Positions 1 to 40,524 of a DNA stretch of 40,524 bases are shown here, one piece after another; position 1 is the stretch's first letter, and each line of letters begins with the position of its first letter. The position numbers were made by a program, and so were the translations under genes. The DNA lies in contig JAEOTS010000089.1 in assembly GCA_016839745.1 (NCBI GenBank), forward strand, positions 1 through 40,524, given 5' to 3'. This DNA is from Promethearchaeota archaeon (GTDB lineage Archaea > Asgardarchaeota > Lokiarchaeia > Sigyniarchaeales > SOKP01). The notes beneath the pieces were generated by a model, which saw only the letters and a list, made by a program, of their open reading frames with translations, was not told the origin of the DNA and made no database searches.

Positions 1-314
1 CGCGGTACAAATTCTTTCTTTGCCTTAAACTGATCAATAGCCATTTGAGCAATACCAGGTGATATATTCTGAGAATTGTATTTTTCCTGCAACTCATTAA
101 TTTTGTCAAAAGGATGCGAATTATAGGGACAATACTCGTCACATGAAAAGCACAACATACAATCTTTCAAAATTCGGCAATCCTCATCTTCATTTACCAA
201 TTTAGCAATTTCTTTCTTGGCTTCGTCAATACTCTCAAAATTGATCCATTGACACTTCATCATACATGCAACAGTTTTACATTCTTCACAATGCGATTTA
301 TCAAACATATTCAT
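1..314 (-). CDS. Fe-S cluster-binding oxidoreductase (HdrD/GlpC-like N-terminus), truncated by window edge
   Basis: Not in the ORF track. Hand translation from ATG at 314 (or 308): MNMFDKSHCEECKTVACMMKCQW...DCMLCFSCDEYCPYNSHPF..., two ferredoxin-type Cys motifs, open to position 1. Confidence 0.75.
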   Translation of the reverse strand, partial: MNMFDKSHCEECKTVACMMKCQWINFESIDEAKKEIAKLVNEDEDCRILKDCMLCFSCDEYCPYNSHPFDKINELQEKYNSQNISPGIAQMAIDQFKAKKEFVP

Positions 315-402
315 TCAGTTTTTTGTTATTTTGAATTATTATTATTATTTTTTTAATAGATATAATCACACTACAACCATTATTAATTTTATTTTATGAG
401 CC

Positions 403-918
403 TTATTCTTCTATCGTGAATTCCCAGGCACAATAATAATTGTCAGGATGTTGATCAGGAGGGCAACATATACATCTAGTCTTAATTCTAGGATCTATGG
501 TTTTAGCGAAATCTTCGTATTCTATAACTCCTACGGGTTTACAAGGAAAATCTGGGAGGTTCCTTCTTTTTCTTGCGTACTGCACCCGGCAATTGTTCAT
601 CCGAAACACACATCGATTCTCAGAAATCTCAATTATTTCTTGAACATTTATATTGGCATAGATTCTATATCTCAATGCTTTTATTAATCCCGAGATTCCT
701 CCATTTTCTGGGATATTGAATCTTTTCATAATACGCTTTGCTTCAATTACTGTAAATCTTTTCCACTGCGCAGCATCAAGTTCAATAGCTTTCCCCAATC
801 CAAATTCCCTCTCCACTGCTTGGAACCAAGTACCGTCGATTGCAAGCCAGTTCTTGCTTATATCTTCTATATAATTAATTAGTTCCTCTTTATTCAATCT
901 TTTTAAATCTTCTTTCAT
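403..918 (-). CDS. DUF6125-like hypothetical protein with conserved Cys (possible metal/ligand-binding)
   Basis: 171 aa; WLAIDGTWF, CRVQYAR, FPCK, CICCPPD and YCAWEF motifs resemble this family; starts 9 bp downstream of the GH2 gene. Confidence 0.65.
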   Translation of the reverse strand: MKEDLKRLNKEELINYIEDISKNWLAIDGTWFQAVEREFGLGKAIELDAAQWKRFTVIEAKRIMKRFNIPENGGISGLIKALRYRIYANINVQEIIEISENRCVFRMNNCRVQYARKRRNLPDFPCKPVGVIEYEDFAKTIDPRIKTRCICCPPDQHPDNYYCAWEFTIEE

Positions 919-927
919 AATTCCAAC

Positions 928-2661
928 TCAATAACTGTATTTAAATTTTGGATTCTGAAATTTCCATAACTTACGTAATAAGTGTGCCGCCATTTTCGGT
1001 CTTCTATCCCGAGTAAACACACCTTTATAATTTATTCCTCCCATTCGAGTAATTCCTTGAGATGTTTTAAAATCACACAGATTCCACACGTGCTCTCCTA
1101 TTATGTAAGGTTTACTACGACAGATTTCAATATATTTTTTAATGAATTCCACTTGGTATTCTTCACTAAACATTTCAGGCGGCTGAGAATGCCATCCTGG
1201 AATTGTATCTGCTCCAAACTCGCTAATTATTATTGGTTTACGATGTTTCTCGTATAAACTGTCAACTTCTTTTGAAAGAATTTCACAAGCTTCATTAACG
1301 CTTCCAGGTTGCATATACCATCCATAATAACGATTGATACATAATACATCACAGATTTCAAAAGCTTTATCTCTTACACCCATCATATTAACGATTGTAA
1401 TAGGCCGTGAGTTGTCCAACTTCCTTGCTTTATCGTAAAGTGCTTTGAAGAACTCCCCAGATTTCAAACTACTATGGGGTTCGTTTGCTAAGCTCCACAT
1501 GATAACGCTTGGATGATTTTTATCGCGCTTTATTAATTCTTCAATGTATTGGGTGCATAATTCTAGATGACGAGCAATCACATTTTTATTAAAGGTTAGG
1601 CCTACAGCGGGAATCTCGTCAATCACTAAAAAACCAAGACGATCTGCCAGATCCATCATTTGTTCTGAATATGGATAATGCGATGTTCGAAAAGAATTAG
1701 CTCCGATCCAATTCATCAAAGAGTAGTCTTTGATTATTACAGCAGGAATGTACCCTCTTCCTGTAATTGGGAAATCTTCGTGCCGACCAAATCCAGTCAA
1801 GTAAACGGATTTTCCATTCAAAAGTAACTTATCTCCTTTCACTTCTATAGTCCGAACTCCTACCTTAAGTGAATAAGAATCGATAATTAAGTCCTCTTTT
1901 ACGATGTCAACTGTAAGATCGTATAAATTAGGCGTTTCAGTATTCCAAAACTTCGCATTTTTTACTTCAAGAGTAATTTTCTGAATCTTTTCGTCAATTT
2001 TCGAGGTATAATTTAATTCTTTTCCAAATCCTTTTAGAGAAAGATTCACATAGGCGCCCTTTAGACTATCCGTTTCTATTGAAACTTTTATTATTCCCGT
2101 TGTCTCAATTATAGATGTTCTGACAGTTATGTCTCTTAATCCTTCGGTAGGAATTGCATATAGTAATACAGGCCTGTGAATTCCACAGAACGGATAAAAG
2201 TCAAAGTTAGTTTGAGGGTAGTTCATTGGACGTCCTTTGGGCGGTACGTGTTCCTCTGACAATCTCCCATCTACTCTAACTACGAGAAGATTGTCTTCTA
2301 ATACGATCTTATTAGATATATCGTATTCGAAGGGTAGATGTCCCCCTTCGTGTTGTCCTACCAGCTCTCCGTTTAACCACACCTCAGATAGGTAATTTAC
2401 CGAACCAAACCTAATTATAATTTTTTTTTTCTTCCAATCCGATGGTTTCTTAAATTTAAGTTGATACCAAGCAGGTCCGAGAAAATCGCGGTCGTCAGCA
2501 AATTGATCGTTCCAACTAGCAGGTACAGCGATTGGACGACTAATATTAAAGCCCGTTGTCCAATTTTCTCCAATTCCTTTATCATCGGGGTCAAATCTAA
2601 AATCCCAGAATCCAGACAGGTCAACAAAATGACGATATTTATTTCTTTGCGGATAAAGCAT
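928..2661 (-). CDS. uidA: Beta-glucuronidase (glycoside hydrolase family 2)
   Basis: 577 aa; GFGRHED, NSFRTSHYPY, WSLANEP (acid/base Glu), NRYYGWY, SEFGAD (nucleophile Glu), WNLCDF and the GUS-specific N-x-K motif (NYKG). Confidence 0.9.
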   Translation of the reverse strand: MLYPQRNKYRHFVDLSGFWDFRFDPDDKGIGENWTTGFNISRPIAVPASWNDQFADDRDFLGPAWYQLKFKKPSDWKKKKIIIRFGSVNYLSEVWLNGELVGQHEGGHLPFEYDISNKIVLEDNLLVVRVDGRLSEEHVPPKGRPMNYPQTNFDFYPFCGIHRPVLLYAIPTEGLRDITVRTSIIETTGIIKVSIETDSLKGAYVNLSLKGFGKELNYTSKIDEKIQKITLEVKNAKFWNTETPNLYDLTVDIVKEDLIIDSYSLKVGVRTIEVKGDKLLLNGKSVYLTGFGRHEDFPITGRGYIPAVIIKDYSLMNWIGANSFRTSHYPYSEQMMDLADRLGFLVIDEIPAVGLTFNKNVIARHLELCTQYIEELIKRDKNHPSVIMWSLANEPHSSLKSGEFFKALYDKARKLDNSRPITIVNMMGVRDKAFEICDVLCINRYYGWYMQPGSVNEACEILSKEVDSLYEKHRKPIIISEFGADTIPGWHSQPPEMFSEEYQVEFIKKYIEICRSKPYIIGEHVWNLCDFKTSQGITRMGGINYKGVFTRDRRPKMAAHLLRKLWKFQNPKFKYSY

Positions 2662-2745
2662 TAATATTCCTCTTTATGTAGTATAAATTACAAAAAACTT
2701 CTTAAAATATTAATATAATTGAATGCTCTCAACTATAGTATAATC

Positions 2746-4035
2746 TTACAAAAGCGTTTGAGCAAATAGTTTTATCTTATCCTTAATGATTTTTTCAGAA
2801 GTCATTCGTTTGTCTCCCACATCTAAATCAATGAGAAGCATTGGGATTCCGACTTCATCTCGCAAAGCCTCCCTAAGTATTTGAGGAACGCTTCCAAATT
2901 GTTTGCATCCTAAATGAGATGTAAAAACATAGCAATCAGCAGAGAATTCCTTAGCTAAATGAACACACTCATCAATGAAAGAATAATAAAATTCTGCAGA
3001 CTGTTTTACCATTGGTGCTTCCATGGTTTTAATTGCCATCCCATTAAGCATTGTTTCCAAATCAGAAGTTGTATCGATTGGTTCGGCAAAATTATAATTG
3101 AAAATATCAAATAGAATTGACATCCCTAGTTCACGATCTAACCACTCACATAAAGCCAAATCGAAAAAAATGATCATGTAGGGCCATATACTTCGAATTT
3201 TTTCTTCTCCAGCGTGATGTTCTTTTCGGGTATATCTTTGTTTTGCTATACTTAGCATTTCTTCATAGAATGTAATTTTTTCCGGTCGCCCAGATAAGTA
3301 TATAGAAGCAGCGGCAGCCATAGCATTGAACATGTTTTCAACGGGACAAGGTAATGTTTTTTTTAACTCAAATATCTCCATCTGCATGCTAAAAATTTTA
3401 TTTTCAATTTCTAAAGCTCTTCGTAACTTGTCATAATCGGGTTCCTGTCCAATTACCCTTCCCAATTCTTCCAAACCTAATTTAATTTGTTCTCCAAGAT
3501 ATGGGTAGCTCTTATCTTCTTTTAGAAATGGTAGATCGGGAGTAATTACGGGAATTTTTTTATGAAAACGGAAAAACGGATAAGAAGCATAAGTATTATC
3601 GCAAGGGGCAGTAGGAGTAATTATCGCATCAAACTGAAATAAATCATCTAAGGTCATACCCATTGTTCCTTTTTGTGAGGAGCATGTATGAAATGGATGA
3701 CCCCAATGTGTTATTAGATCATAATATGGTTCCGAACCATCAGGTAGTAATGCAGAAAGTAAATATGATGTTGCTTCAATGCATACAGGTACACAATCAA
3801 AGGCATATAAAAATTCAGTGGGAAATGCAAAATGATGTCCTATTACCGGTAATCCTTCTCTTTCCTTTAATATAAAATCATTTATAACTGATTTTATGTG
3901 TTTTAATCCCATTCTCAATGAAGGAATTCCATGATCTGGTAATATATTTTCGACTAGACTATGCGTTCCAGAGATAGCTTCATATAACATTTGGTAAGGG
4001 ATAATTCTATTCTTTATTTCATGCGCTCGAGTCAT
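2746..4035 (-). CDS. 2-hydroxyacyl-CoA dehydratase / benzoyl-CoA reductase family subunit (HgdA/BcrB-like)
   Basis: 429 aa; spaced Fe-S Cys ligands (HTCSSQKG, APCD, LGCKQ) and C-terminal GIPMLLIDLD...F pattern of the HGD-D family. Confidence 0.85.
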   Translation of the reverse strand: MTRAHEIKNRIIPYQMLYEAISGTHSLVENILPDHGIPSLRMGLKHIKSVINDFILKEREGLPVIGHHFAFPTEFLYAFDCVPVCIEATSYLLSALLPDGSEPYYDLITHWGHPFHTCSSQKGTMGMTLDDLFQFDAIITPTAPCDNTYASYPFFRFHKKIPVITPDLPFLKEDKSYPYLGEQIKLGLEELGRVIGQEPDYDKLRRALEIENKIFSMQMEIFELKKTLPCPVENMFNAMAAAASIYLSGRPEKITFYEEMLSIAKQRYTRKEHHAGEEKIRSIWPYMIIFFDLALCEWLDRELGMSILFDIFNYNFAEPIDTTSDLETMLNGMAIKTMEAPMVKQSAEFYYSFIDECVHLAKEFSADCYVFTSHLGCKQFGSVPQILREALRDEVGIPMLLIDLDVGDKRMTSEKIIKDKIKLFAQTLL

Positions 4036-4089
4036 TTTTCACCAATCCTTTTCAAATAAATCTAAATTCAAATTTTTTTAATCCTTCCT

Positions 4090-5241
4090 CTATTTAATCA
4101 TTTCTATAAAGGCTTCAATTCTTGTTTGCAATCGTGTAGCGTCTGCCTGATACGATTCACGGTCGATATTTAACACAGGTATATCAAGTTCCTTGAGTTC
4201 ATGAGTGAAGAGCATGTTGTCACAGCCGTGCAAATCGCAATTGTTGATTCTTTGTAAGATTACACCATCAATATTAGCGGTTTTGATTTCCTCTTTTAAA
4301 TAATTTAATCTATTTTCATGATCATCCATCATTCTTGGGCACGAAATTCGATAGTATAATCTTTTTGTGAGATTTTCAAGGGGTTTTACACCATGATCAA
4401 ATTCCATTGAATCATTATAATTACGCGTCCCAAAACAGATAAAATCTGATGCAACAAATGCTCCTGAGTTTTCAATGAGTTGAATAAAATCAATATTATC
4501 AACAACACTTCCAACGATTATAACTCGTTTCTTTGAACCAACATCTATTTCTTCCTTCTCCTCTAAATCATTTAAAATCCTTTTTAATTCTTCGTTAGCA
4601 ATTTCTTTAGGTACAGAAGCATTTGCCATAGAAATTTGTAAAGCTTCAGTTCCAGTAATCTTAGGAAATTCTTGAATTTGTAATTTATGAATATCTCTCA
4701 ATAAAACTCTATTTTGATTGTAAATATCTATTGAGTGATTTAACTTTTCATCTGATATTTCACAATTACAAGCTGATTCAAGTTCTTCGCGTAATTCTTC
4801 AATTTCTTTTAAATACCAATTGAATCCTTCTTCAGTTATTATGTGAGGTATTGATAGATAAAATCTATCAATTTTTTTATCAATATTTTCTTTATTAAAT
4901 ACTTTTAAGTCGAACAGTTCAAACATCCTTCTACTATGGTCGCAACTATTACAGATTAGAAAACCATCCATGAAATTATATGCCCCTTTTAGTGCTAAGT
5001 CTAATGTAGCCCTAACAAAGGAGCATGTAAATCTAACCATGTATGTATCCGCCAGTTCTGTATCTTTATTTCCTGTAGCTCGAATTCTATAGGGTAAAAT
5101 TCCCGCGGCGTGTAATAATTCTTCAGGGATATAAGTACAATAATATCCAATAATTTTTTTATTCGAAGCTTGCCAATCATTAATATAAGAATTGGTTATA
5201 GAATTTGAGATATTCAGGAATGGATCATCTTTTAAATTCAA
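4090..5241 (-). CDS. 2-hydroxyacyl-CoA dehydratase family subunit (HgdB/BcrC-like)
   Basis: 383 aa, TTG start; GYYCTYIPEELLHAAG, CSFVR, CDHSRR, NCD, and C-terminal TRIEAFIEM. Confidence 0.88.
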   Translation of the reverse strand: MNLKDDPFLNISNSITNSYINDWQASNKKIIGYYCTYIPEELLHAAGILPYRIRATGNKDTELADTYMVRFTCSFVRATLDLALKGAYNFMDGFLICNSCDHSRRMFELFDLKVFNKENIDKKIDRFYLSIPHIITEEGFNWYLKEIEELREELESACNCEISDEKLNHSIDIYNQNRVLLRDIHKLQIQEFPKITGTEALQISMANASVPKEIANEELKRILNDLEEKEEIDVGSKKRVIIVGSVVDNIDFIQLIENSGAFVASDFICFGTRNYNDSMEFDHGVKPLENLTKRLYYRISCPRMMDDHENRLNYLKEEIKTANIDGVILQRINNCDLHGCDNMLFTHELKELDIPVLNIDRESYQADATRLQTRIEAFIEMIK

Positions 5242-5251
5242 TTTTTACGCC

Positions 5252-5719
5252 TCATGTGCTCTGTTTATATACTTCGTGCTTTCCAATCATTAAACAACGT
5301 ACTAATTTGATTGCAGCGACATAAGAACCTTTAATTCTTGCTTTTCTAGTAATTAAATATTTTAACAGCTTAGTCAATCCGAATATATTATTTTTTGAAC
5401 GAATAACACTACTTAAAACTTTCAAAATCTTTTCTTCTTTAACACTAAAAGTGATTCGGGCCAAAGGAGCTTTAGCTTTTTGAGCATGGCATTCAAAATT
5501 CCTTCTCTCAGAAGTTAAAGTAAACGTGATGTATCCATCTAATTCTTTTAAGTAAAATTCAATTTCTTCACCCTCGTATTTTCCGATTTTCTGAAATGGT
5601 TCGTCTAAGCCAAATAAGTCGACCAGTAGTTTAGCTAATCTAGCAATGTTAAGAATTTTGGTTTCCCTTACAAGATTTTCTGCTTTGAGATTTCGATCAA
5701 TATCTTGAATTTCAGTTAT
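5252..5719 (-). CDS. 155-aa protein with SCP2 (sterol carrier protein 2)-like C-terminal pattern; probable ATA start
   Basis: The frame of the 70-aa track ORF stays open upstream to about 5749 with no ATG/GTG/TTG. AGGTG (5732-5728) lies 8 nt before ATA at 5719. C-terminal RKARIKGSYVAAIKL resembles the SCP2 GKLKIKGDxxxAxKL motif. Confidence 0.65.
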   Translation of the reverse strand: MTEIQDIDRNLKAENLVRETKILNIARLAKLLVDLFGLDEPFQKIGKYEGEEIEFYLKELDGYITFTLTSERRNFECHAQKAKAPLARITFSVKEEKILKVLSSVIRSKNNIFGLTKLLKYLITRKARIKGSYVAAIKLVRCLMIGKHEVYKQST

Positions 5720-5790
5720 TTTAGGTGCACCTATAGAATGATAATGTCTTCAATGTTAATTATATTAGTTTGAATAGTTAATAAACTTAA

Positions 5791-5823
5791 AGATTATGCA
5801 GATGTAAAAAGAGATTATGCAGA
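5791..5823. repeat. 12-bp direct repeat AGATTATGCAGA x2, 21-bp period, in a divergent promoter region
   Basis: Exact copies at 5791-5802 and 5812-5823. Confidence 0.7.
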
Positions 5824-5867
5824 GTACTACTAAATTCTGAAAGTTATTTCAATAAAAAAATGGGACA

Positions 5868-5882
5868 GGAAACCCTTAAAAT
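5868..5882 (+). promoter_or_regulatory. Putative archaeal BRE/TATA promoter of the aconitase gene
   Basis: Purine-rich GGAAA followed by CCCTTAAAA about 75 bp upstream of the start; GGAG Shine-Dalgarno at 5946-5949. Confidence 0.4.
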
Positions 5883-5953
5883 TGGTAGAATAAGTTTTAT
5901 TTAGCAAGGAATTTTAACTAACATACTAATTAATATAATCTATATGGAGTAAA

Positions 5954-7888
5954 TTGAAAATGGGTAAAACTCTAACAGAAAAAATTATAGAATCACATTT
6001 AGTAGAAGGAACACTAGAACGAGGTTCTGATATAGCAATTACAATAAATCAGACGCTTACACAAGACGCAACAGGTACTATGGCCTATCTTCAATTCGAA
6101 GCAATAGGTATTGATAGAGTCCAAACGGAGCTTTCTGTAAGCTATGTCGATCATAATACGCTTCAAAGCGATTTTAAAAACCCAGATGATCATCGTTATC
6201 TCCAAAGTATTGCAGCCAAATATGGTATATACTTCTCACGACCCGGAAATGGCATCTGTCATCAATTACATCTTGAACGGTTTGCTCGACCCGGTCGAAC
6301 TCTTTTAGGTAGTGATAGTCATACACCAACGGGAGGTGGTGTTGGGAGTATTGCCCTCGGAGCAGGAGGTCTGGATGTTGCAGCCGCTATGGCAGGAGAA
6401 TCGTTTAGGTTAAAAATGCCGCAAGTAGTAAAAGTTTACCTAACTGGAAGTCTTCCAGATTTCGTTTCTGCTAAGGATGTAATTCTCGAAGTTTTGCGGA
6501 GAATTGGAGTAAAGGGCGCAAGATCCAAAGTTTTAGAATATACAGGTCCAGGAATAAAAACACTTTCAGTACCAGAGAGAGGAACCATTACAAACATGGG
6601 CACTGAAACTGGTGCTACTACATCAATTTTTCCTTCAGATGAGATTACTAAAGAGTTCTTAGAAGCACAAGAAAGAGGAGATCAATGGGTTGAGTTAAAA
6701 CCAGATGATGATGCGGTGTATGATGAAACTATCGAAATAAACCTAAGTGAACTTGAACCACTCATAGCTGAACCTCACAGCCCGGGTAATGTAAAAACAG
6801 TAAAGGAGCTTGAGGGATTAAAAGTAGATCAAGTTTGTGTTGGTAGCTGTACGAATTCTTCCCTTCGAGATCTCAAGATAACTGCAAACATTTTGAAAGG
6901 GAAGACAATTGATCTCAATACAGTGCTTACGGTTTCAGCAGGTTCAAGACAAGTGGTTGATCATATGATTACATCCGGTGAAATGGCCTATTTAATTGAA
7001 GCGGGTGCCCGAATTCTCGAAAACGCTTGTGGTCCTTGTATTGGGATGGGGCTTGCTCCTAAAACCGACGCTATATCTCTACGAACATTCAATCGGAATT
7101 TTCTTGGAAGGAGCGGAACTAAGAGTGCACAGGCATATCTTGTAAGCCCAGAAACTGCTGCTGTATCCGCTATTGAAGGAAAAATAACAGATCCAAGATC
7201 TTTTGGCGAATTACCCACATTTGACATGCCTAAAAAGTTCATGGTAAACGATAACATGATCGTACCACCTTTGCCTTCAGAAGAAGCAAAAAAAATTGAA
7301 ATTATCAGAGGTCCAAATATCAAACCATTACCTGAATTTAATCTCCTCCCCGACAAATTGGAAGGAGAAGTCCTTCTTAAAGTTGAGGATGATATAACTA
7401 CTGACCATATCATGCCAGCTGGAGCGAAAATATTGCCGTTAAGGTCTAATATCCCTGAAATTAGTAAGTTTGTCTTCAATGTAGTTGACGAGAGTTTTCC
7501 AGACCGATCTTTAGAGAGAGGGGGAGGATTTATTATCGGAGGGGAAAATTACGGACAAGGGAGTAGCAGGGAACATGCTGCAATCGCTCCCAAGTACCTA
7601 GGACTCAAGGCAGTGATAGTAAAATCGTTTGCTCGAATTCATTTGGCTAATCTTGTAAACTTTGGAATCGTTCCACTAACATTCGAAAATAAAGAGGATT
7701 ATGCTACCATCGAACAGGGAGATAAAATTGAAGTTGACCTATTAAGTTTAGAATCTGGAACGGTAGCGTTAAAAAATCTTACAAAAGGCACTGAAATCAA
7801 GTTAACTCATTCTTTAAGCGAGACAGAGATCGAAGTTTTAAAAGCTGGAGGGAAACTTCCTTTCATTAAGAAAAAACATTCCAAATAA
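5954..7888 (+). CDS. Aconitate hydratase, short single-chain (about 650 aa, Aquifex/archaeal type)
   Basis: 644 aa; TLTQDATGTMAYLQF, VDHN, GSDSHT, VGSCTNSS, ACGPCIGMG, RTFNRNF, ITTDHI, NYGQGSSREHAA with fused swivel domain. Start TTG 5954 or ATG 5960. Confidence 0.92.
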   Translation: MKMGKTLTEKIIESHLVEGTLERGSDIAITINQTLTQDATGTMAYLQFEAIGIDRVQTELSVSYVDHNTLQSDFKNPDDHRYLQSIAAKYGIYFSRPGNGICHQLHLERFARPGRTLLGSDSHTPTGGGVGSIALGAGGLDVAAAMAGESFRLKMPQVVKVYLTGSLPDFVSAKDVILEVLRRIGVKGARSKVLEYTGPGIKTLSVPERGTITNMGTETGATTSIFPSDEITKEFLEAQERGDQWVELKPDDDAVYDETIEINLSELEPLIAEPHSPGNVKTVKELEGLKVDQVCVGSCTNSSLRDLKITANILKGKTIDLNTVLTVSAGSRQVVDHMITSGEMAYLIEAGARILENACGPCIGMGLAPKTDAISLRTFNRNFLGRSGTKSAQAYLVSPETAAVSAIEGKITDPRSFGELPTFDMPKKFMVNDNMIVPPLPSEEAKKIEIIRGPNIKPLPEFNLLPDKLEGEVLLKVEDDITTDHIMPAGAKILPLRSNIPEISKFVFNVVDESFPDRSLERGGGFIIGGENYGQGSSREHAAIAPKYLGLKAVIVKSFARIHLANLVNFGIVPLTFENKEDYATIEQGDKIEVDLLSLESGTVALKNLTKGTEIKLTHSLSETEIEVLKAGGKLPFIKKKHSK

Positions 7889-7898
7889 ATTATTAGTT

Positions 7899-7925
7899 AA
7901 TTTTTTTTACTTATTTATTTTTATT
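7899..7925 (+). terminator. Oligo-T tract, putative archaeal terminator
   Basis: T8 run and further T-rich sequence directly after the aconitase stop. Confidence 0.4.
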
Positions 7926-7937
7926 CACTTGTGTTTT

Positions 7938-8699
7938 ATGGTAGAAAAGAAATATTTAGTAGATCCTAAGAAAAGATTCTCTTCTCGAGTAGAAAATTAC
8001 ATCAAATATCGACCGAGTTATCCCCTTGAAATTATTGATTTTTTGAAGAAGAAGAATTTGTTAGCAGAAGATACTGTAATTGCCGATATCGGTTCAGGTA
8101 CAGGAATTCTAACAAAAATATTCTTGGATAATGGCAACCAAGTTTATGGGGTTGAACCCAATAAGGATATGAGAGAAGCAGCTGAAAAAATCCTCCAAGG
8201 ATATACAAATTTTTCAAGTTTTGAAGGTTCTGCTGAGTCCACAGGATTAGAGGATAAATCTATAGATCTTATTATTGCGGGACAAGCTTTTCATTGGTTC
8301 GATGTGGAGGAGGCAAAGAGAGAATTTAAAAGAATATTAAAACCGAATGGTAATGTAGCATTAATCTGGAACAATCGTGGAAAATCCGTATCAGATTTTA
8401 ACAATACCTATGAAAAATTCACTTTAAAATACGGCACAGATTATAAAGAAGTTAGGAAAAATGAGGGAAATGTGGATCGTTTTTTTAATTATCAAAAAGA
8501 AACATTTGATAACTTCCAAGAATTAGATTTCACCAGTTTTAAAGGCAGAGTCCTTTCTTCATCTTATATTCCTTTATCTGATAATCCAATTTTCCCAAAA
8601 ATGATATTGGAATTGGAAGATTTATATAACAAACACCAACGGAATGGATTTATTAGATTTGTTTACGATACCGAAGTATACTATGGTAAATTAGAGTAG
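7938..8699 (+). CDS. Class I SAM-dependent methyltransferase
   Basis: IADIGSGTG motif I, VEPN, AGQAFHWFD, RILKPNG. ATG 7938 preferred over TTG 7929. Confidence 0.9.
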   Translation: MVEKKYLVDPKKRFSSRVENYIKYRPSYPLEIIDFLKKKNLLAEDTVIADIGSGTGILTKIFLDNGNQVYGVEPNKDMREAAEKILQGYTNFSSFEGSAESTGLEDKSIDLIIAGQAFHWFDVEEAKREFKRILKPNGNVALIWNNRGKSVSDFNNTYEKFTLKYGTDYKEVRKNEGNVDRFFNYQKETFDNFQELDFTSFKGRVLSSSYIPLSDNPIFPKMILELEDLYNKHQRNGFIRFVYDTEVYYGKLE

Positions 8700-8769
8700 G
8701 CTAATAGGTGATTAATTAAGAATTTAGGAGAAAAGTTTTTTAATCCTAAATTAATTAAAATTTAATATT

Positions 8770-9354
8770 ATGAAAGTTGTTATTTTCAATTCAAGTCCTA
8801 GAAGCGAAGGTGTTACGAAAAAATGCTTGAATATTGTAATGGACGAGTTAAAAGCTGCTGGAATTGAAGTTGAATATATTTGGATGGGCATGGATAAAAT
8901 CCAAGGATGTATTTCATGTTACCGATGCAGAGAAAATCAAGATAAGAGATGTAGTGTCAAAACTGACAAATTAAACGAGTATTTAGAAAAGATGCTTAAC
9001 GCTGATGGAATAATATTAGGTTCACCAACTTATTTTGCAGACACTACTGCTCGAATGAAAGCGCTTATCGAAAGAGCTGGCCTTGTAAGTAAAGTGAATA
9101 ATAGCTTATTAAAACACAAAGTCGGTGCTTCTGTAGTTTCAGTTAGACGAGCGGGAGCAACCCATGTGTTTTCGAGTATGAATTATTTTTTCCTAATTAA
9201 CCAGATGTTTGTCGTTGGCTCAAGCTACTGGAATTTAGGGGTAAATCCACACGTTTCAGACCCAGATAGAATTATGGAAGACGAAGAAGGTATAGCTACT
9301 TTTCAGAATTTAGGAAGAAATATGGCTTACTTACTTCAAAAACTTAATGCTTAA
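8770..9354 (+). CDS. Iron-sulfur flavoprotein (Isf / flavodoxin-like FMN reductase family)
   Basis: 194 aa; NSSPR...T FMN-phosphate loop, compact CISCYRC-x7-C cluster motif, GSPTYF, RRAG. Confidence 0.88.
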   Translation: MKVVIFNSSPRSEGVTKKCLNIVMDELKAAGIEVEYIWMGMDKIQGCISCYRCRENQDKRCSVKTDKLNEYLEKMLNADGIILGSPTYFADTTARMKALIERAGLVSKVNNSLLKHKVGASVVSVRRAGATHVFSSMNYFFLINQMFVVGSSYWNLGVNPHVSDPDRIMEDEEGIATFQNLGRNMAYLLQKLNA

Positions 9355-9390
9355 TCTCTTTTTTTTTCTTTTAGGGCGTTCTTTTTGTTT
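9355..9390 (+). terminator. Oligo-T tract, putative terminator
   Basis: TCTCTTTTTTTTTCTTTT immediately after the stop codon. Confidence 0.5.
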
Positions 9391-9505
9391 AATAAAAATA
9401 TACTTTTTAAGCCAATATTTATTGTATTTATATTAGTGTTTTATAATTATATACTTGTAAAAGCATCGATATCAGCAAAGCATAAATCACTTGTAGGCAT
9501 CTAAA

Positions 9506-11866
9506 ATGAACGAAAGGATCAAGAAATTACGGAAACAGAGTCGCTCAGCAATTCCGTATCTTTCATTAGAACGTGCTTTATTAATAACAGAATTTTACAA
9601 GAAAGGAGTAGCTCAATTATATTCACCTCCAGTTACTAGAGCTAAAGCTTTTGAATATATACTGAAAAACAAAGAGATTTGTTTTAATGATGGCGAGTTA
9701 ATAGTTGGAGAACGCGGTCCGGAGCCAAAAGCGACTCCTTCTTACCCAGAAGTATGTTGTCATACATTAAAGGATTTAGAAATACTGGATTCTCGGGAAA
9801 AAATCTCTTTCCAGGTCCAAGAAGGTGTACGGCAAAACTCGAGAGACATCATCATTCCATTTTGGAAAGGTAAAACAATTAGAGAAAAAATCTTTTCTCA
9901 AGTCGATCAAGAGTGGCAAGATGCGTATAACGCGGGAATCTTCACTGAGTTCATGGAACAACGGGCTCCTGGACACACCGTAGCGGGTAAGAGTATCTGG
10001 ACAAATGGATTTTTAGATTTTAAAAAACAAATTCAGAATTCTATTGATAATTTGGATTTTTTCAAAGATCCCGACGCTTTCGCTAAGAGAGAACAGTTAA
10101 AAGCAATGGATATTGCTGCTGACAGTATAATAAGCTATGCAGAAGGACATTCTGAAAAAGCTCTAGAATTAGCTGAAGGAGAATCTAATCCAGAAAGAAA
10201 AAGAGAATTAGAAGAAATAGCCGAAATTTGCTCTCGTGTTCCAGCTAACGCTCCAAGGACGTTCTGGGAAGCTTTACAGCATTATTGGTTTATTCATCTA
10301 GGTGTTATTATAGAATATAATACTTGGGATGCTTTTAATCCTGGACGTCTTGATCAACATTTATACCCTTTTTATAAGAAGGATGTTTCTGATGGTATAT
10401 TAACAAAAGAGAGAGCCATCGAGCTACTTCAAGCCTTTTGGATTAAATTTAATAACCAACCAGCTCCTCCAAAGGTGGGAGTAACGGCAGAAGAAAGCGG
10501 AACTTACACAGATTTTTGCAATATTAATCTTGGAGGGTTAAAGGAGGACGGATCTGATGGAGTAAACGAACTATCTTTCATACTTTTAGATGTAATCGAA
10601 GAAATGAGAATACTACAACCTAGTAGTAATATTCAAATTAGCGAAAAAACCCCAGATAATTTTATTAAAAAAGCCCTTAAGATAATTAAAACAGGTTTCG
10701 GTCAACCCTCAGTTTTCAATGCAGATGCCATTGTCCAAGAACTAACGCGCCAAGGGAAATCCTTAATAGACGCTCGAAACGGTGGTGCTAGTGGGTGCGT
10801 CGAAACAGGAGCTTTTGGAAAAGAAGCATATATATTAACGGGGTACTTTAATCTTGTGAAGATATTTGAAGTTACTTTACATAACGGAGTCGAACCTTTA
10901 ACGGACAAACAAGTTGGATTAAAGACGGGAGAGCCTACTTCTTTCAAAACTTTTGACGAGTTATTAGAAGCGTATACAAAACAAATCAAGCATTTTGTTG
11001 ACATTAAAATAAAAGGTAATCTAATAATAGAGCGGATTTGGGCCCAAAATCCTTCCCCCTTTTTATCAATTATTATTGATGATTGTATCGAAAATGGAAA
11101 AGATTACAACGATGGTGGAGCAAAGTACAATACATCCTATATTCAGATAGTTGGTATGGGGAGTATAACTGATTGCTTAGCTTCTTTAAAATATAATGTT
11201 TATGACAACAAAATTTATACTATGGAAAAAATGCTCGAAGTGCTTAATAATAACTTCGAAGGATTTGAGGAAATAAGACAAAAACTTGTATCTAGAACAC
11301 CTAAATATGGGAACGATAAAGATTACGCAGACTCTATTACCCAACAAATTTTCGAGATCGTATATAGTGCTATTGATGGGCGTCCGAACACCAGAGGAGG
11401 AGTGCACAGAATAAACCTACTTCCTACAACTGTCCACATTTATTTTGGAAAAGTTACTGGTGCCACACCAGACGGTAGAAAAGCATATACGCCTTTATCT
11501 GAAGGAATCTCGCCTGTACAAGGAATGGATATTAATGGCCCAACCTCTGTTATAAAATCCGCTGCTAAAATTGACCATCTTCGAACTGGGGGAACATTAT
11601 TAAATCAAAAATACTCACCCAAATTCTTTTCGAGCGAATCAGGGATTAATAATGTAGCTCATTTGATACGCTCCTATTTTAAAATGGGAGGTCATCACAT
11701 TCAATTTAACGTAGTTTCGGTAAATACTTTGCGTGCTGCTCAAAATGATCCGGCACAATATCATAATCTAATAGTACGCGTTGCGGGATATAGCGATTAT
11801 TATATCAATCTAGGAAAAGATTTACAAGACGAAATAATTAAAAGAACTGAACATATCTCAGTTTAA
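9506..11866 (+). CDS. hypD: Glycyl radical enzyme, trans-4-hydroxy-L-proline dehydratase type
   Basis: 786 aa; RVAGY glycyl loop, SGCVE thiyl loop, and HypD-characteristic segments MEQRAPGHT, WDAF-PGRLDQHL, FNNQPAPPKVG...ES-TYTDF, KEAYILTGY, LPTT-HIYFG. Confidence 0.85.
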   Translation: MNERIKKLRKQSRSAIPYLSLERALLITEFYKKGVAQLYSPPVTRAKAFEYILKNKEICFNDGELIVGERGPEPKATPSYPEVCCHTLKDLEILDSREKISFQVQEGVRQNSRDIIIPFWKGKTIREKIFSQVDQEWQDAYNAGIFTEFMEQRAPGHTVAGKSIWTNGFLDFKKQIQNSIDNLDFFKDPDAFAKREQLKAMDIAADSIISYAEGHSEKALELAEGESNPERKRELEEIAEICSRVPANAPRTFWEALQHYWFIHLGVIIEYNTWDAFNPGRLDQHLYPFYKKDVSDGILTKERAIELLQAFWIKFNNQPAPPKVGVTAEESGTYTDFCNINLGGLKEDGSDGVNELSFILLDVIEEMRILQPSSNIQISEKTPDNFIKKALKIIKTGFGQPSVFNADAIVQELTRQGKSLIDARNGGASGCVETGAFGKEAYILTGYFNLVKIFEVTLHNGVEPLTDKQVGLKTGEPTSFKTFDELLEAYTKQIKHFVDIKIKGNLIIERIWAQNPSPFLSIIIDDCIENGKDYNDGGAKYNTSYIQIVGMGSITDCLASLKYNVYDNKIYTMEKMLEVLNNNFEGFEEIRQKLVSRTPKYGNDKDYADSITQQIFEIVYSAIDGRPNTRGGVHRINLLPTTVHIYFGKVTGATPDGRKAYTPLSEGISPVQGMDINGPTSVIKSAAKIDHLRTGGTLLNQKYSPKFFSSESGINNVAHLIRSYFKMGGHHIQFNVVSVNTLRAAQNDPAQYHNLIVRVAGYSDYYINLGKDLQDEIIKRTEHISV

Positions 11867-11908
11867 ACTTAATAAAAAGAATAGTATTAATAGAAAATTA
11901 ATAATATA

Positions 11909-14590
11909 TTATTGTTTTTCTCTAAGCATATTTCTTAATACTGTGTGTAATATCCCAAGATTTTGATAATATTCGAGATCAACCTTATTATCGAGTCGAA
12001 CAATAACATCAAATAAAATTTCTTCCCCATTTTTCTTTATTGCGCTCACAGTTAATTCAGATAAAGGTGTCATATTCTTAACTCCAGAAATACTCACAGT
12101 TTCGGTTCCATCCAAACCTAAATTTGCTGCATTTTCCCCATCTTTGAACTGTAGTGGTAAAACTCCCATGCCTACTAAATTACTTCTATGAATTCTTTCA
12201 AAGGATTCAGCGATTACTGCTTTCACTCCTTGGAGTTGAGTTCCCTTAGCAGCCCAGTCTCGTGAGCTCCCCATACCATAGTCTGTTTTTGCGATAACGA
12301 TTAAAGGTGTTTCAGAAGCGATGTATTTCATAGCCGCATTATAAATTGGCATAACTTCCCCAGTTGGATGATATTTTGTCCAACCTCCTTCTCGATCGAC
12401 GAGAAGATTCCTAATTCTTATGTTTCCAAACGTGCCTCTTGCCATTACCTGATCATTCCCTCTCCTTGACCCAAAAGAATTAAAATCTTTAGGTTCAATC
12501 CCTTTCGAGATTAAATATTTTCCTGCGGGCATATCTTCTGGAATCACTCCTGCAGGAGAAATGTGATCAGTAGTGACGCTTTCTCCCAACAGAGCAAGAA
12601 TTCTAGCGTTCTTTATATCTGTTAGGGGAGGTTTATCAAGAGGAAAATCCATGAAGAAAGGAGGCTCTCTAATATAAGTAGAATCATCTTCCCATTGATA
12701 TACGTTATCTTTTGATGGGTTTAAATCATTCCATAATTCCCATCCTTTAAATATTTCTCCGTATTCCTTATTGAATTGCTCAGGATTGACATTATTCATG
12801 TAAATTTGTTGACACTCATCATGAGAGGGCCAGATATCCTTAAGATATACGGGATTTCCATTTGAATCCAACCCCAAAGGTTCAGTATCCAAATCAATTG
12901 CGACAGTGCCAGCTATTGCGTAGGCGACTACTAAGGGGGGTGATGCTAAATAATTCGTTTTAGTATATGGACTTATTCTACCTTCGAAATTGCGGTTACC
13001 ACTAAGAACGGAAGCAACAACAAGGTCATTATTATCGATTTCTTTTATAATATCACCAGAAAGCGGTCCACTATTTCCAATGCAAGTAGTACAACCATAC
13101 CCAACAATGTTAAATCCTAATTTTTCCAAATAAGGTAATAATCCCGCACTTTCTAGATAATCTCTGACTACTCGGGATCCAGGAGCAAAGCTGGTTTTTA
13201 CATGTTTCTTAACTTTCAAACCTTTTTCAACAGCAGCTTTCGCAATCATTCCTGCTCCAACCATAACCGAAGGGTTGGAAGTATTTGTGCAAGATGTGAT
13301 TGCCGCGATAACTACTGAACCATGTTTTAACTTGTCTGAATCAATATCGGCTAATTTATCTAAATCATCTGGTTTAGCAAAAGAAGTTTTTAGTTGGTGG
13401 GAAAATTCCTTCTTCATGTCTTTAAGAGATATTCTATCTTGTGGTCTCTTTGGTCCCGCTAAACTAGGTTCTATCTCAGTTAAGTTAATTTCTACTACTT
13501 CACTATAATTTGGAGTTGGCAAGTTTGCATCGTAAAAAAGACCTACTTTTTTTAAGTAACTTTTTACAAATTCAGCGTGTTCTTTATTACGACCACTTAA
13601 TAGGAGATAATCTATTGTATTGTCATCAACAGGAAAGAATCCCATCGTAGCTCCGTATTCGGGAGACATATTTGCGATTGTCGCTCGATCGGGCAATTTC
13701 AATTGATTAAGGCTTGGTCCATAAAATTCGACAAATTTACCGACTACACCGTGTGCTCTAAGAATTTGGGTTATCGTAAGAACAATATCAGTGGCAGTAA
13801 TTCCATCTTGAGGTTCACCAATTAATTTAACTCCAACTACCTCAGGGATATTCATATAATACGGTTGACCTAATATAACTGCTTCGGCCTCAATACCACC
13901 AACACCCCAGCCTAGAACACCTAATCCATTAATCATGGTAGTATGTGAGTCGGTACCTACTAGAGTATCGGGAAACGCATACTTTTCTCCTTTATGTTCC
14001 CTTAACTGGACAACAGAGGCGAGATATTCTAAATTTACCTGATGACATATTCCTCTACTAGTAGGAACTACGCGAAAGTTGTTAAAAACAGTTTGAGCCC
14101 ACTTTAAAAATACATAGCGCTCGTAATTTCGCTCAAATTCTTTCTCTTCGTTCAATTTGAGTGCTTCATTTGTCCCATAATAGTCAACTTGGATTGAATG
14201 GTCAATAACTAAATCTACTGGGATGATAGGGTTAATCTTATTAGGATCTCCTGCTGCTCTTTTTACAGCTGATCTTAAAGCCGCTAGATCAACAACAGCG
14301 GGCACGCCTGTGAAGTCTTGAAGTAATACTCTTGATGGTTTATAAGGAATTTCTTTTTTATCCTTTTGATTTGGTACCCATTTTGAGAGTGCAAGGAAAT
14401 TCTCTTCAGTTACAACTTCTCCATCTAAGTTTCGGATTACATTCTCTAATAACACCCTTATAGAATAGGGTAATATCTCTATGTCTCCAAAACCAAGGTC
14501 CTTTAATTTTTTGAGGTTATAAATCGATGCAGTATCGTCTTTAATGTTAATTTTTTCCCTTAAATTGTTCTGGATTTCTGTTATACTCAT
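11909..14590 (-). CDS. acnA: Aconitate hydratase A (AcnA / IRP1 family)
   Basis: 893 aa; RVLLQDFTGVPAVVDLAA, DLVIDHS, GTDSHTTM, AAITSCTNTSNP, GYGCTTCIGNSG, SGNRNFEGR, GSSRDWAAKG. Confidence 0.97.
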   Translation of the reverse strand: MSITEIQNNLREKINIKDDTASIYNLKKLKDLGFGDIEILPYSIRVLLENVIRNLDGEVVTEENFLALSKWVPNQKDKKEIPYKPSRVLLQDFTGVPAVVDLAALRSAVKRAAGDPNKINPIIPVDLVIDHSIQVDYYGTNEALKLNEEKEFERNYERYVFLKWAQTVFNNFRVVPTSRGICHQVNLEYLASVVQLREHKGEKYAFPDTLVGTDSHTTMINGLGVLGWGVGGIEAEAVILGQPYYMNIPEVVGVKLIGEPQDGITATDIVLTITQILRAHGVVGKFVEFYGPSLNQLKLPDRATIANMSPEYGATMGFFPVDDNTIDYLLLSGRNKEHAEFVKSYLKKVGLFYDANLPTPNYSEVVEINLTEIEPSLAGPKRPQDRISLKDMKKEFSHQLKTSFAKPDDLDKLADIDSDKLKHGSVVIAAITSCTNTSNPSVMVGAGMIAKAAVEKGLKVKKHVKTSFAPGSRVVRDYLESAGLLPYLEKLGFNIVGYGCTTCIGNSGPLSGDIIKEIDNNDLVVASVLSGNRNFEGRISPYTKTNYLASPPLVVAYAIAGTVAIDLDTEPLGLDSNGNPVYLKDIWPSHDECQQIYMNNVNPEQFNKEYGEIFKGWELWNDLNPSKDNVYQWEDDSTYIREPPFFMDFPLDKPPLTDIKNARILALLGESVTTDHISPAGVIPEDMPAGKYLISKGIEPKDFNSFGSRRGNDQVMARGTFGNIRIRNLLVDREGGWTKYHPTGEVMPIYNAAMKYIASETPLIVIAKTDYGMGSSRDWAAKGTQLQGVKAVIAESFERIHRSNLVGMGVLPLQFKDGENAANLGLDGTETVSISGVKNMTPLSELTVSAIKKNGEEILFDVIVRLDNKVDLEYYQNLGILHTVLRNMLREKQ

Positions 14591-14599
14591 ATACTCAAT

Positions 14600-15847
14600 C
14601 TATCTCTCTTCAATTTTTACATATTTTTTATCAAGCTCACCAACATACCGAAGTCTCGGTCGGATCAATTTGTTATCTTTGAGTTGTTCGAGGGCATGAG
14701 CTACCCATCCTGCTGATCTGCTCGCTGCGAATAGAGGCGTAAATAGTGGTGTCGGTATCCCTAATACATGAAGTAAACCGGCAGAATACAGATCCACATT
14801 TGGGTAGATATTTTTTGTTTTGATAATATAATCAGTGAGCATCTCCGTCATCTCAAAAATATTATCTATATCTCCACGGTGATCTTCATGTGCTTGGTCA
14901 GGGATTTTATCGATATCTCCTCTCTCTTCTCTTTCCCAAAATTCTTTAGACAGTTCTCGAAGGATAAGCGCACGTGGATCCCATGTCTTGTAAACGCGGT
15001 GACCGAATCCCATTACTTTTTCTTTGTTCTCTAGCTTTTCTTTAACCCAGGGTAGAACATTTTCTTTTCTTTTAATTTCTTCTAGCATTATTCTAACGAC
15101 CCTTTCGTTAGCACCACCATGCAATGGTCCTCTAAGAGTACCGATAGCGCTTGTAATTCCACTGTAAATATCAGATAAAGTAGAAACAGTGACCCGACAG
15201 GAGAAGGTTGACGAATTTATAGAATGGTCAGCATGACAAATAAGAACTTTGTCAAACACCCTTTCGAAATCCTTGCTTGGTTTCCTACCAGTCATCATAT
15301 AGTAGTAATTCCCCGCATGAGATAGATTTTTTGAGGGCTCTACTAATGGTAGATTTTCTTGGATTCTATGCGCAAATGCGAGGATCGTAGGAATTTTAGC
15401 TATTATTCGAATTCCTTTTCTAATGTTTGCTTCTTCTGTATAGACATAATCGTCTGCATCGTAAAGAGACAGAGCAGAAACTGAAGTCCTTAGCAATTCT
15501 ATTCGAGTTGTATTTCGAGGATAACTCTTTAAAATTGTCAAGATGCTGTCAGGAATATTTCGCTCTACTATTAACAGATTCTTAAATACTTCGAGCTCGG
15601 ATACGGTGGGTAAATTTCCATAGATTAAGAGATAAGCGACTTCTTCAAAGCTTGAATTATTCACTAGATCTTTTAGTGGATATCCTCTGAAGTATAACTT
15701 ACCATTTTCACCATCAATCAAAGTAATTAAACTTTCATCAACATAAATTCCAACTAATCCCTTATAGGTTTTTGATCTATCAAGATTGCATAGTAGAGGT
15801 CCTTCTGGTATGTAATCCTCTTTTATTTTACGAGTATCTTTTTTCAT
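14600..15847 (-). CDS. Citrate synthase (or 2-methylcitrate synthase family), paralog 1
   Basis: 415 aa; HADHSINSSTF, GPLHGGANE, MGFGHRVYK, YPNVDLYS, SRSAGW; catalytic His/His/Asp intact. Confidence 0.92.
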   Translation of the reverse strand: MKKDTRKIKEDYIPEGPLLCNLDRSKTYKGLVGIYVDESLITLIDGENGKLYFRGYPLKDLVNNSSFEEVAYLLIYGNLPTVSELEVFKNLLIVERNIPDSILTILKSYPRNTTRIELLRTSVSALSLYDADDYVYTEEANIRKGIRIIAKIPTILAFAHRIQENLPLVEPSKNLSHAGNYYYMMTGRKPSKDFERVFDKVLICHADHSINSSTFSCRVTVSTLSDIYSGITSAIGTLRGPLHGGANERVVRIMLEEIKRKENVLPWVKEKLENKEKVMGFGHRVYKTWDPRALILRELSKEFWEREERGDIDKIPDQAHEDHRGDIDNIFEMTEMLTDYIIKTKNIYPNVDLYSAGLLHVLGIPTPLFTPLFAASRSAGWVAHALEQLKDNKLIRPRLRYVGELDKKYVKIEER

Positions 15848-15867
15848 ATTTGAGTTACCATATTTTC

Positions 15868-15896
15868 TAATTAAAACCTTAAACTACCTTAAAGTA
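15868..15896 (-). promoter_or_regulatory. Conserved upstream element with TATA-like TACTTTAAG, citrate synthase paralog 1
   Basis: 24/29 identical to 17277-17305 and at the same distance (21 nt) from the ATG. Confidence 0.6.
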
Positions 15897-16008
15897 AAAA
15901 AGAAAGATATATATTTCTTAAGCTTTTAAATAATTAATTTTGAGAAGAAATAGGAGAAAGCACGCAAAAAAGGATATTAGAATTACACGATTAATATTGA
16001 AAAATGAA

Positions 16009-17256
16009 CTACCTTTCTTCAATTTTTACATAGTTTTTATCTAACGTACCTATATATCGAAGTCTTGGTCTGATTAATTTGTTATCTTTGAGTTGTTCGA
16101 GGGCATGGGCGACCCACCCTGCTGATCTACTCGCAGCAAATAGCGGTGTAAAAGAGGCTGTTGGGATTCCTAATGTATGTAATAATCCTGCAGAATATAG
16201 ATCGACATTTGGATAAAGATTCTTCGTTTTCATTACGTATTCGTTGAGAATCTCGGTCATTTCTATAATATAATCAACTTCATCATGAATATTATGTCCA
16301 TTATTAGGAATTTTGTCTATTAATTCACCGTTTTGAGCCTTTTTACAAAAATTCATGGATATCTCTCTTAAAATTTTAGCCCGGGGATCCCAAGTTTTGT
16401 ATACTCGATGGCCAAATCCCATAATTTTTTCTTTTCTTTCAAATTTTTTCTCTGCCCAAGGAATAACAAGCTCCTTTTTCTTTATCTCATTGGCCATATA
16501 TTTCATGACTGCTTCGTTTGCTCCACCGTGTAGAGGTCCTCTGAGTGTACCTATTGCACTAGTAATACCACTATAAATATCTGAAAGGGTTGAGACCGTT
16601 ACACGACAAGAGAAAGTTGAAGAATTAATGGAGTGATCTGCGTGACAGATTAAGACATCGTCAAATGCCTCTTCAAAATCCCTGTGTGGTTTATTACCTG
16701 TCATCATATAATAATAATTTGCTGAATGAGAGAGATCTTCTGAAGGTTCTACTAAAGGCAAATTGGTTTGAATCCTATGGGCAAATGCTAATAAAGTTGG
16801 CATTTTTGCCACAATTCTAAGTCCTTTCCTAATGTTGGCCGGTTCGGAATAATCATAATCGTCTGGATCATACAAAGAAAGAGCGGAAATTGCGGTTCTT
16901 AGGAGTTCGATCCTTGTAGTGTTCCTTGGAAAACTTTTTAGAATACTAACGATATTATCTGGAATATTTCTTTCCTTTATTAACAAATCTTTAAACTCTT
17001 TAAACTCAGAATTACTTGGAAGTTTTCCATGTATAAGCAAATAAGCAACTTCCTCGAATGTGGAATTGTCACACAACTCTCTGAGAGCATAGCCTCGATA
17101 ATACAACTTTCCATTTATTCCATCGATATATGTTATCAAACTTTCATCTACATAGAGTCCAACTAAACCTTTATGTATCTTTGGGTGATCTAGCTTAGAG
17201 AGTTCTGGTTCAGCATCCTCATAATCTTCACTAATTTTTCTTTTATCTGCTTTCAT
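16009..17256 (-). CDS. Citrate synthase (or 2-methylcitrate synthase family), paralog 2
   Basis: 415 aa; same catalytic motifs as paralog 1 with long identical stretches, consistent with tandem duplication. Confidence 0.92.
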   Translation of the reverse strand: MKADKRKISEDYEDAEPELSKLDHPKIHKGLVGLYVDESLITYIDGINGKLYYRGYALRELCDNSTFEEVAYLLIHGKLPSNSEFKEFKDLLIKERNIPDNIVSILKSFPRNTTRIELLRTAISALSLYDPDDYDYSEPANIRKGLRIVAKMPTLLAFAHRIQTNLPLVEPSEDLSHSANYYYMMTGNKPHRDFEEAFDDVLICHADHSINSSTFSCRVTVSTLSDIYSGITSAIGTLRGPLHGGANEAVMKYMANEIKKKELVIPWAEKKFERKEKIMGFGHRVYKTWDPRAKILREISMNFCKKAQNGELIDKIPNNGHNIHDEVDYIIEMTEILNEYVMKTKNLYPNVDLYSAGLLHTLGIPTASFTPLFAASRSAGWVAHALEQLKDNKLIRPRLRYIGTLDKNYVKIEER

Positions 17257-17276
17257 GATTTAGATACATTATTTGA

Positions 17277-17305
17277 TAATTAAATCCTATTACTAGCTTA
17301 AAGTA
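17277..17305 (-). promoter_or_regulatory. Conserved upstream element with TATA-like TACTTTAAG, citrate synthase paralog 2
   Basis: 24/29 identical to 15868-15896 with the same spacing to the start codon. Confidence 0.6.
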
Positions 17306-17424
17306 GAGTGGTAAAATAAATATTTCCACAAAAAATACGAGAAACTATACAAAAAAAGAGAATTTTCTGTTTTAATTAAAAATATTTCATATTATAAGAT
17401 ATTTTACTATTCAACCAGATTTTT

Positions 17425-18480
17425 TTAAAGTAATATTTCAGAATCAACATCATTCAGATTTTTACAATTAGTCATTATCATCGCTTTCGCTAGAGTTTTC
17501 TGCAAGTATTCCATCTGAATCCGAACGCCGTCTAATCCTGCCCCAACAGCTGCCCTGACGATATCTCGCCCAATTAACACGGATTCTGCACCAATAGCGA
17601 GCATTTTTAGAACATCGTACCCTGTTCGAATACCTCCATCGACAATAATTCTAATTTTACCCTTCAATTTAGCTACTATTTCGGGAAGTACTTCTGCAGT
17701 TCCAGGAGTATGATCTAAAACCCTTCCCCCGTGATTCGATACAACTATGGCTGCTGCTCCCGCATCTTTTGCCAGAATAGAATCTTCTATACTCATGACT
17801 CCTTTTACAATGAATGGCAATTTTGTCGATGACACTAATTCCCTAAGATCACTACTATTTTTCTTATAAACCGGTTTTTTATGTGTATACATAGCGTAAG
17901 ATCCACATCCATCAATATCTATTCCAACCGCCACGCATCCAGATTCTTCTGCTTTTTTAAAGAATTCTATAACGACATCTTGTTCTCTTGGTTTCACGAT
18001 TTTAACTCCAAATCCGCTAGCTTCAGCAATTGCGTTAATTCCATATGAATTTTCAAGAGAATAAGTATAAGTATCGCCTCGCCAGCCCAATGTTCCAGCT
18101 GCCATACAACCGAGAACTACTGAACGGCAAAACTCTTTTTCTGAAATGACTTTTTCTCCTCCAAAACTATTTACTCCCGAAACACTCGCTCCCATTATCG
18201 GCATTGAAAGTTCTTTACCGAAGAAGTCATACTTAGTGTCTGCTTTAAAATGATCTCCGATGAGTTTCATTTTTAATTTCAACTTCTTCAATGCTAGAAT
18301 ATTGTTGTTAAAAGAAGCCCCGCTTCCAACTCCACCGAATCCAAGTGGTCTTCCGTAACTTTGGCCTTGACAAATTCGCATTGAATCTCCATCACATATT
18401 TTATATACTCCACATACTCCTAAGAGTTTCTTTTTGGCTTCCTCTCGAACTTGAGTTAAACTCATTTCATCTAATGTCAT
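17425..18480 (-). CDS. FMN-dependent alpha-hydroxy-acid dehydrogenase/oxidase with N-terminal Cys motif
   Basis: 351 aa; LPFIVKGVM, VSNHGGRVLD, DGGIRTGYDVLK, IGR; N-terminal C-x5-C-x7-C; 20 bp downstream of fumC with GGTGA Shine-Dalgarno. Confidence 0.9.
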   Translation of the reverse strand: MTLDEMSLTQVREEAKKKLLGVCGVYKICDGDSMRICQGQSYGRPLGFGGVGSGASFNNNILALKKLKLKMKLIGDHFKADTKYDFFGKELSMPIMGASVSGVNSFGGEKVISEKEFCRSVVLGCMAAGTLGWRGDTYTYSLENSYGINAIAEASGFGVKIVKPREQDVVIEFFKKAEESGCVAVGIDIDGCGSYAMYTHKKPVYKKNSSDLRELVSSTKLPFIVKGVMSIEDSILAKDAGAAAIVVSNHGGRVLDHTPGTAEVLPEIVAKLKGKIRIIVDGGIRTGYDVLKMLAIGAESVLIGRDIVRAAVGAGLDGVRIQMEYLQKTLAKAMIMTNCKNLNDVDSEILL

Positions 18481-18500
18481 AATTTCACCTTTGTTATCTC

Positions 18501-19880
18501 TTAAACCATCTTTTTAGGGTCTAGTAGTTCGTCCAAATGATCGATTTTTAAACCCATTTCTTTAATAACTACTTTACACGATTTACCTTCTTTATACGCC
18601 CGTTGGGCGATCTCAGAGCATTTATCGTAGCCTAATATTGGTGTTAGGTTAGTAACAAGCATTAACATTTGCTCTAAGTTTGAATCTATTTTTTCAGTAT
18701 TCGCTTTTAATTCTACTAAACAGTGGTCTATAAACGAATTAATTCCACCAATTAAAATTTCAATTGACTCAAGAACATTTACTATCATTACCGGTTTGCT
18801 CATATTTAAATCCAAAATGCTTCCATACATTTCACCACTTGTAACGACTGAATCGTTGCCAATTACTTGAAGACACACTTGAATTAACGCTTCAGATTGA
18901 GTAGGATTGATTTTTCCAGGCATAATAGACGATCCGGGTTCGTTTTGCGGTAGAATTAACTCCGAAAGACCAGCTCTAGGACCACTACCCATCCAACGAA
19001 TATCGTTTGCCATTTTTAATAGAGATAAAGCTAAAAGTTTTAAATTACTGCTAGCGAAAGCTATTGTATTGTGGGATGATATTCCCTCTGCCTTTACTGG
19101 GTTAAGTTTAAAGGATAACGAAGTTATTTTCGAAAGATGGGATACAGTGAGTTTGTCAAAATCTTTAGGAGCGTTTAATCCAGTTCCCAAAGCAGTACCA
19201 CCTATAGGAATGTAGAACAACTCATCCAATACCTTATCTAATCGCTCAATATTAGTCTCAATTTGTTGTTTATAGACTTTAAATTCTAACGATAACGGTA
19301 CTGGAACAGCATCTTGCAAGTGTGTTCTTCCTACCTTGACAATATCTTTGAATTCTTCAATTTTAGAAGCAAGTACTTCCTTTAGTCGATTTAATACTGA
19401 TATCAATTTATGGATCATGTGTATGCTAGAAACATGCATCGTACTTGGGATCACATCGTTAGAAGACTGGCTTTTATTTACGTGGTCATTTGGATGGACA
19501 GGATGTTTTTTACCTATAGGAAATCCTAAGATTTGAGCAGCTCTGTTAGCTAATACTTCGTTCATGTTCATGTTTGTTTGGGTTCCGCTTCCAGTTTGAT
19601 AGATATCGATAGGAAATTGATCCAAGTGTTTACTTTCGTTTAAAATCTCGTTAACGGCTTGTAGGATCGCATCTCCATTTTCCTTAGTAATTAATCCCAA
19701 TTCTAAATTCGCCAATAAACACGCTTTTTTAACTTGTGCTAAGGAAGTAATAAATATTGTTGGGAACTTTTTTCCGCTTATTTGGAAGTTTTGCAATGCT
19801 CTTTGAGTATTAATGCCCCAATAAGCATCGCTAGGGACTTCTAATTCGCCCAAAACATCTTTTTCTACGCGATAAGTCAT
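18501..19880 (-). CDS. fumC: Fumarate hydratase class II
   Basis: 459 aa; QTGSGTQTNMN, HPNDHVNKSQSSND, GRTHLQDA, GSSIMPGKINP. Confidence 0.93.
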   Translation of the reverse strand: MTYRVEKDVLGELEVPSDAYWGINTQRALQNFQISGKKFPTIFITSLAQVKKACLLANLELGLITKENGDAILQAVNEILNESKHLDQFPIDIYQTGSGTQTNMNMNEVLANRAAQILGFPIGKKHPVHPNDHVNKSQSSNDVIPSTMHVSSIHMIHKLISVLNRLKEVLASKIEEFKDIVKVGRTHLQDAVPVPLSLEFKVYKQQIETNIERLDKVLDELFYIPIGGTALGTGLNAPKDFDKLTVSHLSKITSLSFKLNPVKAEGISSHNTIAFASSNLKLLALSLLKMANDIRWMGSGPRAGLSELILPQNEPGSSIMPGKINPTQSEALIQVCLQVIGNDSVVTSGEMYGSILDLNMSKPVMIVNVLESIEILIGGINSFIDHCLVELKANTEKIDSNLEQMLMLVTNLTPILGYDKCSEIAQRAYKEGKSCKVVIKEMGLKIDHLDELLDPKKMV

Positions 19881-19998
19881 AATTTAAGACAACAATAATT
19901 TGTTTATTTATAAGGATATTAGAAATAGGGTAATAAAAAAAGTTTATACTAATAGACAATAAATTTTTCTTGCGGAAGTTTAAAAAATCTAATTTTGC

Positions 19999-20874
19999 CT
20001 ATGAAGTGAGTGTTTTAGTTATATCTTCAAAATAATTAAAAATTGTAGAATAGTGTCCTTCGTTTGGATAAAATTTACATATACATTTTGGAATTTTTTC
20101 ACACATCCCGCGACCCATGGCAACAGGAACATTCACATCTGCTTCCCCATGCCAGATATACACTCTAAGATTTGGAGATATATCTTCAAGGTTAAAACCC
20201 CAAGATTTCGCATAGATTTTTCCTTCGTGATAAGCTCCTTTACTATCTTGGCGAAATGATTCTGCACTTGCCTTAATAAATAATGAAAATGTGGTTGGAT
20301 CATTCAAAATTACTCTATCAGCCTCTGGCATTTTTTTCAAAGCTTTCTTCATATTCTTTTCTGCTTTTTCAAAATCTAGCGTACCGCGAGCTTGAAACCA
20401 CATCATTAATTTAAACAACAATGGAAATATTCGAATAACAGCAAATAATCTAATGCTTTTTTCTATTTCAAGATCTCTTGGAGCTAAACCACTAATTATA
20501 CCGCAAGAATGTAAACGCTCAGGAATTTTATATGCACACGCCACAGCATAAGGGCCACCTCCAGATATGCCCTCAACTGTAAATTTATCAATGCCAAGAG
20601 CGTCAGCCAGCTCAACTACATCATCTGGCCAGTCTAAAAGCGTGCGATTTTTCTTAAAATCTGAAAGCCCCATTCCCGGCCTATCAATTCCAATAAGTCT
20701 AACATTCAGCTTATCTATATCCTTTTCAGATAATAAAGTTGCCTCTAAACGAGAACTTGGAAATCCGTGAAAGTGAAACAAAGGTTTTGCATCTTTATTC
20801 CCTAAATCTATATAACCAAGCTTCCTACCATCTTTTAACTTTATTGTCTGACTAAGTTTATCAGTATTGGTCAT
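19999..20874 (-). CDS. Alpha/beta hydrolase
   Basis: 291 aa; HG oxyanion motif (FHGFPSSR), DRPG-G-S, GISGG nucleophile elbow, WHGEAD, EGH. Confidence 0.9.
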   Translation of the reverse strand: MTNTDKLSQTIKLKDGRKLGYIDLGNKDAKPLFHFHGFPSSRLEATLLSEKDIDKLNVRLIGIDRPGMGLSDFKKNRTLLDWPDDVVELADALGIDKFTVEGISGGGPYAVACAYKIPERLHSCGIISGLAPRDLEIEKSIRLFAVIRIFPLLFKLMMWFQARGTLDFEKAEKNMKKALKKMPEADRVILNDPTTFSLFIKASAESFRQDSKGAYHEGKIYAKSWGFNLEDISPNLRVYIWHGEADVNVPVAMGRGMCEKIPKCICKFYPNEGHYSTIFNYFEDITKTLTS

Positions 20875-21027
20875 ATTTACCCCCTTGTCTTATATAATGA
20901 TATTGAGATGAATAATATAGTTTCAAATTTAAGCCTATTTCATTTTATTTTATAATTTATATACTCAAAATTTATTTTATCTTATTTCTGAATATAACAG
21001 AAGTACTAATTTATATTTTTAGTAAGT

Positions 21028-22815
21028 GTGATAAATTTGGCAAAATATAGATGTTCTGTGTGTAATTATATTTACAATGAAGAAACTGAAGGAAAAGGAT
21101 TTGATGACCTACCAGATTCTTGGACTTGTCCTGTATGTGGTGCTCCTAAATCTGCTTTTGTTACTGAAGGCGTAAGTAAAGACGATGAACGCATCGAGAC
21201 TAATGTTGCAGAAAAAATAATTGAGCAATTAGTAGCAATTGGAGTTAAACATGTATATGGAATACCGGGAGATTCTAACCTACCTCTTCTTAATGCTATA
21301 AGAAAAAACAATAATATCGATTTTATTTTAACTCGACACGAAGAAACAGCGGCATTCATGGCTTCTGCCCATGGTAAAATTACGGGTAAATTAGGTGTGT
21401 GTATGTCTATTGCTGGTCCGGGGGCAACAAATCTAATTACGGGATTGATGGACGCTGCTACTGATAGAAGTCCTGTACTAGCGCTAGTAGGTCAAATACC
21501 TGAAGTATATCTCGGAAGCGAGGCGTTTCAAGAAATATCCCAAATCGCGTTATTTCGTCCCTTCGCTGAATATGCGGAGACCGTAGCGAGAGCAAATCAA
21601 GCTATTAAGTTAACTATGATGGCGGTCAAATATGCGCTCAAGAAACCAGGGTTATCTGTATTGAGCTGTCCTACAGATGTGTTAGCAGATAAATTGGATG
21701 ATCCTATAATTGAACCAGACAAGAGGATTTTTAGTAGCGAATCGGTTTCAGCTTATCAAGATATTCAAAAAGCTGCGGATTTAATTAATAGGTGTAGTAG
21801 ACCTGTAATTTTCGGAGGATGGGGCTCCCGGTTTTCTGGAGACTTACTTATGGAGTTATCTAGAAAACTTAAAGCTCCAATTGCGACTACTTCTCGTGCT
21901 AAAGGTGTTGTTTATGAAACATATCAATATTGCTTAGGAGTATTAGGTTCTATTGGAACTAAATATGCTGCCAAGGCTATCAGAGACTGTGATTTAATAC
22001 TAATTATTGGTTCTGGTTTTAGACAAGCTAATCTAGTTTCGTCTGGAGTCAAATTTGTGCAGATTGACAAGGATCCTACAAGAATCGGAAAGACTTTTGA
22101 TGTTCATGTTGGATTAGTCGGAGACGGGCATCGAGTTTTAGAAAAATTGCTGCCTTTAATAGAAGAAAAGGAAGGAAATGAAGAATTCTTATCCCAGGTT
22201 TTCGACATGAAACTTCGACATATGGAAGAATTAGAGAAAGAATCGAAAGATTATTCTGTTCCTATAAACCCAGGATTCGTAATACAAGCCTTAAGAAGAA
22301 ACTTAGATACAAATGCGATTATAACCGTAGATGTAGGAGATCATACTTATTGGTTTTACAAGAAATTCCTTTGTGAAGGGCATAAACCTTACTTAAATGC
22401 GAATATGGCGTCTATGGGTTTCGCCCTGCCCGCAGCCTTAGCAGCAAAATTAGACTTTCCCGACAGACAAGTTGTTTGTGTTGCGGGAGATGGAGGTTTT
22501 GGCATGTTAATGGCTGATTTCACTACTGCTGTAAGAGAAAAATTAAATATTGTTGCTATAGTGTTTAACGATGGCGTATTAAAGAACATTAAAAAGGAAT
22601 TAGTACGCGATGGATACCCAATATTTGGCGTTGAGTTTCCCAACCCAAATTTTGCCCAATTTGCTGAATCTTGTGGGGGGTTTGGAGTAAGGGTAGATGC
22701 CCCAGATAAGCTAGATGAAGCGTTGCAAATGGCTCTAAACTCTGGAAAACCTTCTATTGTAGAGATAATTATTGATCCTGATAAAACAGCCGCTTCGACA
22801 AAAAAAGTAGATTAA
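21028..22815 (+). CDS. Rubredoxin-fused ThDP-dependent enzyme (pyruvate oxidase / acetolactate synthase-like family)
   Basis: N-terminal YRCSVCNYIY...FDDLPDSWTCPVCGAPKSAF rubredoxin, then YGIPGDS, RHEETAAFMA, GPGATN and GDGGF...FND. Start GTG 21028 or TTG 21037. Confidence 0.9.
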   Translation: MINLAKYRCSVCNYIYNEETEGKGFDDLPDSWTCPVCGAPKSAFVTEGVSKDDERIETNVAEKIIEQLVAIGVKHVYGIPGDSNLPLLNAIRKNNNIDFILTRHEETAAFMASAHGKITGKLGVCMSIAGPGATNLITGLMDAATDRSPVLALVGQIPEVYLGSEAFQEISQIALFRPFAEYAETVARANQAIKLTMMAVKYALKKPGLSVLSCPTDVLADKLDDPIIEPDKRIFSSESVSAYQDIQKAADLINRCSRPVIFGGWGSRFSGDLLMELSRKLKAPIATTSRAKGVVYETYQYCLGVLGSIGTKYAAKAIRDCDLILIIGSGFRQANLVSSGVKFVQIDKDPTRIGKTFDVHVGLVGDGHRVLEKLLPLIEEKEGNEEFLSQVFDMKLRHMEELEKESKDYSVPINPGFVIQALRRNLDTNAIITVDVGDHTYWFYKKFLCEGHKPYLNANMASMGFALPAALAAKLDFPDRQVVCVAGDGGFGMLMADFTTAVREKLNIVAIVFNDGVLKNIKKELVRDGYPIFGVEFPNPNFAQFAESCGGFGVRVDAPDKLDEALQMALNSGKPSIVEIIIDPDKTAASTKKVD

Positions 22816-22851
22816 ATAAAATTTGAAATCTCTTATTATTTTCTATTTTTC

Positions 22852-23607
22852 TTAGATCCAATTATCTCGAATGTCCTTGATTGCTGTACCAGGCATAACA
22901 CCTTTGGGACATATGCGATTACAAACGAAAAACTTCTCACAGGCGGGGACAGCGTCATTTTGTAAAACACGTGATAAGACTCTCTCCTGTTTTTCGTTGT
23001 TAACCCTAGAATCTCGGATAAATCTATCTGATTTTGCTAACTGCGCCGGACCAAGGTACTCAGGGTTTTTTGCGTTAACAGGACACATCCAGCATATTCC
23101 GCATAATATACAATAGACTAGCCTTTCTATTTTCTTCATTTCGTTAGGTGATTGCGTCGATTCTGGGGCAACATCGTTCCAATCTTTTGTAAAATAAGGT
23201 TCAACTTCGCGATAAAATTTCCAGAATGGTTCCATATCTACTACTAAATCCTTTACAACGGTCATATTTGGTAATGGCTCAATTAAAATCTCATTTTCTT
23301 GGTTCCAATCAGAAATATCTCCAAAAACTACTTCTGGAAGATTAATAGGTTTTTTAGCGTTTTTAACTTTAGAGACTTGAGTTCTGCAGGCCAGCATCGG
23401 AACCTTATCAATCGTCATTCCGCAGCTACCACAAATTGCCCCTCGACAAGCATAACGGAATGCGAAGGTAGAATCGTGATAATCTTGAATGTAAAAAAGA
23501 GCATCTAATATGCTCATACCTTTCGATAGGGGTATTTCATATCGTTCGTAAAGAACCTTTTCATTTCCTAAATTTCTATATATTAAAAATTTTTGCTTCT
23601 CACTCAC
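22852..23607 (-). CDS. sdhB: Succinate dehydrogenase / fumarate reductase iron-sulfur subunit
   Basis: 251 aa; CRGAICGSC...AC [2Fe-2S], CILCGICWMCP, CEKFFVCNRICP, IEPL..M.VVKDLVVDM. Confidence 0.92.
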   Translation of the reverse strand: MSEKQKFLIYRNLGNEKVLYERYEIPLSKGMSILDALFYIQDYHDSTFAFRYACRGAICGSCGMTIDKVPMLACRTQVSKVKNAKKPINLPEVVFGDISDWNQENEILIEPLPNMTVVKDLVVDMEPFWKFYREVEPYFTKDWNDVAPESTQSPNEMKKIERLVYCILCGICWMCPVNAKNPEYLGPAQLAKSDRFIRDSRVNNEKQERVLSRVLQNDAVPACEKFFVCNRICPKGVMPGTAIKDIRDNWI

Positions 23608-23624
23608 TTTTAATCATGCTCCAC

Positions 23625-25337
23625 TTAATACTTCCTCTCTTTTACTTCAAATATACCTAATATAACCGGTTTAGTTTTCAAATCTAAACCAGCTTTTACG
23701 CGATATATCAATGAATGGCTAAGAAAATTATCGTCATCACGAGAATCGTAGTCCCACCTATAGTGTCCACCTCTACTTTCTTTTCTCCATAGAGCTGCAT
23801 ACGCAGTAGCTTCTGCAATGTCTAACATAGATCTAAGTTCCAAATTTCGAAGTAATCCATAGTTGAATTTACGATCTTCTGTAGAAACTTTGACATTTAA
23901 AAAATCCTTTTGTAAGTTAACAAGAACACCGTAGGCTTTTGAAAGATCGTCATGAGTTCTAAAAACTCCTACATTCCTGTTCATGGTCTCACCCATTATA
24001 TTCTTGATTTCGATTGGTTTTTTACCTGTATTATTATCCCAACCTTTTAGAAGAGACTCTACTTTTTCTAACATATTATCTTCAGCACTTTTTAGATCGT
24101 TTAAAGATGGTTTGTTTGGTAAACCATTTTCTAATAGCTTTCTTCCAAGATAACGACCAAAAACGGCCGTCTCTAACAATGAATTTCCACCTAAACGATT
24201 AGCACCGTGTACAGAAAGACAAGAGCACTCACCTATTGTATATAAACCGGAGAGATCTGTTTCTCCATAAATACCTTTATATTTTGTCCCGATTCCACCC
24301 ATACTATAATGTTGACCTGGCTGGACAGGGATAGGTTCTTCTATTGGATCAACTCCCGCAAAGAAGATTGAAATATCTCTTATTCCCGGCAACCTTTCTT
24401 TAATACGGTCAGCACCCAAATGAGTTAGATCTAAATGAACGTACGCGTTTTCAAACCCTCTTCCCTCAAGAACTTCAATATCGTTAGCTCTTGCAACTAT
24501 ATCTCGTGGGGCAAGTTCCATCGCTTTTGGAGCGGTCTTTTCCATAAATCTTTCTCCCTCCGTGTTAAATAAATATCCACCTTCTCCACGTGCACCTTCA
24601 GTTATCAATATATTTGTGCCATATAGCGTAGTTGGGTGAAACTGTACGAATTCTACGTCTTGCATAGGGACTCCGGCACGAAATGCAGCTCCAACACCAT
24701 CCCCTGTATTAATCAAGGCATTTGTAGAATGTTTAAAAATTCTTCCAAAGCCCCCTGTTGCCAATATAACATAGGAAGCTCGAAAAATTACGAGTTCACC
24801 TTTCGCTACATCTAATGTAATCACTCCCGCGATTTTTTCGTTGATGACTATTAAATCTATTAAAAAGTATTCGTTAAAAAACTCTACTCCGTTTTTGACG
24901 CTTTGTTCGTTTAATGTGTGAAGTAACGCGTGTCCAGTGCGGTCTCCTGCGTAACAAGTTCGAGGGAAACCTGCTCCACCAAAAGGTCGTTGTGCAATAA
25001 GGCCCGAATCCAATCTAGAAAATGGTGCTCCCATGCTCTCAAATTCTACAACAATTTTGGGCGCTTCTTTACACATGAACATCACTACATCTTGGTCTGC
25101 GAGATAATCTGAGCCTTTTACTGTGTCAAAAGCGTGTCCTTCTGGCGTGTCTTTTTTGCTTTCTTCTAAATTACCCAATGCAGCATTAATTCCTCCTTGT
25201 GCCGCTCCTGAATGACTTCGGACAGGATAAACTTTGCTTATAACCGCGGTGTTCCATTTATCCGATAACTCTAGCCCCGCTCTAAGGCCACTTAAACCTG
25301 CACCTACTACAACCACATCAAATTCTTCGATTCTCAT
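23625..25337 (-). CDS. sdhA: Succinate dehydrogenase / fumarate reductase flavoprotein subunit
   Basis: 570 aa; [16 protein letters not shown] (covalent-FAD His), [44 protein letters not shown]. Confidence 0.95.
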
Positions 25338-25421
25338 TAAAATTTAATATTCTTATATAGATTAAAAAGATTTTACTAATAATCTATAAAAAATGTGTAA
25401 AGAAAACAAGCTTTATTTGGA

Positions 25422-26120
25422 TTAGTAATCAAAAATAAGTGATCTACCTTTTTTACCAGCAATTTTGATTAATCCCATCTTTCTTAAACAATAACTCATT
25501 TTTCGAGCTAAATTTAGTGGTTTTTTAAGTGAATATGCTAAATCCATATTAGTAAATGGAGTTTTTAAACTTGTAGGCTTAAGCATTAGAAAATCCATGG
25601 GCGTGTAAAAAGCCCTTTTTTCCACTACTTTCACTAATTTCCGGTCGTAAATACTCCAACCATTTCTCCTCCAACTTCCATTCCCGTCATTCTTACGATA
25701 TTCTTCTATCTGAACTAGTGGTAATTCAATAGTGAAATTTGGATTTGAAATTAATTCAGGAATTCTGATCAATTCTTCGAATATATCTACATATGAGTTA
25801 TGCTTTGGAGACAAACGCTTGCTAATAACTCTATTTGATTGAGATTCTACACTAATAATCCATTTGTCTTTTACAATTGGATGTATTAAAAGAATTTTAT
25901 GATTAGCTATTAGCTTTTCCAGTTTTTTTTTAATTGTAGAAAAATTTTTGGTTTGTATCTCAATTAGAAGATCATCTCGTACTATGTCAATTATGAAATT
26001 ATCAACTGGTGCTTCAAGCTGGTCTTCTGATTCCTTATACCATAATTTTAAGTCAGCATGAAGAGAACTCTCACGTAAAGTTCCTATACTTGATGAAAAG
26101 TAAATGATTTGTTCGACCAT
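25422..26120 (-). CDS. Hypothetical protein, PD-(D/E)XK-like nuclease fold with C-terminal winged-helix-like segment
   Basis: 232 aa; ESSLH..LK, E...IDIV....IEIQT restriction-endonuclease-like motif; C-terminal FT..DLA..L.....ARKM.Y.L.KMGLI...GKKG. Confidence 0.55.
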   Translation of the reverse strand: MVEQIIYFSSSIGTLRESSLHADLKLWYKESEDQLEAPVDNFIIDIVRDDLLIEIQTKNFSTIKKKLEKLIANHKILLIHPIVKDKWIISVESQSNRVISKRLSPKHNSYVDIFEELIRIPELISNPNFTIELPLVQIEEYRKNDGNGSWRRNGWSIYDRKLVKVVEKRAFYTPMDFLMLKPTSLKTPFTNMDLAYSLKKPLNLARKMSYCLRKMGLIKIAGKKGRSLIFDY

Positions 26121-26245
26121 GTGTTATATTTATTCACTTTTTTAATTAAAAGGCATGTAATATGTTAATATTTATACTAGAAATGTCAACTGATAACATA
26201 TAATTATGATAGACTATTTTAGAAAAATAATATTGGTGTTCTTTT

Positions 26246-27721
26246 ATGGTAAATGCGATATTAATTGTACTCGATACTTTAAGGCAAGATCATGTCGGCG
26301 CTTATGGTAACACATGGATAAAAACTCCAAATTTAGACGAGTTCGCTAAAGAATCCGTAAAATTTACGAAAATGTACCCAGAGTCATTACCAACACTTCC
26401 AGCGCGAAAAGCTATCTATACTGGAAATCGCCTATTTCCCTTTACGGACGACAAGCTTGGAAAGACAAAAGCTGGAAGAGGAGACTTTATTGGCGATGCC
26501 CTTGGTGCTCCTGGTTGGAGTTCCATTTCTGATTCTCAAGATACTCTGGCAGAGCGATTTAAACGTAAGAAATATGTTTCAGCTCTGTTTTCTGATATTT
26601 ATCATCAATCTAAACCAGGATATAATTTTCACCGTGGATTTAATCAATGGAAATGGATTCGTGGGCAAGAAGAAGATGCATTTCTGTCCGGACCACGGAT
26701 TACCAACGATGTTCTTGAGGAATATCTTACTTCCAAAGGAGATGGAATAACGGCAGGTACCCTATTTGCGCAACACATGATGCGCCGATTCCTTCAAAAT
26801 GTACGTTGGTGGCGCTCCGAAACTGATACATTTACATCCCAAGTGTTTCGCGCTGCCGGGGAATGGCTGGACATGAATTATGATGCTTTATTAGAAGGAA
26901 AAGGATTTATAACAGTGGAGTCGTTTGACCCACATGAACCTTGGAATCCGCCGCCTCATTATATTCGGTTATACGAAAAAGATCCTGATTGGGAAAAAGA
27001 GTGTCGAAAAATATCGCATTCCCTTTATGGACCGGCAAGTATGCTTACCGAAAAAGAACTCAAGAATTTAAGGACACGGTATGCCGCGGAAGTGTCGCTT
27101 GTGGACACGTGGTTCGGATATTTCATAAACTATATCAAACGAATTGGTATATGGGATGATTCTATCATTGTGGTGGTTTCCGATCATGGTCACATGCTGG
27201 GAGAACACGGCCTTATAGCTAAAGCGGCCAATCCCCTTGGACGCGAAGTAGCAGATCTTGTTGCTATGATCCGATTTCCAGGAGGTGAAGGCAGTGGTAC
27301 AACCTGTGATAAGTTTTGTTATCATCACGACATCGCGACTACTATCTGTGAAGCTTGTGGTATTCCTACTAGTAATATGGATGGTAAGGACTTATTGAAA
27401 TTGGTTCAAGATGACGAATTGACATATTACGATCACATTTCGATAGCTTGGGGTGGCTCCGTAGCAGTTTATGATGGTAACTTTTGGTATAATGGGTACG
27501 TATGGGACATAGAAGGAGGAAGTCTGTTTGATGTCAATAAAGATCCCAAATTAAAAAAGAATATTATTTTAGAAGCTCCCGATAAGGCAATAGAATTATT
27601 AAAACTTAGTTGGGAGGATGCGGGAGAACCTATTGATATGGAATTTATGCGAAAATTCAAAGATGTATTAGGTTGCACACCAGTCACTAAAAAACTTACT
27701 AAAGAATATAAGTGTGAATAA
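26246..27721 (+). CDS. Sulfatase-fold (alkaline phosphatase superfamily) hydrolase with Thr at the nucleophile position
   Basis: 491 aa; LIVLDTLRQD, TPNLD, PTLPAR..IYTG, FDPHEPW, YAAEV..VD, VSDHG..LGEHG. Confidence 0.88.
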   Translation: MVNAILIVLDTLRQDHVGAYGNTWIKTPNLDEFAKESVKFTKMYPESLPTLPARKAIYTGNRLFPFTDDKLGKTKAGRGDFIGDALGAPGWSSISDSQDTLAERFKRKKYVSALFSDIYHQSKPGYNFHRGFNQWKWIRGQEEDAFLSGPRITNDVLEEYLTSKGDGITAGTLFAQHMMRRFLQNVRWWRSETDTFTSQVFRAAGEWLDMNYDALLEGKGFITVESFDPHEPWNPPPHYIRLYEKDPDWEKECRKISHSLYGPASMLTEKELKNLRTRYAAEVSLVDTWFGYFINYIKRIGIWDDSIIVVVSDHGHMLGEHGLIAKAANPLGREVADLVAMIRFPGGEGSGTTCDKFCYHHDIATTICEACGIPTSNMDGKDLLKLVQDDELTYYDHISIAWGGSVAVYDGNFWYNGYVWDIEGGSLFDVNKDPKLKKNIILEAPDKAIELLKLSWEDAGEPIDMEFMRKFKDVLGCTPVTKKLTKEYKCE

Positions 27722-27724
27722 AAA

Positions 27725-27970
27725 TCATCGGAAACTTTCAAGTAATTGTTTAAATTTCTCTTTATTTAGATCCCTCTGATATAAAGGGCGTTTATCGTCG
27801 TTATAAAATCGAACATTTTCATAGTAAGGTCGTCTATTTAGATTCTTATATAAAACTCCTAATGCTAAGTGATTTGTATCCAACGCCAGTTTAATTGCTT
27901 CAACTTGATCATAAGAATCGTAACCATTAATTATGTAGTAACTATTTTCTTTATACCATTGAAACGAAAA
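27725..27970 (-). pseudogene. C-terminal remnant of a 2-oxoacid:ferredoxin oxidoreductase beta subunit (KorB/PorB-like)
   Basis: 81-codon frame with no start at its 5' end: FSFQWYKENSYYIINGYDSYDQVEAIKLALDTNHLALGVLYKNLNRRPYYENV...PLYQRDLNKEKFKQLLESFR*. Preceded by in-frame TAA; resembles the PFO_beta_C region. Confidence 0.65.
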
Positions 27971-28008
27971 TTAATTGGAGTTTGCTAAAAAAAGGATTTG
28001 CTCTCACT

Positions 28009-28476
28009 TTAATCTACATCGATTCCGCAATTCGGACATATTTTAGTTTCTTTATCAATTTTGTTTCCACAGTTATGACAGTGCATTGCTTCATTAAGTC
28101 GTTTAGGAAGGGATTTTTGAGGTGATTTTTCTTCTATTTTTTCAAGTAAGGAAAAGAGGTTAGAAAATAAACCGTTGTACCAAGAATTTTTGAGTTTTTC
28201 AACTCTTAATATTGTTCTCGAGAGGGGTGTAGCCTCCAATCGAATCAAAGTTTTGTTGTTCTTTAAATCGTAAAAATTTATCCGGATTCGCTTCTTCCAA
28301 TTCGGATCGCGGCCAGTATTGGCCATCATAGTTCCTTGCTTAGCCTCTATAAAGGTAGGTTGCGTATATTTTTTTATTTTGGCTTTATGTTGACTGCTTA
28401 ACCATTGCATTGAGAGCTCGAAAGCTTTATCTGTAGAAATTTGAAGAGTTTCCTCATATATCACATTAACATTCAT
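28009..28476 (-). CDS. Zinc-ribbon domain protein
   Basis: 155 aa; C-terminal CHNCG-x9-CPNCG. Confidence 0.8.
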   Translation of the reverse strand: MNVNVIYEETLQISTDKAFELSMQWLSSQHKAKIKKYTQPTFIEAKQGTMMANTGRDPNWKKRIRINFYDLKNNKTLIRLEATPLSRTILRVEKLKNSWYNGLFSNLFSLLEKIEEKSPQKSLPKRLNEAMHCHNCGNKIDKETKICPNCGIDVD

Positions 28477-28679
28477 GAGAGCAATATTTAAAATTTGGTT
28501 TTACATAAAAAATAGATTTGGATTTTTTATAATTTTTCATTTAGCTACTATCTTCTGATAAATGTGCGTTTTCCATAATTTTCAGAACATATACAAAAAA
28601 GTAAGATATAAAAGTAAGTTGATGGTATAAATAACTATCCAATGTGTGTCACTAGCAATTTTAAGAACATGAGAATATA

Positions 28680-30083
28680 TTGAAAATTACTCGAGATGGT
28701 ACCACAGAATTAGGCCCTTATTATACTGGGATAGCAGATTCAGTATCTCCTTGCGATCCTAACGCTAAAATGAAATGTTGTAGTTTTACTCCCTACTCTT
28801 ACAAAGAAACTTTTAAATGGGCTTTAAAAATGTTGATATTACCAGGTGGGATCGCTGTTGCTATTATCATTTTATTAATATTCGAATTATACGATAATGT
28901 TGTAATTCGGATCTTAACCTCTGTATTTTCTACAATCACAACGTTTCTAATTTATCTTTATTCTCGGGAAAAGTTATTGAAAGAATATCATAGAATTCGG
29001 AATTACGAAATATTAGAACCAGGAAAAGAACATGAACTAAATATAATAAAGAACCCTATGCTTTCAATAGGCTTCGTTGGAGATATAATGATGATGAATG
29101 AACATGAACTTGTATTTGATACTCCCATTAAAGAATTTTTCAAAGCGGTTCCTTTAATTATTGGTAATCTCGAAGGAATAATGCCGGAACAAAATAATAA
29201 ATTTGCAAAACAATCTCACATAGAAAAGATTCTAGAACAATTAGCGAGTTTATTAAAATACAATAATAAATGGTTGCTATGTACGAGTAATAACCATAGC
29301 GTAGATTTTGGCAATAAAAAATTTTTTGAATCGACAAAAAAAACTCAAAATCCTAAGGATGAGATTAAGGAGAAATTCAATGCTTTCGGTCGTTATGACG
29401 TACCAAAGGTCTTTGTCGAGAAAAAATTGTGTATATCTACCGCAACGGAATGGAGTAATCAAAAATGTTGGGATTGTACATCTCAATTTGAAGATAGTAA
29501 GTTAGATAGTTATTATTGCTGTGATGATGATGTAAAATTTAACATTCTCTATCCTCATTGGGGATTTGAAAACGAGCGATATACAAGGAGAAAAATTCAA
29601 AAAAAGGCAGAAGAGCTCTTAACATGTAAATCTCAAGAAATCCCTGAAGATAAAAAGAAGAAATGGGATTTAATTTTCGGGCACCATCCTCATACCCGAC
29701 AACCTGTAATTGCTGTTGAGGACATGTTGAAGAAACCAGATGGAACTCGGTTATTAGACAACCAGAATAAAGAAATCATAGTAAAGAAACTGGTAGCATT
29801 TTCTGGTGGTAATTTTACCTCAGGAGCAAAATGGGTTCGTAGGAAAAAACACATTCATGGCATAATTATGAGATGTAAAATTGGTCCTTTAGATAAAAAT
29901 TCTGATTATTACGCTTTAGGTAAGCTTAGATGGGAAAACACATGGAATGTTAAAGATGGTAAAAAAAAGACTGTTGAGATTGGGATAGGAATCGCTACTA
30001 GGACTAGAATTTACATATTACTTATTGGGATAGCAACATTGATTATAGCACTTCTCCCTAGAATCCTTGAATTATTTCCTTAA
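28680..30083 (+). CDS. Membrane-anchored CapA/PgsA-family metallophosphoesterase, paralog 1
   Basis: 467 aa; GFVGDIM, IGNLEG, SNNHSVDFG, HWGFENE, GHHPH, GNF; two N-terminal and one C-terminal hydrophobic helices. Confidence 0.82.
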   Translation: MKITRDGTTELGPYYTGIADSVSPCDPNAKMKCCSFTPYSYKETFKWALKMLILPGGIAVAIIILLIFELYDNVVIRILTSVFSTITTFLIYLYSREKLLKEYHRIRNYEILEPGKEHELNIIKNPMLSIGFVGDIMMMNEHELVFDTPIKEFFKAVPLIIGNLEGIMPEQNNKFAKQSHIEKILEQLASLLKYNNKWLLCTSNNHSVDFGNKKFFESTKKTQNPKDEIKEKFNAFGRYDVPKVFVEKKLCISTATEWSNQKCWDCTSQFEDSKLDSYYCCDDDVKFNILYPHWGFENERYTRRKIQKKAEELLTCKSQEIPEDKKKKWDLIFGHHPHTRQPVIAVEDMLKKPDGTRLLDNQNKEIIVKKLVAFSGGNFTSGAKWVRRKKHIHGIIMRCKIGPLDKNSDYYALGKLRWENTWNVKDGKKKTVEIGIGIATRTRIYILLIGIATLIIALLPRILELFP

Positions 30084-30153
30084 TATATTTGTCAATAAGA
30101 AATTTTCAAATGTAATAATTTTCCAAAAAAAAATAAAAAATATTGATGATAAT

Positions 30154-31635
30154 ATGAGACTGGAAACTTCTAAAGATATTCCTTTGGATGAATATTATAG
30201 TTCCGAAGAGGGAATTAACGGAGGACAACCGAAGGCGATAAAAGCCGAAAAGTGGGGGATCAGTCCTTATGAGATAGAGGAAACTATTTATTATTTTGGT
30301 AAGCATTTAGCGTTACCTGGAATTGCGGGTGTGCTTATTCCTTTAACGATAATATTTGGTATATTTGAGAATTCGCTTATTGAAATTCTGAGCTATGTTG
30401 TTTATGCTGTAGCGGCAATCCTTCTTCTAAGTGTTGGAAGAGAGTTAATAAGGGGATGGAGATATAAAATTAAAGAGGGAGTAGTATATCTACCCGGACC
30501 GTATTATTTTAAGCGCGAAGCGGAGGATTATACACCGTGTATAAATGAAATATCTGAGACTAAATATAGAATAGGATTTGTCGGTGATATCATGAAGATG
30601 AATGAATTTAATCTGAAATTTCATCCTGACATTAAATCCTTCTTTAAGGATACTGAATTAATAATTGGTAATTTGGAAGGAATTATTATTGATCAATCTT
30701 GCCCAAGGTTAAAGCAAGCACATTCAGGTGATATTCTCACACAATTAGAAAGCTTGTTAGACAGTGATACTAAATGGTTATTGTGTTTAAGTAATAATCA
30801 CGGCGAAGATTTTAGTAATAGACTATTTAACAAAACGATACAAACAATACAAAAAGAGCCAAAATTTGATGTATTTGGACGACGTGATATATCTTTTTTA
30901 CATAACGAAGAAAATGACATAACAATAGCATGTGCTACTCAATGGAGTAATCAAAAAACTTGGCACTACACTTTCAAATATACTAATCCCGATATTGAGA
31001 TTAATGATTATATTAATAATACTAAATATCCATTTCGTCTCATTCGAAATAATAATTTTAACATCCTCCTTCCCCATTGGGGCTTCGAAAACGAAAAATA
31101 CGTGAGAACAAGATTCCAAAAAGATGCAAAAGCATTAGTAACAGGAAAATGGGATAGATATAGAGGAATCCAGAAATTATATAAAACAAGACTATCTAGA
31201 GGTATTTTTGCTCACCCCAATCACAAATGGGATCTCATTTTTGCTCACCACCCTCACGTTCTACAACCGATAATGACAGTTCAAGATGAATTTAAAACAA
31301 ATGAAGGAAAATCTATTCCTGTTAATAAAGTGGTAGTGTTTTCAGCAGGTAATTTTACTTCAGGAGCTAATATCATTCGAAAAAAAAAACACATTTCTGG
31401 CATAATTATGAAATGTGAAATTGGTCCTTTAAAGGAGTGTCAAGAAAAACTCGCTATTGGTAAAATGGAGTGGCGTAGAACAAAAAATTTAAAAATTCGA
31501 GTAAATAATAAACCAACAAAACGAGTTTGTATCGATAACGAGAAATATAGAACATACAATAAACCGTTTCTCATCAATGGTATGCTATTTTTTGTTATAT
31601 TTCTAGCGTTTTACTTAATTAATTTGTTTTTCTAA
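30154..31635 (+). CDS. Membrane-anchored CapA/PgsA-family metallophosphoesterase, paralog 2
   Basis: Same motifs (GFVGDIM, GNLEG, SNNH, HWGFENE, AHHPH, GNFTSGA). ATG 30154 preferred over the overlapping TTG 30067. Confidence 0.82.
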   Translation: MRLETSKDIPLDEYYSSEEGINGGQPKAIKAEKWGISPYEIEETIYYFGKHLALPGIAGVLIPLTIIFGIFENSLIEILSYVVYAVAAILLLSVGRELIRGWRYKIKEGVVYLPGPYYFKREAEDYTPCINEISETKYRIGFVGDIMKMNEFNLKFHPDIKSFFKDTELIIGNLEGIIIDQSCPRLKQAHSGDILTQLESLLDSDTKWLLCLSNNHGEDFSNRLFNKTIQTIQKEPKFDVFGRRDISFLHNEENDITIACATQWSNQKTWHYTFKYTNPDIEINDYINNTKYPFRLIRNNNFNILLPHWGFENEKYVRTRFQKDAKALVTGKWDRYRGIQKLYKTRLSRGIFAHPNHKWDLIFAHHPHVLQPIMTVQDEFKTNEGKSIPVNKVVVFSAGNFTSGANIIRKKKHISGIIMKCEIGPLKECQEKLAIGKMEWRRTKNLKIRVNNKPTKRVCIDNEKYRTYNKPFLINGMLFFVIFLAFYLINLFF

Positions 31636-31708
31636 TAATCTTGAAGAGTTCATTTCACCTAAAGTTTTTACCATCGGTTTGTTTTCTTAAATGCACTTTT
31701 GGTAAGCA

Positions 31709-33133
31709 TCATAAACCTAATTCCCGTAATTTTCGAGTAACTTCTTGTTTTTTGGTACCTTTCAGATCGTACCACTTATAAAAAATTAACGCACCCACGC
31801 AGCAAACAATGAAAGGAATTAATCCTTGTATTATCCGCAGACCTAGTAAAGCTTCAAAAGGAGGAGGAATAATGTCCGGGTTATAATGTGTGAGTGTGTA
31901 TATAATTGCGATTATAAAACTCTGAATCGTTACGGAAATTCGAATGAAAACATTCCTAATTCCAATTAATGTAGTCTGTTGATGTTTTTTTATTTTCACA
32001 GCGATTTCATCGTAGCAATCGGCAAAAACGGGCGATAACATTATTAAGAACGAGGATCCTGATACTCCGTTAAGGATGCTGATTAAATAGTATTGAAAGG
32101 CATCTACAATAAAAATGTTAAATAATAAACTTACTCCGTAGAAAGCTAAACCTATTGTATATGTTTTCGAGTGGCCTATTTTTTTAGCTATACGAGCCCA
32201 TATAGGTATTGTTATAAATGAAGATAGAAGCATTATAATTGAACCTATGCTTCTTATATATTGTCCCTCTTGCAGAACATCATCAACAAAGTTGACTGTA
32301 TTCATGCTCATAAGACCAAAAGAAATCATGAATGTAAGATAAGAGAATACAGCTAACATGAAATTTTTTTGTTTTAAACATATTTTCATAGTTTTTAAAA
32401 AGGATATTTTATCCGAGTCGTCATGCCCTACGCTAAATCTTTCTTTTATTACACTATCCTCTTTAGCTCCCGGTATAAATACCGCAAATGAAAATAAGAG
32501 AATAATAACGCTGATAAAAGCAGCGATTGTGAACGATGTTGGATTTCCGGGAACAATTACTTGGGACCAGATTGTAATTGCTAAGAAATTTGCTATAAAT
32601 GTGAAAATTTGTGTCAATACTCCTCCTTTTCTACGATTTTTATCTCCTCTAAAATGAGCAGCAAAAGCTCCAAAAGAATGAGTTTGAAGAAGAGAATACG
32701 ATAAATCGTATAATAATACGATTATTATATAGTAGATTAGAATGGGCAAAACGCTCTCAATTCCTGTTACTTGAGGAGGTGTAAATAGGAAAAAAAATAG
32801 AATAATCGTGAAAATCCCTCCAATTATGATCCATGGAGTATGAAACCCTCGCTTTTTGGTCCATTTGAAGGGTCTATCGGTAAGATATCCCATTACAGGA
32901 TTAATCAGCATACTCCATATTGTGTATATGGCATTTGCGATTGCCATATATATATACCATAAACCTTCTATACTTCTTAAACCAAGTTGGTCTGCATAGA
33001 ATGTCCAGACAAAATTATTAAAGGCTACCATCAAAAAAATATTCAAAAAATATCCAGTTGAAAACATTACCATTTTTGTAAGACTTGGCTCTTCAGGTTG
33101 AGCCGGCTTCACATCATTATTTAAGGTTGTCAT
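31709..33133 (-). CDS. MFS transporter, glycoside-pentoside-hexuronide (GPH/MelB-like) family
   Basis: 474 aa, about 12 hydrophobic segments; NPVMGYLTDR...RGFHTPWI, FADCYDE, C-terminal YDL. Confidence 0.85.
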   Translation of the reverse strand: MTTLNNDVKPAQPEEPSLTKMVMFSTGYFLNIFLMVAFNNFVWTFYADQLGLRSIEGLWYIYMAIANAIYTIWSMLINPVMGYLTDRPFKWTKKRGFHTPWIIIGGIFTIILFFFLFTPPQVTGIESVLPILIYYIIIVLLYDLSYSLLQTHSFGAFAAHFRGDKNRRKGGVLTQIFTFIANFLAITIWSQVIVPGNPTSFTIAAFISVIILLFSFAVFIPGAKEDSVIKERFSVGHDDSDKISFLKTMKICLKQKNFMLAVFSYLTFMISFGLMSMNTVNFVDDVLQEGQYIRSIGSIIMLLSSFITIPIWARIAKKIGHSKTYTIGLAFYGVSLLFNIFIVDAFQYYLISILNGVSGSSFLIMLSPVFADCYDEIAVKIKKHQQTTLIGIRNVFIRISVTIQSFIIAIIYTLTHYNPDIIPPPFEALLGLRIIQGLIPFIVCCVGALIFYKWYDLKGTKKQEVTRKLRELGL

Positions 33134-33303
33134 ATTTTTTTTCAGAGATGATTCTTGATATTATGTTATTCGTTCTATTATTTATTAAAGTATTCAATCA
33201 AAAAGCTATAATATATAATATAGTGTATTGATTCAAATTATAGTGGTTAAGTAAATTTCTTTAAAAATAAAATATAACTTCCCAGAAAAAAAGAAAAATT
33301 TTG

Positions 33304-33660
33304 ATGACAAATAAAGTAAAAGTGATTAAATCTCATCATTCAGATGTTTCGATTCCTTTTCAAGCTGAAAAGGGTGAGATTGTCATTGGTAAAGAAAAAC
33401 CTACTCAATGGGAAGGATGGCTCTATTGCAAAACTAAGGATGAAATTTATGGTTGGGTCCCTAAAGCCTTCCTTACTCCAGTAAAGGAATCAACTGAAGA
33501 GTTCCAGTTCATCCGTACTTATAATGCATTTGAGATCTCAGCAACAGAGGGAGAATTTGTCAAAATAAAAGAAATAGAAAGTGGATGGGCAAAGATCGAA
33601 AATGAAAGTGGAAAAATAGGATGGATTCCGTTAGAAAATCTCGATTATATTGAAGTTTAG
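33304..33660 (+). CDS. Small protein composed of two tandem SH3 domains
   Basis: Two repeats of G-E-x-V...GW...GW(V/I)P...L (KGEIV..EGWLYC..YGWVPKAFL; EGEFV..SGWAKI..IGWIPLENL); no signal peptide. Confidence 0.85.
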   Translation: MTNKVKVIKSHHSDVSIPFQAEKGEIVIGKEKPTQWEGWLYCKTKDEIYGWVPKAFLTPVKESTEEFQFIRTYNAFEISATEGEFVKIKEIESGWAKIENESGKIGWIPLENLDYIEV

Positions 33661-33666
33661 AATAAT

Positions 33667-35022
33667 TTAGAAAAAACCAATTTGTTCCTGCAGATTTCGA
33701 TACAACTCAGATAGAGTAGGATGTGCGTGGATTAGTTGTCGGAATATGGATAAACCATTTGGGAGATAAATAAGAGGAAGAATTTCATGGATTAAAATAT
33801 CTGCTCCTTCTCCAATAATGTGGCATCCTAATATTTGGTCTTTGTTATTATAGAGTAATTTCATGATACCACGCTTAAGTTTCATTAAATGAGCTCTAGA
33901 ATTTTTTGGAAAAACGGTTTGAACAACATTGTATTCAACTCTATCCTCTCTTAATTGTTGCTCTGTTTTTCCTACTGAACCAATAGGAGGTTCCGTGAAC
34001 ACCGCGTAAGGTATATTTTCAAAGGTAACAGGAATTTTAGTTTCGTTGAACATATTATGAACTACTATTTTAGATTCCCTTAAAGCCATGTGAGTAAATT
34101 GTGTTTTACCTAATATATCTCCAATCGCGTAAATGTTAGGTTTAGTGGTCTGAAGAAATTCGTTAACGATGATATTGCCTCTCGCATCTGTTTCAACACC
34201 GGCAGCGTTTAAATTAAGTCCTTCTGTATGTGCTAGAAAACCCGTTGACAACATGACTTTTTCTACTTCGATTTTATCTCCCTTATTTGTTTCTACGAGA
34301 ATTTTATCTGATATTTTTGATACTTTTGAGGTACGTGAGTTAGAATAAAAGACTATACCATCCTCCTCATAATACGTTTTAATTGCTGATGATACTGCTT
34401 CATCCGCTGAAAAGATAGGGAGAGGGTTTGTATCAATGATGTATACTTTACTTCCGAAGCTGTTAAATACATTCGCAAATTCCATGGAAATAAATCCACC
34501 TCCTACAAACGCTATTGATTTAGGAATTTTTTCAAGATTAAATATAGTTTCGTGAGTTAAATAATCAACACTGTCAATTCCTTCAATTGGTGGTATAAAT
34601 GGTTTTGTTCCAGTGGAGATTAAGATATTGGTCGTTGTGTGAACTTCATTTCCTACTTCAACAGATGACTCGCTTATGCAATGACCCTTTTCCTTTATGT
34701 AGTCAACATTTTTGAATTCCGCTATTTGATTTTCATTATCTTCTATTGCATCGCGTACCAATTTGTTAGTATATTCAAGCACTTTCTTAAAATTCAATTT
34801 TATATTTGTTAATTCAACACCAAAATTCTCCGCTTTAAGAGCAAGTTTATACAGATGGGCAGCGTATATCATCGCTTTAGCGGGGATACAACCGTTTTCT
34901 ATGCATTTTCCACCTAAGGCACCGTCGCCTATCAAAAGCACATTCTTTCCATACCCGGCGGCTATTTTAGCAGATGGAAAACCAGAAGTACCCGCACCAA
35001 TAATTATTAAATCGTAGTGCAA
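33667..35022 (-). CDS. Class I pyridine nucleotide-disulfide oxidoreductase (dihydrolipoamide dehydrogenase-like)
   Basis: 451 aa; GAGTSG, LGGKCIENGCIPAK redox disulfide, GGGFISMEFA, YAIGD, HAHPTLSE; no C-terminal Cys pair. Confidence 0.85.
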   Translation of the reverse strand: MHYDLIIIGAGTSGFPSAKIAAGYGKNVLLIGDGALGGKCIENGCIPAKAMIYAAHLYKLALKAENFGVELTNIKLNFKKVLEYTNKLVRDAIEDNENQIAEFKNVDYIKEKGHCISESSVEVGNEVHTTTNILISTGTKPFIPPIEGIDSVDYLTHETIFNLEKIPKSIAFVGGGFISMEFANVFNSFGSKVYIIDTNPLPIFSADEAVSSAIKTYYEEDGIVFYSNSRTSKVSKISDKILVETNKGDKIEVEKVMLSTGFLAHTEGLNLNAAGVETDARGNIIVNEFLQTTKPNIYAIGDILGKTQFTHMALRESKIVVHNMFNETKIPVTFENIPYAVFTEPPIGSVGKTEQQLREDRVEYNVVQTVFPKNSRAHLMKLKRGIMKLLYNNKDQILGCHIIGEGADILIHEILPLIYLPNGLSIFRQLIHAHPTLSELYRNLQEQIGFF

Positions 35023-35311
35023 TCTTGGAATCCCTCTTTTAATTTTATTGTTCTAAGTATTTAGAATATTATTATCGTGTTAATCATTTAAATTAATTGC
35101 TTATTATCTATAAAGTGCCCAGTTGGGCTCAAAACCAGATCCACTTTAATTTAAGTCGTACTTATCCTTGAAAAATTTAATGCAATTGCCCAACAAAAGG
35201 GAAAAGAATCCCATATTAATCATGTAGGTAAAATTTTTATTAAAGTTGAGTTTACCCTTATTATTAATCTTTGACATAACATTAAAAATAAAAGAAGAGA
35301 ACGAGAGAAAA

Positions 35312-36607
35312 TTGGCTCAAAAAAATATTTATGAGTACGATGCTAAAAAGCTTATTGCGAGCGAATTACCAAAATATTATCCGGATTTTAATTATCATAA
35401 CAAGTTAGTGGTAGTTGACTGCGAGACTGATTTAGAAAAAACAATTTCAGATAATTCGTGGATAAATACAGAAAAAGTAGTAGTTAAACCGGACCAGCTT
35501 TTTGGAAAAAGAGGGAAGGCAAATTTACTTTTACTAGATGCAAACTGCGACGAAATGAAAGATTTCTGTTATAGTAATTTAGATAGAGTTTGCGAGATTG
35601 GAAATGTGAGGGGTGCGTTGAAACGCCTACTTGTAGAACCTTTCATCCCTCACGAGAAAGAATATTATGTATCTATAACAACTGAAAGAGACGGCGATGT
35701 CATCCATTTCAGTTTTGAAGGTGGCATTTTCGTAGAAGAAAATTGGGATAAGGTTATTCACATACCAATACCCATAGGAATGGATATTAACTCATTCGAT
35801 TTAGCGAGTAAAATGCCGGATTTAGGAGATTCTAAAAATGTCTTAATTCCGTTTATTAAGGGACTTTATCGGGTTTTTGTTGATCAGGATTTTACTTTTC
35901 TTGAAATCAATCCATTCGCAATCACTGAAGATAATAAAGTTGTTCCTTTAGATGTCAAAGCTAGATTAGACGATACTGCGATGTTTCTTCACGCAGATAC
36001 ATGGGGAAATCCTAACAACCCAATCGAGTTTCCAGCTGCTTTTGGACAGATCATGTCTGAAAAAGAAGCGTACATAAGGGAATTAGACGAGAAAACGGGA
36101 GCTTCTCTGAAATTGAAGGTTTTAAATCCCGTTGGTCGAGTTTGGACAATGGTAGCTGGAGGGGGTGCTTCAGTTATCTATACAGACACGATTGTTGATT
36201 TGGGATATGGAAACGAGCTAGGAAATTACGGAGAGTATTCTGGGAACCCATCACGAGAACATACCGAAATTTATGCTCAAACGATAATTGATCTTATGAC
36301 AGAAACCCCCGATCTCGCGGGGAGATCAAAGTATCTCATAATTGGTGGAGGAATTGCAAATTTCACAGATGTAAAAGCCACTTTTACTGGAATTGTTGGT
36401 GCCATCAAGAATTCGGTTGAAAAACTGAAAAAAGCTAAAGTCAAAATTTATGTGCGAAGAGGAGGACCTAACGAAAAGCAAGGTCTGGAACTAATGAAGC
36501 AAGTAGGGAAAGAAACCGGAATTCCTTTAGAAGTGTATGATAGATATACTCATATGACAAGGGTTGTCGATTTAATAAAACAAGCAGAAGAAACAGGAGG
36601 GGCTTAA
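35312..36607 (+). CDS. aclB: ATP-citrate lyase beta subunit (ATP-grasp plus citrate-binding domain)
   Basis: Probable TTG start 35312 (MAQKNIYEYDAKKL); VVKPDQLFGKRGK, LEINPF, VWTMVAGGGASVIY, NYGEYSG, GGGIANFT, VRRGGPN. Confidence 0.93.
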   Translation: MAQKNIYEYDAKKLIASELPKYYPDFNYHNKLVVVDCETDLEKTISDNSWINTEKVVVKPDQLFGKRGKANLLLLDANCDEMKDFCYSNLDRVCEIGNVRGALKRLLVEPFIPHEKEYYVSITTERDGDVIHFSFEGGIFVEENWDKVIHIPIPIGMDINSFDLASKMPDLGDSKNVLIPFIKGLYRVFVDQDFTFLEINPFAITEDNKVVPLDVKARLDDTAMFLHADTWGNPNNPIEFPAAFGQIMSEKEAYIRELDEKTGASLKLKVLNPVGRVWTMVAGGGASVIYTDTIVDLGYGNELGNYGEYSGNPSREHTEIYAQTIIDLMTETPDLAGRSKYLIIGGGIANFTDVKATFTGIVGAIKNSVEKLKKAKVKIYVRRGGPNEKQGLELMKQVGKETGIPLEVYDRYTHMTRVVDLIKQAEETGGA

Positions 36608-36608
36608 A

Positions 36609-38444
36609 TTGGAAGATTACGAACTATTTAATAGAAATACTCAAGCAATTATTTACGGATTTCAGAGGAATCCAATTCAAAGAATGCTTGATTTCGATTT
36701 TGTTAGTAAGAGAGAAAAACCGTCAGTAGCAGCAATAATTAGACCTACTCAAACAGCTGCGATTAGTTATCATAAAGTATTTTATGGTAGTACAGAAATC
36801 GTTGTACCGATATATAAAACGCTTGAATTAGCAATGAAAAAACATCCGAATGCCGATGTGATGATAAATTTCGCTTCATTTAGATCTTCCTATGAAACGA
36901 GTAAAGAAGCTCTTGAATCTAATACAATTAGAACTGTTGTAATCATAGCCGAGGGTATTCCTGAAAGATTAAGTCGAGATTTAATCAAAATCGCAAACGA
37001 GAGAAATAAAAATATTATCGGTCCAGCTACCGTAGGGGGAATTGTAGCGGGGGCTTTTAAGATAGGAAATACAGCGGGAACACTTGAAAATATAAGACTT
37101 TCCAAGCTTTATCGTCCAGGATCCGTTGGATTCGTATCAAAGTCAGGTGGTTTAAGCAACGAAATGAACTTTATGATAAGCCAAACAACAGATGGCATAT
37201 ACGAGGGCATTGCTATAGGCGGGGATCGCTTTCCTGGTTCGAAATTAATCGATCATCTCATGCGATACGAAGCAAATCCCAAAATTAAAATGCTAGTAGC
37301 ATTAGGTGAGATTGGTGGAACCGACGAATATGCGATAGTGGATAGACTAAAAAGCGGGAAAATAACAAAACCGATAGTTGTGTGGGTAACTGGAACAGCA
37401 GCAAAGATTCTTCCTAAAGGATTACAGTTTGGTCACGCAGGAGCTATGGCAGACAGTTCAAAGGAGACTGCTGACGCAAAAAACCGAGCGTTAAGAGAAG
37501 CTGGTGCTATTGTCCCTGACTCGTACGAAGATTTAGACAAAGAAATTAGAAAAACATTCGATAAACTAAAACAAGAGGGTAAAATACCTCCTATTGAGGA
37601 TTTCGAACCTCCAGAAGTTCCATTAGATTTTAACACAGCTGTGAGGCTAGGGAAAGTAAGAAGACCAACCGATGTTATAGTAACTATATCTGACGATAGA
37701 GGGGATGTACCTACTTTTGCTGGTGTTGGATTAGATACAATTATTAAAAATAATAAATCAATTGGATATGTAATAGGGTTATTGTGGTTTAAAAGAGAAT
37801 TACCCTCTTTTGCACAAGATTACATTGAAATGGTTATCAAATTGACAGCTGACCACGGTCCAGCAGTTTCAGGCGCTCACAATGCAATCATCACAGCCCG
37901 CGCAGGTAAAGATTTGATGGCTTCACTTGCGGCAGGAATTCTTACTATCGGCCCGAGGTTCGGTGGAGCAATTTCAAACGCTGCAAAATACTTTAGAGAA
38001 GCCTTACAACAAGGAATGACTCCGTTAGAATTTATGGGATATATGAAAAATGTAGTCAAAATTAATATCCCTGGTATTGGACATAGAATAAAATCTGTTC
38101 AAAATCCTGATGTCAGAGTCCAGTTATTAAAGGAGTTTGTGCTTAAAAATTTTGAAAAACATCCTCACCTCGATTACGCTTTAGAAGTTGAAAAACTTAC
38201 TACATCCAAAAGAAATAACCTTATCCTCAATGTGGACGGTTGTATCGGAATTTGCTTTCTTGATTTATTAGAGAATCTAGATTTTACTAAAGAAGAAATT
38301 GAAGATGTAATCCATAGTGAAGCGTTGAATGGTCTTTTCGTGCTTGGGCGATCAATCGGAATGATGGGGCATGTATTTGATCAGAAGCGTCAGAGAGCTG
38401 GGTTATTCCGACAACCTTGGGACGAGATTCTGTTCACCGATTAG
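36609..38444 (+). CDS. aclA: ATP-citrate lyase alpha subunit (CoA-binding, phospho-His and citryl-CoA lyase domains)
   Basis: 611 aa; QRMLDFD, NFASFRS, IGPATVGG, QFGHAGA, ADHGPAVSGAHN, PGIGHR, LILNVDG. Confidence 0.95.
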   Translation: MEDYELFNRNTQAIIYGFQRNPIQRMLDFDFVSKREKPSVAAIIRPTQTAAISYHKVFYGSTEIVVPIYKTLELAMKKHPNADVMINFASFRSSYETSKEALESNTIRTVVIIAEGIPERLSRDLIKIANERNKNIIGPATVGGIVAGAFKIGNTAGTLENIRLSKLYRPGSVGFVSKSGGLSNEMNFMISQTTDGIYEGIAIGGDRFPGSKLIDHLMRYEANPKIKMLVALGEIGGTDEYAIVDRLKSGKITKPIVVWVTGTAAKILPKGLQFGHAGAMADSSKETADAKNRALREAGAIVPDSYEDLDKEIRKTFDKLKQEGKIPPIEDFEPPEVPLDFNTAVRLGKVRRPTDVIVTISDDRGDVPTFAGVGLDTIIKNNKSIGYVIGLLWFKRELPSFAQDYIEMVIKLTADHGPAVSGAHNAIITARAGKDLMASLAAGILTIGPRFGGAISNAAKYFREALQQGMTPLEFMGYMKNVVKINIPGIGHRIKSVQNPDVRVQLLKEFVLKNFEKHPHLDYALEVEKLTTSKRNNLILNVDGCIGICFLDLLENLDFTKEEIEDVIHSEALNGLFVLGRSIGMMGHVFDQKRQRAGLFRQPWDEILFTD

Positions 38445-38447
38445 AGG

Positions 38448-38466
38448 GTTTTTTTTTTATTTTTTG
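38448..38466 (+). terminator. Oligo-T tract after aclA
   Basis: T11-A-T6 directly after the aclA stop, between convergent genes. Confidence 0.55.
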
Positions 38467-39246
38467 TTAATTATCATTATCCTTTTTTTCTTCATATCCT
38501 GAACCATAAGGTAAACCAAATATTCCCTTCTTGATCATAGGAGCGTGAAAGATACCTTTAGCCCATGGAGCAGGAAATTTTTGAGCAATAGCTGATGAAA
38601 CTAATGCAACTATAAAGATTAAAATAAATAGCATATAATTTCCCCATAATGTAAGATAACCCAAACTTATAGTCACATTAGGTAGATGACAGACGATAGT
38701 TTTAACCATAATCGATCTAGGTGTGTCATGCTCGGGACTTACATAAATATCCCAGAAATAAGCTTGGATTAGAAATTGCCATATTCCAATACAGACATAG
38801 CTTAAAAGGTAGATTACCCAAGAAGGGAAACCTGTTAAACTCCAAAGGTGATAAAATGACAGAACCAGCCCACCCGTACTAAATCCCCAAATTAGGCCAA
38901 ATACGGTTTCGGGACCGAGACTATATTTTCTATCGAATGTTAGAGTGCTTCGAGGCCAGATAATCACATACGCTACTACTACATAAATATAGCAAATGAC
39001 TAGATATAATATCCAAAATGGATTAGAAACCTGCTCCGCGGTGAATATCGGTCTTATAATTATTTGTTCTAGCGTACCTGAGGCGGCAATAAATATGTTG
39101 CAGAAAGAGAAATAGATAAATGCTCGGTTCCATGCAGCAGCCGGCTTCCAAACATTAATTGGAAGCTTTATAAATTTAAAAATGTAAATTCCTACCAAAA
39201 TTCCACCGAGAATGGCAAAAGAGATTATATAGCCAAGTATAAACAT
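38467..39246 (-). CDS. Hypothetical integral membrane protein (about 7 TM)
   Basis: 259 aa, strongly hydrophobic; polar motif YFWDIYVSPEHD...CHLPN. Confidence 0.75.
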   Translation of the reverse strand: MFILGYIISFAILGGILVGIYIFKFIKLPINVWKPAAAWNRAFIYFSFCNIFIAASGTLEQIIIRPIFTAEQVSNPFWILYLVICYIYVVVAYVIIWPRSTLTFDRKYSLGPETVFGLIWGFSTGGLVLSFYHLWSLTGFPSWVIYLLSYVCIGIWQFLIQAYFWDIYVSPEHDTPRSIMVKTIVCHLPNVTISLGYLTLWGNYMLFILIFIVALVSSAIAQKFPAPWAKGIFHAPMIKKGIFGLPYGSGYEEKKDNDN

Positions 39247-39451
39247 TTTAAACCTCGAAAAAGTAATTCAGTATTTAATCTGAAACGGTTTTATTTCTTA
39301 AATTAATATATTGATCCCTTTATTTTAAATCTCGGGGAGAAATATGGGAGAAACTAAGGCTATTTTCGATATATACAAATTTTTTAAGAGATTAGAAATT
39401 CAAATTATTATCAAAAATAACTATTAAATTTTTCAAAATGTGATGAAACTC

Positions 39452-40524
39452 ATGAGTAAATCGAATGAAAAAATAATCTACACAATTGTGGATGAAGCCC
39501 CACGGTTAGCTACCTACTCTTTCCTCCCAATTGTGAAAAAATTCGCGAGTGCAGCAGGAATCCGCGTAGAAACAAGGAATATTTCTCTGGCGGGTCGAAT
39601 TCTCGCAAATTTCCCGGAATATTTGACAGAAGAACAAAAACAATCCGATGATTTGAAGGAGATTGGAGTTCTGGTTAAAAAACCCGAAGCTAATATCATT
39701 AAACTTCCAAATATTAGTGCTTCAATCCCACAAATTAATGCAGCTGTTAAAGAACTCCAAGAAAAGGGATATAATGTCCCCGATTATCCAATTGATCCGA
39801 AAACCGATGAAGAAAAGGCGATCCTGAAGAAATTTAATATTGTGAAGGGAAGTGCTGTAAACCCAGTAACACGCATGGGAAATTCAGATAGGAGAGTTCC
39901 TGGACCAGTCAAAAATTTTGCGAAAAAAAATCCGCATTCTATGGGTATTTGGAGAAAAGACTCCAAATCTCATGTAGCTACCATAAAGGAAGGTGACCTA
40001 AGATCAACCGAAATCTCAACTACCATTACAGAACAAACGGCAGGCAATGCAACCATTGAATTTATCGACACTACGGGTCAGAAAACAGTTTTGATGGACA
40101 GATTGGCTTTAATTCCAGGTGAAATCATAGATGCTTCTACAATGAGCAAGAAATTGCTTAGATCATTCTTGGAAGAACAGATCAAAGATGCTAAAGAACA
40201 GGATATTTTATTTTCGGTTCATCTGAAGGCAACCATGATGAAGGTCTCCGATCCAATCATATTCGGCCATGTTGCATCGATCTATTTCAAAGATGTATAT
40301 GAAAAATATGCAGAAACCTTCAAACAGCTTGCAATTAGCCCTCGAAATGGTCTGGGTGAACTATACGCTAAAATTAAAGAATTACCCTCTGAGAAGCAAA
40401 AAGAAATTATTGATGATATCGAGGCTTGCTACGCGACTCGACCAAGATTAGCGATGGTAGATTCTGACAAAGGGATAACCAATTTACATGTCCCCTCCGA
40501 TGTGATTATCGATGCATCAATGCC
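39452..40524 (+). CDS. icd: Monomeric NADP-dependent isocitrate dehydrogenase, truncated by window edge
   Basis: Not in the ORF track. Hand translation: [28 protein letters not shown]...[13 protein letters not shown]...[11 protein letters not shown]...[16 protein letters not shown]...[19 protein letters not shown]...[25 protein letters not shown]. Confidence 0.95.

Follow-up and report, generated by a model that had tools for sequence, protein, structure and literature searches.

Citrate synthase and ATP-citrate lyase in a partly eroded TCA gene neighborhood of a Lokiarchaeon

Introduction

Lokiarchaeia have been described as having a complete tricarboxylic acid (TCA) gene set together with ATP-citrate lyase (ACL), which Bulzu et al., in the passages on this set, read as autotrophic CO2 fixation (2018; bioRxiv 10.1101/385732). 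The genome analyzed here resembles that reconstruction, as those passages give it, in its isocitrate dehydrogenase (IDH), its ACL, its SdhAB without the anchor subunits sdhC/D and malate dehydrogenase solely of the COG2055 type, but differs in lacking korAB and sucCD in the cluster and in having two citrate synthase (CS) paralogues; the same passages do not mention gene clustering or erosion. A smaller set is found in Promethearchaeum syntrophicum MK-D1, a cultured amino-acid fermenter (PMC7015854), and in Lokiarchaeum ossiferum. In both, the genes for a short aconitase, AclB, AclA and IDH form one compact operon, and the products are 62 to 64%, 63%, 76 to 78% and 75 to 80% identical, respectively, to those encoded here. 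No CS, Sdh orthologue, SucD-like gene or CdhC was found in the MK-D1 genome. Unlike in these two archaea, the aconitase gene here lies 27 kb away, a membrane-protein gene splits aclA from icd, and an accessory TCA block is present.

The best solved-structure matches of AclA, which extend over the entire protein and take in the citryl-CoA lyase domain, are Methanosaeta (Methanothrix) concilii ACLY-A/B and human ACLY (PDB 6hxi, 6znw and 6hxh). The enzyme here has two subunits, as in M. concilii, whereas that of eukaryotes is a fused chain. Strict anaerobes such as methanogens have a branched (horseshoe) TCA pathway, in which an oxidative arm leads to 2-oxoglutarate, a reductive one leads to succinate, and the two are not linked. 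The genome analyzed here probably shares this unlinked design; however, its split can be traced to visible deletions from a complete cycle at a single locus, and its C6 arm combines CS with ACL. A precedent for ACL not marking the reductive direction is Desulfobacter postgatei, in which Moeller, Schauder, Fuchs and Thauer reportedly found in 1987 that ACL works in the citrate-forming, ATP-yielding direction. That bacterium reduces sulfate and runs a closed oxidative cycle, whereas our genome gives no sign of respiration.

Results

The window, meaning the whole stretch of 40,524 nucleotides that was analyzed, is a contig of about 40 kb from the 3.5-Mb metagenome-assembled genome (MAG; 89% complete) of a marine-sediment Lokiarchaeon (Promethearchaeota), a Loki-type Asgard archaeon. 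Families were assigned with Pfam and NCBIfam profiles, and scores were judged against the curated cut-offs; labels beginning with G or L denote the relatives' genomes or loci used for synteny comparison. The nearest relatives of AclA and CS were Promethearchaeota MAG proteins without exception, with AclA 78% identical to that of MK-D1 and 76% to that of L. ossiferum. The whole window is collinear with C26 of G008, a 274-kb contig of a sister species, and therefore is neither bacterial nor a gross chimera, two possibilities that the preliminary description had raised. Collinearity with G002, G047 and G080 is partial, and the tetranucleotide profile is even along the window. Because the MAG encodes CODH/ACS and a PF00115 search of it found no haem-copper oxidase (COX1), the host is an anaerobe, and the earlier assignment of the contig to an anaerobic Asgard archaeon is borne out. 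Glutamate dehydrogenase (GDH), GTP-dependent phosphoenolpyruvate carboxykinase (PEPCK) and two Ldh_2-family dehydrogenases are also encoded in the MAG.

Profile searches confirmed the two aconitases, two citrate synthases, FumC, SdhAB and AclBA that had been proposed to lie within about 35 kb. The short, single-chain aconitate hydratase of 644 amino acids (5954-7888, plus strand; NF005558 [PRK07229], 976 bits versus a cut-off of 612; TIGR01342, 953 versus 719) represents the aconitase component of the conserved acn-aclBA-icd core; in MK-D1, L. ossiferum and Thor MAGs, aclB immediately follows its gene. An AcnA-type aconitate hydratase of 893 amino acids (11909-14590, minus strand; TIGR01341, 1,363 bits versus 945) is followed by two citrate synthases on the same strand, CS1 (14600-15847; PF00285; TIGR01800, 445 bits versus 421) and CS2 (16009-17256; 74% identical to CS1). 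Both have the GPLHGGA, GFGHRVY and NVDLYS motifs, so that the catalytic motifs are intact. In the CS tree, CS2 falls with genera g13, g17 and g18 and CS1 with g12 and g16; CS2 is thus an older paralogue rather than a recent tandem duplicate. The monomeric NADP-dependent IDH was correctly identified earlier, but only its 5' part, residues 1 to 361, is present here (39440-40522, plus strand; PF03971) because the contig end cuts the gene. It is 92% identical to a 748-amino-acid protein of G008, and the 3' end (residues 644 to 748) was found at the end of contig C128. A tblastn search of the whole MAG found no second copy of CS, ACL, FumC, SdhB, AcnA or IDH off the contig, and the concentration of these genes here is therefore far beyond chance. 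This concentration on one contig recurs in relatives.

AclB and AclA (35246-38444, plus strand; PF16114, PF24948, PF00549 and PF00285) make up a two-subunit ACL of the archaeal/eukaryotic type with the GHAGA histidine present, so this genome encodes CS and ACL together, as was claimed. AclA scored 773 bits to M. concilii ACLY-B, 735 to human ACLY and 430 to the Chlorobium-labelled AclA chain 6hxj_B. Upstream lies a dihydrolipoyl-dehydrogenase-like flavoprotein disulfide reductase (33667-35022, minus strand; assigned by Pfam, with TIGR01350 at 358 bits, below its cut-off of 409), which often adjoins aclB and is in the same place in G008, G002, G019, L012, L032, L036 and L046. The conserved protein encoded between aclA and icd (38467-39246, minus strand) has four predicted membrane helices and no Pfam or NCBIfam match; in this genus it keeps that position, and its orthologues are 70 to 77% identical.

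The C4 branch is encoded on the minus strand. A class II fumarase/aspartase family lyase (FumC; 18501-19880; PF00206 and PF10415) scored just under both curated cut-offs, with 557 bits versus 665 for TIGR00979 and 505 versus 510 for the aspartase model PRK12273. Next to it, where the gene order has its place for malate dehydrogenase, is an FMN-dependent 2-hydroxy-acid dehydrogenase family protein with a cysteine-rich N terminus (17425-18480; PF01070), which can be aligned with lactate oxidase at its SNHGGR and VKG motifs. The adjacency of the two genes is kept in relatives (G008, G002, G018, G024, G030, G034, G080, L051, L060 and L064). SdhB and SdhA, the Fe-S and flavoprotein subunits of a succinate dehydrogenase/fumarate reductase (22852-25337), scored above the cut-offs of TIGR00384 and TIGR01812. 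No membrane anchor gene was found beside sdhAB, and the adjoining open reading frame (25422-26120) has no predicted membrane helix. The SdhA motif HSGAAQGG carries a Gln that we take to be the residue of the E. coli succinate dehydrogenase type, as opposed to the Glu of fumarate reductase, which is a slight hint against a fumarate-sink role of SdhAB.

Other enzymes are interleaved with these genes. A glycyl-radical enzyme of the trans-4-hydroxy-L-proline dehydratase (HypD) type (9506-11866, plus strand; NF043068, 1,293 bits versus 1,100) has the RVAGY and GCVE motifs; its orthologue in G047 is at the same spot (89% identical), none is there in G008, and glycyl-radical enzyme activases are encoded elsewhere in the MAG. 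A pair of HGD-D family proteins (2746-5241, minus strand; PF06050 in both), of the 2-hydroxyacyl-CoA dehydratase/benzoyl-CoA reductase/double-cubane family, scored below the cut-off of every NCBIfam equivalog and forms a conserved flank of the cluster, in the same position in G008, G018 and G047. Thus, of the oxygen-sensitive enzymes said to be interleaved with the TCA genes, the glycyl-radical enzyme is inside the region of 5954-40524 but the HGD-D pair is just outside it. A pyruvate-oxidase/acetolactate-synthase-like thiamine pyrophosphate (TPP) enzyme fused to rubredoxin (21028-22815, plus strand; Pfam rubredoxin and three TPP domains) scored below the cut-offs of all NCBIfam models and has orthologues in G008, G002 and G080.

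In G008 and G080, the cluster also encodes sucCD (SucD, 382 bits versus 336) and korAB (OAFO_sf, 586 bits versus 483), the latter directly preceding sdhAB. In the window, tblastn with G008 KorB detected a korB pseudogene remnant (27728-27967, minus strand; residues 210 to 289, 70% identity, E = 9e-35) made up of the last 80 codons and stop of the 2-oxoacid:ferredoxin oxidoreductase (OFOR) beta subunit; korA and korB codons 1 to 209 are deleted from the cluster. The korAB site of relatives holds genes for a 232-amino-acid protein without a family (minus strand) and a sulfatase (plus strand), together 25422-27721, a pair that adjoins sdhA remnants in G047. At the sucC-sucD site of G008, G047 and G080, the MFS and SH3 genes of the window are separated by a spacer of 167 bp (33134-33300) in which no sucCD remnant was found; G014, whose AclA is the closest among the relatives, likewise has no sucCD between these two genes. 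Nothing in the MAG exceeded the sucD cut-off, and sucCD was not found anywhere in it. The preliminary description had noted neither the korB remnant, nor the missing sucCD, nor the FMN-dependent dehydrogenase in the place of malate dehydrogenase. Both deletion sites are spanned by independent Logan contigs from three runs. Because korAB and sucCD are gone from the cluster and sucCD is nowhere in the MAG, the link from 2-oxoglutarate to succinate is without dedicated enzymes, and the switchable bidirectional cycle proposed earlier is unsupported for this genome. The MAG does contain other OFORs (a two-subunit OAFO_sf type on C46 and four-subunit types on C77, C112, C21 and C80) and at least seven ADP-forming acyl-CoA synthetase-like genes; through these, the lost steps could be replaced and the cycle closed. 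Given the 89% completeness, a sucCD or korAB copy could also sit in unassembled DNA.

Among 151 Lokiarchaeales genomes, ACL is present in 90 and CS in 42; 21 have the two together, in many cases on a single contig, and 69 have ACL without detectable CS. In 10 other genomes, one contig encodes both CS and ACL, and in G034 (AMARA_1), contig SDNX01000010 carries aclBA, sdhAB, fumC, the FMN dehydrogenase, CS and acnA together. The suggestion that such an arrangement might already be documented and common is thus largely correct: ACL with a complete TCA gene set was published for these archaea in 2018 (bioRxiv 10.1101/385732), and at least 10 further genomes, which belong to 3 genera, have the linked cluster.

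Discussion

We consider it probable that the locus is a partly eroded Lokiarchaeales TCA gene neighborhood serving a branched organic-acid network, with no reversible cycle, in a strictly anaerobic heterotroph. Its core layer consists of the short aconitase, AclBA and monomeric IDH, which link acetyl-CoA and oxaloacetate with 2-oxoglutarate. This core has a wide distribution among Loki- and Thor-type Asgard archaea and, in MK-D1, L. ossiferum, Thor and other MAGs, forms the operon acnS-aclB-aclA-icd. The accessory layer (korAB-sdhAB, fumC-FMN dehydrogenase, gltA-acnA and sucCD) is kept by some species only. Kept here are a doubled C6 branch (a pair of citrate synthases, a pair of aconitases, IDH and ACL) and, from the C4 branch, the fumarase/aspartase, the FMN dehydrogenase and an anchor-less SdhAB.

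A closed bidirectional or reductive TCA cycle, in which an OFOR paralogue would serve as 2-oxoglutarate synthase beside an ACD-type ligase and fumarate reductase, with ACL reductive for CO2 fixation and CS oxidative, is unlikely. All remaining steps are encoded here, the complete set stands in one cluster in the sister genomes G008 and G080, the MAG has further OFORs and ACD-like genes, and Bulzu et al., in the passages on it, interpreted the gene set of Lokiarchaeia as the TCA cycle in reverse (bioRxiv 10.1101/385732). However, the dedicated korAB and sucCD are deleted, CODH/ACS is already available for CO2 fixation, and the accessory block is undergoing repeated loss in the genus, as with the sdhA remnants in G047. 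ACL was called a marker of the reductive cycle, but this one is of the Methanosaeta/eukaryote type, distant from 6hxj_B, and MK-D1 keeps ACL though the rest of the cycle is absent; because that amino-acid fermenter has only acn-aclBA-icd, ACL is not a marker of CO2 fixation here. Alternatively, ACL might be mainly citrate-forming and ATP-yielding, making CS redundant and explaining its loss in most relatives. The ACL reaction is near equilibrium, CS is undetected in 69 of the 151 Lokiarchaeales genomes despite ACL, and the core operon couples ACL with aconitase and IDH; yet two intact CS genes are kept here, so that CS is apparently not redundant, and citrate cleavage suits an amino-acid-fermenting lifestyle just as well, and we doubt this account too.

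That the accessory block is an oxidant-tolerant module for transient oxygen exposure seems quite improbable. Positions 8770-22815 hold FumC and AcnA, oxidation-resistant isoenzymes in E. coli, together with CS, the FMN 2-hydroxy-acid dehydrogenase, the rubredoxin-fused pyruvate-oxidase-like enzyme and an FMN reductase, but the glycyl-radical enzyme is inside the block, the HGD-D pair is beside it, and the PF00115 search found no haem-copper oxidase. We regard as very improbable an assembly artefact that joined two related populations near 25.4 kb and would place CS and ACL in different genomes. In each of the four sediment runs that contain the right half, the depth of Logan contigs was below 1 over 21000-25486 and about 9 to 55 rightward, and contigs of three runs stop exactly at 25487; therefore, the dominant strain in those runs may not have the sdh-to-acn block beside the ACL block. 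Only the right half had served to pick these runs, and about 70% of each was read. Moreover, G047 DNA is continuously homologous (86%) to 24975-26186, across 25487, with its sdhA 5' remnant adjoining the same 232-amino-acid gene and sulfatase, and G008 is collinear throughout. Both halves are about equally far from G008 and G002 (about 84 to 93% amino-acid identity), the tetranucleotide profile is uniform, and 10 other genomes have CS and ACL on one contig. A citrate-to-acetyl-CoA shuttle ancestral to the eukaryotic CS/ACLY arrangement is extremely improbable. Asgard archaea are the group most closely related to eukaryotes, and the AclA score to human ACLY nearly equals that to M. concilii ACLY-B. 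The eukaryotic arrangement, however, requires two compartments and a citrate carrier; when CS and ACL are active together in one compartment, the net effect is ATP hydrolysis only. The proposed likeness is also unsupported by published trees, which put eukaryotic ACL with DPANN and Thermoplasmatota, not Asgard archaea (PMC11976288; bioRxiv 10.1101/2022.10.25.513756), and trace eukaryotic CS to other donors (PMC11976288).

Under the favored branched network, a strictly anaerobic heterotroph, also equipped with the Wood-Ljungdahl pathway, would run two arms, whose flux directions and substrates we infer from the gene content. One arm would connect glutamate and 2-oxoglutarate to citrate and to acetyl-CoA plus oxaloacetate. 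In it, CS would be the irreversible synthetic entry and ACL a reversible ATP-coupled enzyme, also permitting citrate cleavage when glutamate-family amino acids break down; GDH and PEPCK are present, and the cluster's hydroxyproline dehydratase may supply the same glutamate-family pool. The other arm would run between oxaloacetate or aspartate and succinate, with the soluble SdhAB probably acting as a fumarate sink.

Results

All detectable TCA genes of the organism lie in one neighborhood. Using an ORF map together with Pfam and NCBIfam scans, we confirmed every gene that the preliminary description had named. A single-chain aconitate hydratase of 644 amino acids is encoded at 5954-7888 (plus strand). 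The minus strand carries AcnA (11909-14590), two citrate synthases (CS1, 14600-15847, and CS2, 16009-17256) that both keep the catalytic motifs, a class II fumarase/aspartase-family lyase (fumC, 18501-19880) that scores just below the curated fumarase cut-off, and SdhB and SdhA (22852-25337), with no anchor subunit. On the plus strand are the two subunits of ATP-citrate lyase (ACL), AclB and AclA (35246-38444), and residues 1-361 of a monomeric isocitrate dehydrogenase (IDH, 39440-40522), the 3' end of which is on contig C128. A whole-MAG tblastn search found no second copy of CS, ACL, FumC, SdhB, AcnA, or IDH; thus, all detectable TCA genes are on about 1% of the organism's DNA, and the proposed coexistence of CS and ACL holds, in that both are intact on one contig and are the only copies in the MAG. 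A 232-amino-acid ORF beside sdhA was considered as the missing membrane anchor and rejected, as it has no predicted helix and no family and its position beside sdhA is not conserved in the sister species G008.

Oxygen-sensitive enzymes had been described as interleaved with these genes. This is true of a HypD-type glycyl-radical enzyme (9506-11866, plus strand), which exceeds the curated trans-4-hydroxy-L-proline dehydratase cut-off and has the RVAGY and GCVE motifs, but the pair of 2-hydroxyacyl-CoA dehydratase/benzoyl-CoA reductase/double-cubane family proteins (HGD-D pair, 2746-5241) lies just to the left of the range originally assigned to the cluster (5954-40524). The glycyl-radical enzyme has an 89%-identical orthologue at the same spot in the congener G047 and none there in G008; four paralogues and two glycyl-radical enzyme activases are found on other contigs of the MAG. 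A TPP enzyme resembling pyruvate oxidase and acetolactate synthase, with a rubredoxin domain at its N terminus (21028-22815, plus strand), is kept between fumC and sdhB in G008 and in two further relatives (G002 and G080). In this genus alone, aclA and icd are separated by a gene for a conserved membrane protein with four predicted helices and no family match (38467-39246, minus strand); in the cultured relatives Promethearchaeum syntrophicum MK-D1 and Lokiarchaeum ossiferum, icd directly follows aclA without it.

The window spans the whole of contig C56 in a MAG (3.53 Mb in 192 contigs, 32% GC) that is 89% complete and 5.8% contaminated. In a search of 185,579 species genomes, the nearest relatives of AclA and CS were all Promethearchaeota/Lokiarchaeia MAGs, with AclA identities of 78% to MK-D1 and 76% to L. 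ossiferum. The MAG encodes CODH/ACS (CdhC) and gave no PF00115 match for a haem-copper oxidase (COX1), and 90 to 95% of sampled words from the window's right half occur in four public runs, all marine-sediment metagenomes from a single study. On these grounds, the original assignment to an anaerobic Asgard archaeon is right.

Because sequencing depth changes abruptly within the contig, we asked whether it could be a chimera. Logan contig depth over 25487-40524 was about 55-, 30-, 19-, and 9-fold in the four runs, with local gaps in two of them (X3 and X4); over 21000-25486 it was below 1-fold in the same runs, and the contigs of three runs stop exactly at 25487. However, G047, which comes from a different study, has unbroken 86% DNA homology to window positions 24975-26186, across this point, and that stretch has a 5' sdhA remnant beside the same 232-amino-acid gene and the same sulfatase gene as in the window. 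Furthermore, 60 kb within a 274-kb contig of G008 (isolate CSMAG_616) match the gene order of the full window in reverse orientation, with GH2 and the HGD-D pair at one end and IDH at the other, and collinearity is partial with G002, G015, G047, and G080. Five 8-kb segments of the window fit the genome's tetranucleotide profile as well as other contigs do, and no repeats were found at the junction. Given the continuous homology in G047 and the collinearity in G008, we took the join near 25487 as real and consider a chimera there very improbable; the contig is not a bacterial one. The dominant strain in those samples may differ to the left of 25487, and the depth step may reflect strain heterogeneity in the linkage of the sdh-to-acn block to the ACL block.

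Next, we compared the cluster with its counterparts in relatives. In G008 and G080, a two-subunit 2-oxoacid:ferredoxin oxidoreductase (OFOR; korAB) lies directly upstream of sdhAB, and sucCD lies between the MFS and SH3 genes, adjoining aclBA, so that the cycle is complete at one locus there. Where G008 has the order ZnR-korA-korB-sdhA, the window has ZnR, a korB remnant, a sulfatase, the 232-amino-acid ORF, and sdhA. The remnant is a pseudogene (27728-27967, minus strand) comprising the final 80 korB codons (210-289) and the original stop (70% identity, E 9e-35); korA and the remainder of korB are deleted. At the site of sucCD, a spacer of 167 bp (33134-33300) separates the flanking genes, and no remnant was found in it. 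Contigs from independent runs bridge both junctions. In the 89% complete MAG, TIGR01019 had no match for sucD above cut-off except AclA, and tblastn with SucC and SucD of G008 had no match.

Related genomes have their own losses. G014, the relative with the nearest AclA, also lacks sucCD at that site. In G047, sucCD is kept and sdhA survives only in fragments; acnA, CS1, and the gene for the FMN dehydrogenase are absent. On its contig C4 (about 96256-96760), three sdhA fragments, matching window positions 23625-23721, 23800-23841, and 24975-25337, lie beside the 232-amino-acid gene; they show that in this congener, which has retained sucCD, the succinate dehydrogenase genes have decayed independently. 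A genome search found an in-frame stop, TGA or TAA, in three sucD-like genes adjoining aclBA (G002:C112:114755-115477, G009:C423:2940-3659, and G019:C100:9034-9774), which could mark additional decay or, where the codon is TGA, selenocysteine. Of 40 relatives searched, only 10 yielded a true SdhA orthologue. Erosion of the cluster is general in the genus.

For the malate step, no match was found in the MAG to PF00056 (LDH/MDH-family malate dehydrogenase) or PF00390 (malic enzyme). Between fumC and the CS genes, starting 20 bp after the former, lies the gene for an FMN-dependent 2-hydroxy-acid dehydrogenase (17425-18480, minus strand) whose N terminus is Cys-rich. The genes run in reaction order (sdhAB, fumC, FMN dehydrogenase, gltA, acnA), with the FMN dehydrogenase in the malate dehydrogenase slot, and its adjacency to fumC is kept in at least 10 relatives. 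Another contig (C109:661-2976) carries, in tandem, two dehydrogenase genes of the Ldh_2 family (COG2055); their best NCBIfam match, L-sulfolactate dehydrogenase, is below cut-off. These two genes and the FMN dehydrogenase are candidate malate dehydrogenases. GDH and GTP-PEPCK are also present.

We then examined the two citrate enzymes. CS1 and CS2 are 74% identical and occur together in G002 and G008 as well. In a 30-sequence tree, CS2 grouped with genera g13, g17, and g18 and CS1 with g12, g16, and other g1 sequences (support, 97/89 and 91/86). The copies thus fall in different family-level clades, which rules out a recent tandem duplication and makes them old paralogues. A methylcitrate synthase role for the second copy is unlikely because no PF03972 match for 2-methylcitrate dehydratase PrpD was found in the MAG, G008, or G002. 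Across 151 genomes of the order, 90 have ACL, 42 have CS, 21 have both, 21 have CS alone, and 40 have neither. The mutual exclusion of CS and ACL hinted at by the first 41 genomes was therefore rejected, with 21 genomes having both versus about 25 expected under independence. In 10 of the 20 other genomes with both, from three genera, CS and ACL are 4 to 43 kb apart on one contig; in the window they are 18 kb apart, in separate units of opposite orientation.

The lyase itself is well defined. The beta subunit has an ATP-grasp and a citrate-binding domain (PF24948, 223 bits against a cut-off of 83; PF16114, 257 bits). The alpha subunit has CoA-binding, CoA-ligase, and C-terminal citryl-CoA lyase domains (PF02629, PF00549, and PF00285) and the phospho-histidine loop GHAGA at residue 280. 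AclA matches solved ACLY chains over its full length; those of Methanosaeta concilii (ACLY-B) and human ACLY are nearest among solved structures, whereas the Chlorobium-labelled AclA chain 6hxj_B is distant. A compact operon of short aconitase, aclB, aclA, and icd occurs in MK-D1, L. ossiferum, several Thor-labelled MAGs, and others. Genome searches of MK-D1, an amino-acid-degrading syntroph (PMC7015854), found no CS, Sdh orthologue, SucD-like gene, or CdhC. In this lineage, then, the lyase module can exist by itself and, contrary to the premise of the preliminary description, cannot mark a reductive cycle.

Discussion

The cluster had been proposed to encode a switchable bidirectional cycle or a citrate-to-acetyl-CoA module resembling the eukaryotic CS/ACLY arrangement. 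The second proposal would require two compartments with a citrate carrier and common descent of ACL; it finds no support in published trees, in which Asgard ACL is not sister to the eukaryotic enzyme (bioRxiv 10.1101/2022.10.25.513756; PMC11976288; Asgard ACL is also discussed in PMC6646929). The first conflicts with the gene losses. For a reductive cycle, AclBA is intact and SdhAB, a candidate fumarate reductase, is present without its anchor subunit; the cluster korAB is deleted, and neither profile nor tblastn searches of the 89% complete MAG found a succinyl-CoA synthetase. For an oxidative cycle, CS, aconitase, IDH, and succinate dehydrogenase are present, with a fumarase just under the curated cut-off; the same losses affect the step from 2-oxoglutarate to succinate, and COX1, the only oxidase profiled, was not found. 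A cycle closed through paralogous enzymes could draw on the five to seven other OFORs in the MAG, to which NCBIfam gives subfamily-level matches only and no substrate; with no enzymes dedicated to joining 2-oxoglutarate and succinate, we regard it as quite unlikely.

The remaining genes form a redundant C6 arm (two CS, two aconitases, IDH, and ACL) and a C4 arm (fumarase/aspartase, FMN 2-hydroxy-acid dehydrogenase, and anchor-less SdhAB). From this gene content, the cluster probably serves an anaerobic heterotroph as a branched hub for organic acids. The entry point for glutamate-family amino acids, among them hydroxyproline via the clustered HypD enzyme, would be 2-oxoglutarate, which IDH, aconitase, and ACL could carry to acetyl-CoA and oxaloacetate. 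With acetyl-CoA from sugars or the Wood-Ljungdahl pathway, 2-oxoglutarate would instead be supplied by CS or reversed ACL, and aspartate and oxaloacetate would connect to succinate. CS and ACL would have to be regulated apart, since together they only burn ATP. We find it doubtful, if conceivable, that in Lokiarchaeia at large ACL is the main reversible citrate enzyme and that CS, together with whatever else belonged to a formerly complete one-locus cycle, is dispensable and being lost piecewise. Citrate would then be formed with ATP gain when Wood-Ljungdahl acetyl-CoA is plentiful and cleaved when glutamate-family amino acids are fermented, and this genome, with both citrate enzymes and no link from 2-oxoglutarate to succinate, would have been caught midway.

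Bulzu et al. (bioRxiv 10.1101/385732) reported that the TCA gene set of Lokiarchaeia is complete and includes IDH, 2-oxoglutarate:ferredoxin oxidoreductase, and ACL, without sdhC/D and with MDH only of the COG2055 type. Their AMARA_1 genome has a 43-kb contig with the same linked genes as the window. In the cited papers, we found no account of how the genes cluster, how often CS and ACL co-occur, or how the cluster erodes; these points refine the known picture and add no new type of system.

Models of the origin of eukaryotes draw on Asgard metabolism, and the presence of ACL in Asgard genomes is commonly cited as a sign that CO2 is fixed through the reverse TCA cycle. In the window and its relatives, ACL belongs to a small aconitase-lyase-IDH module, which stands alone in the fermenter MK-D1. 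The full cycle is one gene cluster in some species and is eroding in others, here with the loss of korAB and sucCD. Taken together, these results advise caution: "rTCA present" should not be scored from marker genes.

What the first reader, a model, noticed from the sequence alone, without database searches (positions are those of the whole stretch)
14600..19880. Candidate non-canonical FMN-dependent malate dehydrogenase filling the MDH gap in a pathway-ordered TCA gene run
Seen: on the minus strand the order is sdhA-sdhB...fumC, FMN alpha-hydroxy-acid dehydrogenase, citrate synthase, citrate synthase, acnA. This follows the reaction order succinate, fumarate, malate, oxaloacetate, citrate, isocitrate. 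The dehydrogenase starts 20 bp after the fumC stop, and no NAD-MDH or Mqo is in the window. Established: this family (lactate oxidase, glycolate oxidase, mandelate dehydrogenase) oxidises L-2-hydroxy acids to 2-oxo acids, and L-malate is one. Inference: 17425..18480 oxidises malate to oxaloacetate, an activity I do not know to be described for this family.
Basis: partly seen in the sequence, partly recalled or inferred. Interest (0 to 1): 0.85.

Follow-up and report, generated by a model that had tools for sequence, protein, structure and literature searches.

The report
Candidate flavin malate dehydrogenase beside fumarase
Right behind its fumarase gene this Asgard archaeon has an unusual cysteine-bearing flavin enzyme of the lactate/glycolate-oxidase family; its relatives sit among citric-acid-cycle genes in many anaerobes, so it is probably an undescribed NAD-independent malate dehydrogenase, though nobody has assayed it.

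Summary
On the minus strand lie sdhA, sdhB, (rubredoxin-TPP enzyme on +, hydrolase), fumC, an FMN_dh gene 20 bp after fumC, two citrate synthases and acnA.

The FMN_dh (351 aa) belongs to a distinct '3-Cys' clade (type A) of PF01070. It keeps the catalytic Lys/His/Arg. It lacks the canonical substrate residues (GOX Y24, Y129, R164) and has an N-terminal Cys motif.

- **Context:** 56 of 72 type A loci have TCA genes within 5 kb, in Asgards, Methanobacteria, Methanosarcinales, Desulfobacteraceae, Myxococcales, Syntrophorhabdaceae, Spirochaetes and Fibrobacteres. The sister 4-Cys clade has 0 of 46.
- **Electron acceptor:** several lineages fuse rubredoxin to the N-terminus.
- **Desulfobacter relatives:** in 25 genomes, 18 of 21 carriers lack Ldh_1 MDH, Mqo is in none, and all 4 non-carriers have MDH.

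The 'MDH gap' is weaker here. No Ldh_1 MDH, Mqo or malic enzyme was found in the 89%-complete genome. However, a tandem Ldh_2 pair is present, as in nearly all relatives. About 20 related genomes have fumC with neither enzyme, and 17 Asgard genomes have both.

Best reading, at about 0.55, is an NAD-independent L-malate:acceptor (rubredoxin) oxidoreductase. It is unassayed. This scan flagged the same gene earlier in other Asgard genomes.

The parts
17425..18480 (-). Type A (3-Cys) FMN-dependent 2-hydroxy-acid dehydrogenase homolog, 351 aa (P0001); candidate NAD-independent malate dehydrogenase
   Evidence: PF01070 at 203.5 bits. AF2 model pLDDT 94.7. Foldseek TM 0.75-0.79 to mandelate, long-chain hydroxy-acid and glycolate oxidases. 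TCA-linked clade.
18370..18414 (-). N-terminal Cys motif C23-x5-C29-D-G-x5-C37 (codons 23-37); possible Fe-S or metal site
   Evidence: C23, C29 and C37 are invariant in both type A and type B. Type B has a fourth Cys (CxxCxxCx4C), which type A replaces with Tyr, Phe or His. Metal binding is inferred, not shown.
17722..17739 (-). Catalytic motif S248-N-H250-G-G-R253 (equivalent to GOX H254 and R257); K226 lies at 17803-17805
   Evidence: Invariant in 74- and 125-sequence alignments and aligned to GOX and LOX.
18501..19880 (-). Class II fumarate hydratase (fumC), 459 aa; its stop codon lies 20 bp upstream of the FMN_dh start
   Evidence: PF00206 and PF10415. TIGR00979 at 556.7 bits. Best PDB matches are fumarases.
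16009..17256 (-). Citrate synthase paralog 2 (415 aa)
   Evidence: PF00285 at 406.7 bits; TIGR01800 above its cut-off.
14600..15847 (-). Citrate synthase paralog 1 (415 aa, 74% identical to paralog 2)
   Evidence: PF00285 at 405.4 bits; identity.
11909..14590 (-). Aconitate hydratase AcnA (893 aa)
   Evidence: TIGR01341 at 1362.8 bits, above its cut-off.
21028..22815 (+). Rubredoxin fused to a pyruvate-oxidase-like TPP/FAD enzyme (595 aa); possible second rubredoxin-linked dehydrogenase of the module
   Evidence: PF00301 plus TPP_enzyme_N, _M and _C. Homologs lie near type A FMN_dh in L051, L081, L084 and L147.
22852..23607 (-). Succinate dehydrogenase/fumarate reductase Fe-S subunit
   Evidence: TIGR00384 at 203 bits, above its cut-off.
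23625..25337 (-). Succinate dehydrogenase/fumarate reductase flavoprotein subunit
   Evidence: TIGR01812 at 737 bits, above its cut-off.

Best explanation
The gene at 17425-18480 encodes a divergent FMN enzyme of the (S)-2-hydroxy-acid oxidase/dehydrogenase superfamily. It most likely oxidises L-malate, the product of the upstream fumarase, to oxaloacetate, the substrate of the downstream citrate synthases, without NAD.

Proposed mechanism (inferred):
1. His250 takes the hydroxyl proton, while Arg253 and Lys226 hold the carboxylate and the flavin.
2. Two electrons go to FMN.
3. They leave one at a time, possibly via a metal or Fe-S site formed by C23, C29 and C37, to rubredoxin. Rubredoxin is free in this genome and fused to the enzyme in other lineages.

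The malate/oxaloacetate couple (about -170 mV) is a poor reductant of NAD+. A higher-potential acceptor would make the step exergonic, as quinone does for Mqo.

What is shown: family, fold, retained catalytic triad, clade structure, gene linkage and phyletic patterns. What is inferred: substrate, acceptor and direction.
For: 1. **Family and fold.** PF01070. AF2 pLDDT 94.7. Foldseek TM 0.75-0.79 to hydroxy-acid oxidases. K226, H250, R253, D281 and R305 are conserved.
2. **Linkage in Asgards.** fumC-X adjacency in all but one of about 29 judgeable Loki-family loci. In other Asgard families the gene lies next to CS, acnA or sdhAB.
3. **Linkage elsewhere.**
   - sdhA-sdhB-fumC-X in five Methanobacteriota/Methanobacterium genomes.
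   - acnA-CS-X in a Methanosarcinales genome.
   - CS-X in Fibrobacteria and Chitinivibrionales.
   - CS within 1-4 kb in four Desulfobacteraceae.
   - rubredoxin-TPP-sdhA-sdhB-fumC-X in an unclassified bacterium.
   - Similar clusters in Myxococcales, Syntrophorhabdaceae and Treponemataceae.
   - Overall, TCA neighbours occur at 56 of 72 type A loci and 0 of 46 type B loci. The two types are sister clades.
4. **Phyletic pattern in Desulfobacter.** In 25 genomes of the Desulfobacter latus genus, 21 carry a rubredoxin-fused ortholog. Eighteen of these lack Ldh_1 MDH, none of the 25 has Mqo, and Ldh_2 is found in only 4 of the 25. All 4 non-carriers have MDH. Desulfobacter oxidises acetate through the TCA cycle (PMC2702500, PMC9768450).
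5. **Dependence on fumC.** In the own family every one of 27 carriers has fumC, and none of 20 fumC-less genomes carries the gene.
6. **Acceptor.** N-terminal rubredoxin fusions occur in three type A subclades. The own genome has a free 46-aa rubredoxin.
7. **Pocket.** Type A has Thr137 and Ser194 where type B has Gly and Leu. These positions align with GOX W108 and L161, which I recall as touching the substrate side chain, so a polar substrate would fit (weak, alignment-based).
Against: - No assay exists for any member.
- The canonical carboxylate- and hydroxyl-binding residues are missing: GOX Y24 aligns to P45, Y129 has no counterpart, and R164 is absent in a short loop 4. Even 2-hydroxy-acid chemistry is therefore not certain.
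- The own genome and 64 of 68 family genomes carry Ldh_2 dehydrogenases that could reduce oxaloacetate or oxidise malate.
- In the Asgard sample the gene co-occurs with canonical MDH in 17 genomes. About 20 family genomes have fumC with neither enzyme.
- One complete same-genus genome has CS and fumC with the gene cleanly missing between them.
- Some type A loci have no TCA neighbour. These are family f7, and family f24 where the gene lies beside cytochrome bd oxidase.
- The own genome is only 89% complete.
Confidence: 0.55

Rival explanations
1. It oxidises a different (S)-2-hydroxy acid, such as L-lactate, glycolate or L-2-hydroxyglutarate, and feeds the product (pyruvate, glyoxylate or 2-oxoglutarate) into the neighbouring cycle enzymes. 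With the adjacent rubredoxin-fused pyruvate-oxidase-like enzyme it could form a lactate to pyruvate to acetyl unit route.
For: All characterised relatives act on lactate, glycolate, mandelate or long-chain hydroxy acids. A rubredoxin-TPP enzyme lies near the gene here and in L051, L081, L084 and L147. Note e1-5574728 from this scan proposed a lactate-oxidase/pyruvate-oxidase pairing.
Against: The tightest and most widespread neighbours are fumC, CS, acnA and sdhAB, not the TPP enzyme, which is near only about 5 of 73 loci. No lactate or glycolate permease appeared beside the gene in any locus whose neighbours were annotated. The complementary pattern with NAD-MDH in Desulfobacter relatives fits malate specifically. 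NCBIfam LldD, lactate oxidase and MftD models score far below their cut-offs.
Confidence: 0.2
2. The Ldh_2 pair, or an unassembled MDH, is the real malate dehydrogenase. The FMN enzyme is an accessory, oxygen- or redox-stress-related dehydrogenase that drains electrons from an organic acid to rubredoxin, which in anaerobes usually serves O2/ROS detoxification. It would then be dispensable for the cycle.
For: Ldh_2 is near-universal in the family while the FMN gene is patchy: 27 of 69 family genomes (68 sampled plus G000), and cleanly absent in G071. It co-occurs with MDH in 17 Asgard genomes. In family f24 it lies beside cytochrome bd oxidase genes. FumC and AcnA are the oxidant-tolerant isoenzymes (general knowledge; lead from note e1-5574728).
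Against: This reading does not name a substrate and is compatible with malate being it. The Ldh_2 pair has no TCA neighbours. Most Desulfobacter-genus carriers have no Ldh_1, Ldh_2 or Mqo at all.
Confidence: 0.12
3. Having lost Y24, Y129 and R164, the clade no longer oxidises 2-hydroxy acids. It would perform another flavin reaction on a C4 acid, for example an ene-reduction or oxidation of fumarate/succinate-like substrates, or act on a non-acid substrate.
For: Three of six canonical active-site residues are missing, and T155 is replaced by an invariant Asp. The sister type B clade is fused to ATP-grasp ligases, which hints at non-canonical roles.
Against: The His-Arg pair of the SNHGGR motif and the flavin-N1 Lys, which are specific to hydroxy-acid oxidation in this superfamily, are invariant in more than 120 sequences. 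The fold is closest to hydroxy-acid oxidases.
Confidence: 0.08

Closest known systems
FMN-dependent (S)-2-hydroxy-acid oxidases/dehydrogenases (PF01070): glycolate oxidase/HAO1, L-lactate oxidase, 4-hydroxymandelate oxidase, LldD, flavocytochrome b2, mandelate dehydrogenase
   Same: TIM-barrel fold (TM 0.75-0.79). FMN-binding residues. The catalytic Lys, His and Arg (K226, H250, R253). Predicted oxidation of an (S)-2-hydroxy acid to a 2-oxo acid.
   Different: - Only 24-30% identity.
- GOX Y24, Y129 and R164 have no equivalents, and loop 4 is about 30 residues shorter.
- It has an N-terminal three-Cys motif.
- Relatives are fused to rubredoxin rather than cytochrome b5.
- The genomic context is the TCA cycle.
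- Malate is not a reported physiological substrate of any member, as far as I know and could find.
Malate:quinone oxidoreductase (Mqo, PF06039)
   Same: The proposed role: NAD-independent, flavin-based, exergonic malate oxidation. Like Mqo it can coexist with NAD-MDH or replace it.
   Different: Unrelated fold and cofactor (FAD, membrane-associated, quinone acceptor). No Mqo was found in this genome or in any of the 30 bacterial or methanogen genomes checked.
NAD(P)-dependent malate dehydrogenases: Ldh_1 family (PF00056/PF02866) and Ldh_2 family (PF02615; from memory, includes the M. jannaschii sulfolactate/malate dehydrogenase)
   Same: The same proposed reaction, malate to and from oxaloacetate.
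   Different: No sequence or fold relationship, and a nicotinamide cofactor. Ldh_1 was not found in the own genome. A tandem Ldh_2 pair is present on contig C109 but is not TCA-linked.
Type B (4-Cys, CxxCxxCx4C) FMN_dh clade of Clostridia, Nitrospirota and others
   Same: Sister clade at 41-48% identity. It shares the loss of Y24, Y129 and R164, the KP and DxD motifs, and three of the Cys.
   Different: It has a fourth Cys and lacks the 5-7 residue insert with Tyr42. It has no TCA neighbours (0 of 46). Some members are fused to ATP-grasp ligases. It is also uncharacterised.

Membership tests
FMN-dependent 2-hydroxy-acid oxidase/dehydrogenase (PF01070) | Pfam model hit above the gathering score | tested here: met
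   203.5 bits against a cut-off of 24.9, in two stretches. The N-terminal half is weak.
FMN-dependent 2-hydroxy-acid oxidase/dehydrogenase (PF01070) | (beta/alpha)8 barrel resembling solved members | tested here: met
   AF2 pLDDT 94.7 and pTM 0.93. Foldseek E about 1e-25 and TM 0.75-0.79 to 6a3t, 1tb3, 1gox and 2rdu.
FMN-dependent 2-hydroxy-acid oxidase/dehydrogenase (PF01070) | Catalytic His and Arg of the SNHGxRQ motif and the flavin-N1 Lys (GOX H254, R257, K230) | tested here: met
   H250, R253 and K226 are invariant.
FMN-dependent 2-hydroxy-acid oxidase/dehydrogenase (PF01070) | Substrate-binding Tyr24, Tyr129 and Arg164 (GOX numbering) | tested here: not met
   In the profile-to-1al7 alignment Y24 aligns to P45. 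Y129 falls in an insertion next to K163-P164. R164 is unaligned, in a shortened loop 4.
L-lactate dehydrogenase LldD, L-lactate oxidase, MftD (NCBIfam equivalogs) | Score above the curated cut-off | tested here: not met
   NF033901 scores 112 against a cut-off of 550. TIGR02708 scores 99 against 645. TIGR03966 scores 113 against 471.
Malate dehydrogenase (functional class, any fold) | Catalyses L-malate to oxaloacetate | not testable with these tools
   Only context and phyletic evidence is available. An enzyme assay is needed.
Iron-sulfur flavoprotein | Cys ligands that bind an Fe-S cluster | tested here: inconclusive
   Three invariant Cys: C23, C29, C37. The sister clade has a ferredoxin-like CxxCxxCx4C motif.

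The most novel reading that the evidence does not exclude
Type A FMN_dh would be a third, previously unrecognised class of malate dehydrogenase: an FMN, and possibly Fe-S, L-malate:rubredoxin oxidoreductase. Together with anchor-less SdhAB, FumC and a rubredoxin-fused pyruvate-oxidase-like enzyme, it would form a soluble, rubredoxin-linked oxidative C4 branch of the TCA cycle. This branch would be found in Asgard archaea, some methanogens and several anaerobic bacterial phyla. It would also be the gene behind the NAD(P)-independent malate dehydrogenase activity that I recall being reported for Desulfobacter postgatei in the 1980s.
Probability: 0.4. Interest if true: 0.85.

Novelty: new variant of a known kind. 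Interest (0 to 1): 0.72.

Why it matters
Malate oxidation is the thermodynamic bottleneck of the oxidative TCA cycle. Only two enzyme classes are known for it, NAD(P)-MDH and Mqo (PMC9062433).

A flavin enzyme that uses rubredoxin would be a third solution. It would change how TCA completeness is scored in metagenomes, where Asgard and Desulfobacter genomes are currently read as 'MDH missing'. It would also give a gene to a long-known biochemical activity in sulfate reducers. It would bear on reconstructions of central carbon and electron flow in the archaeal relatives of eukaryotes.

The claim is directly testable with one recombinant protein.

Tried and rejected
- **Single-sequence AlphaFold** failed (pLDDT 32). 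It was replaced by an alignment-based model.
- **Context of the closest non-Asgard cluster representatives** (P0121, P0128, P0133): the contigs were too short to be informative.
- **Literature.** I searched for an FMN-dependent malate dehydrogenase, for rubredoxin-fused hydroxy-acid dehydrogenases, for Asgard TCA gaps, and for the Desulfobacter NAD-independent malate dehydrogenase. The searchable library had no description of this enzyme and no text confirming my recollection of the Desulfobacter activity.
- **Mutual exclusion with MDH across 301 Asgard genomes:** not found. Seventeen genomes have both and most have neither.
- **The 232-aa ORF upstream of sdhA as a membrane anchor:** rejected. 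It has no hydrophobic segment and one Cys.
- **fumC as an aspartase:** considered less likely, since solved fumarases score higher.
- **Isocitrate as substrate:** rejected on stereochemistry, because the family is (S)-specific (from memory). The genome also has one Iso_dh-family gene (PF00180), which could be isocitrate dehydrogenase.
- **Expression:** no RNA holder was listed for the stretch, and read laying was not run.
- **Complex prediction with rubredoxin:** not run, because enzyme-carrier pairs are rarely informative there.
- **Docking of malate:** not possible, since model coordinates are not exposed.


Full report
**What is there.** The window is contig C56 of a 3.53-Mb, 192-contig, 89%-complete genome. 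Close homologs of its proteins are labelled Lokiarchaeota or Promethearchaeota.
- sdhA 23625-25337
- sdhB 22852-23607
- an alpha/beta hydrolase 19999-20874
- fumC 18501-19880
- an FMN_dh protein 17425-18480
- two citrate synthases, 74% identical (16009-17256 and 14600-15847)
- acnA 11909-14590

A rubredoxin-fused pyruvate-oxidase-like TPP enzyme lies on the plus strand (21028-22815). The FMN_dh start codon lies 20 bp after the fumC stop. fumC matches solved class II fumarases better than aspartases.

**The protein itself.** P0001 (351 aa) hits PF01070 at 203 bits. It is far below the cut-offs of every NCBIfam equivalog: LldD, lactate oxidase and MftD.
- With an alignment of 74 relatives, AlphaFold gives a confident barrel (pLDDT 94.7).
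- Its nearest solved folds are mandelate, long-chain hydroxy-acid and glycolate oxidases, with TM 0.75-0.79 and 24-30% identity.
- A profile-to-glycolate-oxidase alignment and family alignments show that the flavin-N1 Lys (K226), the catalytic His (H250), the Arg (R253) and the FMN-phosphate residues (D281, R305) are invariant.
- GOX Y24 aligns to P45. Y129 has no counterpart; an invariant K163-P164 sits there. R164 is lost in a loop 4 that is about 30 residues shorter.
- The N-terminus carries an invariant C23-x5-C29-D-G-x5-C37 motif.

So it is a member of the superfamily by fold and core chemistry, but it fails part of the canonical active-site definition.

**Two clades.** A scan of one genome per species returned 80 loci. 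Together with the Asgard loci, these gave 125 proteins, which split cleanly.
- **Type A** has the three-Cys motif with a short insert. It occurs in Asgards, Methanobacteria, Methanosarcinales, Desulfobacteraceae, Myxococcales, Syntrophorhabdaceae, Spirochaetes, Fibrobacteria and Chitinivibrionales.
- **Type B** has a ferredoxin-like CxxCxxCx4C motif. It occurs in Clostridia, Nitrospirota and others. Some members are fused to ATP-grasp ligases.

TCA genes (fumC, CS, acnA, sdhA/B) lie within about 5 kb at 56 of 72 type A loci and at 0 of 46 type B loci. The arrangements differ between lineages, which argues against simple inheritance of one operon:
- fumC-X(-CS-acnA) in the Loki family
- acnA-X-fumC-sdhB-sdhA in the sister family
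- acnA-CS-X in a Heimdall-labelled family and in Methanosarcinales
- sdhA-sdhB-fumC-X in five Methanobacteriota/Methanobacterium genomes
- CS-X in Fibrobacteria
- rubredoxin-TPP-sdhA-sdhB-fumC-X in an unclassified bacterium

The only cycle step without an assigned gene in these runs is malate to oxaloacetate.

**Electron acceptor.** Three type A subclades carry an N-terminal rubredoxin domain: the Asgard families f9 and f14 with Methanobacteria, the Desulfobacteraceae/Myxococcales group, and metagenomic representatives P0121 and P0122. The window's own protein is not fused. However, the genome has a free 46-aa rubredoxin, and the neighbouring TPP enzyme is itself rubredoxin-fused. By the Rosetta-stone logic, rubredoxin is the likely acceptor. 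Its potential (around 0 to -60 mV, from general knowledge) would make malate oxidation exergonic. This step is inferred.

**Is there really an MDH gap?** In the own genome no Ldh_1_N, Ldh_1_C, Mqo or malic enzyme was found. Two tandem Ldh_2 genes sit on the 4-kb contig C109. Their nearest NCBIfam model is L-sulfolactate dehydrogenase, below its cut-off. In a relative they have no TCA neighbours.

Across 301 sampled Asgard genomes:
- Type A is in 76, true Ldh_1 MDH in about 53, and both in 17.
- Ldh_2 is in 64 of 68 genomes of the own family.
- Within that family all 27 carriers have fumC, and none of 20 fumC-less genomes carries the gene.
- About 20 genomes have fumC with neither type A nor MDH.
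- One complete same-genus genome has CS, then 376 bp, then fumC, with the gene simply absent.

For Asgards the gene therefore depends on fumC but is dispensable. The gap argument alone is weak there.

**An independent test in Desulfobacter.** Two cultured Desulfobacteraceae with type A genes, Desulfocicer vacuolatum DSM 3385 and Desulfobacter latus, have no Ldh_1, Mqo or Ldh_2. In the 25 genomes of the D. latus genus:
- 21 carry a rubredoxin-fused ortholog (64-100% identical).
- 18 of those lack Ldh_1 MDH.
- Mqo is in 0 of 25.
- Ldh_2 is in only 4 of the 25, and one of those has stop codons.
- All 4 genomes without the ortholog have MDH.

Every genome thus has at least one of the two. Taken at face value, the chance that all four non-carriers fall among the seven MDH holders is 35 in 12,650. 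Relatedness inflates this figure.

Desulfobacter oxidises acetate through the TCA cycle (PMC2702500, PMC9768450) and so must oxidise malate. I recall that its malate dehydrogenase was reported as NAD(P)-independent (Brandis-Heep et al. 1983). I could not verify this in the searchable library, so it is a lead, not evidence.

**Verdict.** The best-supported reading is an NAD-independent L-malate:acceptor oxidoreductase, a new functional variant inside the FMN hydroxy-acid dehydrogenase superfamily (confidence about 0.55). The rivals are another 2-hydroxy acid feeding the cycle (0.2), an accessory rubredoxin-linked redox-stress enzyme with Ldh_2 as the true MDH (0.12), and altered chemistry (0.08).

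Papers name only Mdh and Mqo for this step (PMC9062433). I found no description of this enzyme.

Earlier agents of this scan reached a similar reading on orthologs in other Asgard genomes. New here are the rubredoxin fusions, the Desulfobacter phyletic test, the near-universal Ldh_2 caveat and the clean deletion in a sister genome.

Noticed in passing
window 21028-22815 (+): A rubredoxin domain is fused to a pyruvate-oxidase-like TPP/FAD enzyme (595 aa). Homologs lie near type A FMN_dh/TCA clusters in distant lineages (L051, L081, L084, L147). This suggests a second rubredoxin-linked 2-oxo-acid enzyme of unknown substrate.
   Followed up: partly
window 14600-15847 and 16009-17256 (-): Tandem citrate synthase paralogs, 74% identical. 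Some same-genus genomes keep only one (L144). Both pass TIGR01800 (citrate/2-methylcitrate synthase II), so one may have another specificity.
   Followed up: no
window 22852-26120 (-): sdhA and sdhB have no adjacent membrane-anchor gene. The conserved 232-aa ORF upstream (25422-26120) has no hydrophobic segment, one Cys and no Pfam hit. The complex may be soluble, with an unknown acceptor.
   Followed up: partly
window 5954-7888 (+) and 7929-8699 (+): A second, shorter aconitase-family protein (644 aa) is followed by a methyltransferase. The same pair is syntenic near the fumC-FMN_dh pair in L010, L012 and L014.
   Followed up: no
window 8770-11866 (+): An FMN reductase-like gene and a PFL-like glycyl-radical enzyme (786 aa) lie next to acnA. 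The pair is also conserved in L010.
   Followed up: no
G000 contig C109:661-2976 (L001/L002): A tandem pair of Ldh_2-family dehydrogenases. The family is found in 64 of 68 sampled family genomes, mostly as two copies, and the substrate is unknown. In L150 the pair is flanked by a CDF transporter and a glycyl-radical enzyme.
   Followed up: partly
L054:5380-7799 and L058:5384-7803: In one Asgard family (f24) the type A FMN_dh gene is divergently adjacent to cytochrome bd oxidase subunits I and II. This hints at a link to oxygen reduction.
   Followed up: no
L121, L126, L139-L142; P0131, P0143, P0152: Type B (4-Cys) FMN_dh domains are fused to an N-terminal ATP-grasp/L-amino-acid-ligase module (about 750 aa) in Spirochaetota and Nitrospinota. 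This architecture is uncharacterised.
   Followed up: no
L144:7621-7998 (G071): A complete same-genus genome has citrate synthase and fumC separated by 376 bp. The FMN_dh gene and one CS copy are missing, so this is a natural deletion variant.
   Followed up: partly
P0124: One type B-like homolog carries a twin-arginine-like signal (…SRREFL…), which suggests an exported, cofactor-loaded form.
   Followed up: no
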